Shown here in pieces: positions 1-64,000 of a DNA stretch of 64,000 nucleotides. Within the stretch, counting starts at the first letter, position 1, and each line of letters begins with the position of its first letter. The position numbers were made by a program, and so were the translations under genes. The stretch is from a virus. Location: positions 96,001 to 160,000 of the IMG/VR virus record IMGVR_UViG_3300014613_000001; one strand, written 5' to 3'. The notes under the pieces were generated by a model. That model was not told where the DNA came from. It was given only the letters and a program-made list of their open reading frames with translations, and searched no databases.

Positions 1-1992
1 TTCGTTCCGATCTCTGATAAAGCGGTCGCCGAGGCGCACAAGATGTTTCCGTCGAGCAACCTCTTCAGCCCCGCCACACACGGCGTCATGTACGCGCCAT
101 CCCACGAGCAGCAGGTGGGGTTGTTCATGGCGACCCAGGTCGGGAAGAGTACGGGCAAGAAGTTCAAGGATCTGAAGGAGGCTGAGAAGGCGTTCAATGC
201 TGATGAGGTCGGACTCACGGATGTGGTGAGTGTTGCCGGTGCGACGACGACGCTTGGGCGATCACGAATAGATGCCCAGTTACCGACGGAGATGAGAGGC
301 GGCAAGATCCTGACGGATCTGCAGTACAACCTTACGAAGAAAGAGCAGGGGCAGCTATTCAACGAGATGGCGCGTGGCAATCCTAAGAAGTACCCAGATC
401 GTGTCAATAAGCTCAAGGATATCGGGAATGACACCGCCTCTACCCAGGGGTTCAGTCTGGGGCTCGAGGACTTCAAAGTTCATAAGGAGATTCGTGATCC
501 TATCCTTCTACATGCGGCCGCTAGATCAGCGAAGCTGGACTCGAACAAGCCTGCCGATGTCTCGAGAATAGTGGATATCTACGCTGACGCTATGGAGAAG
601 ATCGAGACCGGTGTCATGGCCAAAGCGAAGCGCGGCACGTCTCAGCTTGACCGTCTTCAGAACGCAGCGGGTATCAAGGGCGGGGGTTATCGCCAGCTCA
701 CTGCGGCCCCTGTGCTCTTTGTAGATGGAAAGGGAGACGTTGTCCCGAATCCCGTGACTCGCTCCTATGCTGAGGGGCTGTCCACAACGGCTTATTGGAG
801 TGCAACGAGCGGCGGTCGTAAGGGCATCGTTCAGAAGGTGCAAAGCGTCTCGGAGCCAGGCTATCTCACCAAGATGATGACGAATTCTGTCATCGATCAG
901 CTCGTCGACAAAGATGACTGCGGGACTGATCGCGGTATATCATTGTCCGTCGACGAGCCAGACGTGGTCGGTCGATATACAACAGCGGGGCTCAACCTCG
1001 GACGGGGAAAGGTGATCCCCGCGGGGACGATGCTCACACCCGACGTCCTGACAAAGATCAGGAACAGTAAGGCTTCAGCGAAGGTGGTCGTGCGCTCTCC
1101 GATGAGATGCACCCATACTCATGGCGTGTGCCAAAAGTGCATGGGGCTAAACGAAGACGGCCAGCTGAACGACTTTGGCACGAATGTCGGGGTTGCAGCT
1201 GCACAGGCTCTCGGGGAACGAGGCACACAATTAGCAATGAAGGCATTTCATTCTGGGGGTGTTTACGAGGGAAAGGGGACGAAGTCCTTGACCGGGGAGG
1301 GTCTTGATCAGGCGACGAGCATTCTGTACTTGAGACAGAAGGTGAAGGGGTCCGCGGTGCTCGCGGACATCGGGGGTAAGATTCGCAGGATCAAGAAGGA
1401 TCCTGCTGGCGGTGCTCGAGTAATGATCGGAGAGAACGAGGTCTATGTTCCCTCCGATCGGAAGATGCTCAAGAATATCCGTGTGGGCGAGACTGTGAAG
1501 CGCGGAGATCAGCTGACGTCCGGACCTGTGAACCCACACGAGCTTCTACCACTAACGAACGTGAACAAGGTGCAGGGACATCTAGCAGGGGAACTGCACA
1601 GCATCTACGGTAGTCAGGGTATCCGGCGTCGTAACTCTGAGGTGCTGGTACGCGCGATCTCAAGTGTGACGAAGGTGGAAGACTCCGGTGGCCACCCAGA
1701 TCTGCTTCGGGGGGATTTTGCCAACACGGCGATGATCCAGGACTGGAATAAGAAGCACAAGGACGCGGCTCCGGTTCGTCATGTGCCGGTCCTTCGGGGT
1801 GTCAAACAGGTGCCACTCGATGTTCAAGAGGATTGGATGGCGCGGCTGAATCACCAGAACCTGAAGTCCACGGTGATCGAAGCGGCACAGCAGGGGTGGT
1901 CCTCTGATCTTCATGGTACAAACCCCGTACCCTCGCTTGTGTATGGTGTAGAATTCGGGAAGGGCACGAAGGAAAAGCCCTGGAGGTACTGA
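1..1992 (+). CDS. rpoC: Phage multisubunit RNA polymerase beta' subunit, C-terminal part (5'-truncated by window)
   Basis: Frame is open from base 1 (FVPISDKAVAEAHKM, like beta' PLSxEAQxEA). Bridge helix YAEGLS...GGRKG...EPGYLTK, Zn site RSPMRC...GVCQKC, trigger loop AAQALGERGTQLAMKAFHSGG. Confidence 0.93.
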   Translation, partial: FVPISDKAVAEAHKMFPSSNLFSPATHGVMYAPSHEQQVGLFMATQVGKSTGKKFKDLKEAEKAFNADEVGLTDVVSVAGATTTLGRSRIDAQLPTEMRGGKILTDLQYNLTKKEQGQLFNEMARGNPKKYPDRVNKLKDIGNDTASTQGFSLGLEDFKVHKEIRDPILLHAAARSAKLDSNKPADVSRIVDIYADAMEKIETGVMAKAKRGTSQLDRLQNAAGIKGGGYRQLTAAPVLFVDGKGDVVPNPVTRSYAEGLSTTAYWSATSGGRKGIVQKVQSVSEPGYLTKMMTNSVIDQLVDKDDCGTDRGISLSVDEPDVVGRYTTAGLNLGRGKVIPAGTMLTPDVLTKIRNSKASAKVVVRSPMRCTHTHGVCQKCMGLNEDGQLNDFGTNVGVAAAQALGERGTQLAMKAFHSGGVYEGKGTKSLTGEGLDQATSILYLRQKVKGSAVLADIGGKIRRIKKDPAGGARVMIGENEVYVPSDRKMLKNIRVGETVKRGDQLTSGPVNPHELLPLTNVNKVQGHLAGELHSIYGSQGIRRRNSEVLVRAISSVTKVEDSGGHPDLLRGDFANTAMIQDWNKKHKDAAPVRHVPVLRGVKQVPLDVQEDWMARLNHQNLKSTVIEAAQQGWSSDLHGTNPVPSLVYGVEFGKGTKEKPWRY

Positions 1993-1993
1993 G

Positions 1994-2359
1994 ATGATCG
2001 ACTCGATCAACACGGTTCGCTACGACGCATTCTTTGATGAACTCGGGCAGATCGAGAAGAGAGCAATGTTGACCAGGGTCGCGGCTCTCAGTCCGGGCTT
2101 TGTTTCGCAAGTCGTTCGTGGCGGGAGGCAAATCCTCACCAAGCCCGGAAACGCGGTCAAGGCCGTCCGTACTGCCTACGGTCGTGGATCACGAGTTGCC
2201 GCACAAGCTGGAGGTGGTCGACTCTCACAGCTTGGCGGTGGTCTGGAGCGCGTGTGGAAAACCCCACAGGGCAAGGCAGCGGTGGTCGGCGCTGGCGCTC
2301 TTGCGGGTGGAGCCGGGCTGGTCGGTACCGGGGCTGTATTGGGCCGAGCTACCGCATAG
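1994..2359 (+). CDS. Small basic virion protein with FFDEL..EKRA motif and C-terminal glycine-zipper helix
   Basis: ORF; FFDELGQIEKRA; GAGALAGGAGLVGTGAVLG. Confidence 0.6.
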   Translation: MIDSINTVRYDAFFDELGQIEKRAMLTRVAALSPGFVSQVVRGGRQILTKPGNAVKAVRTAYGRGSRVAAQAGGGRLSQLGGGLERVWKTPQGKAAVVGAGALAGGAGLVGTGAVLGRATA

Positions 2360-2365
2360 AGGAAC

Positions 2366-3517
2366 ATGCCGGGAGCACACTCCAATTCCCAGGTCCAACG
2401 TGGGGTCAACGCCGTTCTCATCGAGACGGGGCAGATCATCAACGTGGATATTGATCACTGGACGGTGGATGTTCGCACGAAGCACACCTACAGGTTGCTG
2501 CTCGATCTCCAAGTAGGGGCTTCGTACCTGCACTTCCACTCTGGAGAAGGCATCTTCGTCATGCCAGAGGTGGGGGCGCTCGTGAAGGTCTGCATGCCGA
2601 GTGACGATACGCCCTTCGTTCTCTGCTTCGTCACGGCCTTCGAACGTGCTGCTGCCGCTGGTGCTCCAACGCAGGCAGGCGATGTGCCCGACGAGGAGGG
2701 TGGAGAAGAAAACGAGGTCACCTTCCGAGCTGGCCGCCCCAGGATACAGCAGGGCGACATCATGCTTCGCACCCGGGATGGCAACCAGCTATGGCTCCGA
2801 CGAGGTGGAGTTGTCGAGATCGGCGCGGGGCCCATGGCGAAGAGGGTGTACATCCCGATCACAAATATGCTTCGCGACGTCTTTGAGAACTACGAAGCTC
2901 TCTCCACTGCCGGCGAGATGCGATGGACGACGACGCGCTCTGATAGTGATCCGTCTGGAGAGGCGCAAGCGATCTTTACACTTGCGGCTCGTGATCATGC
3001 CCAGGACGAGAACACGACCGTCCTTGTGTCGGCCGGTCATGTGGATGATACGACTCGTCTTCGGTGTGTCGTTGCCCCAGACGCCATTGACTCGAGAACT
3101 GGTGAGGTCACGGGCAGCGCCGTGTATGAGTTCACTGTCAACGACGACGGTGATGTCGAGGTCACTGTGGCCGGGGACGTCACTGTCGAGGTCGAGGGCG
3201 CGGTCGACGTGACTGTGAGTGGGGATGGGCAGCTCACGTTCGGCAACCTGACAGAGACGGTCAACGGGGACCTGACCCATCGAGTGAGCGGTGGCCACAG
3301 TTTGACCGCCAACAGCAGTCGGGAAAGATTGAGCGGGACGAAGATCATTGATGCCCCCATGACCCAGATCGGTGGGAGCAAGCCGGTTATGCTGATGACA
3401 GGAGCAATGAGCGCGTTTCTTTACCATACGCACACTGTCGTCGGGGGCGTAACCAGCACTCCACTTCCTGCGGTCTCCCCGGATGACGTCGCAGCTACAA
3501 AATTGAGGAGTGGGTGA
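2366..3517 (+). CDS. Baseplate central spike (gpV/gp5-like)
   Basis: N-terminal OB-fold-like segment (GQIINVDIDHWTVDV...MPEVGALV), Val/Gly/Thr-rich beta-helix repeats, C-terminal HxH (YHTHTVVGG) metal-binding tip motif. Confidence 0.75.
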   Translation: MPGAHSNSQVQRGVNAVLIETGQIINVDIDHWTVDVRTKHTYRLLLDLQVGASYLHFHSGEGIFVMPEVGALVKVCMPSDDTPFVLCFVTAFERAAAAGAPTQAGDVPDEEGGEENEVTFRAGRPRIQQGDIMLRTRDGNQLWLRRGGVVEIGAGPMAKRVYIPITNMLRDVFENYEALSTAGEMRWTTTRSDSDPSGEAQAIFTLAARDHAQDENTTVLVSAGHVDDTTRLRCVVAPDAIDSRTGEVTGSAVYEFTVNDDGDVEVTVAGDVTVEVEGAVDVTVSGDGQLTFGNLTETVNGDLTHRVSGGHSLTANSSRERLSGTKIIDAPMTQIGGSKPVMLMTGAMSAFLYHTHTVVGGVTSTPLPAVSPDDVAATKLRSG

Positions 3518-3807
3518 TGGCGCTCAATGAAGCGGTTCTGGCTAACCTGATCGCTGACATCTATCATCTAGAGATGGTGGCTGCCTTCCCTACGGTGGTC
3601 AAAGGTGTTGAGGTCATCGAGGTCCCGCGAGAAGATGGGACGATGAGCTACGATGTGACACTGGTTCGAGGCCCGAATGAGCCAGACGAAGCGAGTATCC
3701 GCCCGATGGCCAATGCTATCGCACAAGCAGTGATTCGGCACATCAAGGCCCATGCAGAGGTGAATGACACTGATGCCGGCGCCGGAGGTAGTTGGAGGAT
3801 TTTATGA
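3517..3807 (+). CDS. Hypothetical protein
   Basis: ORF translationally coupled to the spike gene (TGATG). Confidence 0.55.
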   Translation: MALNEAVLANLIADIYHLEMVAAFPTVVKGVEVIEVPREDGTMSYDVTLVRGPNEPDEASIRPMANAIAQAVIRHIKAHAEVNDTDAGAGGSWRIL

Positions 3808-5819
3808 CTGCACTTTACCTGGATACAACGCCGCCGCCGGTTGACATGCCGAAGGTGGCCGCGGAAGCTCGACTCTCCGACTCTGCGGACTCGTGGCCCC
3901 GAGAGGTGCACAAGGAACTCTTGAGAGAGTGTCCGTACCTCGGAGCCTACGACGTGTCCCCACAGCTGACGAAGGTGGACGCAGAGCAGGGGTATGGTCT
4001 GGGTTTCGTCCGTGTGAGCAGTAAGTCGGCGACCATGCCGCTCGGACCCGGGTCCGATGCGGTGATGAAGTCGCAAGGTGTTCGCGCGATCCGAGTTCCC
4101 GTCATCATCAAGAACAAGAAACTCCAACCGATGGACGTGTTCTTGGGGGACAAGGGTATCTACCCGATGTCGGATGTCCGAGTCCGTGCGGCGCTCTTTC
4201 GTCCCCAGGTTTTTGACTCCGTGAAGAGCGGGCCTGGGGATACGTCGATATACGATCAGCTCTACCCGCCGTCGAGTCGGCAATCCGGAGGTGGTGGCGG
4301 GCAGGTCAGTTCTGTTTCGCAGACAAAGCTCGGATCAACGAAGCCGACTTTCCTGTTGGAGGCCATCTCCTCAACCATCACCGCGGACGACGTGGCGCGG
4401 ATCAAGCTGGCGATGTCAGAAGATCCGCAGCTCGTGCGCGCGTTGGTGCATAACGACTCGACGCGCCCTTTCATTGAGACCATCGTATCGTTGACACCGG
4501 TGACGACACAGGACGTCACCAAAGTCGCTTCGATGATCGCGCGTCCTACTATCTTCCAGGTGGAGAGGCTCAACGATTCTTACCTGCTGAAGACAGCTGA
4601 CGACACGGCATTTGATCCGCAGGTCACCGAGGTCGATCGGAACACGGCGGTGGAGATCGCTGGAAAAGATCTGGTCGAGCAAGCGGACAACTTCGGCGCC
4701 GGTACGGTCACCATGAACCCCGTCGTTCACGATGACAGCATCGAGGATGAAGAAATCGGCCCGATCACGTCCTTTGGCGAGTATCGAGTCAAGACGCCTG
4801 ACGGTCAGGAATATCTGGGCTGGGTCTTCCCTACCGTCCTCGACTTTGACGGCACATCGCTTCCGTTCATGCTCTTCACGAACGGGGCCGTGTCCGCCAT
4901 TCAGGAATCCATCGTCGGGAGCTTCGTCGGGAAAGGGGTCAACATCATCCGAGGGAAGCCGGAAGGCTATGGCTTCTTCTACCGGGTCACGACAAGTGGT
5001 GGGGTCATCGCTTTCCAGCCGCTCGAGATCGCCAGTAGTTTCTCAGACGAGTCCGGTTCCGGGTTCCTCGGTGAGACGATGATGGCCGAGCCCGTGAAGA
5101 TCGTGTTCAGTGCGGAAGTTCATGCCCCTGTTCATTTGGAAGGCACCACCTATGTTCTTCCATCGGATGTACGATGGGCACCTCTCGGGAAGAAGATGAC
5201 GACGAAGCTGATCAGGGATGCCACGGAGTTCATCAAGACCGCCATGGTGCGGGCCTCGATGAACATGGTCCGTGTCATCTCTGACGGGCACACCTGGTCT
5301 TTCAATGGCCCGCCGCTCGAGAAGGTAGCGTATCGGTGGCGCGAGGGTCTCGGCGGCGCTGACGCAGCTTTCATGGCCAGTGCGCTCGGGATGTCCAATG
5401 AGCTCGCCCTGAAGACGCTCATCAAGTCAGCTCGTGAGCGCGATGCCGTGTTCGTCCCGAACTGCCGAGCCATTGGTTCGCCAGGTGTAAAGCTGGCTGC
5501 GGCTCGTCAGAGGGCCAAGAGTTTGTGGGACGCCGTGCCCCGTCGCCGATCTCTGTTGAAGGAGGCGGCAGCGCTGGATGACGTGACGACCATCGACAAG
5601 ATTCTCAGCCTCGGTTTTATCAGCCCCGAGAATGCGCAGATCTTCGTGAGTTGGCTTCCGGACCTCGAGGAGGCACTCCAGAAGCTGGCTTCATTGCTGC
5701 TCGCCGCCCGTCTTGGGCAAGAGGATATCCCCGAACAAGCCTCCAAGAGTGCGATGCTTCAGCTCGAAGAGGTGATCATGGGCTTGAAGAAGCTCATGTT
5801 CCGGAAGGACGGAAAATGA
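3804..5819 (+). CDS. Large putative virion/head protein with several KxA motifs
   Basis: 671-aa ORF, RBS GGAGGA before ATG 3804; PKVAA, TKVAS, IKTAM, EKVAY, VKLAA, LKEAA. Confidence 0.6.
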   Translation: MTALYLDTTPPPVDMPKVAAEARLSDSADSWPREVHKELLRECPYLGAYDVSPQLTKVDAEQGYGLGFVRVSSKSATMPLGPGSDAVMKSQGVRAIRVPVIIKNKKLQPMDVFLGDKGIYPMSDVRVRAALFRPQVFDSVKSGPGDTSIYDQLYPPSSRQSGGGGGQVSSVSQTKLGSTKPTFLLEAISSTITADDVARIKLAMSEDPQLVRALVHNDSTRPFIETIVSLTPVTTQDVTKVASMIARPTIFQVERLNDSYLLKTADDTAFDPQVTEVDRNTAVEIAGKDLVEQADNFGAGTVTMNPVVHDDSIEDEEIGPITSFGEYRVKTPDGQEYLGWVFPTVLDFDGTSLPFMLFTNGAVSAIQESIVGSFVGKGVNIIRGKPEGYGFFYRVTTSGGVIAFQPLEIASSFSDESGSGFLGETMMAEPVKIVFSAEVHAPVHLEGTTYVLPSDVRWAPLGKKMTTKLIRDATEFIKTAMVRASMNMVRVISDGHTWSFNGPPLEKVAYRWREGLGGADAAFMASALGMSNELALKTLIKSARERDAVFVPNCRAIGSPGVKLAAARQRAKSLWDAVPRRRSLLKEAAALDDVTTIDKILSLGFISPENAQIFVSWLPDLEEALQKLASLLLAARLGQEDIPEQASKSAMLQLEEVIMGLKKLMFRKDGK

Positions 5820-6007
5820 TCCAAACATTCACGAGAGAGGAATATCTGTACGCACTGGAGAAGACGGCCAAGGGATCTGTGCGAGACGTTGGTAGGGTTC
5901 AGAAGTTTCTGAAGAGCATCGTTGGAACGCGTCCGTCCCAGGCCAACCCACTCAGCCCCGGAAGGGGTCTCATGGGCTTCGTGGGCCGCCGGGCAAAGAC
6001 AATGTGA
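5816..6007 (+). CDS. Small KxA-motif protein
   Basis: ATGA overlap with previous stop; YALEKTAK followed by basic tail. Confidence 0.55.
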   Translation: MIQTFTREEYLYALEKTAKGSVRDVGRVQKFLKSIVGTRPSQANPLSPGRGLMGFVGRRAKTM

Positions 6008-6015
6008 AGTGAGGT

Positions 6016-6882
6016 ATGGTTCGACATCCAGCAACCTATTGGGCGAAATTCTATCTGTCCCGCCGCACGCACAGCTATGAGCAGATAGAGGGTCTGCTCA
6101 CGTGCTATAACCTCCCTGGGTTTTCTGTAGACGATCTGCAAGAGCTCGATGCCTCCATGCAATACCCTCGGGTGTTTCGCCCACAGTTGAGAAATGATCG
6201 TACGAGTCAGCGGTTCATCCGCCAGGAGCAGATCTTCGAAGCGTGGCATCCGTGTGCGGACATGAAGGCCGCGATAGCGATCCTCGATGATCACACACTT
6301 CGTCAGCACATAGAGACATTGATCCTGTCACCCGTGCGTCCTGAGCAAGCAGTGAGGAAGTTGGCAGAGAGGCTCAAGGTCAATCTCACCGTGCGATCCT
6401 ACGAGTTCTTTCGCCATTACTTCTGGAACCCCCGGCTCCTGACCTCGACTGAGTGGGGGAGATTTATCCGCGAGCGCGAGAGCACGAACCAGGAGTGGCT
6501 CCAGCTCGCGAACAGCACGGACGGACCCGAGGGTGTGAAGCTCCTTCTGTGGAAGACCGGGCTGGGTGGCATATCGAAGATTGATTCGAATCAAGGGTTC
6601 GCCCGGGCGAAGGCCGTAGCTTTCCTCATGCTCGAGCAGCTCTACATGGATGCGCCATCCCCAGCTCACTCAAAGATGTTCCTGAGCTACCTTCAAGCTG
6701 CGAAGATGGCGCAGGAGGGAGAGGACGAGAGCGCAAACGCTGTTCAGGATATCGTGCAGGCGTTCAAGTCGTTCAAGCTGCGAACACAGATCGTGAAGAC
6801 CAAGACTGTGAAGCAGCTCACCGAGGGAAACTTTTCACCTCCGGAGATCGTGAACGACGACGATGAAGGGATGGTGTACTGA
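6016..6882 (+). CDS. Hypothetical protein
   Basis: 288-aa ORF with RBS GAGG. Confidence 0.6.
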   Translation: MVRHPATYWAKFYLSRRTHSYEQIEGLLTCYNLPGFSVDDLQELDASMQYPRVFRPQLRNDRTSQRFIRQEQIFEAWHPCADMKAAIAILDDHTLRQHIETLILSPVRPEQAVRKLAERLKVNLTVRSYEFFRHYFWNPRLLTSTEWGRFIRERESTNQEWLQLANSTDGPEGVKLLLWKTGLGGISKIDSNQGFARAKAVAFLMLEQLYMDAPSPAHSKMFLSYLQAAKMAQEGEDESANAVQDIVQAFKSFKLRTQIVKTKTVKQLTEGNFSPPEIVNDDDEGMVY

Positions 6883-7247
6883 TGTTCAATGAACCGATTG
6901 AGCAGGTCAGTTCCGCAAACACGGGGGCTATCATTTTGACACCGGTCGACCTCACCCTGTTCACTGCTGAGTATGTTTCCCGTGTGCCTGATCTGATCAT
7001 ACACATTGGCCGGAAGGGTGAGCTCTTGTGGCGTCGACGTGATGCACAGCTCATCTGGGACGCCATGGTAGAAACTTTCCGCTTGCAAGATCGAGAGGAT
7101 CGTCTCCGTGTCGAGTTCGTTCCAGAGGCCTACGGGTGGTGTGTCATCGTCTTCGGGGTCGCGGCGATCATGCCCCCTTCGGATAAGATGATCATGAACT
7201 CGCTGTTGCGATTTGAGGAGATGTACCATGCCAGCCTGGATTCATAG
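6882..7247 (+). CDS. Hypothetical protein
   Basis: TGATG coupling to upstream gene. Confidence 0.55.
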   Translation: MFNEPIEQVSSANTGAIILTPVDLTLFTAEYVSRVPDLIIHIGRKGELLWRRRDAQLIWDAMVETFRLQDREDRLRVEFVPEAYGWCVIVFGVAAIMPPSDKMIMNSLLRFEEMYHASLDS

Positions 7248-7530
7248 CCGTGCTGAGAAGATGACCGGCGACATGGAGAAAACCTACGGCCCGGAAAAGG
7301 CCAAGCAGGTTGCGTTTGCTGTCGCGACCCAACAGGCACACCGGCTGGGTAAGAGCCCTAAGACTTTCAGAAGCAAGGTCACCGGAAAAAAGGAACGCTT
7401 CGGTACTCCAGAGGCCAAGAGAGAGGCCAAGCAAAAGTTCGACAAGCCGCTCAAGGAGTACAAGAAGACAGCCTCTGCGGCCGTGTTCGCCGGGTTCACC
7501 GACGAGCTCATAAAGATCATAACCAGCTAA
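7228..7530 (+). CDS. Basic KxA-motif protein
   Basis: RBS GAGGAG; YKKTASAAVFAGFTDELIKII at C-terminus. Confidence 0.6.
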   Translation: MPAWIHSRAEKMTGDMEKTYGPEKAKQVAFAVATQQAHRLGKSPKTFRSKVTGKKERFGTPEAKREAKQKFDKPLKEYKKTASAAVFAGFTDELIKIITS

Positions 7531-7569
7531 GGAAAAAGCCAGGATAGGATTCCCGAACGGGGTCCTGGC

Positions 7570-7938
7570 TCAGACTTCGATGTAGTTGACTTTCGCCTCC
7601 GCTTGCTGGATGAACCGGAGCGCCCACCCGGGGGCCTCTATCACCTGGACATATTGCGCGTCCAGGGTACCACCCGTTGATATCGTTTCGACGACTATTC
7701 TCGCCGATTCGAGGTAGTACGCGACGTCCAGAGCTCCACCTATCTTCTCGATGGTGAAGCACCGGTTCAGTCCAGCTCGACTCAGGATCCAGGTCCTGGC
7801 ACCGAACGGTCCTGGCCCCCCGCATGGCCGGAGTCTCCAGCCGCGGCGGGCCGGTTCGGTCGCGGTCGTATGGCCGCTCCCAGCCCATGGGGTGGAGCGG
7901 TGCCAGGCTTCTGCCGTGAATTTTGACAAATTTAGCAT
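7570..7938 (-). CDS. Hypothetical protein
   Basis: Minus-strand ORF; RBS AAAGGAG before ATG at 7938. Confidence 0.55.
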   Translation of the reverse strand: MLNLSKFTAEAWHRSTPWAGSGHTTATEPARRGWRLRPCGGPGPFGARTWILSRAGLNRCFTIEKIGGALDVAYYLESARIVVETISTGGTLDAQYVQVIEAPGWALRFIQQAEAKVNYIEV

Positions 7939-8020
7939 GTGATCTCCTTTCAGGGCAACATAAGTCACCCGAGTTCACATAATTCTTATCCCTGTTTTTG
8001 CTCGTGTTTTGCGGATCGCC

Positions 8021-8431
8021 CTACTCGATATCGACGTTGAGCCCCGGCTCACACACTTCTGGTTTTGATCGAGGAGGTTGTAGGAAGACCCACATCTCTG
8101 CGACCCCCTCTCCGATCCATCCCCAGTCACAGTAGTCGTGCTTTCCGCCAACCTTGGTCTCAACCAGAGGAGGATCCGCCTTTGCCCGACGAGCCGCATT
8201 CGCGATGAGATCCATTATCCGCTTCCCTTGATCATGCGGGAGCTGGGCTTGGGCCTGCGGCAATCCTTTGTGGTAGGCGCAGACGTAGGCGCAGCGCAAG
8301 CATCGGCCGTGCTTCTCGTTGTCTTGGAGCTCCTTTCCTCCCACGGTCATGATGAACAGGTCCGAGAAGGTGTTCCCTATCTGCTTCATGATCGTGTCGA
8401 GCCACGCATATCGTCTACTCTCTTCAGCCAT
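8021..8431 (-). CDS. Hypothetical Cys/His-containing protein
   Basis: ORF; CLRCAYVCAYH cluster. Confidence 0.5.
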   Translation of the reverse strand: MAEESRRYAWLDTIMKQIGNTFSDLFIMTVGGKELQDNEKHGRCLRCAYVCAYHKGLPQAQAQLPHDQGKRIMDLIANAARRAKADPPLVETKVGGKHDYCDWGWIGEGVAEMWVFLQPPRSKPEVCEPGLNVDIE

Positions 8432-8724
8432 TGTCTTCCTTTCTCATCTAGGAGGACGAACGCGCGTAGGCTTCGCGTCTCGCCCATCACTTCCTTCAGG
8501 GTTGTGTCAACCGCGGCTCGAAGTTCCTTTCGCGGCTTTGTCGAAAAATGGGTCAGTCTGTTGGGGGCATCGACGCGCACGATGAAGCTGCTCATGTCGT
8601 TCTTTGTAATCAGGGCTCCGAGATTATCGGGGCCCCACCAGATGAGCAGCTTTCCCTTGTCGATCCATATGAACCCTTCCTCCTTCATCAGCTTGGCGAC
8701 GAGTGCTTTTTTGATCATCTTCAT
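8386..8724 (-). CDS. Hypothetical protein
   Basis: RBS GGAGGT before ATG at 8724. Confidence 0.55.
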   Translation of the reverse strand: MKMIKKALVAKLMKEEGFIWIDKGKLLIWWGPDNLGALITKNDMSSFIVRVDAPNRLTHFSTKPRKELRAAVDTTLKEVMGETRSLRAFVLLDEKGRQWLKRVDDMRGSTRS

Positions 8725-8783
8725 CTACCTCCAACCCTCCTTAGCTAGATAGTGACATCTGTCTGCCTCTTATACCTTGTTTC

Positions 8784-8792
8784 TGCTATAGT
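8784..8792 (+). promoter_or_regulatory. Extended -10-like promoter TGCTATAGT, probably giving a leaderless terL mRNA
   Basis: TGn-TATAGT ends 6 nt before ATG 8799; no SD; related TGCTAnnnT at 12131, 31570 and 34996(-). Confidence 0.5.
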
Positions 8793-8798
8793 CTGATC

Positions 8799-10658
8799 AT
8801 GTCTTTCGACAGTCTATCGTCCCCCGCCTCGAGCAGTTCTTTCTACGCCGGGATTGATGCCTACCTTGATTCTCTCCAGGCGCTCGAGGGTGGAGAGGAT
8901 CGTGTCTTCGAAGATGAGATCGACGCCCTCCTATGGGAGGCTGACCAGGCAGCTCGAAGGGAAGAGGAGGAGATCGAGGAGGTGCTCTTCGGTATAGAGG
9001 AGAGCGCTGCGTCATTGGAGAACGTGGTGAGCCCGTCGGAGTTCACTCAGTTCGCGATCAAGTTACCTGTTGAGGGGGATTATCTTCCGTTCTCTTTCGA
9101 TGGCCGTCGTTATCTGAAAGAGCCATACGATACGGCCGCGCGCCGTACGCTGCTCAAATGTTCGAGACAGACCGAAAAGTCGACCATGCTAGGTAACAAG
9201 AGCCTGGCCTACTGTGGGATCAACGTCGCTTTCAAGGTGCTCTATGTCAGCGCCACGGCGACACAGGCCCAGGTTTTCTCGGTGGATCGGCTCAAGGACC
9301 CCATTGAGACCTCTCCAGAGTTGAGCTTCCTCGTCGATTCCGGGCTCAGTCAGAACGTACTGTTCAAACAGTTCCGAAACCGATCACAGATCAGGATCAG
9401 GTACGCTTTCCTTCACGCTGACAGGACACGAGGCATTCCTGCGGATCTGATTCTAATAGATGAGATTCAAGATATAATCTTTTCTAACGTTCCGATCATC
9501 GAGCAGTGCGCCAGCCACTCTCCGTGGAAGCTCTACTGTTACAGCGGCACACCGAAGAGTCTGGACAACACCATCGAGGTTTATTGGTCGGAGCACTCGA
9601 CACAGAACGAGTGGGCTGTGCCGTGCGACCGTCACTCTCCCTACTTCTGGAATATCCTCGGTCGCCAGAACATCGGAAAGAAGGGGCCCATCTGCTCGAA
9701 GTGTGGTGCCCCGATCAACCCGGCACATCCGGACGCTCAATGGGTGAGTTTCCAGCCGATCACCAAGGACAACCATGAGCGCGTCACGTTCGAGGGATAC
9801 CGGATCAATCAGTTGATGGTGCCCTGGATCATCAACGATCAAGAGGCGTGGCACGACAGTATTCTCTTCCCGCTCGAGAACTATGGGTCAGCTCAGTTCA
9901 ATAATGAAGTCCTCGGTCTTTCCTTCGATAGCGGGCAGCGCCCCCTCACCCAGAGGATGGTCGCCGTGTGCTGTCAGGGGGACATACACTTCAACGATAT
10001 AGAAAAGAACGTGCTGAGGTGCCACCAACATGGTGGCGTCGCGGTTGGGATCGATTGGGGAAGCGGCGAGAGGGAATCTTACACAGTCCTCTCGCTCGGC
10101 GGATACATGGGCGGTGAGTTCCAGATTTTCTTCTGTCATCGGTTTGTCGCTGAGGATCTCAACGTCCAGCTTCAGATGCTGAAGATCGCCAAGCTCCTGA
10201 CCGATATCAACTTCACGATCTGCGGGACGGACTATGGTGGCGGGTTTGATCGCAACGATTGGTTGATCCGAAACTTCGGTCCTCGAAAGATCGTTCGCTA
10301 CCAGTACGCCTCCAACCCGAAGAAGAAAGTGAAGTGGGAACCGGAGCTTGGCCGCTTCATCCTGCACCGTACCGAGATCATGAGTGACATCTTCAACGCC
10401 ATTCGTCGAAGGAAGATCTGGTTCCCGCAGTTCGAAGAGTTCAGAGTGCTTCACGGTGCCGACATGCTGAACATCTTCAGCGAGTACAACATGAAGACGC
10501 ACATGACGCAGTATCAGGTGTCGCCCGGTAAGTCCGACGATACCTTCCACTCCGTCCTGTATTGTGTCCTGGCCTCCATGTTCTTCAAGCCGCGTCCTGA
10601 TCTGATCATTCCAACGAAGCCTGGTCATGTGGACTTCACCCCTGATCTTACAGCATGA
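8799..10658 (+). CDS. terL: Terminase large subunit (GpA-like)
   Basis: Walker A-like KCSRQTEKST, Walker B LILIDEIQD, YSGTP motif, CxxC, RNase H-like nuclease acids GIDWG and DDTFHS. Confidence 0.88.
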   Translation: MSFDSLSSPASSSSFYAGIDAYLDSLQALEGGEDRVFEDEIDALLWEADQAARREEEEIEEVLFGIEESAASLENVVSPSEFTQFAIKLPVEGDYLPFSFDGRRYLKEPYDTAARRTLLKCSRQTEKSTMLGNKSLAYCGINVAFKVLYVSATATQAQVFSVDRLKDPIETSPELSFLVDSGLSQNVLFKQFRNRSQIRIRYAFLHADRTRGIPADLILIDEIQDIIFSNVPIIEQCASHSPWKLYCYSGTPKSLDNTIEVYWSEHSTQNEWAVPCDRHSPYFWNILGRQNIGKKGPICSKCGAPINPAHPDAQWVSFQPITKDNHERVTFEGYRINQLMVPWIINDQEAWHDSILFPLENYGSAQFNNEVLGLSFDSGQRPLTQRMVAVCCQGDIHFNDIEKNVLRCHQHGGVAVGIDWGSGERESYTVLSLGGYMGGEFQIFFCHRFVAEDLNVQLQMLKIAKLLTDINFTICGTDYGGGFDRNDWLIRNFGPRKIVRYQYASNPKKKVKWEPELGRFILHRTEIMSDIFNAIRRRKIWFPQFEEFRVLHGADMLNIFSEYNMKTHMTQYQVSPGKSDDTFHSVLYCVLASMFFKPRPDLIIPTKPGHVDFTPDLTA

Positions 10659-10710
10659 CCAGCTAAAAGAACCGCCCGCTGCAGAATTGCAGGGGCGGTC
10701 ACGCGGCAGG

Positions 10711-11289
10711 CTACGGGGCGGGATGCTGCGCGAGTTGGGCCCTGGCCTGTGCCAGTTCGGCGCGCATGCGGTTGAAATCCGCTTGAGAGATCCCGGCTTC
10801 AACCGCATTCTGGAGCAGCTCCTGGATCTGGCTCAGCTGGGCAGGAGTAACGACCGGAGCTGCCGGAGCTGCCGGAGCCGGGGGTGTCGCCGGGGTGCTG
10901 GCTTGCGCTGCCTTCACCGCCGCAGCGATCTGCTCCATCACCGTCAGCTCTTTGGTCGTGGAGACGGCGGGCCTTGTCGCGTACGCGATCAGCGATCGCG
11001 TACGTCCCTCCAGCCGACGCAGGCCTTGCGCCTGCACTTCGTGGAGACGGTGAGCTTCATACGTTGCCACCGTCCCTCCGACGGCTGCCCCAGCTACCCC
11101 GCCTACGACCAAGCTGGCCGTCATCGGGGTCCCGGCCAGCTGGGAGACGACGGCCCCGCCGCCGACTCCCACTGCCCCGCCCAGGACTACGCCGGCCACT
11201 ATCAGGCCGGCTTCGTCCTTGCTCGACTCCCAGACGCTCTGGGAGAAGAGCTTCTCAGCGTCAAATTCTTCTTCTTCTTTCTCGTACAT
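10711..11289 (-). CDS. Membrane protein with Gly-rich TM helices, Pro/Ala linker and C-terminal coiled coil
   Basis: RBS AGGAGG before ATG 11289; two Gly/Val/Ala hydrophobic stretches. Confidence 0.55.
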   Translation of the reverse strand: MYEKEEEEFDAEKLFSQSVWESSKDEAGLIVAGVVLGGAVGVGGGAVVSQLAGTPMTASLVVGGVAGAAVGGTVATYEAHRLHEVQAQGLRRLEGRTRSLIAYATRPAVSTTKELTVMEQIAAAVKAAQASTPATPPAPAAPAAPVVTPAQLSQIQELLQNAVEAGISQADFNRMRAELAQARAQLAQHPAP

Positions 11290-11388
11290 TTTTCCTCCTG
11301 CAGGAAGGTTTAGCGGAGCACCTAAGTGCTCCTTCAACTATTATCCTTATCACCATAAAGATGTTGGTTTTGCACGATTTATGTGATC

Positions 11389-12117
11389 TTAGTTGGGTAG
11401 CGGGCGGGTGACTTTGAGTTGTCTGAGGATGTCGTCGAAGCCCTCTATGTCCGCGGACGCGAGTCGTTCCATGAGGTTACGACTCGGAGTGAGCTGGGCT
11501 TCGTACTCGATGAACAAGATGGCGAGTTCTTTTACGTTCCTTCGCGCGTGCACGAGGATGTCGCGCAAGCGTTGGAGGTCCAGGTCGGTGTCGAGGTCTT
11601 TGCGCTTGCGGATGAAGTGACTCATGCGCAGCGCGAGATCCAAGAAGACCTTCCATGAATCCCCGACGCAACGTAGGTTGTTGAGCCGGTCGATCTCCTC
11701 TTCGGTAAGCCGCATCAGCATCTCGCACAGGGAGAACATTCGCGACACGGGCCAGTCATCTTGACGAAGCTCGAGCTCGACGTTGCTGTAGAGACTCGAC
11801 AGTTCGTCGTCTGTCATGGACGGGAAGCGGGCCGAGCCAAGATCGTTTACTTGGTAGAGAAGATCGAGGGCGGATTCGAGTCGGTCGACTCTGTTCTCCA
11901 GGAACTTGAGCCGTTTGACAAGCTCTCCTGATCTGATCTCCCCGACGAGCCCATCGCGCAGTACCTCTTCGACGTCTGATCGTCGGACGAGGATCACGCC
12001 TCCCCGTTCTGTCCTTCTGATCAATCCCTCGGCCCAGAGTTGTGTTACCCGATCCTCTGTTGTATCGAGGAGCTCGGCAGCTTCCGAAACCGTTATGAGT
12101 TGGCTGTTGCTTTCCAT
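11389..12117 (-). CDS. Helix-turn-helix (excisionase/MerR-like) DNA-binding protein
   Basis: N-terminal ITVSEAAELLDTTEDRVTQLWAEGLI...VRRSDVE followed by coiled coil. Confidence 0.7.
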   Translation of the reverse strand: MESNSQLITVSEAAELLDTTEDRVTQLWAEGLIRRTERGGVILVRRSDVEEVLRDGLVGEIRSGELVKRLKFLENRVDRLESALDLLYQVNDLGSARFPSMTDDELSSLYSNVELELRQDDWPVSRMFSLCEMLMRLTEEEIDRLNNLRCVGDSWKVFLDLALRMSHFIRKRKDLDTDLDLQRLRDILVHARRNVKELAILFIEYEAQLTPSRNLMERLASADIEGFDDILRQLKVTRPLPN

Positions 12118-12130
12118 AGGATCATTGCTG

Positions 12131-12139
12131 TGCTACGTT
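12131..12139 (+). promoter_or_regulatory. Putative late promoter TGCTACGTT upstream of head operon
   Basis: TGCTAnnnT motif in the divergent intergenic gap. Confidence 0.4.
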
Positions 12140-12190
12140 GATATTAGCAAAGGACCGGGTCTGACGCCCATAGAGAATAGGACGGGGCTT

Positions 12191-13069
12191 ATGGAGACAC
12201 CAGGATACGCGGTGGGCCAATCGTCTGGCGTTGATCCCGAGCGCCTTCGACTTCTAGGAAAACGCGCGAGCGCGATCCACACGGAGTCGGGTCGGCCTCT
12301 GACCGAATCTGTCGTTGAGATTCTCGGTCCGGAGATGGGTTTGACGCCTGAGCACGTGCGCCGGGTCACAGAGCATGCCAACAACCATATGTTCGAGCAG
12401 GCGTTCGCGAAGAGCACCGGAGATCACAGAGTGATCAACTTTGAAGGTGGGCCAGCAGATTCGGCTCTTATTCTTCAGGAGTTGAAGTCAAGAGGTCGGG
12501 AGGATGTCATGAAGACCGCATCCCGCAAGATCATGAAACCTAACGAACTGTTCGTTCCGGGAGCGGACGGTTTGAACTATCATCAGATGGAGAAAACAGC
12601 CTCGCCCCGTATCGAAGATCCATGGCTCAACCCGCATCGAGAGCTCTTCGAACTGCGTGAGAAGCTGAAGACCGCACAGAGCGAGCTCTCCTCTCGGATG
12701 TTCGGTCTCCAGACTCGGTACGATGCCGCTGTCCGTAGCATGCGGAAGGAAGCTCGAGCTGTGGTCATGGAGGGGTACTCTCCCGTAGAGGTGTCCCGGG
12801 TGTATCTTGAGCGTGCTTCGAAGCCGGCGATGGCAAAGCTGGCGCTGAAGTTGGCCGCCGAAGGCGTTGATGATCTGCCGGCCGTCTCCATGACGAAGAA
12901 GGCCTCGGCTTTCGCGAACCGAACTGTGAACCCTGAGCACCCGCTTTGCACGAGCTTTGATACGTTCGCCAAAGTCGCTGAAGAGTTCTACGGGACCGCG
13001 GCGGCTGTCGAGAACATCAAGGTGCAGCTCGGGCGCGTGAATGCTGAGGTTCGAAGGGTCATCCAATGA
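12191..13069 (+). CDS. Putative head protein with KxA motifs
   Basis: MKTAS, EKTAS, KKASA. Confidence 0.6.
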   Translation: METPGYAVGQSSGVDPERLRLLGKRASAIHTESGRPLTESVVEILGPEMGLTPEHVRRVTEHANNHMFEQAFAKSTGDHRVINFEGGPADSALILQELKSRGREDVMKTASRKIMKPNELFVPGADGLNYHQMEKTASPRIEDPWLNPHRELFELREKLKTAQSELSSRMFGLQTRYDAAVRSMRKEARAVVMEGYSPVEVSRVYLERASKPAMAKLALKLAAEGVDDLPAVSMTKKASAFANRTVNPEHPLCTSFDTFAKVAEEFYGTAAAVENIKVQLGRVNAEVRRVIQ

Positions 13070-13437
13070 TCTTGAAGATCGGAGCAGAGCTCGCCGGCGC
13101 CGAGATGCTTGTTCGGATCATCATGGAAAACGGCGTTGGTGATCTGGGCAAGACAGCTTCGGTGTACGGAGAGATCGGGGCTGCAACAAAAGGGCTCGGC
13201 TCCGGAGTTCAGTCGGTCCTTAGCAAGATCCCGAAGGTCGGACCGGCGTTAGGGACAGCAGGAAATCTTGCTGTTCGTGCCGCACCCTGGGCAGCGGGGG
13301 CATACGGTGCATCCGAGTTGGAGAAAGCTGTCGGCAGTCCCGTTCGTCGACTCGTTCGCCGGAAGACCGATGAGCACAACTATCGGCAGGCCCAGGGTCG
13401 TGCACACTGGAATCCTCAACGAGGGGTGATGATCTGA
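13066..13437 (+). CDS. KxA-motif protein with hydrophobic glycine-rich helix
   Basis: LGKTASV; PALGTAGNLAVRAAPWAAGAYGA. Confidence 0.55.
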   Translation: MILKIGAELAGAEMLVRIIMENGVGDLGKTASVYGEIGAATKGLGSGVQSVLSKIPKVGPALGTAGNLAVRAAPWAAGAYGASELEKAVGSPVRRLVRRKTDEHNYRQAQGRAHWNPQRGVMI

Positions 13438-14006
13438 TGAACCCAGTAGATCAGTTCTTAGCAAATGAAGGTCACGAAAAGTCGGCAGGGTTCGAATCCT
13501 TCATGAAGGGAACTTACGGACCGTTGGCGGCGGGCTTGGGTACAGCTATCGTCGCGCCTATCGCGCTCGCTGCGGCGCAGGATGGCTACAACCAAGTCAA
13601 GGGCATGATCAACAAGAGTCGAAACTTCAAAGCCATGCTCGAGTACAATCCGAGTATCAAGAAGCTGCCAGACCAAAAGGTCAAAGCGCTCTTCGGGACC
13701 CTGCACAACGTGGCTCCTGATCTCGCAAGGGATCCTGTCGTGGCGAGCTCGTGGGTCACGCGCATGTACGACAAGGATGAATACGTCGATCCGAAAACAA
13801 TCTCTGATCTCGCCGCCGCGCAAAGCCGCATGCCTCGAGGCACGGAGCTTCCCATCCAGGCCATGTCCAGCGGGATCATGTCGAGTGTTTCAGACTATGG
13901 TCGCGACGTCGGCCGTCGTGAGCTCGACACGAGTACCCTGGAGAAGAATAGGGCTCAGACGGAAAAAGCCCGATGGGATATGACGCAACCTAGAAAAACG
14001 CCATGA
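13437..14006 (+). CDS. KxA-motif protein with N-terminal TM-like helix
   Basis: HEKSAG then GPLAAGLGTAIVAPIALAAA. Confidence 0.6.
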   Translation: MNPVDQFLANEGHEKSAGFESFMKGTYGPLAAGLGTAIVAPIALAAAQDGYNQVKGMINKSRNFKAMLEYNPSIKKLPDQKVKALFGTLHNVAPDLARDPVVASSWVTRMYDKDEYVDPKTISDLAAAQSRMPRGTELPIQAMSSGIMSSVSDYGRDVGRRELDTSTLEKNRAQTEKARWDMTQPRKTP

Positions 14007-15880
14007 TCACGAAGCAATGCCAGTTCTCTGGGCGCGATGAGAGGGGTGAGTATATTCACCTTCTCCGAGCCGGGTATGACAACGAGCAGCTGGTCAAGAC
14101 AGCTGCAGCGAGTCCACCCCAGCTCGCCCGCATTCGCGCTTTCATGAAGGACCGGCCGCGCACTCCTGATCGAATCTACACGCTCATCAGCGCTCTCGGA
14201 GCTGGAGAGTTCTGGGGTTCGAACAGCAACGCTGACTACTTCGGCGTGGAGCCCCTGCTGCACACGCCCCCCAGTTGGGACGCTATGCCGCTCGAGCAGC
14301 AGCGCTTGGTCGGGGCTCGGTGGGAGTGGGGCTACCCCACCTTCTACAACGCACATGCCTTTGCCCATCATGTGAACAAGGATCCGAACAGGGCGTTTGG
14401 GTTCATCGAATATGCCATGTGGGACTCAGCCATGAAGCGAGTCCTACTGACCGTGGCGTACGATCGAGCTCGTGCGCGCCAGTTTGGATCTATCGGAGTG
14501 CTGGACCGAATTGAAAACGGAGAGTTCCCCTCGGTCAGTATGGGGACACGTGTCCCGTTTGACTGCTGCAGTATCTGCTGTAATCTCGATGCTCTTCGTC
14601 CTTATTTGGCCACGCCCCAGAAGATTGTGGCCATGCACCGACAGAACCCCATCAGGGGTCTGAGCACAGACGAAAAAAAGTACTGTGTCCATCTGAGGAC
14701 CGAGCTCAACAAGATTTATCCTGATGGCCGTAAGGTCATGATGCTCAACCTCCACCCCCGGTTCTTCGACCTCTCGGTGGTGTTCATCGGGGCGGACAAG
14801 ACTTCCTACATCCTGGCCAAGCTCGCGAATGAGTGTCCGATTCAGCCCGGTCAAAAATCATGCTCAAACTGTTCTCACACCGAGTGCGTACCCTCTGCCC
14901 ACGTGCATGAGGTCTGGAGTCGGAAGATGGAGAAGACTGCGGAGTGTACCGCGGCATCACCCAAAGGCCAGACGACACGAGAGTTGGCAAAGCATTATGC
15001 TGGTCAGATCAGGGGTGCGGTGGTAGCTGCCCGTCAGGAGAAGCGAGCCAACATCGACTTCAATGATGTTGATCCGCAAACTGAACGGGAGATCAATACC
15101 TACCTCATGAAGCAGAGGACCAAGCTGGGTGCGATTCCAAAGGGTGCGGAGATCACCAAGCACGTTGCATCCAGCTTTCGTAGGAATCTTCCGACGCTCA
15201 CAAGTCACGAACCTGATCTTCCTGAAGAGGTTCAGAATCGGATGTCTGAGAATCCGAGAGATTCTCTCAGGACTGCCGGCTCCATGGGCATTGTGCTCAA
15301 GCCGCATGAGTTTCAGCGTATGATGATCCGTAATCTCGGACGTCCCGAGCTGGCAGATGATCTTGATTCGAAGGGGTTGACGTTCCGCCCCGGCGCAGAG
15401 CCCAGTGATTTTCGTCTCGGGGATTCGATCGTACCGAAGATCCTCGAAGCCCTTCTCCCGCTCATGCGCGGAAGGAGTGCGATGACGCCGGCCCTTGGTC
15501 AGCGTACGATCATCATCATCAAGAGTTCAGCAGCTCCGCAGGATACCCCGAGATGTCTGGATGATCCTTTCTTGGACAAGATCAGTAGCGACTACACAGC
15601 GTATCGACGCGCTCTGTTGTACAACGCACCTGGACTGATTCGGGAGTCGATTTTTACCCGACCGAAGGTCGCGTCAGCCCTCTACCATGATCAAATTTTG
15701 GATCCTGGACTTGCGAAGATCGGGGGCGATGTGATGGAATCAATGATTGGAATGCTATCCTCAATTTACATGAACGAGGCTCACATGGAGAAACCGGTCT
15801 CGATGTACGTGAGGGAGCACTCCAGCCTGGCAGGTCTGGAGAAGGCTTCAGGCTTTGCATTGCTAGGCGGGGTAGCGTAG
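14003..15880 (+). CDS. Putative prohead (maturation) serine protease, HK97/herpes-type fold, with Cys-rich insert
   Basis: Candidate catalytic His (HAFAHH) and Ser (VSMG), then CCSIC...CVH insert and FFDLSVVFIGAD, resembling the E-x-S-x-V-x-x-PA strand; located upstream of scaffold and capsid genes. Confidence 0.65.
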   Translation: MITKQCQFSGRDERGEYIHLLRAGYDNEQLVKTAAASPPQLARIRAFMKDRPRTPDRIYTLISALGAGEFWGSNSNADYFGVEPLLHTPPSWDAMPLEQQRLVGARWEWGYPTFYNAHAFAHHVNKDPNRAFGFIEYAMWDSAMKRVLLTVAYDRARARQFGSIGVLDRIENGEFPSVSMGTRVPFDCCSICCNLDALRPYLATPQKIVAMHRQNPIRGLSTDEKKYCVHLRTELNKIYPDGRKVMMLNLHPRFFDLSVVFIGADKTSYILAKLANECPIQPGQKSCSNCSHTECVPSAHVHEVWSRKMEKTAECTAASPKGQTTRELAKHYAGQIRGAVVAARQEKRANIDFNDVDPQTEREINTYLMKQRTKLGAIPKGAEITKHVASSFRRNLPTLTSHEPDLPEEVQNRMSENPRDSLRTAGSMGIVLKPHEFQRMMIRNLGRPELADDLDSKGLTFRPGAEPSDFRLGDSIVPKILEALLPLMRGRSAMTPALGQRTIIIIKSSAAPQDTPRCLDDPFLDKISSDYTAYRRALLYNAPGLIRESIFTRPKVASALYHDQILDPGLAKIGGDVMESMIGMLSSIYMNEAHMEKPVSMYVREHSSLAGLEKASGFALLGGVA

Positions 15881-15952
15881 GGCCTCGAGGTCCCGGGATC
15901 GTTCGACCTTGCCGGTGTAGGTGTCACCAAACCGAAAGGGAAGAGAGACAAA

Positions 15953-16798
15953 ATGGACGACTTTCTTGCGAATTACTACGGAACAGGGACCGGAGCAGCC
16001 GAAACCACCAACGACGAGATCGAGAAGCTGGCGCAGCTCACCCTCCTGGCTCAGGAGGCTGAGGAGCAAGGCATCGATCTCGGTCAGTTCACCGAGGAAG
16101 AGATCATGAAGGTCGCCTCCGAGCGCTACGGTGGCGGCGAAGCTCAACCCGAGTACGACCTCGAGAAAGAGGCCGCGGCCAAGTTCGAAGAGGCCGACTT
16201 CCTCGGCCGTGTCATGGCGCACAGCATGGTGCAAGAGCTGGGTGAGATCGAGAAGCAGGCCAACTGGGCCGGGGATCTCGCGCGCAAGGGGTGGGCGGCC
16301 ACCAAGGCAGCTCCGGGCAAGGCGTATGGGAGTACCCTCGGAGCCGTTGGTGGGAAAGCTGAAGAAGCCGTCGCCAAGAGTCTCCGTGAGGGTGGCAAGG
16401 GCAAGACATTCAAGTCCCTCATCCATCGTCTTGGTGGGGGCAAGGGCCTCAAGAGCGGAGACACCTATCGAAAAGGCTCCGAGCGCCTGGCTCGCGGTGC
16501 CAACATCGCCGCTCAGGTCGGTACCGGTGCTGCTGCTGCCGGCGCTGCCGGGGGTCTCGGCTACGGCGGCTACCGGGGCGTCAAGGCTCTGAGAGACAAG
16601 AAGTCCGCCGACTCGGCCTTCGAGCAGGTCGTCATGCAGCGGGCATACGATCACCTGGCATCGGGCGGCTACGACGCGGACGCTTTCTTCGGTGTCGGGC
16701 AGGAGAAGACGGCCGCCGACGAGTTCGAAGCCACCGTGGATCGCGCTGCCCTCGAGTTCCTCGAGGCCAACGGTGTTCCCATCGCGTGGAACGAGTAG
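15953..16798 (+). CDS. Scaffold-like or internal head protein, acidic, with several KxA motifs and a glycine zipper
   Basis: EKLAQ, MKVAS, EKEAA, EKQAN, KKSAD, EKTAA. Confidence 0.6.
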   Translation: MDDFLANYYGTGTGAAETTNDEIEKLAQLTLLAQEAEEQGIDLGQFTEEEIMKVASERYGGGEAQPEYDLEKEAAAKFEEADFLGRVMAHSMVQELGEIEKQANWAGDLARKGWAATKAAPGKAYGSTLGAVGGKAEEAVAKSLREGGKGKTFKSLIHRLGGGKGLKSGDTYRKGSERLARGANIAAQVGTGAAAAGAAGGLGYGGYRGVKALRDKKSADSAFEQVVMQRAYDHLASGGYDADAFFGVGQEKTAADEFEATVDRAALEFLEANGVPIAWNE

Positions 16799-16813
16799 GT
16801 CGGGAGTAGGCGG

Positions 16814-17095
16814 ATGATCGGAGCGGTAACCATGACGGCAATGGCGGATGAGATGTTGAAGATCTCAGCAGTTTCAGCGCCATCCGTCGTGGCCCCTCCG
16901 GCTCCGGGTGGGCTTACAGGAGCTCTCAATGCGAAACCTGCGGCTCCTGTCAGTCCGGGAACGATCCAGGCCAAGGCGCTCAAGAGTACGAACTTGCAGA
17001 AGACAAACTACACGACGGTGAGCACAAAGCTCCCGACGCCGAACTTCAGTATGACGGCCGGGCAAAAGGCGATGACGCCACCGCCCGTCGGCTGA
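16814..17095 (+). CDS. Small KxA-motif protein
   Basis: AMADEMLKISA then Pro/Ala/Thr-rich tail. Confidence 0.5.
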   Translation: MIGAVTMTAMADEMLKISAVSAPSVVAPPAPGGLTGALNAKPAAPVSPGTIQAKALKSTNLQKTNYTTVSTKLPTPNFSMTAGQKAMTPPPVG

Positions 17096-17111
17096 TAACG
17101 GAGGTACCCAC

Positions 17112-18155
17112 ATGGGGTTCGATCTGAATCAAATGATCCAGCAGGCGCTCAACGAAGGTCGGGCCTCGGGGCATACGAAAATCGCCGAGGAGGTCGAAGG
17201 CGGCGCCTGCGTGAGTTGCGGCCGACCGGCTGTGGCAGATTCGAAGTACTGCCGAGAGTGCGCCGAGAAGAAAGCCAAGAAGGAGCAGCAGCAAGCTGCC
17301 CCCGGAGGCGAAGAAACGGAGAAGACTTCTTCGGAGCGCGTGGAGAAGTTGGCAGCCGCCGTCGAGTACGCCCTGTACAACCGATCTTGGATGGGTTCTG
17401 CAGGCCACGTCAAGGCAGCTGAGGGAGAGGGGGTCAACACGACTGGCCCTGCTCGCGGCCCCAACACGCTCCCAACTAACATCGCGTCTCCGACCACCGA
17501 CAAGATGCCGGAGCAATTCGGCGGCGGGGCCAAGACTGTCCCGCCCGTGAAGCCGGCGCTCGAGGCGGGTGCCAGTCCGAAAGCAGCGACCAACGCTATG
17601 CAGACGGACATGAATGCCCGTCCCGGCGGACCCGGGAACTACCCAGAGGATGGAGTTCTCGTGCAGAAGACAGGGGCTGCTGCGGCCATCAAACAGGCCA
17701 TGCTGAAGCGAGCGCAAGACGGCGACTCCACGACCATCACGACACCCAAGACCCAGACCCCGACGACACCTGAGGACCAACCTTCTCAGATGGCACGTCC
17801 TGCAGAGGTCACCAGCCAGGAGAAGATGATCGCCTCGAACGAAGCGGCCATCGACTTCACCAAACGAGATGCCAAGGCGGTACCGAAGAAGCGGATGGGA
17901 GAGGTTCTGGATGAACCCGCCCAGAGCAAGAGCGGAGACAGTGTGCTCCAAGATGCTCTGGGGTCGGACCTGGTGAACCAGGCTGGGGCCAAAGTGGCTT
18001 CTGCTCTGGACGCCGTGCAGAAGATCGCAAGTGAAGGTTGCCAATGCGGCGGCCAAGGAGCTTGTAACTTCTGCAAGATCGCTTCTCGAGTCGAGCAGAA
18101 GAGGCAGGGACTGGTTGGCTCCCGCGCCGTCGCTGCTCATGGTATGGGCCGGTAA
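17112..18155 (+). CDS. Scaffold-like protein with KxA motifs and two Cys clusters
   Basis: TKIAE, EKLAA, AKVAS, QKIAS; CVSC...CREC and CQCG...CNFC. Confidence 0.55.
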   Translation: MGFDLNQMIQQALNEGRASGHTKIAEEVEGGACVSCGRPAVADSKYCRECAEKKAKKEQQQAAPGGEETEKTSSERVEKLAAAVEYALYNRSWMGSAGHVKAAEGEGVNTTGPARGPNTLPTNIASPTTDKMPEQFGGGAKTVPPVKPALEAGASPKAATNAMQTDMNARPGGPGNYPEDGVLVQKTGAAAAIKQAMLKRAQDGDSTTITTPKTQTPTTPEDQPSQMARPAEVTSQEKMIASNEAAIDFTKRDAKAVPKKRMGEVLDEPAQSKSGDSVLQDALGSDLVNQAGAKVASALDAVQKIASEGCQCGGQGACNFCKIASRVEQKRQGLVGSRAVAAHGMGR

Positions 18156-18164
18156 GGAGGACAC

Positions 18165-18527
18165 ATGGAAAAGCTCAGCGCAGACAAAGTCCTTGCCGTC
18201 TTCGGATCGGTTCCTTCGACGCTCAGAAAGCTGGCCTCGGAGCGGGACGCGGCACAGGTCGAAAACCTGGAGCTCAAGCGTCAGCTTCGTGAACTCCGGC
18301 TGAATGAGCGTGTGGAGAAGATCGCTCAGGAGGTTCACGACAAGGGCATTCAGCAGGGCCGAACCGTGGAAGAGACGAGAGAGTTCCTGCTTCAAAAGGC
18401 TGCTGCGGGGAAGCTCGACATCATCGAGCAGGCCGTCGACATGACGTCCCGTCAAGCAAGTCTTGGAATCCTTGGGGATCTTCCCAAGGGTGGGGAGAGC
18501 TCTCTCGACGAATTCGTCGTCAGCTGA
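18165..18527 (+). CDS. Probable capsid scaffolding protein
   Basis: Coiled coil, RKLAS/EKIAQ motifs, two genes upstream of MCP. Confidence 0.55.
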   Translation: MEKLSADKVLAVFGSVPSTLRKLASERDAAQVENLELKRQLRELRLNERVEKIAQEVHDKGIQQGRTVEETREFLLQKAAAGKLDIIEQAVDMTSRQASLGILGDLPKGGESSLDEFVVS

Positions 18528-18560
18528 ACCGGTTCTCTGGCAAGGGTGAGGTGAAAGGCT

Positions 18561-19034
18561 ATGATTCAGACATTCAGAATCGTCGGTGAGTCGCACGCCA
18601 ACCTACTCATCAGATCCTATCTCGTAGAGACGGCAGCGCTGTTGGACTTCAACAACGCCAACCCCCTCGAGATGGGCGAGTGGTTGACGATCAACGCGAG
18701 CAACCGGCTTGCGAGGGCCGCAAACCCAGGTGTCACTCCGGGACCCTTCGTGATGTACGCGGAGAAGGGCCGGTCGGATACCCAGGGTATCAGCGGCAGG
18801 GGCAAGGTCCCGATCATCATGGGCGGGGTCTATATCGGTGAGACGCTCATCTGGAATACAGGAGCGCCTCCGGTTCTCGGCGCTCGACTCGAGGTGGCGG
18901 ACGTGACGTACGACGCCTTGACGAAGTCGGGACTTCAAACACACGCAGCTGGTGCGAACCCTCGGGTAGGCCACGTCCTTCGGACGGGGGCTTCCAACGG
19001 CGGTTGGCTTCAGTTCCTGTCGGTGTGGGAGTAG
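18561..19034 (+). CDS. Probable capsid decoration/cement protein
   Basis: 157 aa, beta-rich, immediately upstream of MCP; position-based call. Confidence 0.45.
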   Translation: MIQTFRIVGESHANLLIRSYLVETAALLDFNNANPLEMGEWLTINASNRLARAANPGVTPGPFVMYAEKGRSDTQGISGRGKVPIIMGGVYIGETLIWNTGAPPVLGARLEVADVTYDALTKSGLQTHAAGANPRVGHVLRTGASNGGWLQFLSVWE

Positions 19035-19043
19035 GAGGAGATC

Positions 19044-20174
19044 ATGAACAACCTACCTGCAGAGGTGTGGAACGGCATGTTCCTCGACAAACTCAACACC
19101 GCGGAGGGCAAGGAGAAAGTCGCCGAGTTCGGTGGCGAATACATCCGTGACCACCTGCGTGAGGTTGCGTTCTGTCGGAACATCATTCCGCCGGTCAACG
19201 TGACAAAGAGCGACGCCCGCGCGTCGATCCACCACGATACCCTCGTGATGGTCGAGGAGATCGAGCCTCAAAGCCGCGCGATGACGCTCAACTTCCGCGG
19301 CCAACCCGATGTCCGCATCATCCGTGCCGACAGATGCGAAGTTCCCTTCTTCATGATCAGCTCCGAGCGGTTCGAGAAGTGGGAAGAAGAGCTTCTCGTC
19401 TACCGGATGAAGATCACCAAGGTGATCGAAGACAACAGCATCAAGGACATCCAGGAGATCGAGGACCGCGAGTTCTTGATCCACTGCGAGGCGGCATGCC
19501 AGGCGCTCCAACAGGAAGCCAACGGCGGCGCCGTTACGTCTTTGCATCAGACCACCATCCTCGCCGGCACCGTCGTGGAGAGCTCCATCCGCAAGGGTGC
19601 GCTCGCCCGCGTCGATGCCAACAACGACAGCTTCGTCTGGCCGCTGCAACGCCAAGACATCATCAACGGCCACAAGCTCCTGGATGGCAACCGTCTCCGC
19701 TGCGAGAAGGCTCTGCTCACCGAGTCGGACTTCGACGACGTGAACCAGTGGACAGTCGAGGACTTCGGCGACAAGCTCCAGTCCGAGACCGCCGTGGAGG
19801 GCTACAAGTACTCCACCCTGATCGGACGTGGGTTCGTCCGGACCATAAAGACGGACATCCTTCGCCCCGGGAACGTGTACTTCTTCACGTCCCCGGACTT
19901 CCTGGGCCGGTTCTACATCTTGAACCAGGTCAAGTTCTACATCGACAAGGTGGTGAACTTGATCACGTGGCAGGCGTGGGAGACCATCGCAATGGCGATC
20001 CTCAACGTCGCCGCGGTTCGAAAGATCGAGCTGTACAGCGGTGATGCCACTGCCAACGACACCGACGGTATCGTGGCGGCGGGGACTGTCACACCGGTGG
20101 CCGAGGAGGATCTCGGGGCCATGAACAACCGAGTCGCGGACGAGGTGTTCTTCCCCGCGATACACTTCTTCTAG
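19044..20174 (+). CDS. Major capsid protein (HK97-type)
   Basis: 376 aa, strongest codon bias in the window, follows scaffold/decoration genes, followed by a strong terminator; EKVAE near N-terminus. Confidence 0.75.
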   Translation: MNNLPAEVWNGMFLDKLNTAEGKEKVAEFGGEYIRDHLREVAFCRNIIPPVNVTKSDARASIHHDTLVMVEEIEPQSRAMTLNFRGQPDVRIIRADRCEVPFFMISSERFEKWEEELLVYRMKITKVIEDNSIKDIQEIEDREFLIHCEAACQALQQEANGGAVTSLHQTTILAGTVVESSIRKGALARVDANNDSFVWPLQRQDIINGHKLLDGNRLRCEKALLTESDFDDVNQWTVEDFGDKLQSETAVEGYKYSTLIGRGFVRTIKTDILRPGNVYFFTSPDFLGRFYILNQVKFYIDKVVNLITWQAWETIAMAILNVAAVRKIELYSGDATANDTDGIVAAGTVTPVAEEDLGAMNNRVADEVFFPAIHFF

Positions 20175-20203
20175 GCCGAACTGGTCGACTGCACGCGCAC
20201 AAC

Positions 20204-20239
20204 GGGCGCGGCGTCAACGCGGCGTCGCGCCCTTTTTTT
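20204..20239 (+). terminator. Rho-independent terminator after MCP
   Basis: GGGCGCGGCGTC-AACGC-GGCGTCGCGCCC stem followed by T7. Confidence 0.85.
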
Positions 20240-20250
20240 CGGAGGTAGCG

Positions 20251-20727
20251 ATGCCCAGAATCAGCAATCCAATCATCATTCTCAGCACTGTTCGTCGTGT
20301 GCAGACACGTACGACCAGGATTCAGCAACCGACCAGGACGCCCTTCAAGCAGTATGTGTGCGGTGGTCGACACCGTCTCGTGCGGAATCAGCATGTCGTG
20401 GTCACCGAAGAAGAGATTCTTGCACACCGTCCGGAGCTCGAGAACTTGATCTCGACCGGCGTTATCGAGATCCGAGTGGGTTCTCCTGTCGGTCCCCTCT
20501 ACGAGTTTGCTACACTCGTGGAGGACCCAGAGGAGGATGAAACGAATCCGGAGCCTGCTATCGCTGAACTCGAGGAGTCGGACTCCGCGGTTGAGCGGCA
20601 GGACACACCGAATTTCCGCGCCATGGCGAAGGCCAAGCTGGTGGAGTACTTGGTCGAGCACACGGGAGAAGATCCCGAGGTGCTGGCAGCTATGAAGAAA
20701 TCCCAGCTGCTGGAGATCGTTGAATGA
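20251..20727 (+). CDS. Hypothetical head-associated protein
   Basis: RBS GGAGGT; short C-terminal helical repeat-like motif (KAKLVEYL...MKKSQLLEIV). Confidence 0.55.
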   Translation: MPRISNPIIILSTVRRVQTRTTRIQQPTRTPFKQYVCGGRHRLVRNQHVVVTEEEILAHRPELENLISTGVIEIRVGSPVGPLYEFATLVEDPEEDETNPEPAIAELEESDSAVERQDTPNFRAMAKAKLVEYLVEHTGEDPEVLAAMKKSQLLEIVE

Positions 20728-21020
20728 GGGTGTACAACCTTACGGATCAGAGACTCGGGCCTGGGAAACCTTTTCCGCAGGTTCTGAGGATCAGTGGATT
20801 CGAAATTCAACCCGGTGGCCACACGGATTTCCCGGACAGCTTCCCGCTCCACCGCATCTCAGGATGGATGCGCGCGATTTGGGTCAGTGTGGATCACCTT
20901 CCGACCTGGTACCAGCAAGCCAGACGGACTCCTCGGCCATCTTCGACTGTGGTTACTGACGCGCCGCTCGAAGAGGACGAGAAGCTGAAAAAGCAAAGGA
21001 AGCGGAAGAAGGATGACTAG
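20724..21020 (+). CDS. Hypothetical protein
   Basis: ATGA overlap with upstream stop. Confidence 0.5.
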   Translation: MRVYNLTDQRLGPGKPFPQVLRISGFEIQPGGHTDFPDSFPLHRISGWMRAIWVSVDHLPTWYQQARRTPRPSSTVVTDAPLEEDEKLKKQRKRKKDD

Positions 21021-21537
21021 GCTTCAGGGTCTGGATCAGCCGAATATCCCCGGCGCGACTGCCGTGTTCAACCACTTCGTGGCGCGTGTTCGGCTCTTCA
21101 TGAGGGACTACGCTGAGCTCAATCGGCTTGTCGAAGGGGAGGAGAGCAACGATCGTATGATCGCTTTCGCCGTCTACGACGCCCTGAGCGATTTCAATTC
21201 GACGCCTCCGTTCATTGGGACCTATGGCTTCACCGAGTTCATGACGAACAACTGGCACCACCCTCTCATGCTCAAGACCTGCGTCTGTTTGATGGAGTCC
21301 GTGGGGATATTGCAGACGAGAAATCATCTTCCGTTTTCAGATGGCGGCCTGAACGTGTCCGTATCCGACAAGACACCGCTCCTCCAGTCCTGGATCCAGC
21401 TCTTCAACATGCGGTGGGAGCGGTTCAAATCACAGACAAAAATGGCGAAGAACATCGCGCTGCTCTTCTCTGAGCCCGGAGGGGTCTCCAGCGAGCTCTT
21501 CATCGTGAATGGGTATTGGAGCTCAGAGTACAGCTAG
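21013..21537 (+). CDS. Putative head-tail adaptor (neck 1)
   Basis: 174 aa, helical, downstream of MCP; VRLFMRDY..LNRL..GEE...D pattern resembling adaptors; position-based call. Confidence 0.5.
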   Translation: MTRLQGLDQPNIPGATAVFNHFVARVRLFMRDYAELNRLVEGEESNDRMIAFAVYDALSDFNSTPPFIGTYGFTEFMTNNWHHPLMLKTCVCLMESVGILQTRNHLPFSDGGLNVSVSDKTPLLQSWIQLFNMRWERFKSQTKMAKNIALLFSEPGGVSSELFIVNGYWSSEYS

Positions 21538-21545
21538 GAGACGAG

Positions 21546-22025
21546 ATGGCACATTGGACTGTGAGTCAGTTTTCCCGGGAGGAGGATCTTCAAGACTTCC
21601 TCAATGGGGCTATGATCGGTAACGTGAATCTCAACACTGCAGGGGCTGACGTCGACGGCAAGACGTTTATCGTCCACAACGGTACCGGCGACAAGACGAC
21701 GACCTTCGCGCCGGCCAAGGGGCGGAACTGGACCCTCAACGAGATCTTGGACGCGATCAATGCCACTATCGGTCTCGAAGGGGTGGCGACTGCCAAAGTA
21801 TTCCCATCTCAGGGTGCCGGGATTGTGGCCAAGCGGAAGCTCCGCATCATGGGTGATCCGTTTCACACCATCCGGGGCAACGGTACGGCGAACGCCGAGC
21901 TCGGTTTCACTGAAGGGGCCACGCCGGCAGATGACACGATTCAGACGATCTTCGCGATGACGACGATCAACATATATGCTCTGAGCGATCCGAATACGCA
22001 GTGGATCGTTGTTCGCTACGCATAA
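21546..22025 (+). CDS. Hypothetical structural protein
   Basis: RBS GGAG; Gly/Thr-rich beta character. Confidence 0.5.
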   Translation: MAHWTVSQFSREEDLQDFLNGAMIGNVNLNTAGADVDGKTFIVHNGTGDKTTTFAPAKGRNWTLNEILDAINATIGLEGVATAKVFPSQGAGIVAKRKLRIMGDPFHTIRGNGTANAELGFTEGATPADDTIQTIFAMTTINIYALSDPNTQWIVVRYA

Positions 22026-22037
22026 GAGGAGGCGCAG

Positions 22038-23303
22038 ATGTCCCTTGATGATTTTGTGACTGAGGGTACGGGCCTTCCGTGGGTAGAGGCGGCGGCCTTC
22101 TGGGTTGATCTTCATCGACCGTATAGACAACCAGTTTTGACAAAGAGCGCGGCTCTGGGGATGCTCAAGCTCGGGTACATCCGCAAGCGGGCCATAAGCG
22201 AAGAGGAAGCGATCAAGGAGCAGCAACGCGCTGCCATGACCGATCCGAACGTCGTCTCCGCTCTGGACTACCAGGAGCAGCAGGCGGAACGAGAAGAGCT
22301 GCAGATGGCCGTGCAGCAGCTTCAGCAGCAGCTCGAGCAGACTCAGCAATCCGCGGCTCAAGCCGATCAGATGGCGCAAGAGCAATCTGCTGCAAACCAG
22401 GAGCTGCAAGCACAGGTGCAGCAGGCAGCGGTCGCACAGCAGGCCGCAACAGAGCAGATGATCGCGGCCAAAGATACGGCGATGCAGGAGCAGGTGACCA
22501 GCCAGCAGAACAGAGAGCAGCTCATGCAGGCGGCTGATCAGCTGGCGCTGCAGCTCAAGCAGGTCGCCGCCCAACCTACGCAGTCCGAGCAGACTGCGAC
22601 GGCTGAACAGCAGCAGATGCAGCAGCAGGCACAGGCCGCTGGTGCACCAGCAGAGGGTGAGCAGCCTCCGCCCTCCTCGCGTACTGAGAAAGAGGTCACA
22701 GAGGCTCAGAAGGCCCAGGAGCAGGCAGCACGGCAGACAGAGCAGGCCCAGCAGTCCGCAGCCCAGGACCAGGCCAAGGTCCAGGTCAACGTCGGCGGGG
22801 CACCTCAGCCTCCAACCACCGCCGCCAGTCCGGTGAAGACCGGATCGGATCGTTCTGTCGAGCTCATGGCCTTGCTCGATGGTCACGTGAAACAAGGTTT
22901 CGACAAGGTCCGAGCGGCCTATGCAGGAGGGGGCGCAGTTCTTGGTGCCGGTCAAGCGGGCCTCGAACAGATGCTCAATCGGCGGAAGCACGGGAAGGAC
23001 GCGCCGTCTGACAAGGAGATTGATCTGTCGGCCAAGCTCCAGGCGGCGCAGACCAAAGTGAAAAGGGATCCGACCTATGCGAACAAGGGGGTCGTCAGCG
23101 CACTCCGGTTCCGTCACGACCTTGCGCAATCTGGAAGAGAGCACCCTCTCGGTGCCATGGGTAGGGGTGCAGTGCAGGGAGCTGTCCTGGGTTCTATCGC
23201 CGGTCCAAGCGCCCATAGACTGGGAGGCTGGGTCAAGAAGCTCGTCCAGGCCCGGGGTGCAGCAGCCGCCGCCGCGAAGGCTGCCAAAGGAGCCGTGTCA
23301 TGA
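22038..23303 (+). CDS. Gln/Ala-rich coiled-coil protein with KxA motifs and C-terminal glycine zippers (candidate ejection protein)
   Basis: TKSAA, RKRAI; long Q/A heptads; GAMGRGAVQGAVLGSIAG. Confidence 0.6.
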   Translation: MSLDDFVTEGTGLPWVEAAAFWVDLHRPYRQPVLTKSAALGMLKLGYIRKRAISEEEAIKEQQRAAMTDPNVVSALDYQEQQAEREELQMAVQQLQQQLEQTQQSAAQADQMAQEQSAANQELQAQVQQAAVAQQAATEQMIAAKDTAMQEQVTSQQNREQLMQAADQLALQLKQVAAQPTQSEQTATAEQQQMQQQAQAAGAPAEGEQPPPSSRTEKEVTEAQKAQEQAARQTEQAQQSAAQDQAKVQVNVGGAPQPPTTAASPVKTGSDRSVELMALLDGHVKQGFDKVRAAYAGGGAVLGAGQAGLEQMLNRRKHGKDAPSDKEIDLSAKLQAAQTKVKRDPTYANKGVVSALRFRHDLAQSGREHPLGAMGRGAVQGAVLGSIAGPSAHRLGGWVKKLVQARGAAAAAAKAAKGAVS

Positions 23304-24715
23304 ATGCGTTTGACCAAGAAATCGAGCTTTTGAGCTCACGAGAAACTGCCGGTGATCAGTTCCGTAAGCTGGCCGCGGAGATCGACACGGCGAACTTCAT
23401 GAACAAGAAGAACCCTGTCACCGGTCATTCCGGTGTCGACGCCGCCTCTGTCGAGGAAGGTCTGGCTGCGGTCTTAGCCCGGAAGGGTAAGCGGAGCTTC
23501 GACGACACCATTCCGAAGGAGCGCAAAGAGTTCACCCCCCGATACGATGAGATGCCCATCATCACCCCGGCACTGGGGGCACCCCTCGCTGGCAATCCCA
23601 AGGGCTCGGCTGTGGTCAAGACGGCCTTGGAGATGGAAAAGAAGGCGTGGTTTCACCTCAAGCGCGAGGGGGATGTACAACGCCAACGGCTCACTATGGT
23701 CAGAGACCGCATCAGCGCCCCTGACTGGGATCGTGAAGTGGGCCGGAAGAAGATGGATCACTTCAACAACTTCCTGGCCATGGCCGAGCAGAGAAAGGGG
23801 AAGGCGCTCACCAAAGAAGAAGTAGACATCTTGATCACGTCCTATAACAAGGCGACGGGCACCAGCGTGCCACTGACCGAGGATTGGCACGGTGGCAGCG
23901 TCCCCTATGAAGCCTTCGAGGGTTCGAAGACGAAGACCGCCGGAGGTATCCTGCGCCCTTTTGATCCTTCTTTTCTAAAAAAGTTGGGTGAAGAAGCGGA
24001 AAGGGCGACTGAGTTTCACATCCCCACCAAGTTCACCCCAAAGCAGAAGGCCGGTTTGATCGCGGGTGGAGCTCTTACGGCCGGAACCGGCCTCGGTCTC
24101 GGTGCACTCGGGGTTCATCGGGCCGCAAGAGCTGAGAAGGATGTTCGAGATCTTTCAAAGAAAACGATCGCCGCACTTGGCACCGCGGGGTCGGATGTCA
24201 GTAAAGAGGTGATGCGGGTAGGCGGAGCGATGGCGGGAGGTGCTGATAGTTTACGAGAGGCCAGTGAAAACGTGAACAAGGTCGTGAAACCGATCGCAGA
24301 CACCGTAGAAAAGGTGCAAGGGGGGAAGAAGGCTATCGTCGATGCTGTCGAAAAGACACTGGCCAAGGCGCCGCAAGCTCAGAAAGTTGTGGCTGATACG
24401 GCTAGGAGTGGTGGAAGAGTCATTGCTAATGCCGCGCACGGCGGAAAACAGGCTATCGTCGATGCCGTTCACAGCGGGGGCAAAGCTGTGATCAGCAAAG
24501 CTCACAGTGGGAGAAAGGTTGTTTCGAACGTCGCCCGGGGTGGGAAACAGGCGGTCGTCAATACGGCTCAAGCTGCGAAAGCCGGGACGGGTAAAGCGCT
24601 GTTCCGTGTGCTCAGTCGCATAGCGAAGTACAGCCACGACACGAACTCCCGTGACATGTACATCAAGCTCGCCTCAGCGGGGCAGCTTAGGACTTTGGAG
24701 GGGTGGAACCAATGA
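23300..24715 (+). CDS. KxA-motif protein with TM helix and 11-residue amphipathic repeats
   Basis: RKLAA, VKTAL, EKKAW, TKTAG, IKLAS; AGLIAGGALTAGTGLGLGALG; GGKxAI/VVxx repeats. Confidence 0.6.
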   Translation: MNAFDQEIELLSSRETAGDQFRKLAAEIDTANFMNKKNPVTGHSGVDAASVEEGLAAVLARKGKRSFDDTIPKERKEFTPRYDEMPIITPALGAPLAGNPKGSAVVKTALEMEKKAWFHLKREGDVQRQRLTMVRDRISAPDWDREVGRKKMDHFNNFLAMAEQRKGKALTKEEVDILITSYNKATGTSVPLTEDWHGGSVPYEAFEGSKTKTAGGILRPFDPSFLKKLGEEAERATEFHIPTKFTPKQKAGLIAGGALTAGTGLGLGALGVHRAARAEKDVRDLSKKTIAALGTAGSDVSKEVMRVGGAMAGGADSLREASENVNKVVKPIADTVEKVQGGKKAIVDAVEKTLAKAPQAQKVVADTARSGGRVIANAAHGGKQAIVDAVHSGGKAVISKAHSGRKVVSNVARGGKQAVVNTAQAAKAGTGKALFRVLSRIAKYSHDTNSRDMYIKLASAGQLRTLEGWNQ

Positions 24716-25089
24716 TCAGTTTTATCTCGTTCAGTGATGAGCTACAGAAGATCGCCGCGGAGGGTGCTGGGTATCGAGCTCCCACCACTTGGGATCGTCT
24801 TGGCCCAGAAGGGTATCTTGGAGAGGCGATCCCTAACGATCCTGAAGAGCGTAAGCAGAGGTATCTTAGCCGAACTAAATTTCTTCCCGTGACTTCGGGA
24901 CTTCTTGGAGGAGCTGGTATGGCGCTTGCCGGGGGGTCGCATGCTGGGGGAAAGGGCGCGCTTATCGGCGGTGCTCTCGGAGCTGCAGCCGGTGCAGGAG
25001 GATCGCTTCTTGGTAGATATCTGGCAGGGAGACATATAAAGACCAAGGCAATGGAAGAAGCTCTGGTTCGAAATACGAAGGCAAAGTAG
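24712..25089 (+). CDS. FSDELQKIA-family glycine-zipper protein
   Basis: MISFISFSDELQKIAAE; GLLGGAGMALAGG...GALIGGALGAAAGAGG. Confidence 0.7.
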   Translation: MISFISFSDELQKIAAEGAGYRAPTTWDRLGPEGYLGEAIPNDPEERKQRYLSRTKFLPVTSGLLGGAGMALAGGSHAGGKGALIGGALGAAAGAGGSLLGRYLAGRHIKTKAMEEALVRNTKAK

Positions 25090-25970
25090 TGCTCCGTGTC
25101 AAAAACCTCGTTGTGAAGTCCCTCGATGTTGATCACCTGGACTTGTTCTGGGAGATTGGGGACACCTATGCGGACCCATACGACTACACGTTCGTCGTGG
25201 AACGGAGTGAGTCACCCGAGGGCCCGTGGGATCAACTGAGCGAGGCCTTCTCGGACAAGTATTTCTTCCGAGATGTGATGACCCGGCAGTTTCACCGCCA
25301 TCGGCAGCTCTGGTATCGGATCAAGATTACACGGCTGTCGGACAGCAACGTGGTCTACTCTGGTCCTTCGGCCCGACAGCCCCAGCCCGACCTCATCGCA
25401 CAAGAAGTTCGTAGGCTGGAGTTCCTTTTGTTGAAGGAGCATGTCGGTCGGACCGTATGGCTCTTCCCAGTTCGAACATTTGGCCAGCGCTGCCGCGCAT
25501 GCTACGATCCGGTCTCCAAGACGCGGACACGATCCAACTGTCTCACGTGCTACGACACAACCTACGTTCGCGGGTATCTTGATCCCATTGCACTTCCGAT
25601 CCAGATCGACCCCTCGCCAAAGGTCACACAGCAGACGGCGATGATGGAGTCTCAAGAGCAGAATGTGACGGCGCGGACGTCGTATTACCCGCCCATCAAG
25701 CCACGTGATCTGATCGTCGAGGCCGAGAACATTCGGTGGCAGGTCTACTCGGTGTCAACGACACAGCGTCTCCGAGCTGTGTTGCACCAAGAGCTCACCA
25801 TGCACCGGGTACCGGAGACGGACATCGAGTTCCGGCTTCCGATCAACATCGACAGTCTCCGGGATCTCCAGCCGAGCCCGGGGCGCACTTTTACGAATCC
25901 GCATCACCTCGAGTGCGAACGCGGGGCTGATCTACGCACGAGCATGTTGAAAGGACACGGTCATGATTAG
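25089..25970 (+). CDS. Putative neck/head-closure protein
   Basis: N-terminal FnIII-like segment, CRAC...CLTC Zn ribbon, located between adaptor and tail terminator. Confidence 0.5.
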   Translation: MLRVKNLVVKSLDVDHLDLFWEIGDTYADPYDYTFVVERSESPEGPWDQLSEAFSDKYFFRDVMTRQFHRHRQLWYRIKITRLSDSNVVYSGPSARQPQPDLIAQEVRRLEFLLLKEHVGRTVWLFPVRTFGQRCRACYDPVSKTRTRSNCLTCYDTTYVRGYLDPIALPIQIDPSPKVTQQTAMMESQEQNVTARTSYYPPIKPRDLIVEAENIRWQVYSVSTTQRLRAVLHQELTMHRVPETDIEFRLPINIDSLRDLQPSPGRTFTNPHHLECERGADLRTSMLKGHGHD

Positions 25971-26256
25971 TTTCACAGCATTCAGTGACGAGCTACAGAA
26001 GATCGCGCAGTACGACCAACAGTACGATCCCGACAAAGGGGCCAAGATAGTCGGTGCGCTGACAGGTATGGGTTTGGGGGCAGCCGGCGGAGCGAAGCTG
26101 GTAGGGAAGTCGTTGGGGGGCAAGGCACGCATCCCTGCTGCTGTTCTCGGAGCTCTTGTCGGTGGTCTCGGAGGACGAGAGGTCGGTGAGGGGGCGGCCA
26201 CGGCAGGACGCGGTCTCCGCATGACGGCCGCGGGAACAAGGCAGGCGTTGAGGTGA
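25963..26256 (+). CDS. FSDELQKIA-family glycine-zipper protein
   Basis: MISFTAFSDELQKIAQY; two GxxxG helices. Confidence 0.7.
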   Translation: MISFTAFSDELQKIAQYDQQYDPDKGAKIVGALTGMGLGAAGGAKLVGKSLGGKARIPAAVLGALVGGLGGREVGEGAATAGRGLRMTAAGTRQALR

Positions 26257-26594
26257 TCGACTTCTCCTCATTCTCAGACGAGCTGCAGAAGATCGCGGCG
26301 GATACGGGGCCGACAAAGCCGATCAACAAAGAGCTCTTCATCCAGTTCTTGAAGAACACCGGGGCCATTGCTGCTGGTACGGGCCTCGGGTATGGGGCTG
26401 GGTCGCTTGCTCGAAATGCACTCAGTAGATATGCCGGACCCCGCTCGAGCTCGTGGAGAAAGCCGCTGGCTATCGGTCTTCCGATCGCGGGTGGCATGGC
26501 TGCTATGCTGTACAAGAGTGTGCTCGATAAGAAGAAGAACGAGCTCTTGGACGAGGCGTACCAGCGGGGGCTGAAAGAACGAAGTGCCAAGTAA
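26253..26594 (+). CDS. FSDELQKIA-family glycine-zipper protein
   Basis: MIDFSSFSDELQKIAAD (GTG start); two hydrophobic Gly-rich helices. Confidence 0.7.
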   Translation: MIDFSSFSDELQKIAADTGPTKPINKELFIQFLKNTGAIAAGTGLGYGAGSLARNALSRYAGPRSSSWRKPLAIGLPIAGGMAAMLYKSVLDKKKNELLDEAYQRGLKERSAK

Positions 26595-27426
26595 GGTTCA
26601 AGTTTCGGACCCGACTCCGGGGACGCTGAGCAGCTGGGCGGACAGCCCTCTGCGCCACCTTATGCGCATTTGCATCCTTTTTTTGCAGGCACTATACACG
26701 TCGGCCCCCAAGGGTCACTTCCATTGGTCGGACGACGATGAGCTCTCGGAGATCCTGATCACGAAAGAAGTGCCCATCGAATCAGATGTGGTTCACAAAC
26801 GACCGGTCATCGTCTTGGTCCGTTCTCCAGTAGCGTGGCAGGGCCTTGGCCTTGATCAGTTAGATTCCGAAAGCATCAAGACCGGAGCACGTGATCACGT
26901 TGACATGCTCTCGGGTAATCTGACGTTCAACTGCCTGTCCGCAGTACCTGACGAGGCAGAGGTCATCGCATGGCTGACGGCGTCCCATACCTGGCTTCTG
27001 CGGCGTGTTCTGATGAAGCTGGGCTTTCACGACATCGGGCAGCGAATGCAGATCGGTTCACCTACACCTCCAGGGCAACTCGTTCGCGGGTCATCCAAGA
27101 GCGAGATCGTCAACGTCCCCGCGTTCACGACCTTCCAGTTTGGGTGGGGTGCCCGTGTGCTCGAAGAGGATGTCCCGGTTCTGCGGCAGATCGAGACAAC
27201 TCTGGTCGCCTCCATGCTGCCAGCATTTCGGCCTACCAACACAATAATGGAGGGTGGGTGGGGCACAGGTCTGGTGCAGGTAGACGGCTCTCCTATAGAA
27301 TTTGAGAACATGAAACGGCCGATTCGCTCTCCTACTGTCCGAGGGCGGCCGGCGACGGTTACGCAGGTGCTTGGGAATGATCCCAGCCCGTTGACACAGC
27401 GAATCATCATTGATGACAAGGGGTAA
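26584..27426 (+). CDS. Putative tail terminator/completion protein
   Basis: Directly upstream of sheath; position-based call. Confidence 0.5.
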   Translation: MPSKVQVSDPTPGTLSSWADSPLRHLMRICILFLQALYTSAPKGHFHWSDDDELSEILITKEVPIESDVVHKRPVIVLVRSPVAWQGLGLDQLDSESIKTGARDHVDMLSGNLTFNCLSAVPDEAEVIAWLTASHTWLLRRVLMKLGFHDIGQRMQIGSPTPPGQLVRGSSKSEIVNVPAFTTFQFGWGARVLEEDVPVLRQIETTLVASMLPAFRPTNTIMEGGWGTGLVQVDGSPIEFENMKRPIRSPTVRGRPATVTQVLGNDPSPLTQRIIIDDKG

Positions 27427-27429
27427 CCC

Positions 27430-30400
27430 ATGGCAGCCATCGCAGAGCTCCCGCAGCCGGGAGTCAAAGTCATTCAGGAATACACGGCGTCGGCGCCGAC
27501 CATTGTGGTACCGACACTGGCCCCGGTCATCGTTGGTGCGTGCTACGAGATCAACGAGCTGACCGATACAGACGGGGCACTCAACGCTGAGATCCTCGTG
27601 TCGGGTCCCGCTATCGCCACAGCGCCGAACGATGATGCCAGTTATACGGCGATGTCGGCGAAGACTCTGCTGGTCAGGGTCAGCGGAGGTCCGATCCAGA
27701 CCTTCACGATGCCGGCGACCGCGTCGCTCACGGCGACTCAGGTTGCGGCGGCCATCAACGGCGCCAGCGTGGCTCCGGTTGGGTTTGCTGCCTATGTCTA
27801 CCAGGACGTTGCCTCGGATGATTTTCTCCAGCTGCGGACTACCGCTTCGGGCTCGAATGTCACTCTCACGATCGTGGGCGGGACACTGCTCGATGCTCCG
27901 AACCAACTCGGCTGGGGAAAGGGGTACACCTACTACGGACTCGGGACCTACATCCAAGATCAGGTCTACCTGAAGCAGGAGTCCTTCCCTGATCCACTGG
28001 ATATCGGCGACGAGCGCGACATCATCGAGGCCTCTATCCGGGTGTTCGTGGACCTATCTACTGAGAGTCGGGAGATTCTGCGCACGGAGTCTTTTCTCCG
28101 GGGTGACAACTACAACGTCGCCCTCAACTACGGCGTCATGGCCGTGGACGACGGAGACGGGGATCAGACCACGCCGTACGTGAAGCTCCTCGGCACGGGC
28201 GGGGCGATCCCGAACCTCTTGGCAGCCCCCGGGTCAGCGGTCGTCACGAGCACGGTGGTCGACTACACCGCGGACCTGCTGGACATCAACAACAAGACCC
28301 TGATCCTCCAGCTCAACGGATCCGGCAAGCAGACCGTGGTCTTTCAAGGTGACCCGGTCGTCTCCGAAGCGGTCGGCGCGCTCATCCCCTACACGGGGAC
28401 GATCACCATGACCGTCAACGGGGTCACCGGTGTTGCCGTCAGTGTTGTGGCCGCGGGCTCTCTGGCTGCTCTCGTGACGGCCATCAACACGGATGCGGGT
28501 GTCGTTGCACTCGGTGTGGGGTCCATCGCCTTCGCCGCAGATGCCAATGGCAACGCGGGCGCCACACATCTCGGTCTCCTGGTGGGCGCTAACCCGCTGG
28601 CCCCCGTGGACAACAGTGACGTCAAGGTCACGGCCGAGACCGGAGCAGCATTGTTCTTGGCTCCGAGCCTACCCTACCAGCAGACACTGCAGATCGGTGG
28701 AGCCGGACCTCGAGATACAGCGTGGGGCCAGATCAACAACGTCATGGGCGTCACTCTCGGAGCGCTCTCCGCGACGAACATGACGCTGACCAGCGCGACC
28801 TCGGGCTACGAGTCGAAGATCGAGATCGACTCGTTGAGCACGGCGCTGACTGCTCTCGGTCTGGCGGCTGGTTCGACCTATGGAGCTCCGTTCGTCACCC
28901 GTGTCGGTGACTACTTGTACGGAAACGGGACCTTGGTCGGCATGGTCACAGAGGTTCATGCCGGCGGTGTCTCGGGCAGACTGAAGTTGGATCGTGAGGT
29001 GCTGCTGACTCTCACGGCCAAGTTCTGGTACATCATCTCCAAGAACCTGGACACGGTGGTCTCGACCCAGTGGGGCGTTAGCGTCCCGATTCCTGATCTT
29101 CGCCTCGATACGAACGGGGATGTGCTGATCAAGCACGACTTCCTTCGCGACACCGGAGGTGCCCCTGTCGGGGTGACTTCGGTGAACGCCTACTGCATGT
29201 ACAGCGCGCTGCGAACGGACGTGTCTCCTGCCGCAGCCAGCCCGGCGCTTCTCAGCTTCTCGGACTACGACGACCTCGAGGCTGCGCTGCCTCCGGTCAC
29301 CCCGGACAACCCGCTCTCCTACGGGCTCTACGTAGCCATGCAGAACTGTCCCGGGTGCGAGGTCTACGGAACCGGTGTCTCGGCGATCTCGGCTGACGCA
29401 CCCTACGGAACCACGGCGGCGTTCTCTTCGGCCCTCGATTTCCTCGAGAGCAAAGAGGTCTATGGTATCGCCTGCATGACTTCCGAGCCCGACGTCGCCT
29501 CGATTCTCTACACTCATGTCGAGGCCATGAGCGAGCCCGATCAAAAGATGGAGCGCATCGGTGTCATCCATCTGGGCCTGCCGACCAGTGAGTTGAGCAC
29601 GATCGTCATCTCCGGAAGCGATGGAGATTACGTGGCGGGTCCAGCCTTCGATACGAAGATGGCGTCCCTGTCTGCTGCTCTGTTGGCAGAGGGTATCGAC
29701 CCGACCAACATCACGGTCTCGGATGGGGTCTTCCTCGACATCGCCGAAGACGACTACAAGTGGAACATCACAGGGCCGCTCATCACCGGTACTACGGTGT
29801 CGATCAACACGACTTTCGCAGCCGGTGAGAACGACGATGCCTACTACGCGACCGGCACATTCCCGATCACTCTGGTGAGCGAGACTTTCAGTGTGAGCAT
29901 CCGTGGGGCAGCCATCACAACCAAGGCCAAGGAAGTGGAGACGGTCTACAACCGTGGTCAGAGCTTCTCCAGCCGCAGAATCTGGATGGTTCAGTGCGAC
30001 GAGCTTCGAGCCAGTGTCGACGGAGTGGACTCGGCCATCGAAGGCTTCTACGGATGCGCCGCCAAGGTCGGCATGGTTGCCGGCCTGAACCCCGCGCTGC
30101 CGATGACCAACAGAAGCATCGCGGTCTTCACCGGGGTCACCGGGACGAAGGATCGATACAAGAACAGCGAGCTCAACCAGATGGCTGCTGGCGGGGCTGA
30201 CCTGATCATACAGGATTCGGCTGGCGCTTCTTGCTACTCGCGTATGCAGGTCACCACCAAGCTGACCAGCATCGCGGAGCGCGAGCAGAGTGTGGTGAAG
30301 GCCGTGGACTACTGCGCCAAGTTCTACCGTGCCACTCTGCGGCGCTACATCGGCAGCTACAACATCACCCAGTCCTTCCTCGATACCCTGTCGGCTGTCA

Positions 30401-30564
30401 CCGAGGCCCTGAGCCGGTGGTTGGTCGAAGAGGGCAAGGTTGTGGCCGGTGCGAACATGAGCAACCTTCTGCAGGACAGCGTCCAGACAGACACGGTTCT
30501 CGCAGATATCAGTTTGACGATGTTGTACCCGAATAACTATTTGCAAATTACTTTGCTGATATAG
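27430..30564 (+). CDS. Contractile tail sheath protein
   Basis: 1044 aa; N-terminal PGVKVIQE; C-terminal sheath-like segment (EQSVVKAVDY...YIGSYNIT). Confidence 0.85.
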   Translation: MAAIAELPQPGVKVIQEYTASAPTIVVPTLAPVIVGACYEINELTDTDGALNAEILVSGPAIATAPNDDASYTAMSAKTLLVRVSGGPIQTFTMPATASLTATQVAAAINGASVAPVGFAAYVYQDVASDDFLQLRTTASGSNVTLTIVGGTLLDAPNQLGWGKGYTYYGLGTYIQDQVYLKQESFPDPLDIGDERDIIEASIRVFVDLSTESREILRTESFLRGDNYNVALNYGVMAVDDGDGDQTTPYVKLLGTGGAIPNLLAAPGSAVVTSTVVDYTADLLDINNKTLILQLNGSGKQTVVFQGDPVVSEAVGALIPYTGTITMTVNGVTGVAVSVVAAGSLAALVTAINTDAGVVALGVGSIAFAADANGNAGATHLGLLVGANPLAPVDNSDVKVTAETGAALFLAPSLPYQQTLQIGGAGPRDTAWGQINNVMGVTLGALSATNMTLTSATSGYESKIEIDSLSTALTALGLAAGSTYGAPFVTRVGDYLYGNGTLVGMVTEVHAGGVSGRLKLDREVLLTLTAKFWYIISKNLDTVVSTQWGVSVPIPDLRLDTNGDVLIKHDFLRDTGGAPVGVTSVNAYCMYSALRTDVSPAAASPALLSFSDYDDLEAALPPVTPDNPLSYGLYVAMQNCPGCEVYGTGVSAISADAPYGTTAAFSSALDFLESKEVYGIACMTSEPDVASILYTHVEAMSEPDQKMERIGVIHLGLPTSELSTIVISGSDGDYVAGPAFDTKMASLSAALLAEGIDPTNITVSDGVFLDIAEDDYKWNITGPLITGTTVSINTTFAAGENDDAYYATGTFPITLVSETFSVSIRGAAITTKAKEVETVYNRGQSFSSRRIWMVQCDELRASVDGVDSAIEGFYGCAAKVGMVAGLNPALPMTNRSIAVFTGVTGTKDRYKNSELNQMAAGGADLIIQDSAGASCYSRMQVTTKLTSIAEREQSVVKAVDYCAKFYRATLRRYIGSYNITQSFLDTLSAVTEALSRWLVEEGKVVAGANMSNLLQDSVQTDTVLADISLTMLYPNNYLQITLLI

Positions 30565-30567
30565 CTA

Positions 30568-30597
30568 TTGCAATACAGTTATCCTGTGTAGTATAAT
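30568..30597 (+). promoter_or_regulatory. Sigma70-like promoter of the HNH gene
   Basis: TTGCAA-18 nt-TATAAT, then AGGAGG RBS and ATG 30635. Confidence 0.6.
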
Positions 30598-30634
30598 GCT
30601 CTTGTAGGCAAATTGTTGTCTGCAGGAGGATTAG

Positions 30635-31558
30635 ATGAAGGGTACCTGCAAAGTTGATGATTGCTCCAATCCTATCCGGTATGGCTCGGGTTTCTGCGCC
30701 AAGCATCACGCTCAATTCCAAAACAAAATCCTAGATAAAGACGGTTTGCAGCTGCGTCCTCTTCGAAGGACAGTGCAGCAAGAGACGTGCATTGCTCTTG
30801 GATGCTCAGGCAGTCCAATATCAAGGCAATTTTGCAATGCGCACTACAAGCAGTGGCGCAACGGAATTATCGACGAGAGTGGAGTGTCGATCCGGGAGGT
30901 GCAGGTAAAGCACATACAGATTGGGAGGTGCCTTGTTGCCGATTGCTCTGAAAAACAAAAATCAAGAGGGTTTTGTCGCAAGCATTACAGCCAGTGGAAG
31001 TACGGAATTATTGACGAAACGGGGAACCAGCTTAGGGAGCTAACTCGTGTTGGTACTTACGATGGCGCTTTGTGTAAGATTGATGGATGCAATGTCAATG
31101 CGAAGAGCCGAGGATTTTGTGAACGACATCATCAGCAGTTTCTACGGAGACGTATTGACATCGAGGGTAATGAGCTTCGAAAAAAGTGGGCTCGTCATCC
31201 GAGGAATGGATATAGATATGTTTCTGGAGGTTATGTAAAAATCATGGCTAAGAACCATCCAAACAAGGATAGAGACGGATATGTCTTTGAACATCGGCTT
31301 GTGATGGAAGAGCATCTCGAACGGCACCTTGATCCTACGGAACGGGTACACCACCTCAATGGGCAAAAAGATGACAATCGACTTGAGAATCTTCAGTTGA
31401 TGTCATCCATGCACGATCATCCTCCCTTCCTCGAGCATCTTGATGACATTGATTCTGCTGTGGATGTGCTCGATCAACTGATCAACAAAAATGTTACCAA
31501 TGGACCTGCGATCAAGGCTCGTTTGCAGAAGATAGCCAAGCGCTTGCCTACCAGATAG
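30635..31558 (+). mobile_element. Free-standing HNH homing endonuclease gene with four N-terminal CCCH zinc-finger-like repeats
   Basis: [10 protein letters not shown]...[16 protein letters not shown]; four CxxxxC...FCxxH repeats; lower GC than flanks; splits sheath from tube. Confidence 0.85.
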
Positions 31559-31569
31559 AATGGAGGTTG

Positions 31570-31578
31570 TGCTAGTAT
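31570..31578 (+). promoter_or_regulatory. Putative late promoter TGCTAGTAT for tail tube
   Basis: TGCTAnnnT motif 20 nt upstream of ATG 31599. Confidence 0.4.
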
Positions 31579-31598
31579 ACGAGAGGTAGGAGGCCACC

Positions 31599-32336
31599 AT
31601 GGCAGGACCGTTTGAGAGCTGGAACCCGATGAACCACTACGTCCAGAACGGGCTGACGGACGGTCGGTTCGTGGCGGGTGGGCTCACCATGATCGCTGCG
31701 GGGCCTCCGCGCCTCAAGCAGCTGGGAGGGGCGTCGGCGATCAGTCTCAGCGAGAATGATCGCGATATTGTCTATCCAATCGGCGTCACACAGAACTTCA
31801 ACCTGCAGCAGAACAAGCAGTTCATGCGGGTCTTCGAGCTTGGCAGCGAGCGTAGCTACTGGATCGGCGGTCGGGCGACCGGCAGTCTCCAGCTGTCTCG
31901 CGTGTACTACCACGGCATGTCTCTGCTTCGGATCCTGTATGCCTACTACCAGGATCTGGTAGGCGATGTGCAGGTTCCGTGGGTCTTCCCGAACCCTGGT
32001 GCCGACAACATGGACAACCCCCATGATGTCATCATCCCACCGGGGTACGAGAATTTGTTCTTGAACCTGGCGTCCGATCTGTTCAACCAGCCGATTGGGC
32101 TGCTGGTCTACATGAGGGACTCGAACCTCAACACGGTTGGCTCGATCTTCCTCGAGGGTGTGGTTATTCCGAACCACTCGTTCGCCACAGATGCTCAGGG
32201 GACCATCGTTCAGGAGTCGGCCGGACTTCAGTTCGAGCGGATTGTGCCGGTCAACGTCGGCGGCCTGTCGCTGGTGAGCGGTCTCGTCGATGCTGTCGCC
32301 GGGATCGGAGCTGGTGCTGTTGGCCGCGCAGCATAG
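31599..32336 (+). CDS. Tail tube protein
   Basis: PIGVTQNFNLQQNK...VFELGS...LQLSRV pattern; follows sheath. Confidence 0.7.
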   Translation: MAGPFESWNPMNHYVQNGLTDGRFVAGGLTMIAAGPPRLKQLGGASAISLSENDRDIVYPIGVTQNFNLQQNKQFMRVFELGSERSYWIGGRATGSLQLSRVYYHGMSLLRILYAYYQDLVGDVQVPWVFPNPGADNMDNPHDVIIPPGYENLFLNLASDLFNQPIGLLVYMRDSNLNTVGSIFLEGVVIPNHSFATDAQGTIVQESAGLQFERIVPVNVGGLSLVSGLVDAVAGIGAGAVGRAA

Positions 32337-32344
32337 GGGCTGAC

Positions 32345-34039
32345 ATGGATCATCCTGCTACGATGGCGGAGCACCTCGAGCTGATGAGCCGCCTCCACTT
32401 CCAGAAGCTCGCCTCGACCTCGGCGAGAACTGCTGGTGCCCTCGAGATGGGGGTCTTGCTGGCCCGCTCCCCCGGACTGTCGAAGGAGGCAGCCCTTGGA
32501 GTAGGCGCCGTGAAATCCGTTGTCGGGGCTGCAAAAGCTCTGGTGAAAGCACCCGCGGCCGCAGGTGCTGTGAAGTCTGTGGCGGGAGTCGCTCCGAAAG
32601 CTGTCGGAGCTGTGAAGTCCGTGGCACGGATGCCGGCAAAGACGCTGGCGACTGGACGTCCGGCTATGCCGGTTATGCCGGCAAAGACTATGAGCTCCGC
32701 GGCACCTACTGGAATGACGGGGCCCAGCCCTGCTGTTCGTCCCGCCGTTCGTCCAGCCCCGGCTCCGTCCGCAGCTGATGCCCATATCCAGACTCTTCGA
32801 GACGCTGGCGTATCCGAAGAGCGCATCGCTGCCCTGAGCATGGCCTCTCAAGGTAAGGCCGTTCCACTGTCTGCAGCACAGTCCAACCAGCTTCGAGGGA
32901 TGGACGCGGCCGCAATGAAGGGATTCGGGAAGAACAAGATCCCCGCAGGCTCCTCGGCTTACAAGCAGAATCTTGGCCCCGTTCGTCCCAACGCTCCAGC
33001 AACGGTGAACGTAGCTCCTCCCAAAGCTCAACCGGCGAGACCTGTACCTCGGGACACCGTCTCGACTCCTCCTCAAACCATGGGGAGAGGAGCTCCACAA
33101 GCGGGGGCGGTTGCACCCACTCCACCTATGGCAGCCCCCAGTGCTGGGGTCGTAGCTCCTCCGGCTGCGCCAGCGCCACTTCCGATCAAAGCTCAACCGT
33201 CGCGGGTCATGCCTAGAGATACGATCACTACTCCTCCGCCGTCTGCGGTCGGTCCAGCTCCACAGGTTGCTGGCCCCCAGGCCGGCGCTGTCTCTCCCAC
33301 TCCTTCGATGGCTACTCCTGGCGCTGGCGCTGTTGTGCCGCCGCCCGCCGCCCCAGTAGCAGCAGCTCCGGCTTCTGCGGTCATTCCTCCGGCCGCTGCC
33401 CCGGCCAACGTGAATATGCCGTCCCAGACTCCCACAATGCTTGGTCGACCAGGCCCAGGCACTGGCGTGGTCATTCCTCCAGCCGCAGCGCCAGTGGCCG
33501 TAGCTCCTCCAGCTCAGGTAGTGCCGGCAGCGGCTGCTCCCGGGGCGGGGGCGGTAGCTCCTCCAGCTCGAGTGGTTCCGGCTAACGGGGGAGTTCCATC
33601 CCGCGTTGCCCCCGGATCAGCGAAGGCGAACAAGGGTGCGATGCAGAAGTACACTCCCGCGGAGGCGAAGAAGGTACGCGCTCAACTTCGTAAAGACATA
33701 GATGCAGATGTGGCCGCATCTGATCAACGCATGTTTGCCAGGACTGATCGGAACATTGCGGGTACAGCAGCTCCGGCAGCCCCGGCAGCCCCGGCAGCCC
33801 CAGCAGCTCCGAGTGCAGTTGTCCCTGCGGGTGAGGCGGCCGCGAAGCAGCCGTTTGGCAAGCGTGTCAACGCCATGATGCCCAACTTCGTGAAGTATCC
33901 GCTCTATGCTGGTGCTGCTGCTTTGGCGACTGCGCCAATGGCGGTAGGCATGGGGGCTCAAGCCCTCGCTCGGCCAACAGGACCGTACCAGTACGGGATG
34001 GGATCCTACATGCCCGGCAGCGTGGCCCAGCAGATGTAG
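32345..34039 (+). CDS. Pro/Ala-rich low-complexity protein with KxA motifs and C-terminal TM-like helix
   Basis: QKLAS, SKEAA; PAAP repeats; YPLYAGAAALATAPMAVGMG. Confidence 0.65.
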   Translation: MDHPATMAEHLELMSRLHFQKLASTSARTAGALEMGVLLARSPGLSKEAALGVGAVKSVVGAAKALVKAPAAAGAVKSVAGVAPKAVGAVKSVARMPAKTLATGRPAMPVMPAKTMSSAAPTGMTGPSPAVRPAVRPAPAPSAADAHIQTLRDAGVSEERIAALSMASQGKAVPLSAAQSNQLRGMDAAAMKGFGKNKIPAGSSAYKQNLGPVRPNAPATVNVAPPKAQPARPVPRDTVSTPPQTMGRGAPQAGAVAPTPPMAAPSAGVVAPPAAPAPLPIKAQPSRVMPRDTITTPPPSAVGPAPQVAGPQAGAVSPTPSMATPGAGAVVPPPAAPVAAAPASAVIPPAAAPANVNMPSQTPTMLGRPGPGTGVVIPPAAAPVAVAPPAQVVPAAAAPGAGAVAPPARVVPANGGVPSRVAPGSAKANKGAMQKYTPAEAKKVRAQLRKDIDADVAASDQRMFARTDRNIAGTAAPAAPAAPAAPAAPSAVVPAGEAAAKQPFGKRVNAMMPNFVKYPLYAGAAALATAPMAVGMGAQALARPTGPYQYGMGSYMPGSVAQQM

Positions 34040-34044
34040 TCCGC

Positions 34045-34521
34045 CTACTTCTTGTACCACTGACCGATATCGTCGAGACTTTTTAGCTGATCAAGATCGG
34101 GGAGTCGGAACTCCGAGGATCGCTGCGTGAATGAGAGCGGCTCAAGACCCTCATCGAGCTCTGAGGGGAGTTCGTCTTCGTGCCGAGCTACGGGAATGAT
34201 GGGCTTCGTCCTGGCTCGTGGTCTCGAGGCGTACTCGTCGACCAGGTCTGACACGTCTGCGCCATCTCCGCTGGCCGCTTGGAGTAGTCTGGTCAGCTCA
34301 TCCGCGTCCCAGAGGTCTGACTCTTGGAGAGCGAGCTCGGCGAACTCCTCATCCGTCAGACCGAGCGCGTTCTCCTGTCTCTTCTTTCGCACGATAGGCA
34401 CTGGACCGCGTATCAGCGTCTCCATGATCTCTTCCTGTGTACGCGGCCTGATGTACTCCATGAGGCCTTCTAGATCATCCGGTGGGGTTGGAGAGGTGAG
34501 GTAGCTGTCACTCTTCTTCAT
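34045..34521 (-). CDS. Acidic hypothetical protein
   Basis: 158-aa ORF converging on the structural operon. Confidence 0.55.
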   Translation of the reverse strand: MKKSDSYLTSPTPPDDLEGLMEYIRPRTQEEIMETLIRGPVPIVRKKRQENALGLTDEEFAELALQESDLWDADELTRLLQAASGDGADVSDLVDEYASRPRARTKPIIPVARHEDELPSELDEGLEPLSFTQRSSEFRLPDLDQLKSLDDIGQWYKK

Positions 34522-34738
34522 CGGGCCGAAGCCTCCAAAACCACTCTACCATGACAGGTGTTTTTTCTGTCTCTGACATGGTGCGCAGCTTGGCCCGGTG
34601 CTGTTCGATAAGCCCTTGGACCAGCTCATCGAGTGTCACGTCGAGATTGTACTGTGCTTTGATCCGTGCTCGCTCCTTCTCGAGAGTCTGCTCGCACCGG
34701 CGGTCGAGTTTGATCGTTACATAGAAGCGCCGAGTCAT
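34508..34738 (-). CDS. Ribbon-helix-helix-like DNA-binding protein
   Basis: N-terminal alternating strand RRFYVTIKL followed by two helices. Confidence 0.45.
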   Translation of the reverse strand: MTRRFYVTIKLDRRCEQTLEKERARIKAQYNLDVTLDELVQGLIEQHRAKLRTMSETEKTPVMVEWFWRLRPDEEE

Positions 34739-34741
34739 CGT

Positions 34742-34966
34742 CTACTGCTTGGGCGGCCGACCACGCCCGAAGAAGGTCGGCCCGGGCGGGACCGGCGTGT
34801 TCTTCTCATTCTTTATGATGCGTTCCCCCGCGGCGATCAGTGCGTCGGCCAAGTCGAAACACTGTTCGGGCCCATGGAGGAAGAGACCGGTGTCGGCATT
34901 GCCTTGTGTACCAGAGATCAGAATGACGAGCGCGTTTGTGCCGAAAACCCTGACACGCTGCTTCAT
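34742..34966 (-). CDS. Hypothetical protein
   Basis: RBS AAGGAG; first gene of leftward operon. Confidence 0.5.
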   Translation of the reverse strand: MKQRVRVFGTNALVILISGTQGNADTGLFLHGPEQCFDLADALIAAGERIIKNEKNTPVPPGPTFFGRGRPPKQ

Positions 34967-34995
34967 ATTCCCACTCCTTCTGCTGCTGCACTTGG

Positions 34996-35004
34996 ACTAT
35001 AGCA
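34996..35004 (-). promoter_or_regulatory. Leftward extended -10 promoter TGCTATAGT
   Basis: Identical 9-mer to that upstream of terL. Confidence 0.45.
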
Positions 35005-35049
35005 CGATTTTGATCTTCGACTACCTGGTGCAAACGAATATGATCCGGG

Positions 35050-35057
35050 GGTATAAG
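35050..35057 (+). promoter_or_regulatory. GGTATAAG motif (putative phage promoter class)
   Basis: Related 8-mers ending ATAAG lie upstream of several operons. Confidence 0.45.
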
Positions 35058-35091
35058 GGTCTGCGCCCGAGCAGAATCTAGGAGGTGATAT

Positions 35092-35397
35092 GTGATCGTG
35101 ATGTGCGTCGCGTGCGGGGCTCAGATTTATCGGTGTACGGTGATCGAGACCAAGGCGTCTGGAGATGTCGTGGACGCGTCAGATTTTGTGCCCATTGAGG
35201 AAGGAGTTCCACAACCAAAAGAAAATGACGAGATGCTGTGCCCTAAGTGTGATCAACCTTTTATGGGGAGATCGGGCGACGGCGGGTACGTGCTCAAGCT
35301 CGAAGGAGACCTATGGTGGCCCCATCCGCCGACATCCAAGTTGACATCGTCTGATGATCGTGATCAAACTAGAACTGTTCTGAAGGAGGAACGATGA
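35092..35397 (+). CDS. Zn-ribbon protein
   Basis: CVAC...CPKC; RBS AGGAGG, GTG start. Confidence 0.6.
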   Translation: MIVMCVACGAQIYRCTVIETKASGDVVDASDFVPIEEGVPQPKENDEMLCPKCDQPFMGRSGDGGYVLKLEGDLWWPHPPTSKLTSSDDRDQTRTVLKEER

Positions 35398-36056
35398 ACG
35401 ACAGAAGTGCAGAACTGCGGGAGAAGTTGGAGCGGTCGAGGGGTCGGCTGTCAGCCGTCCGTCACAGTGGGGGATCAAAGTCCGAGGAGGAAGAGGAGAC
35501 GCCGCCGGGAGGGAACGGAAAGTCGACAGAGACCGTATCCGAGCTCATGCCGGAGGTCTCGACGAAGACCGACGCGGTGACGCCGGCCAAGCGACGTGGT
35601 CCCTCGAAGAAGGATCCGAAACCGAAGAAGGATCCGAAGCCAAAGAAGGATCCGAAGCCAAAGAAGACCGCGGCTCGGCCTTTGAAAGCCCCGGCGAAGA
35701 TCAAGAACCCTTCGAGCTCGGACATGACCGTGAAGCGTGAGGTCGAAATCGTCGAGGGCATCTCCGAGTTGGCGACTCGTCAAGATCGAGATGAGAAGAC
35801 GGGCCTCACGTCCTTCCAGGTCGAGGTCGTGCGGCTGCTCGAGCAACACGGCGCGATTCACATCCAGAACCTTCTGCACATGATCTGGACCCCAGCTCAG
35901 GTCGCGCAGAAGAAGGGTGAGATCGACTGCATGCGGGTGCTGCGCAACGCAGTCCGTACCCCCGTGTCCACCGGTATGCTGGCTCGATGCGGGGCTGGCG
36001 TCTATCAGTTCGTGGGCTGGGGCACCGTCAAGCGGCGGCACGGTCGACAGAAGTAG
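35394..36056 (+). CDS. Basic protein with KKDPKP repeats and C-terminal winged-helix-like domain
   Basis: ORF with RBS; Lys/Pro-rich linker. Confidence 0.55.
   Translation: MNDRSAELREKLERSRGRLSAVRHSGGSKSEEEEETPPGGNGKSTETVSELMPEVSTKTDAVTPAKRRGPSKKDPKPKKDPKPKKDPKPKKTAARPLKAPAKIKNPSSSDMTVKREVEIVEGISELATRQDRDEKTGLTSFQVEVVRLLEQHGAIHIQNLLHMIWTPAQVAQKKGEIDCMRVLRNAVRTPVSTGMLARCGAGVYQFVGWGTVKRRHGRQK
35607..35666 (+). repeat. 18-bp coding tandem repeat x3.3 (KKDPKP)
   Basis: AAGAAGGATCCGAA(A/G)CC(G/A) repeated. Confidence 0.9.
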
Positions 36057-36121
36057 CGCTGCCTGAACCAGGGTCGGTGGGCCGCTTCGGCGGCCCCCGG
36101 CCTTCTCACCTGGGGTACGAA

Positions 36122-36478
36122 ATGAAGATTGCTAAACTCACAAAAGAAGAGATCGAGCAGATTGCGGTTATTCTCCAGATACGTGATTCGGTGTGGGGAG
36201 AGCTGGCGGGAGAGGTGGCTCGAATCGTCGACCGAAGTAACGAGGCGTATGGACAATCGACCATAAAGAGTGCGCAGCTTATGGCCATCCTTTGGCCCCA
36301 CGGGATACCAATCGAGCAGTACCATGACGCTCGGTGCATCATCTCGATCCTGGACAAGATCGCCAGGGTTATAACTGACAAGGATGCGTTCGGTGAGAGC
36401 CCGTGGCGCGACGTTATCGGATATGCGCTACTTGCTTACTACTACGACCTTCTTCGCAATACAAAGAGGGAACGATGA
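36122..36478 (+). CDS. DUF1599-like (nucleotide-modification-associated, alpha-helical) protein
   Basis: YGQS...ILDKIAR...ESPWRDVIGYALL pattern. Confidence 0.55.
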   Translation: MKIAKLTKEEIEQIAVILQIRDSVWGELAGEVARIVDRSNEAYGQSTIKSAQLMAILWPHGIPIEQYHDARCIISILDKIARVITDKDAFGESPWRDVIGYALLAYYYDLLRNTKRER

Positions 36479-36915
36479 ACGAGTACAAACTCTATATCTG
36501 CCAAGAATGTGGTCACGCTATCCTCAGTACCGCTGATGAGCTGACCGCTAGGAGCTCTTGCCCAACGTGTTATCCGGACGAGAAATTGGATGTCCGTAAA
36601 TTCCAGGAAGAGGTCATTGTATGGGCAGACAAGAACTTTAGCGCGCAGCTCGAGTACTGGAAGCCGATGCTCGGCGTGGTGGAAGAGGTCGGTGAGCTGG
36701 CCCACGCTCTGCTCAAGATGGAGCAGGGCATCAGGGGCACAGAAGCAGAGCTCACGGATCAAGCCATGGACGCGATCGGTGACACGATCGTCTACATGGC
36801 TCATCTCTGCGGAAGACGAGGATGGAATCTCGAGGAGATCATCAAGGTGACCTGGGCGCGCGTCAGCAAGCGCGACTGGAAGAAGGATCCAAAAAGTGGA
36901 GGTGAAGAGGCATGA
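36475..36915 (+). CDS. MazG-like NTP pyrophosphohydrolase with N-terminal Zn ribbon
   Basis: EEVGEL...DAIGD acidic motifs; CQEC...CPTC. Confidence 0.8.
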   Translation: MNEYKLYICQECGHAILSTADELTARSSCPTCYPDEKLDVRKFQEEVIVWADKNFSAQLEYWKPMLGVVEEVGELAHALLKMEQGIRGTEAELTDQAMDAIGDTIVYMAHLCGRRGWNLEEIIKVTWARVSKRDWKKDPKSGGEEA

Positions 36916-37223
36916 TTTTTGGGGTGCGGGTACCGCCGATGTTCGTTCGCGGCGCACCTCCTCGATGGGTGTGCAACGCGCGAAAGTGGCATGACAAGAG
37001 CGATGACGAATGTGCGTGCGTGGGCTGTGTTCACGCTGACAGCCCCGAGCTCGAACTCGGTGACCCGTTCCCTGTTCACGAAGCGTATCAGGATATTTGC
37101 TTGACGCATGTAGGCCTCTACAACCCAGAGGAGAAAGAGAGCACGAGTGGGGAAGAAGAACCCAGTGACGCCGGAGACGTCCAGCCCGATAGTACCGGAG
37201 GAGATGCAGAAGTGGATAGCTGA
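36912..37223 (+). CDS. Hypothetical Cys-containing protein
   Basis: ATGA overlap with upstream stop. Confidence 0.4.
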   Translation: MIFGVRVPPMFVRGAPPRWVCNARKWHDKSDDECACVGCVHADSPELELGDPFPVHEAYQDICLTHVGLYNPEEKESTSGEEEPSDAGDVQPDSTGGDAEVDS

Positions 37224-37590
37224 CGCCTTGTTCAACGCGAGCCAGGAGTTGCTGCGGCTCTATGTTGATCTCGCGGACAAGGATGTTCGTGGGGCACATT
37301 GGATCGAGCTCATGGCGCTGCTCTACGAGTGCGCGGCCGACGTGGTTGAGACCGGGGGGCGCGGCACCGGACCGGAGCTCACCCTGACTCAGGCAAAGAT
37401 CGTTGCCGACGCGCACCTCGTTGTGCTTCGTGCGTGGCTGACTGCCGAGTCTCTTATTGGTGTACACAAGCTCGAACGGTACTCGAGGTTGTTCCACGCT
37501 ACGCTGACGATCATTCCGACGGTAGATGAGATCCGTCCCCTCATACCGGCTTGGGCTTGGCAGGAGAACCTACCGCTGAAAGGAAAGTAA
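37147..37590 (+). CDS. Hypothetical protein
   Basis: ORF; start uncertain. Confidence 0.45.
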   Translation: MGKKNPVTPETSSPIVPEEMQKWIADALFNASQELLRLYVDLADKDVRGAHWIELMALLYECAADVVETGGRGTGPELTLTQAKIVADAHLVVLRAWLTAESLIGVHKLERYSRLFHATLTIIPTVDEIRPLIPAWAWQENLPLKGK

Positions 37591-37592
37591 CC

Positions 37593-37826
37593 ATGTCGGA
37601 AGGGTCTAAGCAGATCATTCTCAATTGGCTTCGAGCTCATCCAGGGTGGCACTCACCACACGAGGTCGGGATGAAGGCACTAAGGGCAGCAAGCCTGGGA
37701 TCGGGGTTCAAGATGGCTGCTGGGCCGCTCAAGAAGCTCCTCATGGTACGACTCGTCGAGGTCCGGTACGAGGGACTGAAGATGTATAGAGCAACCCCCG
37801 CGGATCAGGCTCCTCATGGAGATTGA
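37593..37826 (+). CDS. Winged-helix-like protein
   Basis: KQIILNWLRAHPGWHSPHEVG...LVEV. Confidence 0.45.
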   Translation: MSEGSKQIILNWLRAHPGWHSPHEVGMKALRAASLGSGFKMAAGPLKKLLMVRLVEVRYEGLKMYRATPADQAPHGD

Positions 37827-38559
37827 AAACGTAAAGGATCGTGATCTTGGGCCACTCTGCATGCAATGTGGTCTGTGCTGTCTGATGCTCAGTGCGGAAA
37901 TCACCGAGGAGGAAACAGAGGTCATGTGCAGAGAGCAGCACATGGCGAGAGATCAATTCGTAGAGATCGAGAGCGTGGGCCCGCACAAGGACGGTCTCGT
38001 GCTCAAGATGCCGTGCACCTTTCTATTCGGACGGCCCACCTCCTATGTTCGCTGCACGGCGTACACTGCCTTCCGCCCCAAGGTCTGCCGGGTCTACCGC
38101 TGTCGGATCGCGGTGCAGTACCAGATAGGTGAGATCGAATGTGAGGAAGGTCTCAGGCTACTGCGTCGTGCGTTCACGACCGGCGACGCCAGCGTCTTCA
38201 ACTGGGGCGCGGACAGGGCGTCGGACACGGCGCTCATAACTGCATCCATCATCCCGAAGCTGAGAGATCGAGCCAAAGAGCTCCATGAGCAGACAGGCGG
38301 AAAGACCGGGCTCTCGCAAGAGCAGCTCGAGACTCTGTTGATCGCTGAAGCAGCAACACCCACCTATGAGTTCAGCTCGGACATCACTCGCCTGTACTTC
38401 CAGATGCTCATGAATGTCTTCGACCGAGGGGATGTTGATCTCGAGGATGTCATCCCCCGAGCGATTGTCGAGCTGTACACAGTGGAGGAGCAGCTCTTTG
38501 CTCATGAGATTGTCGACACCGTACTATTCTACATCCGATCACATTTTCGTCTGCAGTAG
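37816..38559 (+). CDS. YkgJ-family cysteine-cluster (Zn or Fe-S) protein
   Basis: CMQCGLCC...PCTFL...CTAY...RPKVCRVYRC. Confidence 0.8.
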   Translation: MEIENVKDRDLGPLCMQCGLCCLMLSAEITEEETEVMCREQHMARDQFVEIESVGPHKDGLVLKMPCTFLFGRPTSYVRCTAYTAFRPKVCRVYRCRIAVQYQIGEIECEEGLRLLRRAFTTGDASVFNWGADRASDTALITASIIPKLRDRAKELHEQTGGKTGLSQEQLETLLIAEAATPTYEFSSDITRLYFQMLMNVFDRGDVDLEDVIPRAIVELYTVEEQLFAHEIVDTVLFYIRSHFRLQ

Positions 38560-38656
38560 CTGTCAGTTCTGGGCCGCAAAAACGTCTCTAAGTTAGTGAT
38601 AAGAATGATGAATGGATACAGTTCTAACGATCTGTATTCATCGAAAGGAGGCGCTT

Positions 38657-39535
38657 ATGATCATTGTGATCAGCAGCAACCCAAATTCCTTGGCGGAATA
38701 CCTAGAAACGATCGATGGTGAAACCGGCACCATCGAGGCCGAATACGGGGACATCATGGTCCGCGGTTCGGCTTTTTCCCTGGGCCACCACGGCCCCCGG
38801 TCGGCCAACCAGCCCCCCTGTCTCGTGACTCCGTGGTCACTTCCAGTCGTGGAGTGCATCGGGCTCTCCCACGTGGATCTCGACGCTCTCATGGGCGTCG
38901 GGATCGCGATGGGACGATCCTACCCAGTGGGGTTCGCCCAGCTGGTGGGATTCGTGGACTGCTCAGGGGCGCATCGCGCCCCGGAGCACCCGGAATGGGC
39001 GCGATGGGCCCCGGAGCTCCAGGCCTTCTGGGCCTGGAATGACGGGCACAGGGTGTACCCGCCGTCGGATGGCGGGGTCGCGGAGATTGCGGAGAGCGTA
39101 GAGCTAGCGCTCACCGCGCTGGACATCTGCCTTGTGGGAGATCCCGAACTTCTCGAGGCGGGCCGCGTCTGGGCCGCGGAGATTGCGGAGCTGAACAGGG
39201 CATCGTTCGTCCGGGCCTCGGGGCCTGGAGGTGTGTTGCTCCGGGTGGCGGACAGGTGGGTCAACCACCTGTACCGCGGACCTGGCCCAGAGGGGGAGAC
39301 TTACGAAGCTCTCGTCGGCTTGAACACGGCGAGAAATTCGATCACGGTCTCTTTCGCCTACCCGGAGAACTTCACGGCCCCAGAGTTCAAAAACTGCCCA
39401 GCCCAGGCAGTCGTGCAAGCCCTCTGGGGCCCTGAGGCCGGAGGCGGCCCCGGCGCTGCCGGCTCCCCCAGAAACCGCGTGATGACGATCGAAGATGCTG
39501 AGCTCGCGTATAACGAGCTCAAGCGCTACTTCTAG
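38657..39535 (+). CDS. DHH/DHHA1-like phosphoesterase-related protein
   Basis: SHVDLD motif, HHG, C-terminal GGGPGAAGSPR resembling DHHA1 GGGHxxAAG. Confidence 0.4.
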   Translation: MIIVISSNPNSLAEYLETIDGETGTIEAEYGDIMVRGSAFSLGHHGPRSANQPPCLVTPWSLPVVECIGLSHVDLDALMGVGIAMGRSYPVGFAQLVGFVDCSGAHRAPEHPEWARWAPELQAFWAWNDGHRVYPPSDGGVAEIAESVELALTALDICLVGDPELLEAGRVWAAEIAELNRASFVRASGPGGVLLRVADRWVNHLYRGPGPEGETYEALVGLNTARNSITVSFAYPENFTAPEFKNCPAQAVVQALWGPEAGGGPGAAGSPRNRVMTIEDAELAYNELKRYF

Positions 39536-39547
39536 GCCTTCGGGCCT
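39534..39547 (+). other. cUUCGg hairpin at stop codon
   Basis: AGGCC-TTCG-GGCCT. Confidence 0.6.
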
Positions 39548-39650
39548 CCCACCTTTGCCGCGCTTCTGCGGCATTCTCTTAGCTGGTCATCTGCAAGAAA
39601 CACTCTTCTCGTGGCATAAGGTCACTGGTAGGTGTACCGGTTTTGGCTAC

Positions 39651-39681
39651 TTACCTGCCGGAAGATTTAGTGATCCCGGGT
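39651..39681 (+). repeat. Degenerate copy (B0) of the 31-bp hairpin element
   Basis: TTACCTGCCGGAAGATTTAGTGATCCCGGGT; about 23/31 identical to B3, with compensatory C-G pair. Confidence 0.6.
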
Positions 39682-39703
39682 ACTATACATGAGAGGAGTA
39701 GAG

Positions 39704-40228
39704 ATGAGACTGATTGCTGGAGTTGCCCAATCGCGTGACGGAAAATTCGCAACGATCCTGGTGATGGACGGGGATCCGTTCTTCATCGGGCAAAGTGAGT
39801 CGAGGGAGAACGCGATCAACCGTGCCGATAAAATGAACGCTACGCTGGTCAAACTCGCAGACCTGGACGGGTTCAGTCCGAGTATAGACGCAAAGATGGA
39901 GAACCTTGCGCATCACACGGCCACAGTGCGACGGGCAGTAGGGCGTGGCGCGCTGCATACGTTCACCACTATGGTAGCTGCGGTAGGACGGATTGGAATG
40001 TGTGCCACGGGTGATGTGAAAGATGAGGATCATCATGGACTCTTCGATGCGTTTCTGCTGCTCACACTTGAATCCCGGATCCTGCTACACCAACTGGGGT
40101 TTGATCATCGCCGGGTGATCGAACAAGGCCTAAGAGCTCTGGATAAGGTGCTACCCCTGATGGTGGCCGAGTCGGGAGTACCTGATCCTGGTAGTGATCC
40201 TGATAGTGATCCTGATAGTTTGAACTAA
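39704..40228 (+). CDS. Hypothetical protein
   Basis: RBS GAGGAG. Confidence 0.55.
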   Translation: MRLIAGVAQSRDGKFATILVMDGDPFFIGQSESRENAINRADKMNATLVKLADLDGFSPSIDAKMENLAHHTATVRRAVGRGALHTFTTMVAAVGRIGMCATGDVKDEDHHGLFDAFLLLTLESRILLHQLGFDHRRVIEQGLRALDKVLPLMVAESGVPDPGSDPDSDPDSLN

Positions 40229-40260
40229 GATCACGAGACGGGCTCTGAATGTATACAATA

Positions 40261-40329
40261 ACATCGAAAAGTATAATAGAACGTTACTCATTTAGTATAT
40301 GGGTAACGTTCTATTATACTTTTCGATGT
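40261..40329. repeat. Perfect 27-bp inverted repeat with 15-nt spacer; each arm contains TATAAT
   Basis: ACATCGAAAAGTATAATAGAACGTTAC (40261-40287) and its exact reverse complement (40303-40329). Confidence 0.97.
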
Positions 40330-40346
40330 AATAGGAGGAGTAATCC

Positions 40347-40841
40347 GTGGAGGAGGAAGGGAAGATCAGTGATCTTGCACAGGATCAATATAAAAATGAG
40401 ATCAATTACTGGATAGGTGGGGCATTTTCGCTATCCGGAAGTTTCTTCATCGGACACGCAGGGCTCACCCCATCCAGGAGGGTCAGATACAAAACAGCCG
40501 CACACATCATCACGTACACGAACAGGAGCAGCGCTCTGCTGCTGCTCCAGTATCACGTCGGAGGGAAAATCAGGCCCTACCGCGGGAGCCTGGCCAGATC
40601 ACTATGGACGACGACGACTCAGAGGGAGCTCGAGAATCTATGTGAGATACTCGATCGTGTTCCTCTTCCAGTACATCTGGAAAACCAATTGCGGATCATG
40701 AACAAATTCTTGGCCACGAGGCTTCCAGCTGGGAGGAAAGCCGAAGATCAGAAAGAACGTCTGGATCACATATTCTGCGTTCAGGAGGAATTATGCCGTC
40801 AACTTCAACTGCTGAAGACGGAAGCACGACAGGGCATGTGA
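40347..40841 (+). CDS. Single-motif LAGLIDADG-fold protein with degenerate catalytic motif
   Basis: YWIGGAFSLSGSFFI aligns with YLAGFFDGEGSI; downstream TN..LLLLQYHVGGKI and W...LENLCEIL pattern. Confidence 0.6.
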   Translation: MEEEGKISDLAQDQYKNEINYWIGGAFSLSGSFFIGHAGLTPSRRVRYKTAAHIITYTNRSSALLLLQYHVGGKIRPYRGSLARSLWTTTTQRELENLCEILDRVPLPVHLENQLRIMNKFLATRLPAGRKAEDQKERLDHIFCVQEELCRQLQLLKTEARQGM

Positions 40842-41047
40842 GCACGGAACTCGTCCACCTTCTGGAAGCAGGGGGTGTCGAGGTAGAAGACATGGACGAT
40901 CTCGTCCATGATCTTGCGAGTCAGATTGCAACAGCCGTGAATAACGGTGGTCTGAGCAGTCAAGTGGACTTCGTGTTGGAACAGCTCGGGGTGGCGGAGG
41001 GGCGCAGCGAGCTGATGACGATCGTGAAAGCGAAGAAGGACAAATAA
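40838..41047 (+). CDS. Hypothetical protein
   Basis: GTGA overlap with upstream stop. Confidence 0.5.
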   Translation: MSTELVHLLEAGGVEVEDMDDLVHDLASQIATAVNNGGLSSQVDFVLEQLGVAEGRSELMTIVKAKKDK

Positions 41048-41730
41048 TGGATTATGAATTGACTGAGAAAGGCTTCGTCCAAGAGCTCAAGGAGCTCACC
41101 GCCCCAGTGGTGCTCTCTTGTCAGTCGATAGCACCCTACTCGGGCTGCTGGGAGGAGCCAAACCACTGGCTACTCAAAGATGGCCAGCTCTACCCACTGT
41201 ACGTCAGCGGGGTGTTGTATGCCGTTCTGGGCTATGAGGGGCTAGCGGCACACGATGTCATCATGAAGGCGACTCCACTCCAAGAGTTCATTGAGCAGGC
41301 GCTCGCACACCAGTCGAGGTACAGCGAGTGGCGGTGGGCCGGCACGGGTGAGGTTGATCTCGGAGAGAACTACCACAACATAGTGACAGTGATCTTGGAT
41401 CGGCACAATGTACCCACACCAAAATGGGTATGCGATACATGTGGTGACACCTACCAGGGTGTCGCTCATTTTCTCGGCTATAGGGGAAATGGTGGAATCG
41501 GTATCTTTCTCCGTGATTACTGCTGTGGGGATTGCCTGGGCTCTTCTGAGTATTGTAGTGTGTGTGATCATAAGACCGAAGCTGGGTGGTGTGAGCATTG
41601 TGAGGACGATGTTCGGACCTACGGGTCCGAGGATCAGGCCCCGCGGTTCGGGCTGGATGGGTCACAATTCCTGGGGCCAGGAGAAAGCCAAGGCCCGCCT
41701 CCAGTGATCGTGATCGCGGTGAGGGAGTAG
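41047..41730 (+). CDS. Cys-rich hypothetical protein
   Basis: Three CxxC-type clusters. Confidence 0.55.
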   Translation: MDYELTEKGFVQELKELTAPVVLSCQSIAPYSGCWEEPNHWLLKDGQLYPLYVSGVLYAVLGYEGLAAHDVIMKATPLQEFIEQALAHQSRYSEWRWAGTGEVDLGENYHNIVTVILDRHNVPTPKWVCDTCGDTYQGVAHFLGYRGNGGIGIFLRDYCCGDCLGSSEYCSVCDHKTEAGWCEHCEDDVRTYGSEDQAPRFGLDGSQFLGPGESQGPPPVIVIAVRE

Positions 41731-41732
41731 GG

Positions 41733-42356
41733 ATGAATGCAAAGCTGGGCAAAAGGCTGCCTTTTGATTTGACGGTGTTCGTTGAAACACGTCCGTACTT
41801 GCGAGATGAAGGGCTCGATTCGGAGAGGTTCCTCGGCCGAGATGTGCTGGATAAGATGTTCGATCTGATGGAGGAGTTTGACAATACGTCAGTAGTCCTC
41901 TCCTTTCCTGAGCGCTGGCTCAACATACTCGAGCAACAAGCCCTGATCAAACGTCTGGTGCAGTATGGGAAAAGGTTACAGCGCGTACAGATCCTGACCC
42001 ACTCCACCTACATTCTTCAGAATTGCCCCAATGAATCTGTGCGCGGGTTTGTACAGGAGTGGGTGATCTGCGGTGATGATCGTGGGAAGTTGTACGCCCC
42101 GCCGCACTGTCGTTTTCTTCACCACAACAAGTTGAATGTGCTCGGAGGGAGCGTGTCTGGAGTTGGGGCTTCTGATGCGCCGGTTATCAATGACACGAGC
42201 CGCGTGTATCGTAAGGCCGCAGAAGAGATGCTAAAGACGATATGCGCTCGCAGTGATTTCGATATAGATCAAGACGCCAAGGTATCCGAGAGCGACGATG
42301 GGGCATACGTTCAAGTGTGGGTCTGGATACCGAAAGAGGATGTGGAGGAGGAATAG
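41733..42356 (+). CDS. Hypothetical protein with ABC/AAA-ATPase-like C-terminal motifs
   Basis: FPERWLNILEQ and ILTHSTYIL resemble D-loop and H-loop; no Walker A. Confidence 0.4.
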   Translation: MNAKLGKRLPFDLTVFVETRPYLRDEGLDSERFLGRDVLDKMFDLMEEFDNTSVVLSFPERWLNILEQQALIKRLVQYGKRLQRVQILTHSTYILQNCPNESVRGFVQEWVICGDDRGKLYAPPHCRFLHHNKLNVLGGSVSGVGASDAPVINDTSRVYRKAAEEMLKTICARSDFDIDQDAKVSESDDGAYVQVWVWIPKEDVEEE

Positions 42357-42357
42357 G

Positions 42358-42828
42358 ATGGGAAGAGAGCTGAGGCAGTGTGTGTTGTGTTCTAGTGTCA
42401 GGAAGGACAGGGACGAGATCACGAGCCAGGAGGACGCGACGCTGAATCATTGCTTCGCCGCGGGTCGTCGTCCAGCGTACCAACCGTACGCGGGAAACTC
42501 GCGAAAGATCAAAGTGACATGTCGGCACTTCGCGCACCTGCGCGTGGTGTCGACGACCCCGGGCAAGAAGATTGGCGTTCGTAAGCAGAGTGATGTGGGG
42601 TATCTCCGAGAAGAGGAAATGATGTGGATGACTGATTACATTCGAGAAATTCAAAGACAGCTGGTCGAGGTCTTCAACTTCGAAGCTCGCACCGATGTTC
42701 CCGAAGGCATGGTGATCCCGATCGCGGCACCGGATGGAACCTATGACATGACCATCGAAGGACGTGTGGATCATGTGGTCATCGCAGACGGGAAGATCAA
42801 TTGTGGCAACTTCGATGAGGAGAAGTGA
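42358..42828 (+). CDS. Hypothetical protein
   Basis: RBS GGAGGA. Confidence 0.5.
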   Translation: MGRELRQCVLCSSVRKDRDEITSQEDATLNHCFAAGRRPAYQPYAGNSRKIKVTCRHFAHLRVVSTTPGKKIGVRKQSDVGYLREEEMMWMTDYIREIQRQLVEVFNFEARTDVPEGMVIPIAAPDGTYDMTIEGRVDHVVIADGKINCGNFDEEK

Positions 42829-43319
42829 TGGCTGATTACTTTACGCAGTACAGTGTGCAGGTCGAGGCCCGGAGTGTGGAGGAGTTCGCGTGGTTCACGG
42901 CGCGTTGCGAGGAGATGTTCGGAGCTGCACCGGAAGAATGGTCTGAGACCGCACCATGGGCGGCCGACCTCGCTCGGGAGATTCTCGGTCTTGACCCGGA
43001 AGACCTCTGCGGAAATCCAGAATACAAGATGGAGGAGCCCCGGGAGTTGTATAAGTTTGGGTCGGTGTGGTTCCACGAAGATACGTCTGGATCCCCGATC
43101 ATCGTGGCGTTGTTGATGGTGTACTACCTTCGAACCTTTCATCCGAAGGGGTGCTTCTCGATCATCTGGGCAGACACATGCTCGAAGCCGCGGCTCGATG
43201 GCTTCGGTGGCGGAGCACACTTCGTCACCGCTGACGGAATCCAATCAATGAGCGTGTATGACTGGGTTGCGGATCTCGAGAGAGAGCATAAGAGGAAGAG
43301 GTCAAATGAGCTTACCTAG
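42828..43319 (+). CDS. Hypothetical protein
   Basis: TGATG coupling. Confidence 0.55.
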   Translation: MADYFTQYSVQVEARSVEEFAWFTARCEEMFGAAPEEWSETAPWAADLAREILGLDPEDLCGNPEYKMEEPRELYKFGSVWFHEDTSGSPIIVALLMVYYLRTFHPKGCFSIIWADTCSKPRLDGFGGGAHFVTADGIQSMSVYDWVADLEREHKRKRSNELT

Positions 43320-43569
43320 TGCTAAGGATCAACATGAGAGAGGAGTAAAGATGAAAATCCGTGCTGAGGACCACGACATTATCCTTTCGGATGTGTTCAA
43401 TGGCATCGGAATCGAGACTGATCAAGGGCGATTTGGCATCGCCCAACGAGACATGGGCATCGAGGTGATGCTCGACGGGAAATTGGTTTGGTCTTCGACG
43501 GAGCTCACCAAGGACCGGCCCGAGCGGGGTCAAGCAGAACAGTCTGCTGCGTGTGGGAGTGAGAAATGA
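43306..43569 (+). CDS. Hypothetical protein
   Basis: ORF; start may be 43351. Confidence 0.45.
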   Translation: MSLPSAKDQHERGVKMKIRAEDHDIILSDVFNGIGIETDQGRFGIAQRDMGIEVMLDGKLVWSSTELTKDRPERGQAEQSAACGSEK

Positions 43570-45380
43570 CGAAAGACGTTGATGGAATCGACACGAAAGT
43601 CGAGTCCATGTTGCTCAAGCTCATGACCCGGTCTCTGGTGACCGTGGTCCTCGAGACCGTGCATGACTACATGGCGACACATGCTGAGGGAACGATCAGG
43701 TTTATCGTGAAGAGGGTGACCCGTGAGCTGGGCATGGCTGATCGTTCATCCGAGGTCTTCTTCGATGCCAGTCGATGGTTTACGAGGCAGCAGATTGAGC
43801 AAGCGGCGCTGGAGCTCATGGCCAAGGAGGAAGACTCCTACGCGGCGCGGAGATGCGCTGAGACGTTCATTCGAAACGTCCACCCAACTGCCTCTACGAA
43901 CGAGATAGAGGCCATCGTGAGGGCGCTGTATGACAGCGGTCGCGCCAACCCCTGCCAGCACTGTAACAGGGTGCCGGCGGACGGTGTGCTACACGGAGAG
44001 GGTCTCTGTGAGCGTTGTTGGAAGGCGGCTTTGGCGCCTGAGCCGACGTCGCCTATGTCGGTACTCGGCCCGCCGACATTCATGTCGGTTGACTGGGGAA
44101 TACCGGAGGGTGACAAGAGTGTGGTGCTGCAAGGAGAGATGGTGCAGAAACAGGATGAGCCGGGGGTGGGAGAGTTCCCGGAGATGGTCTTCGTACTTAC
44201 TGGCACATCTCAGGCTGAGGAGAGGGCGCTGAAGGAGCTGACGGAAGAGCCGGAGGAGCCGGAGTCTGATCTCAAACCGGAGCCGATGGTGCGTCCGCGC
44301 CAAACGGAATTTCACAAGTTGCTGAGCATGGCGGAGGAGCTGAGGGCGGTGGCGATGAGCATCCGCATCCCCAAGCCAACAAAGGCTGTTAGGGCTTTGA
44401 GCACGGAGCTGCAGTTGGCCGAGCGGGATGAGGCTGAACGTCTGACAATGGTCCGACGATTTGAAGCCCACAAGCCGCTCATCGACGTCGTACAGCAGCT
44501 GCCGAAAACGGAGCTCCTGGACCTCGCCGTAGCGGCGCTCGATCATCGAAAGGATTGGCCGTTGGACAAAAACGGCCTTGCCCGCGGCAACCGGTGGACT
44601 GAGATCGTGATTAGCGAAAAGTACACGGAGGCAGCGCTGGTTCACACGATCGTCTCGGCGCTGTCATCCAAGGAATACACCAACCACATGTTCAACAGCA
44701 TCTGGCCGGTTGACTTCTGGTCGAGTCCTGATCAGATCAGAGCAGAAGTCAATCACATGTTGCGGTTGAAGCGCTGTTTCGCTCCACGGTCGTTGAAGTA
44801 CGACGTGTACTTCAGGACCCTGGGTGAGATCGGGTGGCGCCCCTACTCTTGGTCGGTGACTACTAGCGAAATGATTCAATCCGGGGAGCTTGTTCCTGTA
44901 CATGTGGATCCGAACGCGAGCGCTAAAACCAAGAAACCTATGAAGGCGATTCTTGGTCTCTTTCGCGGTCCAAACGTGCTTGTGAATGATCCCCGGCGCC
45001 AGAGGCAGTACGGGAGCATACTGAGCGTGCGCGGCAGCAGCATGAACATGTTCCATCGGACACTGGCCAAGGGTACGGTGCGATATGGCGAGGCTGCCGT
45101 ACTGGAGCTCACTGGTATGATGTTTTCGCAGCTCCTGGAGTGTCTCGGTGAGTCGGAGATGCTGGCTCCGGCAACAGAGGTACGCACATTCGAGATCGCG
45201 GACGGCATCGCGCGCTTTATCGAGGAGCAGCACAGGAAAGAGGACGGCTGGTGTCGGATCCATGGTTTCCCTGTGCAGCACGATAACGAGGTATGGACGT
45301 TCATCCAAAAGGATTGGTTGTTTCGTTGCGTACTTCGATCCGTTTACAGGGTTTCTGGAGTTAGCCCGCAACTGTGGTGA
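43566..45380 (+). CDS. Large hypothetical protein
   Basis: 604-aa ORF; CQHC...CERC. Confidence 0.6.
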   Translation: MTKDVDGIDTKVESMLLKLMTRSLVTVVLETVHDYMATHAEGTIRFIVKRVTRELGMADRSSEVFFDASRWFTRQQIEQAALELMAKEEDSYAARRCAETFIRNVHPTASTNEIEAIVRALYDSGRANPCQHCNRVPADGVLHGEGLCERCWKAALAPEPTSPMSVLGPPTFMSVDWGIPEGDKSVVLQGEMVQKQDEPGVGEFPEMVFVLTGTSQAEERALKELTEEPEEPESDLKPEPMVRPRQTEFHKLLSMAEELRAVAMSIRIPKPTKAVRALSTELQLAERDEAERLTMVRRFEAHKPLIDVVQQLPKTELLDLAVAALDHRKDWPLDKNGLARGNRWTEIVISEKYTEAALVHTIVSALSSKEYTNHMFNSIWPVDFWSSPDQIRAEVNHMLRLKRCFAPRSLKYDVYFRTLGEIGWRPYSWSVTTSEMIQSGELVPVHVDPNASAKTKKPMKAILGLFRGPNVLVNDPRRQRQYGSILSVRGSSMNMFHRTLAKGTVRYGEAAVLELTGMMFSQLLECLGESEMLAPATEVRTFEIADGIARFIEEQHRKEDGWCRIHGFPVQHDNEVWTFIQKDWLFRCVLRSVYRVSGVSPQLW

Positions 45381-45393
45381 AGGAGGTTGTCCA

Positions 45394-45714
45394 ATGAGCG
45401 TGAAGAACGAGGTGAAGCTGTGTGGGTATGTGGGCGAGTACGTTCGCTTACCGACGAGGAGGGGGGACCCCGCAAGGTTTGACATACTGACCCCTGACAA
45501 GGTCAAGACGACGGACGGTCAGGTAATAACGCTGCAGAATTGGCATACGATACAGACCGATGACATCGACTTCGTGAGGGATCATGCAGAGCCGAGAGCC
45601 GAGATCTTAGTCACGGGTCGTTTGGTGTGCCGCCAGACACAAGCTGGCAAAGAGGTGGAAATCGTGGCCAAGCGCCTCGAGATCATTCAAACAGCTGAAG
45701 AACGTCGCCGGTAA
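45394..45714 (+). CDS. ssb: Single-stranded DNA-binding protein (OB fold, no acidic tail)
   Basis: NEVKLCGYVG...WHTI...ILVTGRL...EIVA pattern; RBS AGGAGG. Confidence 0.7.
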   Translation: MSVKNEVKLCGYVGEYVRLPTRRGDPARFDILTPDKVKTTDGQVITLQNWHTIQTDDIDFVRDHAEPRAEILVTGRLVCRQTQAGKEVEIVAKRLEIIQTAEERRR

Positions 45715-45727
45715 TCCAGCCAAATAT

Positions 45728-45755
45728 GGGGTGCCCGGCGTCATCCGGGCACCCC
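45728..45755. terminator. 11-bp GC hairpin after ssb (terminator-like)
   Basis: GGGGTGCCCGG-CGTCAT-CCGGGCACCCC; no clear U tract. Confidence 0.5.
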
Positions 45756-45782
45756 CGTCACTATTTGATCTCCAGGAGCACC

Positions 45783-46127
45783 ATGCAAGAGATTCTGATC
45801 ATCGCATTCGGCTCAGTCGGATTCGATTCGACGATCATTGGACATATCAGAGACGGGATCGTTGACCATCTCATGAATGTCGAAGGTTGGAGTAGCACGT
45901 ACATTCTGGATCAGCTTGGCGTGGACACCTTTGAGCATGAGGGGAAGATCCTTATCTGGGAGGGTGAGGTAGCTTGGGAACGTGATCTAGGTTCCGAGTT
46001 CAACGGTGAGCTCCGGGAGCCGATGATGGACGAGTGGAACATGCTGATCGAGCACAGCCAGGTCGAAAATGATCCGGATCTGCCCGATGATAATGACTTC
46101 GAGGATTCGGAGTATTACGGGAGCTGA
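45783..46127 (+). CDS. Acidic hypothetical protein
   Basis: RBS AGGAG. Confidence 0.55.
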   Translation: MQEILIIAFGSVGFDSTIIGHIRDGIVDHLMNVEGWSSTYILDQLGVDTFEHEGKILIWEGEVAWERDLGSEFNGELREPMMDEWNMLIEHSQVENDPDLPDDNDFEDSEYYGS

Positions 46128-46151
46128 TGAGAGGAGATGTGGCACTATGAG

Positions 46152-46234
46152 GTCTGAGATCAGTAAGCCTCTCAGCTGGCATTAGCAAATCCTGATCAGA
46201 GCTTATGCTCGTCAGGTACATTGTCAATAAAAAA
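46152..46234 (-). repeat. 83-bp element A1 (31-bp hairpin arm plus leftward sigma70 promoter)
   Basis: 82/83 identical to 60323-60405; TTGACA-16-TAAGCT on minus strand. Confidence 0.92.
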
Positions 46235-46250
46235 GGCAAGGAGCAGAAGG

Positions 46251-46688
46251 ATGAGTGAAAATTGGCGGGAGAAGATTGCAGAACTCGAGCTCAAGGTCAA
46301 AGAACTCGAGCTCCAGCTTTCTACCGAGAAGGACAACGCCGCGGTGGACGCACTCGACGCCATCGTCCAGCTCTGCGGCCAAGGTGGGTGGGAGTACCCC
46401 GGTCAGGTTGTGAGAGACGTCGCAGCGTTGGTGGAGGAGCGCGACACGGCGCGCAAACGTTCGCACCTGAGGCGCGGGCAGCTCGGCCAATACGTGATGG
46501 CAGGTGAGCTGTACCGCGCACTCTACACACACCTGTACGTAGTGTACAAAGAGTGCGGAACGATTGTGGAGAAAGGCTCCTCCGCCAACACGGGCGAATA
46601 CGCAGTGGCTATCCAGGAGATCGTGGCGCTGGTCTTGCGTGCTCTCGAGCAGGAGTATGACCGCGACCGGTCAAATCGAGATCAGTAA
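46251..46688 (+). CDS. Hypothetical coiled-coil protein
   Basis: RBS AAGGAG; flanked by A1 and B1 elements. Confidence 0.55.
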   Translation: MSENWREKIAELELKVKELELQLSTEKDNAAVDALDAIVQLCGQGGWEYPGQVVRDVAALVEERDTARKRSHLRRGQLGQYVMAGELYRALYTHLYVVYKECGTIVEKGSSANTGEYAVAIQEIVALVLRALEQEYDRDRSNRDQ

Positions 46689-46747
46689 GTCTCCTTGTCT
46701 TTAGGACGAGGAGTAAGGATCGTCTCCGAGATAATTGATCTGTTCTC

Positions 46748-46778
46748 ATACCAGCTGGGAGGTTTAGTGATCTCAGAC
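46748..46778 (+). repeat. 31-bp hairpin element B1
   Basis: ATACCAGCTGGGAGGTTTAGTGATCTCAGAC. Confidence 0.9.
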
Positions 46779-46858
46779 GGAACCCAATACAGTCTAATTC
46801 TTGGGTATAAGGTGAACGAATTTGGAGACAGACTAAGCTCCTCAAGAAAGGTAGAAAA

Positions 46859-47305
46859 GTGGAAACTACGCAGTATCCAAGACCACGAGAGTTGTCGTTG
46901 AGTGGTGGCCAGAAGAGCGGCAAGACGCATGCCGCATTACTACTGGCCTGGGGGTATTCCCAGGTCGGCTACACCGTGGCAGTGTTGTCTGCTAACGGTT
47001 CTCGCGGGGCGGCCACGCTGAGGAAGCTACCGAGGCTATCGGTTCCGGAGATACTCCTCAGCATCAAGCATCGTTGGCTGCTCAATGTCGCGCTGAAGCT
47101 GCTGAAGAGCGTCAAACTCGGAAACGTTCTTATCTTTTCGGGTGATCTTGCCCATCAGATGGCGCGCATCCTCCAGCGAGACTCACTCGACGTCCTGGTC
47201 GTCGATGTGGACTACCCCACCGATGAACTGATAGACCTGGTCACGATAGCCAGGAAGCAGTTCCAAGGTCTCTCGGTTATATGGACAACGGTGCAGTTCC
47301 GATGA
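46859..47305 (+). CDS. P-loop NTPase
   Basis: Walker A GGQKSGKT; LDVLVVD Walker B-like; GGTATAAG at 46804. Confidence 0.6.
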   Translation: METTQYPRPRELSLSGGQKSGKTHAALLLAWGYSQVGYTVAVLSANGSRGAATLRKLPRLSVPEILLSIKHRWLLNVALKLLKSVKLGNVLIFSGDLAHQMARILQRDSLDVLVVDVDYPTDELIDLVTIARKQFQGLSVIWTTVQFR

Positions 47306-47407
47306 TTATAGGATCAGTAAAGGCCAGCGAGCTTGATCCAAAATCGCTGCGTGCAGAAGACTATCTGTTCAACCCTGACGAAGAGGCGCGCAAACTGGTA
47401 GGGTGTC

Positions 47408-47635
47408 ATGAGCAGGTTCACGGAGCAGGAGGTGGAGATCACTGTTGGACCTGTTACAGCTTGGGTACGCCAGACGAAATCTCTGGGGGCCGAGATCGAC
47501 CTGAGCGATCGTGGGATTCACGACGTGATTGTGATCCCAGAAAACCGGATGGTTGCCTACGCGGATGTGTTCGATCTTCTATCGAAGGTACTCGGCGCGT
47601 GGCAGAGGGGAGGCAAGGAGCAGACGGATGGGTGA
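47408..47635 (+). CDS. Hypothetical protein
   Basis: Short ORF overlapping next start. Confidence 0.4.
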   Translation: MSRFTEQEVEITVGPVTAWVRQTKSLGAEIDLSDRGIHDVIVIPENRMVAYADVFDLLSKVLGAWQRGGKEQTDG

Positions 47636-48107
47636 GAATTGGCGCGCGAAGCGCTGCCACGATTGCGGGTGCGGGCACGATGAGATTCACGAGCTTGGGT
47701 GTGATATGGAGCGTTGTCCATACTGCCTGGGACAACTGATCTCCTGTGATTGCGCCTACGAGCTGTTGGGATTGGTGGATCACGACGAGTATCCAGACAC
47801 CGGAGGGCTTCCACCCAAGATATATCGCGGTGGCCTGTCCTCGGAGCAGGGAGAAAAGTGGCTTCAATTGATCAATGTAAGGGGTCGCATCCCCTATCAG
47901 AGCCCGGGGCAGCCGGGGATCGCGGACAACGTCTGGTCGGAGTTCGTCCATCCAGACGGCCACTGCTCCCTCTGTGGGAACTCAGGTGTCATTGACACAC
48001 GAGGGCACGTAGAGACCGCAGCTGGTTGGAAGGTGGGGGCGAGGTGCTTCTGCATCTGCCCAAACGGGAGGGCGTGGAAGACCAGTACCGGTAACCCATC
48101 TCAATAG
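47628..48107 (+). CDS. Cys-rich two-domain hypothetical protein
   Basis: CHDC...CPYC...CDC and CSLC...CFCICP clusters. Confidence 0.55.
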   Translation: MGENWRAKRCHDCGCGHDEIHELGCDMERCPYCLGQLISCDCAYELLGLVDHDEYPDTGGLPPKIYRGGLSSEQGEKWLQLINVRGRIPYQSPGQPGIADNVWSEFVHPDGHCSLCGNSGVIDTRGHVETAAGWKVGARCFCICPNGRAWKTSTGNPSQ

Positions 48108-48122
48108 GGAAGCTGGATTAGA

Positions 48123-48509
48123 GTGATTGAATACTGGGCAGGCGAAGAGCCGGCCCAGCTCCACCGAGTCGGAATCCTCTGGTGGTCAGAGGCCGACGGG
48201 CGGCTCATCGCCCGAGGGGGCTTCGACATGGCCGAAGGCTCGGCCGTTACGCTGACCGTGGTCTCCGACTCCCTCTCCGGGGAGAGGCGTTTCGACGGAT
48301 CCGTCCACCCCGACCAGGTGGACGAGCTCCTTGACGCCCCGGAGGGCTACCCCCTCCGCATCGAAGAAAACTGCGGCCAGGCAGGCGAGACGTGGGCAGT
48401 CGCTGGGCCAGTCCCCCCGGAGTTTTCCTCGATTCCCCCCGGGTGGAGAATCGAGGAAAAGTGGGTGCACGGGCACCCGAGTTCATACTACGTAGTGAAG
48501 GCGATCTAG
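48123..48509 (+). CDS. Hypothetical protein
   Basis: 128-aa ORF. Confidence 0.45.
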   Translation: MIEYWAGEEPAQLHRVGILWWSEADGRLIARGGFDMAEGSAVTLTVVSDSLSGERRFDGSVHPDQVDELLDAPEGYPLRIEENCGQAGETWAVAGPVPPEFSSIPPGWRIEEKWVHGHPSSYYVVKAI

Positions 48510-48515
48510 GTGCGT

Positions 48516-48540
48516 TGAGAGGGCCGAGAGGCCCAAGGAG
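48516..48540 (+). repeat. C-family leader motif (TGAGAG-GGCC-tetraloop-GGCCC-SD), copy C3
   Basis: TGAGAGGGCCGAGAGGCCCAAGGAG. Confidence 0.7.
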
Positions 48541-48546
48541 ATTGAG

Positions 48547-48910
48547 ATGAATTTTGCGAACCTGACCCCCCACGCCATCGTCGTCCGCACGTCGGACGGC
48601 GACATCACGCTCGAGCCGACGACCCCGCCGGCTCGAGTCCAGAACACTGCAGGAAATTTCCTGCGGGAGATCGACGGCGTCCCGATCTTCTCGGCTGACG
48701 TGCCCGGCAAGATTGAGGGGATCCCCCCCCTCACAAGAGGGCACGATGTATGTCGTGTCAGTCGTCGTGGCGGGGGCGCTGTCGCCCGAGCGACGCGTCG
48801 TGGGGGACGTAGTGGTCCCCGCCACCGGCCCGGCGGACGGGGCGATCCGATATTCAGATGGCCCGCGCCGGGGCCAGATCGAGGCCGTCACGCGGCTGAA
48901 GTTGGCGTGA
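48547..48910 (+). pseudogene. Small phage protein interrupted by an out-of-frame C8 tract
   Basis: MNFANLTPH...IEGIPP continues as SQEGTMYVVS...VTRLKLA if one C of 48723-48730 is removed. Confidence 0.65.
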
Positions 48911-49015
48911 CGACCGGCCCTGAGCACGGCCGAAAAAAACTGCTCATCTCGTCGCCGGTCAGATTGCTCGCGGCGGCGGGACCAAGGAAGGGCTAAGAGC
49001 CCAGAAGGAAGAGAG

Positions 49016-50296
49016 ATGACGAGGTACGTGGACCTAGACGCTGCGGCGTCCACATCCCCGCTGCCAGCAGTGGAGGATGCTGTTCGAGCCTTCCTCGCCG
49101 AGTACGGTAGTGTCCACCGGGGGAGTGGGCGCCACAGTAAATTGTCCACGGACGCCTATGACCACGCTCGTCGCGTGATCAGGCGTTTCGTGGGCGCCGG
49201 GGAGGAGGACTACGTCCTCTTCACCGGCAACACAACGGGGGCGATGAACGTCATCGCCCACCACCTCTCCTTCCTTCGGGGAGGGGTGGCGGTCAGCAGC
49301 CTGGAGCACAGCTCCTCGTTGCTGCCCTTCGTGAAAGCGGAGGGCGAGCGGGCGGTGCAAGGCCGCCAATTCGCACTGGAAGAGCTGGACTCTGTTGCCG
49401 AGCAGATCCAGCTCGCGGGTCGAAAGAATGTACACAAGTACATCATCGACCCGTTCCGCGGGATCGACCTGGAGAGCCTGGAAACTCTCCTGTCGACCCA
49501 TAAGACGAAGGCGGTCGTCCTGACCGCGTCGTCGAACCTCACGGGGTACTGCCCCCCAATCCGTGAGGTTGCGCGCCTGGCTCACAGCCACGGTGCGCTG
49601 TTGGTCCTGGACGGATGCCAGTTCGTCCAGCACCACGTCCTCAACATGGAGGCTGAGGGCGTGGACTTCGTGGCCGCATCGGGCCACAAGTTCTATGCCC
49701 CCTACGGGGGTGGGTTTCTGGTAGGGCCGAAGTGGTTCTTCGACCGCTTCTTGCCCTACCAAATCGGTGGAGGCAACCTCCCGTACATCACGGGAGATGG
49801 CGAGTTTCTTCGGTTCAAGATCGAGCTTGCCCATGACCCCGGTACCCCGAACGCAGTCGGGGCCGTGGCCATGGCCGCCGCCCTCGAGGAGATGGAGAAG
49901 ATCGGACTGGACCGGATCTTCTCGCACGAGAAGGCCCTCGCCATGCGGGCGCATGAGGGTCTCAGTTCCATCCCAGGAGTGGAGCTGTACGTAGAACGGG
50001 AGCGGTTGGGCACCGTCGTCCCGTTCAATCTCCGAGGGCAAGACCCCAAAGAGGTTGCCGAAATCCTCTCGACGCAGTTTGACATCGGCGTTCGCGCCGG
50101 ATCGTTCTGTGTCTATGAGGGCGTGCGGCAACTTCTCGGGATCACCCCCGAGGAGGACGCCCGAATCGCCGAGAGGGTTCGCCTCGGTGATACCAGCAGC
50201 ATCCCGGGGCTCATCCGAGCCTCGGTGTGCTGGCACACGCGGACCGAGGACGTGGACCGTCTCATCGAGGCGGTTCGCGTGGTGGCAGGAGGATGA
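49016..50296 (+). CDS. PLP-dependent class V aminotransferase, SufS/cysteine desulfurase-like
   Basis: DAAAS, SVHRG, NTTGA, EHSS, SGHK (PLP lysine), RAGSFC (catalytic Cys loop, cf. RxGHHC). Confidence 0.88.
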   Translation: MTRYVDLDAAASTSPLPAVEDAVRAFLAEYGSVHRGSGRHSKLSTDAYDHARRVIRRFVGAGEEDYVLFTGNTTGAMNVIAHHLSFLRGGVAVSSLEHSSSLLPFVKAEGERAVQGRQFALEELDSVAEQIQLAGRKNVHKYIIDPFRGIDLESLETLLSTHKTKAVVLTASSNLTGYCPPIREVARLAHSHGALLVLDGCQFVQHHVLNMEAEGVDFVAASGHKFYAPYGGGFLVGPKWFFDRFLPYQIGGGNLPYITGDGEFLRFKIELAHDPGTPNAVGAVAMAAALEEMEKIGLDRIFSHEKALAMRAHEGLSSIPGVELYVERERLGTVVPFNLRGQDPKEVAEILSTQFDIGVRAGSFCVYEGVRQLLGITPEEDARIAERVRLGDTSSIPGLIRASVCWHTRTEDVDRLIEAVRVVAGG

Positions 50297-51435
50297 GTGC
50301 CGTCCTCAAGGCGCTGCGGGCCATGCCCGTGAGCGTCAACTGCTACCACGGTGACCCCACCCTCCAGTGGGGCAACACCGTTCAAAAATTGGAGGATCTC
50401 GCTGCCGAAGGCCACACGGGCCCGGTCAGCGTAATCACCAAGGGTGCCCTCGGCCCGGCGAGAGGTAGGAAGCTCGCTGAGCTGAAGGGGAGACTCCCGG
50501 GCCTGCTGGTGATGGTTTCCATCAGCGGACTAGGGAGGGAGTTCGAGAAGGCGGGACACGACCACCGGTACCGAGCTCTCGCCACCCTGCGGGAGGTGGG
50601 GGTCCCCGCCTTCGCGGCTGTCAGGCCGCTGACCCCTCCGTATAACACCACTCCAGAGGTGTTGTACGAGATCTTCTCTCGACTGCAAGCTGTCGGCTGC
50701 GAGACAGCTTGTGTGTCGGGGTTCCGAGGGGACTCATCCCTGATCGAGGCTATGGAGCCGTCGGCAGGGATCGAGTGGGTCTTGCGGGTGAAGCAGATGA
50801 CGGGGTTCGACCTCGTCAAGCGGATCGCCGATCAATGCGGCGTCCGCCTGTTCACCCGTGTGTCCTGTTGTGCGTCCTACCTCACTGGGAGGACTGGGAC
50901 GTACAACCCCTATTGGGGGTCGCCCCAGTTGGTTCGTTGCGAGGAGATCGGCTGTCCGCTGGTCGACTTCTGTGGACCAGTGGCCCCTGACCCAGAGGTC
51001 GTGTCCTGGCTTGAAAGAGTTGGATACGACCTTCGGGTGGAGCAGCGCTGCCAGGAGCGCTGCCGGTTCAGCGCGGACAACCGCCTGAACTGTAAGAGCT
51101 GCTGTACGACCTGCTTCGTGCAGCCGCAGCCCCGGGTGATTGTGCGCAACGCACGAACTCTCGGGGATTTGGCCTTCGTCAGGTTCGTTCTCGGCGGGAC
51201 CCTTGCGGTCAAGCCGGGCATGATTGACGGAGGGGATCGAGACGTTGGGCGAGTCTCGGTTCTGAGTGAGCTCCTTGGGCAGGAGCTCCACTGCATCAAT
51301 TCCTGGTGGGTGTGGGCCACCCGCAAGGAGTCCTGCTTCGGGTGCAGGTACTGTATCAGTACCCTCTACCCGGGGCAGGGCACGGTCGGCTGCCCCCCGG
51401 CTGACCTGGCCGACATGGTGGATAGTCATGTTTGA
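50293..51435 (+). CDS. Radical-SAM-like (SPL-type barrel) protein with C-terminal Cys motifs
   Basis: GDP, VITKG, VSISG, RPLTPPYN barrel motifs; no N-terminal CxxxCxxC; CKSCCTTC and CFGCRYC near C-terminus. Confidence 0.6.
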   Translation: MSAVLKALRAMPVSVNCYHGDPTLQWGNTVQKLEDLAAEGHTGPVSVITKGALGPARGRKLAELKGRLPGLLVMVSISGLGREFEKAGHDHRYRALATLREVGVPAFAAVRPLTPPYNTTPEVLYEIFSRLQAVGCETACVSGFRGDSSLIEAMEPSAGIEWVLRVKQMTGFDLVKRIADQCGVRLFTRVSCCASYLTGRTGTYNPYWGSPQLVRCEEIGCPLVDFCGPVAPDPEVVSWLERVGYDLRVEQRCQERCRFSADNRLNCKSCCTTCFVQPQPRVIVRNARTLGDLAFVRFVLGGTLAVKPGMIDGGDRDVGRVSVLSELLGQELHCINSWWVWATRKESCFGCRYCISTLYPGQGTVGCPPADLADMVDSHV

Positions 51436-52303
51436 ACCAGGAAAGCCGGCATGCCCTATCGCATGCCAGTATTGCTTCATCACGGAGCATGATACCCGGC
51501 GCGCGGTGTGGAACCGCGCTTCCATGGCGGGTGTGAACAAGGCGTGTACCTACGTCAATGTCCCGCCCTGGATTCGCGAGGACGCCGATGCCCAGCGACG
51601 CTTTTCGGTGTTTCCCTGGGACCTGCTCAAAGGTGATGTGGTCGGTTTCACCGCGATCACCGATCCTTGCTGGCCCCGGCTGGAGCCACAACTCCGGGAA
51701 TTCTTGGAGCGGGCCGGGACAGCGGCCAAAATGGTGACGCTCGTCACCAAATGGCCGCTGTCTCGCCGACAGGTTCGGTTCCTGTCCGATGTTCCGAATC
51801 TGTTCCTGGTGATCTCGATCACCGGGAACCCACCCCCAATAGAGGGGGTTCCCGTCTCCAAACACCTCGAAACCCTTGAGAGGTGCAAAGATGCAGGGAT
51901 CCCCTCACTCCCGATCGTGCACCCCTACATCAGTGGGGTGAGCGATCTGGGTTTTCTCCCCAACCTGATTGAGTTGGGGTACGACCAGGTAGGGGTAAAA
52001 GGCATCCGGTACTGCGACGCGCACATGGCGTCGTGGATGCCTTCCCTCTCCAGGGGGGCCTACCGTGGTCGTGAGGACGAGGAGGTGCTGCCAGAAGACG
52101 GCTGGCGCCAGCTCGTCGAGGACGCAGGGTTCACCCTGCGTTCTCCCAAGGATTGGTACCTCGAGCAGGTGTCAACCCTTGGTCCTCACCTAGAACGAGG
52201 TGAAGCGGAGAACCTGGTAGATCAGGTCTTCCGTCTCGCCAACGTGACATCATCGTCGGACGACGCTTCTGTCTGGGAAGCGGCCATTCGACGAAGGATG
52301 TAG
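51428..52303 (+). CDS. Radical SAM protein (SPL-like)
   Basis: CPIACQYC; ITDP; LVTK; ISITG; HPYISG. Confidence 0.8.
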   Translation: MFEPGKPACPIACQYCFITEHDTRRAVWNRASMAGVNKACTYVNVPPWIREDADAQRRFSVFPWDLLKGDVVGFTAITDPCWPRLEPQLREFLERAGTAAKMVTLVTKWPLSRRQVRFLSDVPNLFLVISITGNPPPIEGVPVSKHLETLERCKDAGIPSLPIVHPYISGVSDLGFLPNLIELGYDQVGVKGIRYCDAHMASWMPSLSRGAYRGREDEEVLPEDGWRQLVEDAGFTLRSPKDWYLEQVSTLGPHLERGEAENLVDQVFRLANVTSSSDDASVWEAAIRRRM

Positions 52304-52344
52304 CTCTGGTACTGAGGTGAGCCGGGGAGACGGGGGGCAGACCC

Positions 52345-52400
52345 CCGCCCCCGCTCCTCGGGGGCTCGGGGCAGTGAGAGGGCCTGAAGGCCCGGAGGAG
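52345..52400 (+). repeat. C-family leader motif, copy C1
   Basis: First 36 nt are 35/36 identical to 53601-53636. Confidence 0.85.
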
Positions 52401-52405
52401 ATGTC

Positions 52406-52651
52406 ATGAAAATAACGTTGAGAAATTCACTCCACAACACGTCCGTCCGCGTCGTCGCTCCCGAGAGCCTCGTGCTCTCTAAGAGCCAGGTCGCCAGGGC
52501 GCGCCGCGCCCTCTGCGGGATGCCCGGGTGCAAGTGCGCGAGCACGGCTCTCGGAACCTACGGCGAGAGTCCCGAGGGATCAGACGGCACCTTCTATGGT
52601 GTCGAGGACCTCTATGACGGTCGCGTTGAGCTGGTCGAGGTGACACGATGA
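52406..52651 (+). CDS. Hypothetical protein
   Basis: RBS GGAGGAG. Confidence 0.55.
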   Translation: MKITLRNSLHNTSVRVVAPESLVLSKSQVARARRALCGMPGCKCASTALGTYGESPEGSDGTFYGVEDLYDGRVELVEVTR

Positions 52652-52848
52652 CCACGACGGACCTGCAAGAGGCGGCCCTTGCCGCCCTGGCCCGAGCCCA
52701 GGAAGCAGAAGCCGCGTTGGCCCGGCTGGTGGCGGAGCACCAGCAGCTCGAGCGCCTGGTGCGCGAGCACTGGGATGCGTCTCGGCGGGCTGGTATCAGG
52801 CCCCACGACGAGCAGCTCCACGCTGGCTATCTCCGGCTGGAGCAGTAG
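52648..52848 (+). CDS. Small coiled-coil protein
   Basis: ATGA overlap with upstream stop. Confidence 0.5.
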   Translation: MTTTDLQEAALAALARAQEAEAALARLVAEHQQLERLVREHWDASRRAGIRPHDEQLHAGYLRLEQ

Positions 52849-52899
52849 GCCGAAACCGGGGCAACCCGGTCCGGGCGTAGGGCGCCCGCTGACGAGGCC
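52848..52899 (+). ncRNA. Type II hammerhead ribozyme
   Basis: GGCC-GAA-ACCGGG(GCAA)CCCGGT-C-CGGGCG(TAGGG)CGCCCG-CTGACGA-GGCC: all core nucleotides, three perfect stems, GUC cleavage triplet ending at 52871. Confidence 0.92.
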
Positions 52900-52921
52900 G
52901 TCAGAGCAAGGAGAAGAGAAA

Positions 52922-53389
52922 ATGAACGATCAGAATGAAGCCATCGAAACCACCGGCCGTATTCCTCGGATCGTCGGCCCCGACGGGGCAGAGGCAGTCG
53001 CCACCGAGGTCGGGATCTGCGCCGACTGCGGTTGCGCCGGCCTGGTGTCCGACTGGCCGGGACGCGGCGCGCTATGCGCCGCAGCGGATGATGGCCGGCT
53101 GATCTGTGACGACTGCGCCGAGCTCGAGGCCGAGCCCGAGCCCATCCCGGAGCCCGTCCCGTGCACGAACGGGATAGGCTACGACTGCCACTCGGGGGGC
53201 TATCTCCCCGAGTGGTTGATCGCGGCGGTGGCCTCAGCGATAGCCGAGGCCCACGACGACGGAGTGTCGTCGTGCGGCGGGGGCGCCCCCCTCGCCAACT
53301 GGGACCTCGACTGTCCCCTCTGGTCGTCGGAGGGGGAGCGTTCGGCCCGCCATCGGGCCGTCGAGGCCCTGAAGAAGGGGGTGAAGTGA
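52922..53389 (+). CDS. Cys-containing hypothetical protein
   Basis: RBS AAGGAG just downstream of the ribozyme. Confidence 0.55.
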   Translation: MNDQNEAIETTGRIPRIVGPDGAEAVATEVGICADCGCAGLVSDWPGRGALCAAADDGRLICDDCAELEAEPEPIPEPVPCTNGIGYDCHSGGYLPEWLIAAVASAIAEAHDDGVSSCGGGAPLANWDLDCPLWSSEGERSARHRAVEALKKGVK

Positions 53390-53580
53390 TGTATGTAGTT
53401 CTGTGTGATCTCGATGAAGGAGCTCATATCTCCTCCTGCCACGAGACGCGGGAGGAGGGGGAGGCGGCACTAGCCGCCGTCCCGCTCCGAGGAATAACAC
53501 ACGATTGGGCCTCGCTCGTCGAGGTCCATCCGGGGGTGCCCCCGCGGATGGTCGCGGGAAGATGCCCCGACGGAGAGTAG
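53389..53580 (+). CDS. Hypothetical protein
   Basis: TGATG coupling. Confidence 0.45.
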   Translation: MYVVLCDLDEGAHISSCHETREEGEAALAAVPLRGITHDWASLVEVHPGVPPRMVAGRCPDGE

Positions 53581-53600
53581 ACCTCTCCCGTCCCTGGTCA

Positions 53601-53656
53601 CCGCCCCCGCTTCTCGGGGGCTCGGGGCAGTGAGAGGCCGAGAGGCCCAAGAGGAG
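53601..53656 (+). repeat. C-family leader motif, copy C2
   Basis: Direct repeat of C1. Confidence 0.85.
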
Positions 53657-53758
53657 CTGATATGGCAAGCAAAAGTGGTCTCCTCATCCCGATGGAGACT
53701 CGATCATCTTGCATGATCCACAACATGGTTCGCCAGATACCGAAGTGGGAGAGTCACA

Positions 53759-54265
53759 ATGAGCAGCAAGTACGAGAGCATTGGTCGGGGAACGACGAGA
53801 GCGATTCTGCGTCGTCACGCTAGCAGCGAGGAACAAAGTTTGCAAAGTCCGCAGGATGAAACGAGTGATCAGCTTCGTGAGGAGATGAACTACATATACG
53901 CTGCACTGGATGAAATCATATCGGCGAATGCCCGGGCCCGGCACGAGGGTCGCGACTCAGCTGTGACGCAGCATATGACCGTGCTGGCTCGAGGTGGTTT
54001 TGCCGCGCTCGAGTACGCCCGGACGTATTTCATGCTCCTCAACGATACTCGGATCGATTCCGAGAGGCAAAAGTCCGAACAGGTCAAGAAGGACCGTCTG
54101 CTTCATCAAGCGATGGGCCTTCTGGTCACTGTTTGTGGAAAGGAGCGCGTGCCAGCTGAGTGGAGAAGGGATCTGGCGGCATTCATTGACGAACACGCCG
54201 TCGTCAAGTCAGAGGATTTCATTGACGAACACGCCGTCGTCAAGTCAGAGGATGCCGATGCCTGA
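53759..54265 (+). CDS. Hypothetical protein
   Basis: 168-aa ORF. Confidence 0.5.
   Translation: MSSKYESIGRGTTRAILRRHASSEEQSLQSPQDETSDQLREEMNYIYAALDEIISANARARHEGRDSAVTQHMTVLARGGFAALEYARTYFMLLNDTRIDSERQKSEQVKKDRLLHQAMGLLVTVCGKERVPAEWRRDLAAFIDEHAVVKSEDFIDEHAVVKSEDADA
54182..54253 (+). repeat. Perfect 36-bp tandem duplication (FIDEHAVVKSED x2)
   Basis: TTCATTGACGAACACGCCGTCGTCAAGTCAGAGGAT twice. Confidence 0.97.
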
Positions 54266-54698
54266 CTTGGTAGTGAGGGTTGAAAGTCCTGGCCAGCCCA
54301 AGGAGAGCTACCGGGACAGTCCGTTGACCCAAGAATTATCGTCCATGGATCAGCTTCGGGTAGATGTCGACGACCTGCGGAAGAAGAACGGAAGTCTCAC
54401 GCTGAGAGTTGCTAAACTCGAGAGCCGAACCTCAGGACTGGGCGAAGACATACTGCGCCTATCTGGTTCCCGGGTGCAGTCTCCGATAGGCCGAGCGATA
54501 TTCCTGCTCGTCAGCGTGATTGTCATGGCGGTCTGCATGATCGTCATGGAGATCGCGCTTCTTTTCGCGTTCAGTAGAATCGACTGGGAGGGTTCGGGCG
54601 GCTTTGAGTACATCGTCTACACTATCTGCGGAGCAAGCTGTCTTGCACTCTCCATAGCCGCATGGACCAAGCTCCACGACATGCTCGCAAAGCGCTAG
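54258..54698 (+). CDS. Membrane protein (coiled coil plus two TM helices)
   Basis: AIFLLVSVIVMAVCMIVMEIALLFAF; YIVYTICGASCLALSIAAW. Confidence 0.6.
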   Translation: MPDLVVRVESPGQPKESYRDSPLTQELSSMDQLRVDVDDLRKKNGSLTLRVAKLESRTSGLGEDILRLSGSRVQSPIGRAIFLLVSVIVMAVCMIVMEIALLFAFSRIDWEGSGGFEYIVYTICGASCLALSIAAWTKLHDMLAKR

Positions 54699-54713
54699 AT
54701 CAGCAGGTGCAAT

Positions 54714-55406
54714 GTGACGAACGAGAATTGTCTGAGGGGATTCGAGTGCCCTGAGTGTGGTCACACCGATAAGTTCTACATCGAATGCACTGTCGTCATG
54801 GCTGTGTATGATGACGGGGCCAATGAGACGACGAGTGATGTGGAGTGGAACGATACGTCATACTGTCGTTGTGCACTGTGCGACCACTTTTCTACAGTAC
54901 GCGAGTTCGTTGAAAAGGAGGAGAAGGATGAGCTCGCAGAGTATGACAACTTCGAGGAGTGCGATGGGGATGACGTGTGGTGTGAGGAAGGTACTCATAG
55001 CGTCATCGGAGAGGCTGATGACGATGAGCAGCTCCCAACATACGTTCTGACATCAGACGGCGTGTCGTTCAAGCCAGGTAAGATCATTACCGAACGCTGG
55101 GACCTCCCACCCTCACTCACTGTGTCGAAATGTCTTACCATTCGACCGGAGGCCCGTACCTACCTGTGTGAGCACGACATAGACATCCCTCCGCAGGCTG
55201 AGGTCTATGTGTGGCGTGAGCACGGGAGTAGCCGTAGGCTGGACTCTGGCGACATCTATGACTCGATGGAGCGTAGAGTGTTTCTGGCCGGGACGAAGGG
55301 TGAGTTCTACTTCGTCGATCTTGAACCACATGCGAACTGGGCGCACCCTTGCTTGTACGTTTTTGTGGAGGAGGATCACGATGGCAACAAAGACAACCGG
55401 AGCTGA
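54714..55406 (+). CDS. Multi-domain hypothetical protein with N-terminal Zn ribbon
   Basis: CPEC...CALC. Confidence 0.55.
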   Translation: MTNENCLRGFECPECGHTDKFYIECTVVMAVYDDGANETTSDVEWNDTSYCRCALCDHFSTVREFVEKEEKDELAEYDNFEECDGDDVWCEEGTHSVIGEADDDEQLPTYVLTSDGVSFKPGKIITERWDLPPSLTVSKCLTIRPEARTYLCEHDIDIPPQAEVYVWREHGSSRRLDSGDIYDSMERRVFLAGTKGEFYFVDLEPHANWAHPCLYVFVEEDHDGNKDNRS

Positions 55407-55734
55407 GTTCAAACGCTGGTACACCGGACCCTACTGGGAAGGCAACGGGATGTGGCATGAAGAGGAAATAATCACAGTCAACGGCGGGGAAGTGGGAGAG
55501 CTCGACTCCGATTTGAACAGTGTAGAGGACACAGATGTGCTCACGATCTCAGGGGGGATCATCTATGACGATGACGCCATCCCTTATGACCCTGAAAACT
55601 CCAAGGACTTCGAGAAGGAGTTTCGAAAATGGAGGAAGCAGCAGAATTTCGTGATCCTGCTGGTGCAAGTGCCGAAGAGCTTCGAGGGTGAGCTGAGAGA
55701 CTACTTGAAGACTCTGAAAGGGAAAGTGCTATGA
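55381..55734 (+). CDS. Hypothetical protein
   Basis: RBS GGAGGA. Confidence 0.55.
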   Translation: MATKTTGAEFKRWYTGPYWEGNGMWHEEEIITVNGGEVGELDSDLNSVEDTDVLTISGGIIYDDDAIPYDPENSKDFEKEFRKWRKQQNFVILLVQVPKSFEGELRDYLKTLKGKVL

Positions 55735-55973
55735 CGGACAACGAAAGGGCACAGGAGTACGCCAACGGAAACGAGGAGTTCGCTGAGTGGTTGGACGAGC
55801 TTGACAAGTTGGTCTCAGACAGGATCACGGTCGGCTTGTTTGATCTCGAGGACATGTGCCTCTGGGATGAGTGGGAGGCAGGGAGTTCCCCCGAGGACAC
55901 GATGCGCGAGCTCGTTGCTCCAACGGTCGATCAGAACTACGGGGTCGAGTACGGGGATTTGCTGAGGAGCTGA
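55731..55973 (+). CDS. Acidic hypothetical protein
   Basis: ATGA overlap. Confidence 0.5.
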   Translation: MTDNERAQEYANGNEEFAEWLDELDKLVSDRITVGLFDLEDMCLWDEWEAGSSPEDTMRELVAPTVDQNYGVEYGDLLRS

Positions 55974-55980
55974 GAACGGA

Positions 55981-56406
55981 GTGATCATGTACGAAGTTAG
56001 GTCGTTTTCAAGTGCCGAAGAGTTGTTTGAGGAACTCAGGAAAAACAAAGAGCAGTCTGACAGTCTGATTGTCCCATGGCAGCGGGAGGTCAAGCCCGGT
56101 GACCGTGTGATCAGATACGAAGAGGGTCTGGTCATCTACGGCCGGATTACCGACCCCGTGGAGGAGGACAGGAAGTATTATTCCGACCCGGATCATGATC
56201 CGGAGTTTCTGAGTATTAGGGCGTACTTCACGTCTCCTTCTTGGACAGGGTCCTACCGGTACGGCTGGTTCTACTCGGCGATGTGTCCAGAGGGAGAGCC
56301 CGGCTCCATTCCTCTCGCGACCATAGCTAAGGTGATCGACGAAGCGACCTTTGAAGCAGCGAAGGAGGCTGGCTGGCCGAGCACGCCGCCTGCGGGCAGA
56401 GCATGA
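55981..56406 (+). CDS. Hypothetical protein
   Basis: 141-aa ORF. Confidence 0.55.
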   Translation: MIMYEVRSFSSAEELFEELRKNKEQSDSLIVPWQREVKPGDRVIRYEEGLVIYGRITDPVEEDRKYYSDPDHDPEFLSIRAYFTSPSWTGSYRYGWFYSAMCPEGEPGSIPLATIAKVIDEATFEAAKEAGWPSTPPAGRA

Positions 56407-56648
56407 CCCGCTTTGTCGTGTGCATCGACTTCTACGGCGTCGACGGTGTAGGAGAGGCATACCGGCGGCTCCGAAAGGTCATGGAGGCCGGGCACAAACA
56501 AGGTTTACAGTTCGAGTGGGAGACTTCAGACGAGGCGTACTACGACACCGGAGATCGTATCGACGAAGACGAGCTTCAGCAGGCTATCGTCGAGGTACTG
56601 GACGAAGAAGGTGTAGACGAGGAGTGTGCACCGATCCTTGAGGAGTAG
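56403..56648 (+). CDS. Acidic hypothetical protein
   Basis: ATGA overlap. Confidence 0.5.
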   Translation: MTRFVVCIDFYGVDGVGEAYRRLRKVMEAGHKQGLQFEWETSDEAYYDTGDRIDEDELQQAIVEVLDEEGVDEECAPILEE

Positions 56649-56651
56649 GTG

Positions 56652-56948
56652 ATGGGCTATCAGAGTTGTGCATGCCCGGGCTGCTTCGAGATCGTGATCA
56701 GCAGCGGAGGTCTCGATTTCTGTGATGAGTGCGGCGAGGCAGGCTGTGCTGATCGGTGGGCACTAAATGGCGATCCCGAAGATCACCCAGAGATGTGGGT
56801 GTCAGATGATGGCACGCTGTTCAACATCGAAAAGTACACTCAGCAGCTCGAAGAAGATCAGGGGGCGGAGTGCTTGATCGAACGGTGTGCGTGTGGTGGA
56901 AACCTGAGTAGGGGAGAGTGTTACTGCGAGGAGGTCTGTTGGCCATGA
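56652..56948 (+). CDS. Cys-rich hypothetical protein
   Basis: RBS AGGAG; multiple CxxC. Confidence 0.5.
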   Translation: MGYQSCACPGCFEIVISSGGLDFCDECGEAGCADRWALNGDPEDHPEMWVSDDGTLFNIEKYTQQLEEDQGAECLIERCACGGNLSRGECYCEEVCWP

Positions 56949-56994
56949 TGGTGCGCCGCAGGCACTGAAGAGAGCAGCTGAGGAGCGAGAGAAG

Positions 56995-57240
56995 ATGAGA
57001 GTGCTGAAAAAGGGGCGTACTCAGACGGGTTGGTCCAAGAAGGCAAAGTGTACTGGGTGTGGAAATGGCGGCGGAGGATGCGGCGCGGAGCTCCTCGTGT
57101 CAGCGGGTGATCTGTACTATACGTACAGTCATGCTCGAGATGAGACTGATCAGTACACGACCTTCCGCTGTCCCGACTGCGGCGTACAAACGGATATGGT
57201 GGGGGTACCAGGATCAGTAGAGGTCAGGAACAAAGAATGA
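56995..57240 (+). CDS. Zn-ribbon protein
   Basis: CTGC...CPDC. Confidence 0.55.
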   Translation: MRVLKKGRTQTGWSKKAKCTGCGNGGGGCGAELLVSAGDLYYTYSHARDETDQYTTFRCPDCGVQTDMVGVPGSVEVRNKE

Positions 57241-57518
57241 CAGTGTGTGTGAGGTGCGGCTTAGTAACGGACGGTGTTTCACTATGCACACCGTGTATGG
57301 ACGTCATCAAGAACGAGAGGTATGAGGAACGGTGGGTCGACAATATCATCTACGGCCTGCGGATCATGCAGCGACATGGTGACGTCGATATAGGGGCGGC
57401 GCACGATGTGCTCTTCGCTGGGATAGCGGATGCCGAGGGCATTCCGGAGGCGGATCAAAAGATACTGAGAAAGCTGAACTGGAGGACGGAGCTCGAGGGC
57501 TGGGCAGTCTACCTGTAG
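57237..57518 (+). CDS. Hypothetical protein
   Basis: ATGA overlap; CVRC...CTPC. Confidence 0.5.
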   Translation: MTVCVRCGLVTDGVSLCTPCMDVIKNERYEERWVDNIIYGLRIMQRHGDVDIGAAHDVLFAGIADAEGIPEADQKILRKLNWRTELEGWAVYL

Positions 57519-57528
57519 GAGAAGACAG

Positions 57529-58224
57529 ATGGGATGTGACATTCACTGCTACGTTGAGGTACGCGGCAGCGACGGAAAATGGCAGTTCACGGACGACGGG
57601 TACTTTGCACGGCGACCAGATTATGGAGCAAATGATATAGGCACCCTCAAGGCGTGATGGAATGACAGGCCGAAGTATCTCTATGAAGGGAGAAACTATA
57701 ATCTCTTCTCCATCTTGGCAAATGTACGGAACGGGTATGGTTTTGCCGGCTTCAGGACCGGAGATGGGTTTGTGCCAATCTTCAATCCCCGCGGCGTGCC
57801 CGAGGACGCAAGCCCTGAGTTTGTGGAGATCTCGGACGGGTGGGGTGGCGATGGGCACAGTCACAGCTACCTTACCGTTCGGGAGTTGCTCGACTATGAT
57901 TGGGATCAACAAACCCGGCTATGTGGCTGGGTTGGCGAGGAAGAATACGTCAAGTGGCGTGATAAAGGATCACCGAGCAGCTGGGTCGGTGGCATTTCTG
58001 GCCAATGTGTCAAGCACGTAACAAACGAGGAGATGGAACAGCATATCTGCGAGAAGCAGGCTCACGTACCTCAGGCTCACAGTGCCGACGCTGTGTTTAC
58101 AGAGGTCTCCTGGGGTACCTCGTATCGGGAGTGTGCTTCTGTGTTCTTGGAAGAGACCCTGCCCGCCCTCCAAGAACTCGGTCCGTCCAAAGATGTACGG
58201 ATCGTTTTCTTCTTCGACAATTGA
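57529..58224 (+). pseudogene. Phage hypothetical gene (MGCDIH... type) interrupted by one in-frame TGA at 57655-57657
   Basis: ATG 57529 with RBS AGGAG; same frame continues after the TGA into ORF 57715-58224. Confidence 0.7.
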
Positions 58225-58233
58225 TCTGTTCTC

Positions 58234-58264
58234 ATACCAGCTGGGAGGTTTAGTGATCCTAGAC
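58234..58264 (+). repeat. 31-bp hairpin element B2
   Basis: ATACCAGCTGGGAGGTTTAGTGATCCTAGAC; shares the upstream AATTGATCTGTTCTC with B1. Confidence 0.9.
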
Positions 58265-58313
58265 CCCACGCCACGACACCTACCCTCGTTCATCACCAAC
58301 AAAGGAGAAAATC

Positions 58314-60323
58314 ATGTTCAAAGAATTCAAGATTGCCATAGAGCGACAGTTCGAGTTGATGAAGGGTCATCAGCTCTTCCGCACAGAAGTGGAGAAAGAA
58401 CTCCTGTGGCTCACCTACCTCGAGAGCTTCCCTCCGGGAACCAATCCACAGTACAAAGAACGCACCGAGTACGACTGCCAGGCGTGCAAGAGCTTCATCC
58501 GCGCCGTGGGCAGCATGGTTGCCGTCATCGACGGTGAGCTGGTCTCCCTGTGGGACGTGGAGGTGAACCGCCCCTACGACAAGGTGGCCGCGGAGTTGTC
58601 GGAGCTTGCGAAGAGCGCTCCGATCAAGAACATCCTACTTCACGATTCCGCTTTGGTCGGTGTCGACAAGAACTTTCAGGATCTCGATGGGGAGATACTG
58701 ACCTGGGAGCACTTCTACCTCAAGCTCCCACCGTCCTGTGTCAATAATGATCGTGGAGCCGTTTACGCGGACAAGCGATCGCAGAAGGATGTCTTCGCTC
58801 GGTCGCTTCAAGAGATCACTATCGACGCCCTCGAGACCGTGGTCGATCTCATCGGGCAGAACTCGCTCTATCGGGGGGAGGAGCATCTGCACTCGGTGCA
58901 ATCGTTCCAGAAGGAGAAGAAGGCCTACGACAAGCTCGAGACCCCTCGGGCACAAGAGCTCTTCTGCTGGCGGCAGGATCTGGGCCCGGCAGTTACGAGG
59001 ATCCGTAGCTCTGCCATCGGCACGTTGCTGGTTGACCTCTCGGAGGGCGAGGATTTGGACGCCGCGGTACGGATGTTCGAGTCCAAGGTGGCTCCCTCCA
59101 ACTACAAGCGTCCCAAGTCTATCGTGACCAAAGCCATGATCGAGCGCGCTCGTAAGACCGTGGAGGAGCTTGGCTATGGTACGGCCCTCGGTCGTCGGTT
59201 CGCGGTCATTGACGACATCACGGTTGACAACGTGCTGTTCGCGAATCGCAACGCGCGGATCAGTATGAGCACCGACGTCTTTGACGATATGATCTCCGAG
59301 ACGCCTGGGGATACGAAGCACCTCGACAGGGTCGAAAAGGTCGACATCAACGTCTTCCTCGAGAACATCCTCCCGAAGGCGACCTCGGTCGAGCTGCTGC
59401 TCGAGGGTCGTCACAGCGGCAACTTGGTGAACCTGGTCGCCCCGAGCGATCCAGAGTCCAAGCTGCTCTTCAAGTGGACCAACAACTTTTCATGGGCCTA
59501 CGCGGGGGATCTGGCTGATTCGATCAAGGAAAGAGTCAAAGCGCGGGGCGGCAGTGTGACTGGCGATTTCCGCGCTTCGCTGGCGTGGTTCAACTCTGAC
59601 GACCTGGATCTTCACCTGATTGAGCCTAGTGGATTCCGCATCTACTTCGGAAACAAAGGCTCCCCCGCAACGGGCGGTACACTAGATGTAGACATGAACG
59701 TCTACGCGTCGGGTCTAGGGTTCTCCCGAAACGCTGTCGAGAATATCACCTACGAATCCCGGAGCAGGATGCGCAGCGGAGTGTACAAGCTCATTGTCAA
59801 CAACTACACGCATCGAGAACACATCGACGTGGGGTTCGAGGTCGAGCTCGAGTTCGACGGTCGGATCACGACTTTCGCCTGTAACCGAGAGGTCCGTTAT
59901 AAGGAGGACGTGGTGGTGGCGGTCTTCTCCTATTCACCGAGCGAGGGCATCAAGATTCTGCAGTCTCTGCCGATGCAGAGCGTCTCGAGGACGCTGTGGA
60001 ATCTACCGACCGAGAAGTTCCACCCCGTCACCATCGCTCTGCTGTCGCCCAACCACTGGGATAACCGTCCCACCGGCAACAAGCACTACTTCTTCATGTT
60101 GCAGGATTGCAAACGGGAAGGAAGCTCGAGGGGCTTCTTCAATGAGCAGCTCTCGGATGATCTTCGAGAACATAGAAAGGTGTTCGAGATTCTCGGGGCC
60201 AAGATGAGGACAGAGGAGGAGGGCGAGCAGCTCAGCGGGCTCGGCTTCTCTTCAACACAGCGGAGCAGCGTGTACGCCAAGGTGACTGGTTCGTTCACCC
60301 GAATCGTCAATGTCACGTTCTAG
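58314..60323 (+). CDS. Large conserved phage hypothetical protein (C-terminal DLDLH / YfaP-DUF2135-like domain)
   Basis: 669 aa; LAWFNSDDLDLHL...LDVDMN...VENI motif. Confidence 0.6.
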   Translation: MFKEFKIAIERQFELMKGHQLFRTEVEKELLWLTYLESFPPGTNPQYKERTEYDCQACKSFIRAVGSMVAVIDGELVSLWDVEVNRPYDKVAAELSELAKSAPIKNILLHDSALVGVDKNFQDLDGEILTWEHFYLKLPPSCVNNDRGAVYADKRSQKDVFARSLQEITIDALETVVDLIGQNSLYRGEEHLHSVQSFQKEKKAYDKLETPRAQELFCWRQDLGPAVTRIRSSAIGTLLVDLSEGEDLDAAVRMFESKVAPSNYKRPKSIVTKAMIERARKTVEELGYGTALGRRFAVIDDITVDNVLFANRNARISMSTDVFDDMISETPGDTKHLDRVEKVDINVFLENILPKATSVELLLEGRHSGNLVNLVAPSDPESKLLFKWTNNFSWAYAGDLADSIKERVKARGGSVTGDFRASLAWFNSDDLDLHLIEPSGFRIYFGNKGSPATGGTLDVDMNVYASGLGFSRNAVENITYESRSRMRSGVYKLIVNNYTHREHIDVGFEVELEFDGRITTFACNREVRYKEDVVVAVFSYSPSEGIKILQSLPMQSVSRTLWNLPTEKFHPVTIALLSPNHWDNRPTGNKHYFFMLQDCKREGSSRGFFNEQLSDDLREHRKVFEILGAKMRTEEEGEQLSGLGFSSTQRSSVYAKVTGSFTRIVNVTF

Positions 60324-60405
60324 TCTGAGATCAATAAGCCTCTCAGCTGGCATTAGCAAATCCTGATCAGAGCTTATGCTCGTCAGGTACATTGTCAATA
60401 AAAAA
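60323..60405 (-). repeat. 83-bp element A2
   Basis: 82/83 identical to A1; begins in the TAG stop of the upstream gene. Confidence 0.92.
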
Positions 60406-60410
60406 CATGT

Positions 60411-60441
60411 ATGCCTGCTGGGAGGCTTAGTGATCCCAGAC
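60411..60441 (+). repeat. 31-bp hairpin element B3
   Basis: ATGCCTGCTGGGAGGCTTAGTGATCCCAGAC. Confidence 0.9.
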
Positions 60442-60487
60442 TATAGGAGAAAACGCGTGTGTCTGAGACCAGAAGGAGAGAGAGAAC

Positions 60488-60709
60488 ATGAGTGAACGTG
60501 CGCCAGATGGCATGAGCAGGGAAACATGGGAAGCCGTCGTCTCAGACGGGTTTGGTGTGGCGATCAAGAATGATGCCGGGCAGTGGGTGAGGGTCGATCC
60601 GAAGTCGGTCTTCATCTACGATGCTCGTCAGGAGGAGCCCCACTTCTATGGCGATGACGGACCACCCGGCCGGGTAATCAGGGACAGGAGCTGGGGAGGA
60701 ACCGAGTAG
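60488..60709 (+). CDS. Hypothetical protein
   Basis: Preceded by GGAGAGAGAGAACATG. Confidence 0.5.
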   Translation: MSERAPDGMSRETWEAVVSDGFGVAIKNDAGQWVRVDPKSVFIYDARQEEPHFYGDDGPPGRVIRDRSWGGTE

Positions 60710-60726
60710 ATTCCCCAGCAGAGAAA

Positions 60727-60748
60727 GAGAGAGAGAGAGAGAGAGAGA
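60727..60748 (+). repeat. (GA)11 microsatellite in ribosome-binding region
   Basis: Ends 2 nt before ATG 60751. Confidence 0.95.
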
Positions 60749-60750
60749 AC

Positions 60751-61272
60751 ATGAGTGAAGAGATCAGCCCGATTGGACCGATGAGAGTGCAACTAGAGAA
60801 GGACGATTATACGTTCCCCCTGAAAAACGTTGTCCCGTGGGAGGACTGGAAGAAGATCACGGAGACCATTCCCGAGGATATGTGCTGGCGTAAATCAGCA
60901 CTGCGTCAGAATGGGGTGTTCGACAGCTTGAAGCTCGGTAACGCTGTTGCGTGTTCGAGTCACACATCCAAGAGCTGCAAGCTGCCCGTGGTTCGAGGGG
61001 TCGTGGCGCCCGGGGTCGTCGTGATCATCCGGGGTAATTTCTATGACTGGAAAGTTAGTGTCATCAGCGATCATCCTCTCCCGGGGATCGACGACACCTA
61101 CCTCTTCGAACCAGAGACGCATCACAGGTCCGTCTACTTCGAGGGCTTCGATAATGCCTGGTGCTTCGGCAGCTACAAGAACAATCAGCAGCAGTTCTCG
61201 GTAGAGCTCGAGTATGACCCACTGCGGCTGTACACTTTCGTTCGAGAACTGCGCCGCGTCAGTACCCGCTGA
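60751..61272 (+). CDS. Hypothetical protein
   Basis: 173-aa ORF. Confidence 0.6.
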   Translation: MSEEISPIGPMRVQLEKDDYTFPLKNVVPWEDWKKITETIPEDMCWRKSALRQNGVFDSLKLGNAVACSSHTSKSCKLPVVRGVVAPGVVVIIRGNFYDWKVSVISDHPLPGIDDTYLFEPETHHRSVYFEGFDNAWCFGSYKNNQQQFSVELEYDPLRLYTFVRELRRVSTR

Positions 61273-61281
61273 CCAACGCGT

Positions 61282-61312
61282 ATGCCAGCTGGGAGGCTTA
61301 GTGATCCCAGAC
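61282..61312 (+). repeat. 31-bp hairpin element B4
   Basis: ATGCCAGCTGGGAGGCTTAGTGATCCCAGAC, 9 nt after stop codon. Confidence 0.9.
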
Positions 61313-61370
61313 GGGACCCCGCAGTCGGCCTCCGCCCTACCTAAATAGTGATCGGGAGGTACCGTGAACA

Positions 61371-61757
61371 ATGGAAGATAAATACCGGGACTGGATCGAC
61401 GCGAATGTAGACGACGATGGGTTCGGGCTCTGCCAAGAGTATGCAGAGTTGATGGCAGGGGAATTCCCTGAGCTCAGGGCCGTCTATGGATACTACAATA
61501 TCGATGACCGGTCGTTTCCGCACTGCTGGTGTGTGGACACAGACGGAAATGTCATAGATCCGACCGTAGAGCAGTTTGGAACCGGCGGCCAGTATGTACA
61601 GAAGAGGAACATCACCGACATACCAGATCAACTGCGTAAGATCGCTCACGAGGCGGCCAAGCTCATCGTGAGCGAAGATAAAGCAGGAACTGTGTACGAG
61701 GCATGGCTCGTGCTCTGCATCATCCGGAATTTCGAGAAATTGATCGCGCGAGAGTAG
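61371..61757 (+). CDS. Hypothetical protein
   Basis: GLC...M...FPEL...GYY...HCWC...VIDPT pattern. Confidence 0.55.
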   Translation: MEDKYRDWIDANVDDDGFGLCQEYAELMAGEFPELRAVYGYYNIDDRSFPHCWCVDTDGNVIDPTVEQFGTGGQYVQKRNITDIPDQLRKIAHEAAKLIVSEDKAGTVYEAWLVLCIIRNFEKLIARE

Positions 61758-61767
61758 ACCGTGTGAT

Positions 61768-61850
61768 CTCTGAGATCGATAAGCCCCTCAGATGGCATTA
61801 GCAAATCTTGATCAGAGCTTACACGCGTCAGGTGCGTTGTCAACAAAAAG
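61768..61850 (-). repeat. 83-bp element A3 (diverged)
   Basis: About 71/83 identical to A2; TTGACA and TAAGCT conserved. Confidence 0.88.
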
Positions 61851-61860
61851 GGAGAAGAAC

Positions 61861-62253
61861 ATGTTCGAGAAAGCAGCACGATTGAAGTTGCGGTACGACA
61901 CCGGTCGTGGCCGCCTAAGCGTTGAAGATCTGTGGGACCTGCCCCTGCTCAGCAATAAGCACGGCGTCGTGTGCTTGGACGATGTAGCCAAGGAACTCCA
62001 TCGTGAGATGAAGGACAGCGACGAAGAGAGCTTCGTGATCCAGACATCTGAGCCTAACGAGGAGCTCAAGCTCAAGTTCGAGATCGTCAAGCACATCATC
62101 CGCGTTCGGCTCGCCGAGGAGGCAGCCAAGAAGAACGCCGCACTGATCGCGGAGAAGAAGCAGCAGATCATGGCGATCATGGTCGAGAAAGAGACGGAGA
62201 CCCTGAAGGGGTCGAGCCTCGAGGAGCTTCGAGCTCTTCTCGCAGCCCTGTAG
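61861..62253 (+). CDS. Conserved phage coiled-coil hypothetical protein
   Basis: MFEKAARLKLRY..GRLSVEDLWDLPL. Confidence 0.65.
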   Translation: MFEKAARLKLRYDTGRGRLSVEDLWDLPLLSNKHGVVCLDDVAKELHREMKDSDEESFVIQTSEPNEELKLKFEIVKHIIRVRLAEEAAKKNAALIAEKKQQIMAIMVEKETETLKGSSLEELRALLAAL

Positions 62254-62270
62254 GCCTGAAACTTCATCCG

Positions 62271-62311
62271 GGGCACAGCTCTTCTGACAGCCGGTCAGGG
62301 GGGCTGTGCCC
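62271..62311 (+). other. Long intergenic hairpin upstream of methyltransferase
   Basis: GGGCACAGCTCTTCTGAC-AGCCG-GTCAGGGGGGCTGTGCCC, 18-bp stem with three G.U pairs. Confidence 0.75.
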
Positions 62312-62332
62312 CATCGTCCCGTAGGAGATCAA

Positions 62333-64000
62333 GTGCTAAATAAACAAACCCATGGCGCGATATTCACGGCGTTCTTTCCGTTCTGCGGGTTGGGTGCCGG
62401 TGCGTTGGGTTTTCTTGACGCTCGGGTTACCGTCCTTGGTCGTCCCGCCAAGTTCGTCAGTCTCGGTGGGATCGACATTGATCAAGAAGCGTGTCAGGAC
62501 TTCGAACGACTCACAGGAAGCCCTGCTCTCTGCGCTGATATGCACGACCTCACAGCTCATGACATCAGGAGCTTCGTTGGTCAGCGCGCTCCTGATGTCG
62601 TATTCAGCTCGCCGCCCTGTAAATCATTCAGCGCGTTGCTCTCCGACAAGATCGCGTCGCAAGAGAAATATCAGAAACTCAGTCGTCTGGTCATTCGGTG
62701 GGTGGAGCTCATGATCCACACCTGGTCTGATGAGCCTCCACGCCTGATCATCATGGAGAACGTTCCGCGCATCACCTCGAGGGGCAGGAGATTCCTCGAG
62801 GAAGTACACGCGATTCTGGAAAATGCGGGGTACTGTATCCACGAGGGTTTTCACGATTGCGGAGAGATTGGCGGCTTGGCGCAGCATCGTCGACGGTTTC
62901 TCATGGTCGCCCGTCTACCCCGTCGCTGTCCCCCCTTCCTCTATAAGCCGCAGCGCCTACGGGTCCGCGGGTGCGGTGAAGTCCTCGAGAAGTTGCCCGT
63001 CCCAGGTACTTTGGAGGCGGCTCACTTTGGTAAGTTGCATCACTTACCGGGGATCAGTTGGATCAACTGGGTACGCTTGGCGCTGATCCCGGCCGGCGGC
63101 GATTGGAGAGATCTCCCGCGTGTGCTGGAGTCTCAACTTGGGAGCATGGTAGACAACCCCAACAGGTACACGAACAAGTATCGTGTGGAGGACTGGAGTG
63201 CTCCGGCCAAGACCGTCATCGGAGCGACTCGACCCGGGTCCGGGGCAGCCTGTGTTGCTGACCCTAGAACCGCAGAGTGGCATTCTGGAGTCCTCGGGGT
63301 ACGTGAGTGGAACAAACCGGCCGGAGCCGTTACCAGCCGCTCAGGGCCCAGCAATGGGGAGTTCTCCGTCGCTGACCCGAGGCTCACCTGTAGCCCTTGG
63401 GGCGGTGCATACGGTGTCAGCGGATGGGAGGATCCTGCTCCGACCGTGACCGGGGGCCGTCTGGACAATTCCGGGGTCTCGGTGGCCGACATCCGGGTGA
63501 AACAAGCCTTCGATCATGGGTATAAGGTACTCAGATGGACTGATCCTAGTTTCACCGTCGCCGGGCAGACCTCGTGTGGTTATGGAGCGTTCCAGGTAGC
63601 AGATCCCCGCGTAGATCAAGCTGTAGGGCGCCGTATTGTGTTCGAACAGCTTCTATCTGTTTGGGATGGCGACCCCAAAAAAGCTCCGCCCTTCATACCA
63701 GTGATCGTCTGCCCCGATAATTGCTGGCATCGCCCAATGACGCCGATGGAGCTGGCGATTTTACAAGGCTTACCGACGGAGCTGGATGGGCGCCCCCTCG
63801 GGCTGTCGGGCAACTCCGTGAGTCGATGGAGAGAAAGAATAGGGAACGCGGTCCCGGTGCAGACCGCTGAAGCTGTAGCCACAAAGATGCTGATCGCGTT
63901 GCTGGAAACAGAGCTCTACGGTGCCGATCCTGTCCGTCGCGGTGAGGAGAGGTGGGTCGAGGAGCTCTTTGGAGGATCAAATGGTAGACGAGGAACATGT
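62333..64000 (+). CDS. C5-cytosine DNA methyltransferase (runs off window end; not in ORF track)
   Basis: GTG start with AGGAG RBS; motif I FCGLG, IV SPPC, VI ENV, VIII QHRRR, IX ELAILQGLP, X IGNAVP; four W..P..TV...VAD(P/I)R repeats in the variable region. Confidence 0.9.
   Translation, partial: MLNKQTHGAIFTAFFPFCGLGAGALGFLDARVTVLGRPAKFVSLGGIDIDQEACQDFERLTGSPALCADMHDLTAHDIRSFVGQRAPDVVFSSPPCKSFSALLSDKIASQEKYQKLSRLVIRWVELMIHTWSDEPPRLIIMENVPRITSRGRRFLEEVHAILENAGYCIHEGFHDCGEIGGLAQHRRRFLMVARLPRRCPPFLYKPQRLRVRGCGEVLEKLPVPGTLEAAHFGKLHHLPGISWINWVRLALIPAGGDWRDLPRVLESQLGSMVDNPNRYTNKYRVEDWSAPAKTVIGATRPGSGAACVADPRTAEWHSGVLGVREWNKPAGAVTSRSGPSNGEFSVADPRLTCSPWGGAYGVSGWEDPAPTVTGGRLDNSGVSVADIRVKQAFDHGYKVLRWTDPSFTVAGQTSCGYGAFQVADPRVDQAVGRRIVFEQLLSVWDGDPKKAPPFIPVIVCPDNCWHRPMTPMELAILQGLPTELDGRPLGLSGNSVSRWRERIGNAVPVQTAEAVATKMLIALLETELYGADPVRRGEERWVEELFGGSNGRRGTC

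Follow-up and report, generated by a model that had tools for sequence, protein, structure and literature searches.

The 31-nt hairpin element dispersed through the accessory region of this phage is, judging from sequence homology, almost certainly a type V-M CRISPR repeat, a crRNA scaffold made of a stem-loop and a pseudoknot and ending in GAC, whose effector would be the cleavage-dead Cas12m encoded by the phage itself. A preliminary description of the window (the 64,000-nt stretch analyzed here) had recognized no known family and had likened the element to CasPhi repeat ends. This was mistaken, since handle identity and cross-detecting covariance models place the element in type V-M and not with CasPhi. 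Its suggestion of solitary repeat-like guide or decoy RNAs proved right, the cas12m gene being flanked by mini-arrays of the element.

Identity of the element and its effector

The Cas12/TnpB gene that had been recommended for a search elsewhere in the genome is cas12m, located at genome positions 3458-5305, 92 kb upstream of the window, and is the sole TnpB/Cas12-like gene of the phage. Its 615-aa product matches PDB entry 23vw_A over residues 11-574 (E = 6e-40) and Cas12m2 (8hio/8hhl, E = 1.5e-14), and its RuvC triad is N-E-D. Cas12m is known to bind DNA without cutting it and to carry out pre-crRNA processing itself, inside the repeat (PMC10442227, PMC11013384). The phage effector is homologous along its entire length to those of the type V-M systems (MmCas12m2, GoCas12m, MsCas12m, and TfCas12m; Wu 2022, PMC10442227, PMC11013384), and its RuvC site is likewise non-canonical.

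The repeat shares the type V-M architecture, without a tracrRNA: 5′ UUGC.AAUGCC, a stem, a GGY-loop pairing back as a pseudoknot, the second arm, GAC, and the guide. Among the copies, which fall into an A-type and a B-type, the B-type consensus is identical to the published TfCas12m handle at 30 of 38 bases and to the UnCas12m handle at 29 of 38, with the layout UUGC.AAUGCC, stem, loop GGYUU..., stem, AC, and guide in common. A covariance model of this element family (R1) detects, in register, every repeat of the canonical array beside the closest Cas12m homologue (55% identity), and a model derived from the array of a phage with a 29%-identical Cas12m (R2) detects the window copies. Two models from unrelated Cas12m arrays and the one from the phage element recognize one another.

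Characterized type V-M systems possess regular arrays of 36-nt repeats and ~36-nt spacers, as do the locus of the closest homologue and most metagenome loci, whereas the phage has no regular V-M array but only degenerate mini-arrays and solitary copies, without Cas1. Five copies lie directly upstream and five directly downstream of cas12m, the nearest upstream repeat being 24 nt before its start. The shortest spacers within these arrays have 8 nt, not enough for a guide, which argues that the handles themselves matter. Neither Cas1 or an adaptation module nor an integrase was found in the complete phage genome, and the literature yielded no published description of such repeat dispersal.

Placement of the copies and the B-type modules

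A pattern search, a repeat finder, and an unfiltered covariance model over 38000-64000 all reproduced the eight full copies and one fragment of the preliminary description, and its consensus was borne out by an alignment of the copies. The full copies score 34.7-54.6 bits with R1 (E 4e-7 to 4e-12), for a chance expectation of 0.00 for the 22-nt core with up to three mismatches (100 shuffles). The features of the window are as follows.

39651-39681, + strand: A-type solitary repeat, degenerate; R1 34.7 bits, E 4e-7
46152-46182, - strand: B-type repeat, antisense to flanking genes; R1 50.2 bits; R2 21.4 bits, E 0.015
46183-46234, - strand: B-type upstream module; predicted -35 TTGACA 46227-46222, -10 TAAGCT 46205-46200, 16-nt spacer
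46679-46694, - strand: B-type fragment, loop and one stem arm; R1 9.5 bits, E = 1, model positions 17-32
46748-46778, + strand: A-type solitary repeat, one G.U pair; R1 51.2 bits
58234-58264, + strand: A-type solitary repeat, one G.U pair; R1 50.1 bits
60323-60353, - strand: B-type repeat abutting the stop of ORF 58314-60323; R1 51.7 bits, R2 21.4 bits
60354-60405, - strand: B-type module with predicted promoter; -35 at 60398-60393, -10 at 60376-60371
60411-60441, + strand: A-type solitary repeat, perfect stem and pseudoknot; R1 51.3 bits
61282-61312, + strand: A-type solitary repeat; R1 54.6 bits, R2 18.5 bits
61768-61798, - strand: B-type repeat, one G.U pair, ends GAG; R1 39.2 bits
61799-61850, - strand: B-type module with predicted promoter; -35 at 61843-61838, -10 at 61821-61816

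Copy 39651 has one stem pair and one pseudoknot pair broken and a terminal GGT replacing GAC and, like the copy at genome 10358, looks decayed. It ends 22 nt before ATG 39704, which places the Shine-Dalgarno site in the guide position. The next start lies ~80 nt downstream of copy 46748 (GTG 46859), 49 nt downstream of copy 58234 (ATG 58314), 46 nt downstream of copy 60411 (ATG 60488), which has 0 mismatches to the consensus core, and 58 nt downstream of copy 61282 (ATG 61371), the top R1 score in the whole genome; genome-wide, these gaps range from 13 to 274 nt. On the - strand, copy 46152 combines the stem CTGAGA/TCTCAG with the loop GGCTTACTGA and is followed by 24 intergenic nt, the fragment overlaps the stop codon of ORF 46221-46688, and the guide position of copy 60323 is antisense to the last codons of ORF 58314-60323. 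Five copies had been described as starting 0-25 nt after a stop codon, and the ORF list gives distances of 24 nt (46152), 9 nt (58234, after ORF 57715-58224), 0 nt (60323), 9 nt (61282, after ORF 60751-61272), and 10 nt (61768, after ORF 61371-61757).

The element is not confined to the window: the whole-genome search found ~38 copies in 177,773 bp, essentially all intergenic. With gene calls from a crude codon-score script, 35 of 37 copies are not covered by any predicted ORF, and the remaining two are within weak calls extending through arrays; 31 of 37 are co-oriented with the local genes, minus-strand blocks included. All six B-type copies are anti-oriented, and the A-type copies are gene-sense, in leaders and intergenic spacers. 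About 20 solitary copies, mostly within predicted mRNAs, are scattered over roughly 60 kb, the rest forming degenerate mini-arrays with a period of 39-60 nt. The farthest copies are ~40 kb away from cas12m, a distance measured through the junction of the circular map (genome 135651 to 3458). Most copies have no promoter of their own.

The repeat finder showed that the - strand window copies are part of an 83-nt module. B-type copies carry the motif TTGACA-16-TAAGCT, whose hexamers are invariant and whose spacer varies among the five copies aligned; five of the six modules have ~50 nt upstream in common, and two of these also 12 nt downstream. The motif is predicted to be a sigma-70-like promoter, with a -10 hexamer that fits the consensus at only three of six positions, so that a consensus promoter scan made no call. 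Module 46183-46234 has a T-tract upstream of the promoter and contains TTGCTA, the 5′ portion of the full-length repeat, module 60354-60405 stands back to back with A-type copy 60411, and module 61799-61850 is 84% identical to the others, every substitution lying outside both hexamers.

Structure and covariation

The covariance-model check proposed in the preliminary description confirmed that the stem covaries and revealed a second covarying helix, the pseudoknot. Over 37 copies, 97.5% of the cells of the 6-bp stem and the 3-bp pseudoknot are paired and double changes occur in five of nine pairs, a covariation score reached by none of 500 shuffles. Pseudoknot pair 9-22 is AU in 18 copies, GC in 14, GU in three, and unpaired in none, and all three pseudoknot pairs have changed together in two copies (ACC/GGT to GUU/AAC). 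The compensatory swaps reported earlier, G-C to A-T in three - strand copies and T-A to C-G at 39651, are both correct in the alignment, as is the placement of G.T on the element's own strand in the three wobble copies (46748, 58234, and 61768). On that strand, 14 G.T/T.G cells stand against four A.C/C.A cells genome-wide, and copies with a wobble fold more poorly on the opposite strand. Free energy lends the hairpin no unusual stability (z ~0 versus shuffles), and it is covariation that supports a structure. Perhaps four or five events account for the compensatory changes, and these may predate dispersal from the arrays, which leaves selection on each solitary copy unproven.

Possible functions of the dispersed copies

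The functional reading that we prefer, tentatively and with slightly less than even confidence, is that these handles are sites where Cas12m binds early or accessory transcripts of the phage itself and cuts them. The layout of the copies suggests, without proving it, such a use of a CRISPR protein by the phage on its own transcripts, and among the earlier proposals, a protein-binding or processing hairpin in the mRNA fits the A-type copies. The solitary repeats very probably spread from the degenerate mini-arrays around cas12m into intergenic spacers, reaching a block of roughly 60 kb of small accessory or early genes. A-type copies would be transcribed within polycistronic mRNAs. Binding of this scaffold by Cas12m, with pre-crRNA cleavage immediately upstream, is known (PMC10442227, PMC11013384), and the protein would bind each A-type copy and cut the transcript at the gene boundary. 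It might then stay on the new 5′ end, holding the next 17-20 nt as a "guide". With a start codon 13-31 nt downstream of the repeat, the ribosome-binding site would be hidden and translation repressed, as proposed for 39704 in the window and, elsewhere, for about six other genes and cas12m itself, which would thereby be autoregulated. Where the gap is 46-80 nt (46748, 58234, 60411, and 61282), the mRNA might only be punctuated or stabilized; the repeat-to-start gaps are heterogeneous, and hiding of the ribosome-binding site can thus apply only to a subset. The literature contains no report of a Cas12m acting on mRNAs.

The B-type copies would be separate small RNA genes, antisense to the neighboring gene, with transcription beginning at about the 5′ end of the full-length repeat and yielding a crRNA that needs no 5′ processing. 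In Neisseria type II-C arrays, reportedly described by Zhang in 2013, a promoter is said to lie inside each repeat. There, as in the B-type units, the promoter and not processing would set the crRNA 5′ end, but the B-type promoter is a separate 50-nt module before a solitary repeat. Cleavage of the phage's own transcripts gives the antisense, promoter-driven B-type units no clear role.

The repeat directly upstream of cas12m suggests autoregulation by analogy with tracr-L, CreR/CreA mini-arrays, and the solitary repeats upstream of cas12a (Shmakov 2023, PMC10120712), which are likewise repeats exapted for regulation. In those elements, a partly complementary spacer targets a promoter within the cas locus, whereas no complementary target was found here and copies lie up to ~40 kb from cas12m. 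TldR proteins, nuclease-dead TnpB-derived RNA-guided transcription factors, some of them prophage-encoded, offer another precedent for a mobile element whose cleavage-dead, RNA-guided DNA-binding protein from the TnpB/Cas12 lineage serves regulation and not defense (PMC10705468). They have one adjacent guide RNA and a defined host promoter target, whereas the phage has many handles and no identified target.

The main rival, conceivable but rather unlikely, is that a solitary repeat and the next 17-20 nt form a working crRNA that steers DNA-binding Cas12m to silence a target elsewhere, for instance in a rival phage, on a plasmid, or in a gene of the host; in one version, the phage's own leader sequence is the guide against relatives without the insert. 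DNA-binding silencing is the sole demonstrated function of Cas12m (PMC10442227, PMC11013384), the B-type promoter is located at the 5′ end of the full repeat, which is what one would expect of a dedicated crRNA gene, and conservation ends sharply at GAC, like a repeat-spacer junction. Guides of 15-24 nt could work, given the ~17-bp Cas12m heteroduplex. Characterized Cas12m PAMs are T- or C-rich, whereas the repeats end in GAC, which would not serve as a PAM and would thus protect the phage's own locus. However, the rest of the phage genome contains no target for any guide (up to four mismatches in 18 nt; 10-13-nt prefixes), matches occurring at or slightly above chance and the excess coming from one paralogous pair. 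A search of IMG/VR with 19-mers from four window guides found nothing for three of them and, for the fourth, a single match at chance level in an aroE gene; because the database searches were exact-match only, this absence of targets is weak evidence. Several guides moreover coincide with the ribosome-binding site and start codon of a gene of the phage itself, spacers of just 8-11 nt occur in the arrays, and the genome has no adaptation module.

It is improbable that the repeats are by-products of shuffling, spread by duplication and inter-copy recombination and persisting as portable homology through which accessory gene cassettes are exchanged, with little or no Cas12m-dependent role. The PeSL cassettes of T4-type phages, reportedly described by Arbiol in 2010, are said to consist of host-type early promoters and terminator-like stem-loops. 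As with the phage element, these conserved regulatory repeats are short, flank small accessory genes in the plastic region of a large genome, and are likely substrates for modular shuffling, but the phage element is the RNA handle of a Cas protein. Flanks are shared between 46730-46778 and 58216-58264 (18 nt upstream), between genome 6739 and 10358 (25 nt upstream), and among five of the six B-type modules; single genes are bracketed by copies in direct or inverted pairs, and decayed copies and a fragment are present. Homology alone, however, would not require the strict gene co-orientation of the non-B copies (31 of 31), and the conserved B-type hexamers and the preference of single-sided changes for pair-keeping wobbles (14 of 22, against an expected share of roughly one quarter to one third) also speak against this reading.

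Still less probable are Racr-like decoys, repeat RNAs that soak up the Cas12m of a host, plasmid, or rival phage and thereby protect the phage from type V-M silencing. Promoter-bearing solitary repeat units are a described form of RNA anti-CRISPRs (PMC10651486), single phage repeats are known, as here, from viral mini-arrays and solitary units (Faure 2019; Camara-Wilpert 2023, PMC10651486), and type V-M systems are plasmid-enriched and also occur in prophages (PMC11656645). But Racrs mimic host repeats in phages without a cognate cas gene (PMC10651486), whereas this phage encodes an intact cognate effector amid dozens of copies, most of them promoterless and in gene leaders, and among 185,579 species representatives the exact repeat pattern had no match and a loose pattern one chance match, unconfirmed by the model.

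Finally, DNA-level elements are very hard to credit, whether as attC/REP-like ssDNA recombination sites, an earlier proposal left unsupported by a complete genome that lacks both a tyrosine recombinase and a Y1 HUH transposase, or as N4-like hairpin promoters for the fused beta-beta′ RNA polymerase that the phage encodes. The loop has 10 nt here but 3 nt in N4 promoter hairpins, and five promoters arrayed in tandem at 50-nt intervals would be an odd arrangement. Intergenic copies in both orientations and strand-specific wobble pairs would suit such elements, but the match to the Cas12m crRNA handle, pseudoknot and GAC end included, explains every conserved position.

Distribution and orientation of the hairpin element

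A covariance model of the element, run without filters over window positions 38000-64000, confirmed all eight full copies of the preliminary description, with scores of 34.7-54.6 bits, and found the partial copy as one fragment. A search with the 22-nt core, allowing up to 3 mismatches, recovered six copies and none in shuffled sequences, the remaining copies coming from a repeat finder. Alignment reproduced the compensatory stem swaps and the three G.T wobbles, all on the element's own strand, and the distances of the copies after stop codons agreed with the ORF list. At gathering score, Rfam gave no match in the 64-kb window.

Copies of the element in the window, with two features located elsewhere in the genome
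39651, + strand: full copy
46152, - strand: full copy
46679-46694: fragment, the partial copy
46748, + strand: full copy
58234, + strand: full copy
60323, - strand: full copy
60411, + strand: full copy
61282, + strand: full copy
61768, - strand: full copy
L009:3458-5305 (genome 3458-5305): cas12m, 615 aa, matching solved Cas12m structures over nearly the full length
L014:7996-8048 (genome 167996-168048): 38th copy in the family, its loop shorter by one base

The record that holds the window is a complete virus genome of 177,773 bp, whose 123-bp terminal repeat suggests a circular map. Genome-wide, the family comprises about 38 copies, 23 at 1.8-17 kb, three at 67 kb and 12 at 135.6-177 kb; once the ends are joined, nearly all of them lie within a single block of small genes of about 60 kb. 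According to a rough home-made gene caller, on which these counts rest, no ORF covers 35 of the 37 copies, and the other two fall in weak ORF calls running through arrays. The 38th copy has its 3′ stem arm triplicated as a 9-nt tandem repeat.

Two classes of copies were distinguished by orientation. A-type copies follow the local genes in 31 cases out of 31, minus-strand blocks included. The six B-type copies, three of which are the minus-strand copies of the window, are all opposite to the local genes, and five of the six carry a conserved 50-nt extension. Within this extension, the motifs TTGACA and TAAGCT are invariant and 16 nt apart, with a T-tract before them, while the bases between them vary. 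Judged from its sequence, this promoter-like module would start transcription approximately at the 5′ end of the full-length repeat; a consensus promoter scan did not call it.

Relation of the element to Cas12m crRNA scaffolds

The cas12m gene is the only TnpB/Cas12-type match in the phage genome, and it is immediately flanked by five copies of the element on its upstream side and five on its downstream side. The best structure match of its product is PDB 23vw_A (E 6e-40), and the Cas12m2 structures 8hio/8hhl are matched at E 1.5e-14. Its RuvC positions read N-E-D, a non-canonical triad; other Cas12m proteins also have a non-canonical triad and bind DNA without cutting it (PMC10442227, PMC11013384).

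The layout of the element is common to the crRNAs listed for eight characterised Cas12m proteins (PMC11013384, Table S5). Near its 3′ end the element has a stem-loop, then AC, then the position of the guide; a GAC end is present in 30 of 37 copies. The B-type consensus is identical to Cas12m handles in experimental use at 30 (Tf), 29 (Un) and 25 (Ms) of 38 positions. The covariance model of the phage's own element matched, in register, all repeats of the array adjoining the closest Cas12m homologue (55% identical, in a Mu-like phage contig, L017/L018), at modest scores of 15-16 bits. Conversely, a model derived from another array, that of a 180-kb phage contig (L022) whose Cas12m is 29% identical, matched the window copies, again at modest scores (14.8-21.4 bits), as well as canonical regular arrays in many metagenomic Cas12m loci. 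Because of this cross-detection with other Cas12m arrays, we identify the element as a type V-M CRISPR repeat, the predicted Cas12m crRNA scaffold, and the window copies as solitary repeat units.

Cas12m scaffolds combine a stem with a pseudoknot, the latter described for Cas12m2 (PMC10442227). Across the alignment of 37 copies, 97.5% of cells are paired when the 6-bp stem is taken together with a 3-bp pseudoknot. The stem taken alone is paired in 98.1% of cells, with double changes at two of its six pairs. The pseudoknot joins columns 9-11 with 20-22, that is a 5′ (A/G)CC with a loop GG(U/C); it is paired in 96.2% of cells and shows double changes at all three pairs. At pair 9-22, for example, AU occurs in 18 copies, GC in 14 and GU in three, and none is unpaired, and two copies of one lineage have all three pseudoknot pairs switched together. 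Overall, double changes affect five of the nine pairs, and no shuffle reached the observed covariation score. The same pseudoknot pairing was found in the Cas12m array of another phage. The thermodynamic stability of the hairpin did not differ from that of shuffled sequences.

The arrangement of the copies differs from that of type V-M arrays, which are regular with unique spacers of about 36 nt; in most Cas12m loci that we examined, the arrays are regular and repeat every 72-74 nt. TRF detected no regular V-M array in this phage genome. All window copies are solitary, as are roughly 20 copies genome-wide, and the mini-arrays found elsewhere in the genome have periods of 39-60 nt, once 91 nt, with spacers as short as 8 nt, some of them near-duplicates of each other. 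In view of the solitary copies, irregular periods and near-duplicate spacers, the members of the family are therefore repeats that do not form a CRISPR array. Since no Cas1 was found in the phage genome, the arrays probably grow by duplication.

A degenerate array also occurs in the 180-kb contig, where 28 repeats with a period of 46-50 nt keep their stems by compensatory change (96.8% of cells paired) and, within flanks of ±10 kb, are confined to the array. On that contig, the gene for an AcrVA2-like protein precedes the contig's own cas12m by 6 kb (regions L022:2903-4186 and L022:11768-13113, covering the AcrVA2-like gene and the repeats). In IMG/VR, no related phage was found by repeat core, Cas12m protein or RNA polymerase; 18-mer matches in two contigs (L015, L016) were rejected as relatives, being chance matches without the 5′ stem arm. 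One metagenome scan for the repeat gave no match.

Possible roles of the dispersed repeats

Known Cas12m proteins are small silencers that bind DNA and are carried by plasmids and prophages, and solitary repeats in phages are known as decoys. A phage with the effector, no regular array and about 38 structurally maintained handles at gene boundaries fits neither picture. A 2024 review (PMC11656645) refers to type V-M systems carried by phages, and a September 2026 preprint, which describes a myxophage Cas12m next to an array, says nothing about dispersed repeats; in our literature searches, we found no account of Cas12m repeats scattered across a phage genome.

The observations directly support the identity of the element, the maintenance of its RNA structure, its position at the boundaries of genes, the rule that governs its orientation and the presence of a promoter-like module. 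As to function, we favour a role in cis for the A-type copies, because they are necessarily part of phage mRNAs. When it processes pre-crRNA, Cas12m cleaves immediately 5′ of the scaffold and retains the 17-20 nt downstream as guide (PMC10442227, PMC11013384). In the same way, it would cut transcripts bearing A-type copies at gene boundaries and would then remain on the 5′ end of the next message. In eight genes, the start codon follows a repeat by 13-31 nt; the gap is 24 nt for cas12m and 22 nt for the gene at 39704 in the window, both of which belong to this group. At such distances the ribosome-binding site would occupy the guide position. For the four other A-type copies of the window, the gap is 46-80 nt, so that punctuation or stabilisation is the most that could be expected there. 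The spacers that are too short to guide lend support to the idea that the handles themselves matter. Against a role in cis, the model is without precedent and the antisense B-type units fit it poorly.

A wider proposal, which we advance tentatively as possible rather than probable, is that in some large phages a cleavage-dead Cas12m and its repeat have come to serve as a regulon controlling the phage's own genes. Handles in the leaders of dozens of early or accessory genes, including cas12m, would allow the protein to cut and mark these mRNAs and, if the ribosome-binding site falls in the guide position, to silence them, and the antisense, promoter-driven handles would form a second tier. If so, this would be a CRISPR effector acting mainly on RNA in cis and not on foreign DNA. 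Handles acting in cis would represent natural mRNA processing and translational control by a CRISPR protein, for which synthetic biology already uses Csy4 and Cas12a, and would also explain early-gene timing in such phages.

The main rival to a role in cis is that the copies supply guides acting in trans, which is the known function of Cas12m and agrees with the resemblance of the B-type units to dedicated crRNA genes. However, guide matches within the phage genome are at chance level, and exact 19-mer searches of IMG/VR with four window guides yielded three blanks and one match. In the latter, the 19 nt following the repeat at 58234 match L029:11836-11854, in a shikimate dehydrogenase (aroE) gene, with GAT as the upstream triplet; one such match is about the chance expectation for four scans. 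These target searches, which were exact-match and covered the phage genome and IMG/VR, are weak evidence. Self-targeting regulation was rejected, as no guide matches another site of the genome above chance. If the handles did act in trans, guides would be made from the phage's own leaders without adaptation machinery. In both cases, the phage would provide a small Cas12m system that is multiplexed by nature and in which covariation shows which scaffold variants are tolerated.

Flanks common to pairs of copies support a spread by recombination, in which cassettes would be shuffled as a by-product; such spread probably occurs whatever the primary role. Two observations speak against pure neutrality: single changes tend to produce wobble pairs (14 of 22), and the orientation rule is strict. 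The attC/REP-like recombination sites suggested earlier did not survive, since the complete genome encodes no suitable recombinase: neither PF00589 (tyrosine recombinase) nor PF01797 (Y1 HUH transposase) matched it, while control genomes did match.

A decoy role, as an RNA anti-CRISPR (Racr), is less likely: this phage encodes its own cas12m, whereas Racr phages are without the cognate effector. Racr also mimics a host CRISPR repeat; none of the prokaryotic species representatives searched carries the repeat, whether in host or plasmid arrays, which speaks only weakly against such mimicry. Finally, a phage-specific, N4-like hairpin promoter, first considered in view of the phage's own RNA polymerase, a beta-beta′ fusion, was rejected since the Cas12m match explains every conserved position.

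Other features of the phage genome

Window positions 1-1992 are the 3′ end of the single-chain RNA polymerase gene (genome 91762-97992), whose 2076-aa product matches both the beta and beta′ PHROG families. An orphan type I-E-like CRISPR array lies 8.3 kb before the window, among virion genes (L013:7381-7714, genome 87381-87714). It is regular, with six copies of a 29-nt repeat, the last degenerate, and five 32-nt spacers, none of which matches the phage itself; one spacer searched in IMG/VR gave no match. No Cas6e was found in the phage genome. The phage probably makes use of a type I-E system of its host, and the array could help host identification.

Between 40183 and 40219, an AT-rich intergenic 12-nt unit is repeated three times, followed at 40258-40332 by a 37-nt inverted repeat, also AT-rich and intergenic, with arms 92% complementary and separated by 1 nt; the region 40183-40332 is a candidate origin, operator or bidirectional terminator. 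At positions 48000-54000, the GC content rises to 0.61-0.65, from about 0.56 elsewhere; this island may be a block of metabolic genes of host origin. It contains a gene for a class-V aminotransferase (49016-50296, Pfam E 1.6e-69) as well as two intergenic copies of a 64-nt repeat (52345-52408 and 53601-53664), and no Cas12m repeat was found inside it. The leader and first codons of one small gene (60471-60496) recur in the small gene next to it (60720-60759), and the leader of the second carries an (AG)14 microsatellite whose length could vary.

Follow-up and report, generated by a model that had tools for sequence, protein, structure and literature searches.

A phage-borne cassette of three overlapping genes, predicted to encode a cysteine desulfurase-like enzyme, a circularly permuted radical SAM protein and a second, diverged radical SAM protein, represents the smallest version of a module that is conserved, mobile, and uncharacterised and that probably alters a nucleotide; each step of the mechanism given below is one that we infer. 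Within the window (the whole 64,000-nucleotide stretch of viral record IMGVR_UViG_3300014613_000001 that was analyzed), ORF translation placed the trio on the same strand at positions 49016-52303: (i) g1 (P0001, 426 aa; 49016-50296, + strand), a SufS/CsdA-type PLP cysteine desulfurase-like protein; (ii) g2 (P0002, 380 aa; 50293-51435, + strand), the putative circular permutant; and (iii) g3 (P0003, 291 aa; 51428-52303, + strand), a divergent radical SAM protein to which the broad COG1533/'SPL family' label applies. The overlaps reported in the preliminary description of this DNA were confirmed, as the g2 start codon at 50293 forms an ATGA with the g1 stop (4 bases) and the g3 ATG at 51428 lies 8 bases inside g2. 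Both overlaps are read as probable translational coupling and were counted for the one-module reading. Just 3′ of the trio was a GC-rich hairpin-plus-Shine-Dalgarno element (52345-52408, + strand; repeat families D1, D3, and D19; fold of -58.4 kcal/mol, z -2.1), with a second copy at 53601-53664 (83% identity) and a shorter relative at 48506-48541. These copies bracket a GC-rich cassette containing the trio (64% G+C versus 57% for the genome). No sigma-70-like promoter was found for the trio, terminator-like sites near it were weak consensus matches that gave no clear operon boundary, and the phage genes around it (43.5 to 53.4 kb) had no informative Pfam or PHROG matches.

The first gene product had been described as a cysteine desulfurase-like PLP enzyme, and this assignment held: g1 matched Pfam Aminotran_5 at an E-value of 1.6e-69, its best PDB sequence matches were cysteine desulfurases/SufS (about 1e-45), and its top NCBIfam match was SufS (E 4.7e-67, under the equivalog cut-off). 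Scores fell below the curated NCBIfam cut-offs (226.6 bits versus 475.1 for TIGR01979; 154.9 versus 607 for CsdA), and by sequence g1 is best placed as a separate subfamily of type II (SufS/CsdA) cysteine desulfurase-like enzymes. Both the S-x-H-K motif lysine and the R-x-G-x-x-C loop cysteine of type II desulfurases were present. The PLP lysine K225 (nt 49688-49690, + strand) and catalytic Cys365 (nt 50108-50110, + strand), together with H98, D199, Q202, and R360, did not vary among 14 homologues linked to the module. The full catalytic set of a type II desulfurase thus appears to be kept in g1, and the corresponding activity is predicted. An insertion of ~24 residues in g1 (about residues 108-131) was shared with one subgroup. 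No SufE, SufU, or CsdE sulfur acceptor was recognised among the neighbours scanned, and the fusion of desulfurases to g2-like proteins in other genomes suggests that g2 itself may be the sulfur acceptor of g1. Dnd/Ssp-type DNA phosphorothioation, which would call for DndC/D/E or SspB/C/D partners beside the desulfurase, was considered and rejected: g1 matched SspA (1e-23) and DndA (7e-22) at the generic desulfurase level only, and the adjoining g2 and g3 matched no PADLOC model.

Radical SAM enzymes as a superfamily are defined by a cluster loop placed directly after strand one of the barrel. The g2 protein had no match in Pfam or NCBIfam, lacked a CX3CX2C at its N-terminus, and did not show the canonical order, its cysteine triad being permuted relative to the relatives P0200, P0203, and P0214. 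It can be called a radical SAM protein only because it is, judging from its sequence, a circular permutant with the cluster loop moved to the C-terminus. The order was found to be a barrel without its first beta/alpha unit, then a Cys-rich insert, then the C-terminal cluster loop, which carries a relocated CX2CX(aromatic)C motif (C348-F-G-C351-R-Y-C354; 51334-51354, + strand) whose C348, C351, Y353, and C354 were invariant in 25 homologues. The insert (50866-51114, + strand) has eight invariant cysteines in alignment A2 (C192; C216, C221, and C227; C267, C270, C271, and C274) that could be ligands of two auxiliary Fe-S clusters. The spacing of these cysteines was not fixed among homologues, and a LipA-like CX4CX5C pattern was dropped after distant homologues were found to have CX2CX5C. 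The relatives of g2 form a permutation series, in which CX2CX2C lies at the C-terminus of the closest and at the N-terminus of the next tier, and those farther away have a canonical CX3CX2C. The cluster segment was N-terminal of the barrel in P0199, P0200, and P0203, and the Pfam Radical_SAM match started at this segment in P0203 and P0214. Structural alignments agreed with the series: in the AF2 model of g2 (mean pLDDT 85.3), residues ~1-190 aligned to radical SAM structures only downstream of the cluster loop of those structures, as with PFL-AE (chain residues 60-245, Z 9.9). Overall, g2 is predicted to work like a radical SAM protein without being a canonical member.

In g3 the canonical CX3CX2C was present (CPIACQYC, residues 9-16, nt 51452-51475), with C9, C13, Y15, and C16 invariant in 27 homologues. 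The match to Pfam Radical_SAM PF04055 (E 6e-6) reached 27.0 bits, under the 29.5-bit cut-off, and several homologues of g3 exceeded the gathering cut-off of this model. The AF2 model had a mean pLDDT of 88.7, and its best 36 VIA matches (Z of at least 8.1) were all radical SAM enzymes, led by NifB (Z 11.7, rmsd 3.4, 194 aligned) and including PFL-AE and SkfB (both Z 11.3), SPL (Z 10.8, rank four), and viperin (Z 10.6). Based on motif, profile, and model, g3 is a diverged radical SAM member of generic fold, with SAM cleavage predicted. The fold matches of g2 and g3 were generic and singled out no sulfur-inserting enzyme; LipA and BioB were among them at Z 9-10. Profile searches of PDB sequences with the g2 and g3 families returned nothing meaningful, and no longer fused forms of g3 of 511-2000 aa were found. 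Both proteins had been described as SPL-type radical SAM proteins. The radical SAM part of that claim stood, and the SPL part survived only as the broad COG1533/'SPL family' label: neither protein matched an SPL Pfam model at E ≤ 1, and SPL was one of many tied folds, ranking twelfth for g2.

The recurrence of the trio elsewhere was far above chance. Among 40 non-redundant related loci, a g2-like gene adjoined a g3-like gene in 38, the remaining two being cut contigs. Of the 40, 21 had a desulfurase, 22 had an adenylate kinase, and 10 had a small cupin; 18 of the 19 well-flanked loci had a desulfurase or an adenylate kinase. The cupin, whose profile had no significant match among PDB sequences, took the place of the desulfurase in its ten loci, and the two were never found together. 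On the present phage, the operon of g1 includes neither kinase nor cupin. Several of the genes were also found fused to each other: (i) Aminotran_5 to g2-like (P0191 and P0196); (ii) g2-like to g3-like (P0199); and (iii) adenylate kinase to g3-like (P0041, P0048, and L030). A more distant canonical relative (P0264) carried MazG. The associated kinase has the motifs GxPGxGKGTQ and DGFPR, and its best PDB matches were adenylate kinases throughout (down to 6e-34); on these sequence grounds it is taken to be a true adenylate-kinase-family protein. The proposal that the three genes form one linked pathway was therefore strengthened, the genes co-occurring, even as fusions, on many unrelated contigs.

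The cassette was found in uncultivated phages and in Patescibacteria (CPR) MAGs, with viral and cellular copies intermixed on the tree. The module is not specific to phages: in the MAGs its genes stand beside housekeeping genes. Nor is it a widespread host operon with an established function: of 401 sampled genomes from the phylum of one carrier MAG (Patescibacteria), five (about 1%) carried the module, and no description of the cassette or of the permuted architecture was found in the literature searched. Against 50,697 deposited phage records, no match was obtained by blastn with the 6-kb region, nor by tblastn with P0003, P0002, L004 viral-clade homologues, and two relatives of non-permuted or canonical layout, P0203 and P0233. 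A scan of viral contigs with a single sequence likewise gave no match, and alignment-based scans of the same kind found homologues. Neighbours of the module included Csx3, Csx3-AAA, DUF4143/AAA_14, Fic, and NYN. A type III CRISPR link is unsupported, as no Cas10/Csm1 was found in the tested genome with Csx3/Csx3-AAA beside the module. Because the module is rare, exchanged between phages and cells, and accompanied by defence-type neighbours, a role in virus-host conflict rather than in housekeeping is suggested.

We propose that g2 and g3 would assemble into a single complex in which SAM is cleaved at two sites and g2 holds two auxiliary clusters. The desulfurase would hand persulfide sulfur directly to g2, where it would build the auxiliary clusters or rebuild them after sulfur donation. 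The substrate would be a free nucleotide and probably one of adenine; the associated kinase may feed it to the complex or re-phosphorylate it, and the most likely chemistry would be radical C-H abstraction followed by sulfur insertion to give a thio-modified nucleotide. A free nucleotide is preferred to DNA because the adenylate kinase is inserted or fused at related loci and a distant relative is fused to MazG. We place the probability of the whole reading, in which a radical SAM complex of two sites draws sulfur from its own desulfurase and makes a thio-modified free nucleotide for use in conflict, at roughly 0.4. Against it count the lack of a kinase in the operon of this phage and the generic fold matches. 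Moreover, since about half of the loci have no desulfurase, the product may well contain no sulfur, and sulfur insertion leaves unexplained why cupin and desulfurase exclude each other at ten loci. In its most far-reaching form, g2 would be the first radical SAM core recognised as circularly permuted, in a heterocomplex of two active sites that a fused or adjacent desulfurase continuously re-sulfurates and that makes a sulfur-containing adenine nucleotide (a thio-sugar or thio-base, for example), which phages and CPR bacteria would turn against each other as inhibitor, signal, or protective building block; this form we regard as unlikely.

Radical SAM enzymes paired with nucleotide kinases are known from viperin/CMPK2 and from pVip-kinase fusions. 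The strongest competitor of the sulfur-inserting model, though itself somewhat improbable, takes up this arrangement: the desulfurase would only build the four Fe-S clusters, in hosts whose general machinery for Fe-S assembly is scant or missing, and the radical SAM pair would carry out viperin-like nucleotide chemistry that involves no sulfur (dehydration, rearrangement, or C-C bond formation) to yield an antiviral or anti-host analogue. Because SufBD was found in none of the five carrier genomes and NifU was not found in three, the desulfurase could simply mature the clusters, and its dispensability in about half of the loci fits this role. Viperin-like chemistry is also consistent with the kinase's weak match to PADLOC 'pVip-kinase' (2.5e-4), with viperin being among the tied fold matches, and with the defence-island-type neighbours. 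However, g2 and g3 matched no viperin/pVip model of PADLOC at E ≤ 0.01, and the occurrence of desulfurases fused head to tail with the multi-cluster subunit suggests a closer and more continuous hand-over of sulfur than a one-off maturation would entail. Furthermore, the module brings its own desulfurase even where a generic NifS/NifU pair exists, as an extra copy in two of the five carrier genomes.

For the pair, a role on polymeric DNA or RNA, through SPL-like lesion repair or M6-like post-replicative base hypermodification, is decidedly improbable. Database labels lean in this direction ('DNA repair photolyase' at JGI for g2 and g3; 'SPL family' for their nearest Atlas clusters), and some cellular copies have UDG and Ruv genes in their vicinity. 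In phage M6, gp52 (a PLP decarboxylase) adjoins gp53 (an SPL-like radical SAM isomerase) in thymidine hypermodification (PMC8989533), and the trio shares this pattern of a phage-borne PLP enzyme beside a COG1533/SPL-like radical SAM protein, with a remote barrel similarity to gp53 that is superfamily-level and covers about 55 residues. However, gp53 is not orthologous to either protein (homologue profiles gave about 3 bits for g3 and about 9 bits for g2), and g1 belongs to a PLP family other than that of gp52, being a predicted desulfurase with an invariant catalytic cysteine and not a decarboxylase. The DNA base hypermodification suggested earlier, in its M6 form, was rejected, as the 5-hmdU thymidine-hypermodification toolkit was absent from the phage: tblastn of the genome with the M6 gp51-gp54 region ORFs found nothing, homologues of gp51, gp52, and gp54 included; no match was obtained to PF00303, the ThyA-type dUMP hydroxymethylase; and neither the kinase 5-HMUDK nor aGPT-Pplase was present. 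In addition, the recurrent partner, adenylate kinase, acts on free nucleotides, and SPL was not the preferred structural match. Very improbable, finally, is that the PLP enzyme, instead of donating sulfur, is a C-S lyase trimming to a thiol a cysteine-substrate conjugate that the radical SAM pair has made, or that this pair works on a peptide or a protein-bound substrate in the manner of LipS1/LipS2 or RiPP maturases: g1 does match the NCBIfam EgtE C-S lyase model (3.7e-12), and SkfB and SuiB were among the tied fold matches, but SufS, CsdA, and desulfurase models outscored EgtE by far, the module comes with neither a ligase nor a conserved small ORF resembling a precursor (the small ORFs beside the trio in the window did not recur at other loci, which leaves a RiPP precursor unsupported), and the kinase and MazG links are ill-suited to a peptide.

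If the permutation is as predicted, this would be a family whose cluster-loop unit lies at the C-terminus, can be traced there through non-permuted relatives, and is obligatorily paired with a canonical radical SAM protein. The desulfurase and adenylate kinase fusions yield a directly testable hypothesis, namely that sulfur is handed over to a radical enzyme with several clusters whose substrate is a nucleotide. The carriers are ultra-small CPR bacteria and phages whose hosts are uncultivated, for which we know of almost no enzymology. A modified nucleotide, if that is the product, would be a new member of the short list of antiviral or DNA-protective nucleotides made by radical SAM enzymes.

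Compared with known systems, the module shares with viperin/pVip a radical SAM enzyme coupled or fused to an NMP kinase, a sporadic and mobile occurrence, conflict-type neighbourhoods, and a free nucleotide as the presumed substrate. It differs in having (i) two radical SAM subunits, one permuted and with eight extra invariant cysteines; (ii) a dedicated desulfurase; and (iii) a kinase of the adenylate-kinase type. With SplB it has in common the superfamily, the broad annotation label, and the CX3CX2C of g3, whereas SPL was tied with NifB, PFL-AE, and SkfB as a fold match of g3. With LipA, BioB, MiaB/RimO, and LipS1/LipS2 it would share a radical SAM cluster accompanied by auxiliary cluster(s) and a dependence on cysteine desulfurase, and the LipS1/LipS2 lipoyl synthase offers a precedent for two radical SAM proteins sharing one sulfur-insertion job (PMC10332631). 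Unlike these sulfur-inserting enzymes, to which there was no family-level sequence match, the module has a different pattern of auxiliary cysteines, a desulfurase that some organisms have as a fusion with the enzyme, and a context of nucleotide kinases rather than lipoyl or biotin carriers. C-terminal cysteine triads of non-canonical spacing, as in g2, occur in ThiC and other non-canonical radical SAM enzymes. To our knowledge g2 has no sequence relation to ThiC, and its relocated loop differs in appearing to be a clean circular permutation of the canonical layout, traceable via living intermediates.

The preliminary description had placed three overlapping genes here, and same-strand open reading frames (ORFs) were indeed found to fill positions 49016-52303: (i) g1 (49016-50296), encoding a desulfurase-like PLP protein (P0001); (ii) g2 (50293-51435), encoding a permuted radical SAM protein (P0002), whose ATG lies within the ATGA closing g1; and (iii) g3 (51428-52303), encoding a diverged radical SAM protein (P0003), whose ATG lies eight bases ahead of the g2 stop. 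The trio occupies a stretch of about 5 kb with 64% G+C compared with 57% genome-wide (GC3 of the three genes, 0.71-0.79), and copies of a hairpin-plus-SD element, itself GC-rich, flank it on both sides. Two 64-nt copies, 83% identical and composed of hairpins followed by GGAGG and ATG, were located directly after the trio (52345-52408) and 1.26 kb farther downstream (53601-53664), with a shorter relative upstream of the GC-rich cassette (48506-48541); every copy ends at the following gene's start codon. A 36-nt unit is also tandemly duplicated at 54182-54253 (two copies, 100% identical), within the overlapping candidate ORFs 53759-54265 and 53994-54698. The source phage record, from IMG/VR, is complete (177,773 bp with a 123-bp direct terminal repeat, the window being its bases 96001-160000) and encodes its own replication genes, including a family-A DNA polymerase domain split over two ORFs outside the window (G000:C1:73354-74944, minus strand, in the complete phage genome; profile positions 2-205 and 234-380), a primase, RecA, RNase HII, a UDG-superfamily protein (phage genome 83184-83630) and helicases, together with ThyX (phage genome 175640-176149) and a gpA-type large terminase. 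No tRNA or tmRNA genes were detected by aragorn in the whole 178-kb phage genome.

The N-terminus of P0003, MFEPGKPACPIACQYCF, carries a CX3CX2C motif with a tyrosine preceding the last cysteine, and the triad was invariant in 27 aligned homologues. The protein scored 27.0 bits against Pfam Radical_SAM, slightly under the 29.5-bit cut-off. A search of 5.8 billion proteins identified 131 homologues at 45-65% identity, nearly all from metagenomes; a few carried the label 'DNA repair photolyase' (COG1533), and fusion to an adenylate-kinase domain was seen in two. AlphaFold modelled P0003 as a partial barrel of the usual radical SAM kind (mean pLDDT 88.7), and all 36 best VIA matches were radical SAM enzymes (Z of at least 8.1). 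Since the values for NifB (11.7), PFL-AE (11.3), SkfB (11.3), SPL (10.8) and viperin (10.6) are tied, the fold does not favour SPL over the others. The nearest ESM Atlas clusters, mostly viral, are auto-named 'SPL family radical SAM'; thus, the earlier label of 'SPL-type' holds as a broad family name, consistent with these clusters and COG1533, but not as an assignment to SPL proper.

No match to P0002 emerged from Pfam or NCBIfam, and its N-terminal region lacks a cysteine triad. Eleven cysteines were invariant across 61 homologues (C192; C216, C221, C227; C267, C270, C271, C274; C348, C351, C354), the last three forming a C-terminal C-F-G-C-x-Y-C motif. In the model (mean pLDDT 85.3), residues 1-190 form a (beta/alpha)-type barrel; a Cys-rich insert follows, and a strand, loop and helix complete the chain. 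A profile search recovered 471 related clusters among 1.84 billion representatives, and their architectures fell into a graded series: the CX2CX2C segment is C-terminal in the closest relatives, as it is in g2; in a second tier (P0199, P0200, P0203, P0214 and others), this segment precedes the barrel; and farther relatives have a canonical N-terminal CX3CX2C. The g2 and second-tier proteins share the conserved context of the relocated segment (K/N-S/T-W-W...C-F/Y-G-C-x-Y-C), and the second-tier barrel opens with I-P-V-S-I-N-N-Y-F-G-D-P...Q-W, the motif found at the start of g2. In second-tier P0203 and P0214, the Pfam Radical_SAM match begins at the CX2CX2C motif. Structural alignments of the g2 barrel always began past the cluster loop (PFL-AE chain residue 60, SPL 124, LipA 94 and Cfr 143), in contrast to g3, which aligned to PFL-AE from residue 28. 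Based on the graded series and these alignment starts, g2 is a circularly permuted radical SAM protein, with its first strand, cluster loop and helix relocated to the C-terminus. The eight remaining invariant cysteines would suffice for two candidate four-cysteine auxiliary clusters.

P0001 matched Pfam Aminotran_5 (1.6e-69), and its top NCBIfam model was SufS (4.7e-67), at 226.6 bits and so below the cut-off of 475.1; CsdA, encapsulin-cargo desulfurase, DndA and EgtE models scored lower. The closest solved structures were SufS-type desulfurases (about 1e-45). Across 14 aligned homologues that adjoin the radical SAM pair elsewhere, no variation was seen at the PLP lysine (K225, within S-G-H-K), at the catalytic cysteine (C365, within R-A-G-S-F-C) or at R360, H98, D199 and Q202; g1 is thus equipped as a persulfide-forming desulfurase must be. 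It constitutes its own subfamily. The phage also encodes, in the window or at 160-178 kb of the genome, a DinG/XPD-type helicase (Helicase_C_2, 1.1e-39) and a protein with a CxxCxxCC domain; both are additional Fe-S candidates and as such possible clients of a phage desulfurase.

With the g3 alignment as query, viral, genome and metagenome collections were scanned, yielding 41 loci (40 after removal of redundancy). A g2-like gene adjoins the g3-like gene in 38 of the 40, and in the other two the contig ends within about 500 bases. A desulfurase is adjacent, upstream or downstream, in 21 loci; 22 contain an adenylate kinase (mostly between g2 and g3), and 10 a small 3-His cupin. Where flanks were ample (19 loci), g2 was always present, and desulfurase or kinase was present in 18. 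Natural fusions join the desulfurase head-to-tail with a g2-like protein (P0191, P0196), g2-like with g3-like (P0199), and adenylate kinase with g3-like (P0041, P0048 and the gene of locus L030); a canonical, more distant relative (P0264) carries MazG. The adjacency and fusions bear out the proposal of a linked unit. The kinase has the motifs GxPGxGKGTQ, ISxGDxVR and DGFPR, and all of its top hits among solved structures were adenylate kinases (as low as 6e-34); UMP-CMP kinase scored 4.5e-26. Cupin (e.g., L002:5676-6143) and desulfurase (e.g., L008:4626-6002) never co-occurred among the 40 loci, and loci of the two kinds are interspersed on the g3 tree; one protein may stand in for the other in supplying a single function. 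In six low-GC loci (about 42%), a 473-aa open frame longer than the sense gene runs antisense over the entire g2-like gene (L010:5204-6625, minus strand; also L021, L022, L029, L035 and L040) and was taken in its place by greedy ORF choice; this frame may reflect chance or closely related contigs.

Six of the loci are IMG/VR viral contigs, several with portal and Mu-F-like genes immediately downstream. Nine are GTDB species representatives, mostly Patescibacteria MAGs (Moraniibacteriota, Saccharibacteria, Paceibacterota), whose copies are cellular, as they are flanked by housekeeping genes (TyrRS/TrpRS, GyrA, DnaB, RuvB, RuvC, phosphoketolase and NDK). Carriage of the cassette is rare: among 401 genomes sampled evenly from the phylum of one carrier MAG (titled Patescibacteria), a g3-like gene was present in just 5. 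Viral and cellular copies were intermixed in a maximum-likelihood g3 tree, with the copy in the window on a long branch. Its nearest relatives are about 61% identical and reside in loci of 33-52% G+C; therefore, the phage copy is not a recent transfer. Csx3 and Csx3-AAA (PADLOC 4e-30 and 2e-48) were found beside the module in eight cellular loci in two arrangements (L011:4696-5824, L013:9110-10823, L023, L026, L031 and L032; L007 and L034 with Csx3 only), and other neighbours included DUF4143/AAA_14, Fic, NYN and HD proteins. No Cas10/Csm1 was detected in G003, the one tested carrier genome with Csx3 beside the module. SufBD was found in none of five carrier genomes; two of the five have a NifS/NifU pair, the module desulfurase there being an additional copy.

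Two ever-paired radical SAM proteins, a competent-looking desulfurase, and fusions joining the desulfurase, both radical SAM proteins and adenylate kinase form the basis of our joint reading, to which we assign a probability of about 0.4: a desulfurase-fed g2-g3 complex may insert sulfur into a free nucleotide. SAM would be cleaved at two sites in this single complex, which would also hold two auxiliary clusters; g2 would receive persulfide sulfur from the desulfurase, and the substrate would most likely be an adenine nucleotide. Sulfur would be inserted after radical hydrogen abstraction, on the model of LipA, BioB or the two-protein radical SAM system LipS1/LipS2 (PMC10332631). This reading has weak points, as (i) about half of the loci have no desulfurase, (ii) the cupin that replaces it does not fit in, and (iii) the kinase is missing from the operon of the window phage. 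The main rival, which we regard as rather unlikely, keeps the same complex and nucleotide but would have the desulfurase serve only to assemble the clusters of that complex, the chemistry being viperin-like and free of sulfur; viperin is one of several tied fold matches of g3. Action on DNA or RNA is less likely still, and a C-S-lyase or peptide reading is improbable.

No relatives of g2 or g3 were detected by tblastn in 50,697 deposited phage records, their profiles matched no PDB sequences, and neither protein matched defence-system models. Full-text literature searches (gene combination, DUF1848, permuted radical SAM, CX2CX2C), of partial coverage and so not proof of absence, returned no description of the module. 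Among described phage systems, the nearest analogue is the M6 pair of gp52 (PLP decarboxylase) and gp53 (SPL-like radical SAM isomerase) of thymidine hypermodification (PMC8989533). The likeness is at the superfamily level only, and a ThyA-type hydroxymethylase, 5-hmdU kinase and aGPT-Pplase were not found in the phage; an M6-type pathway was thus rejected. Overall, the feature is real and conserved, and it brings known kinds of enzyme (radical SAM proteins and a SufS-like desulfurase) into a new arrangement, in which the permuted subunit is structurally novel.
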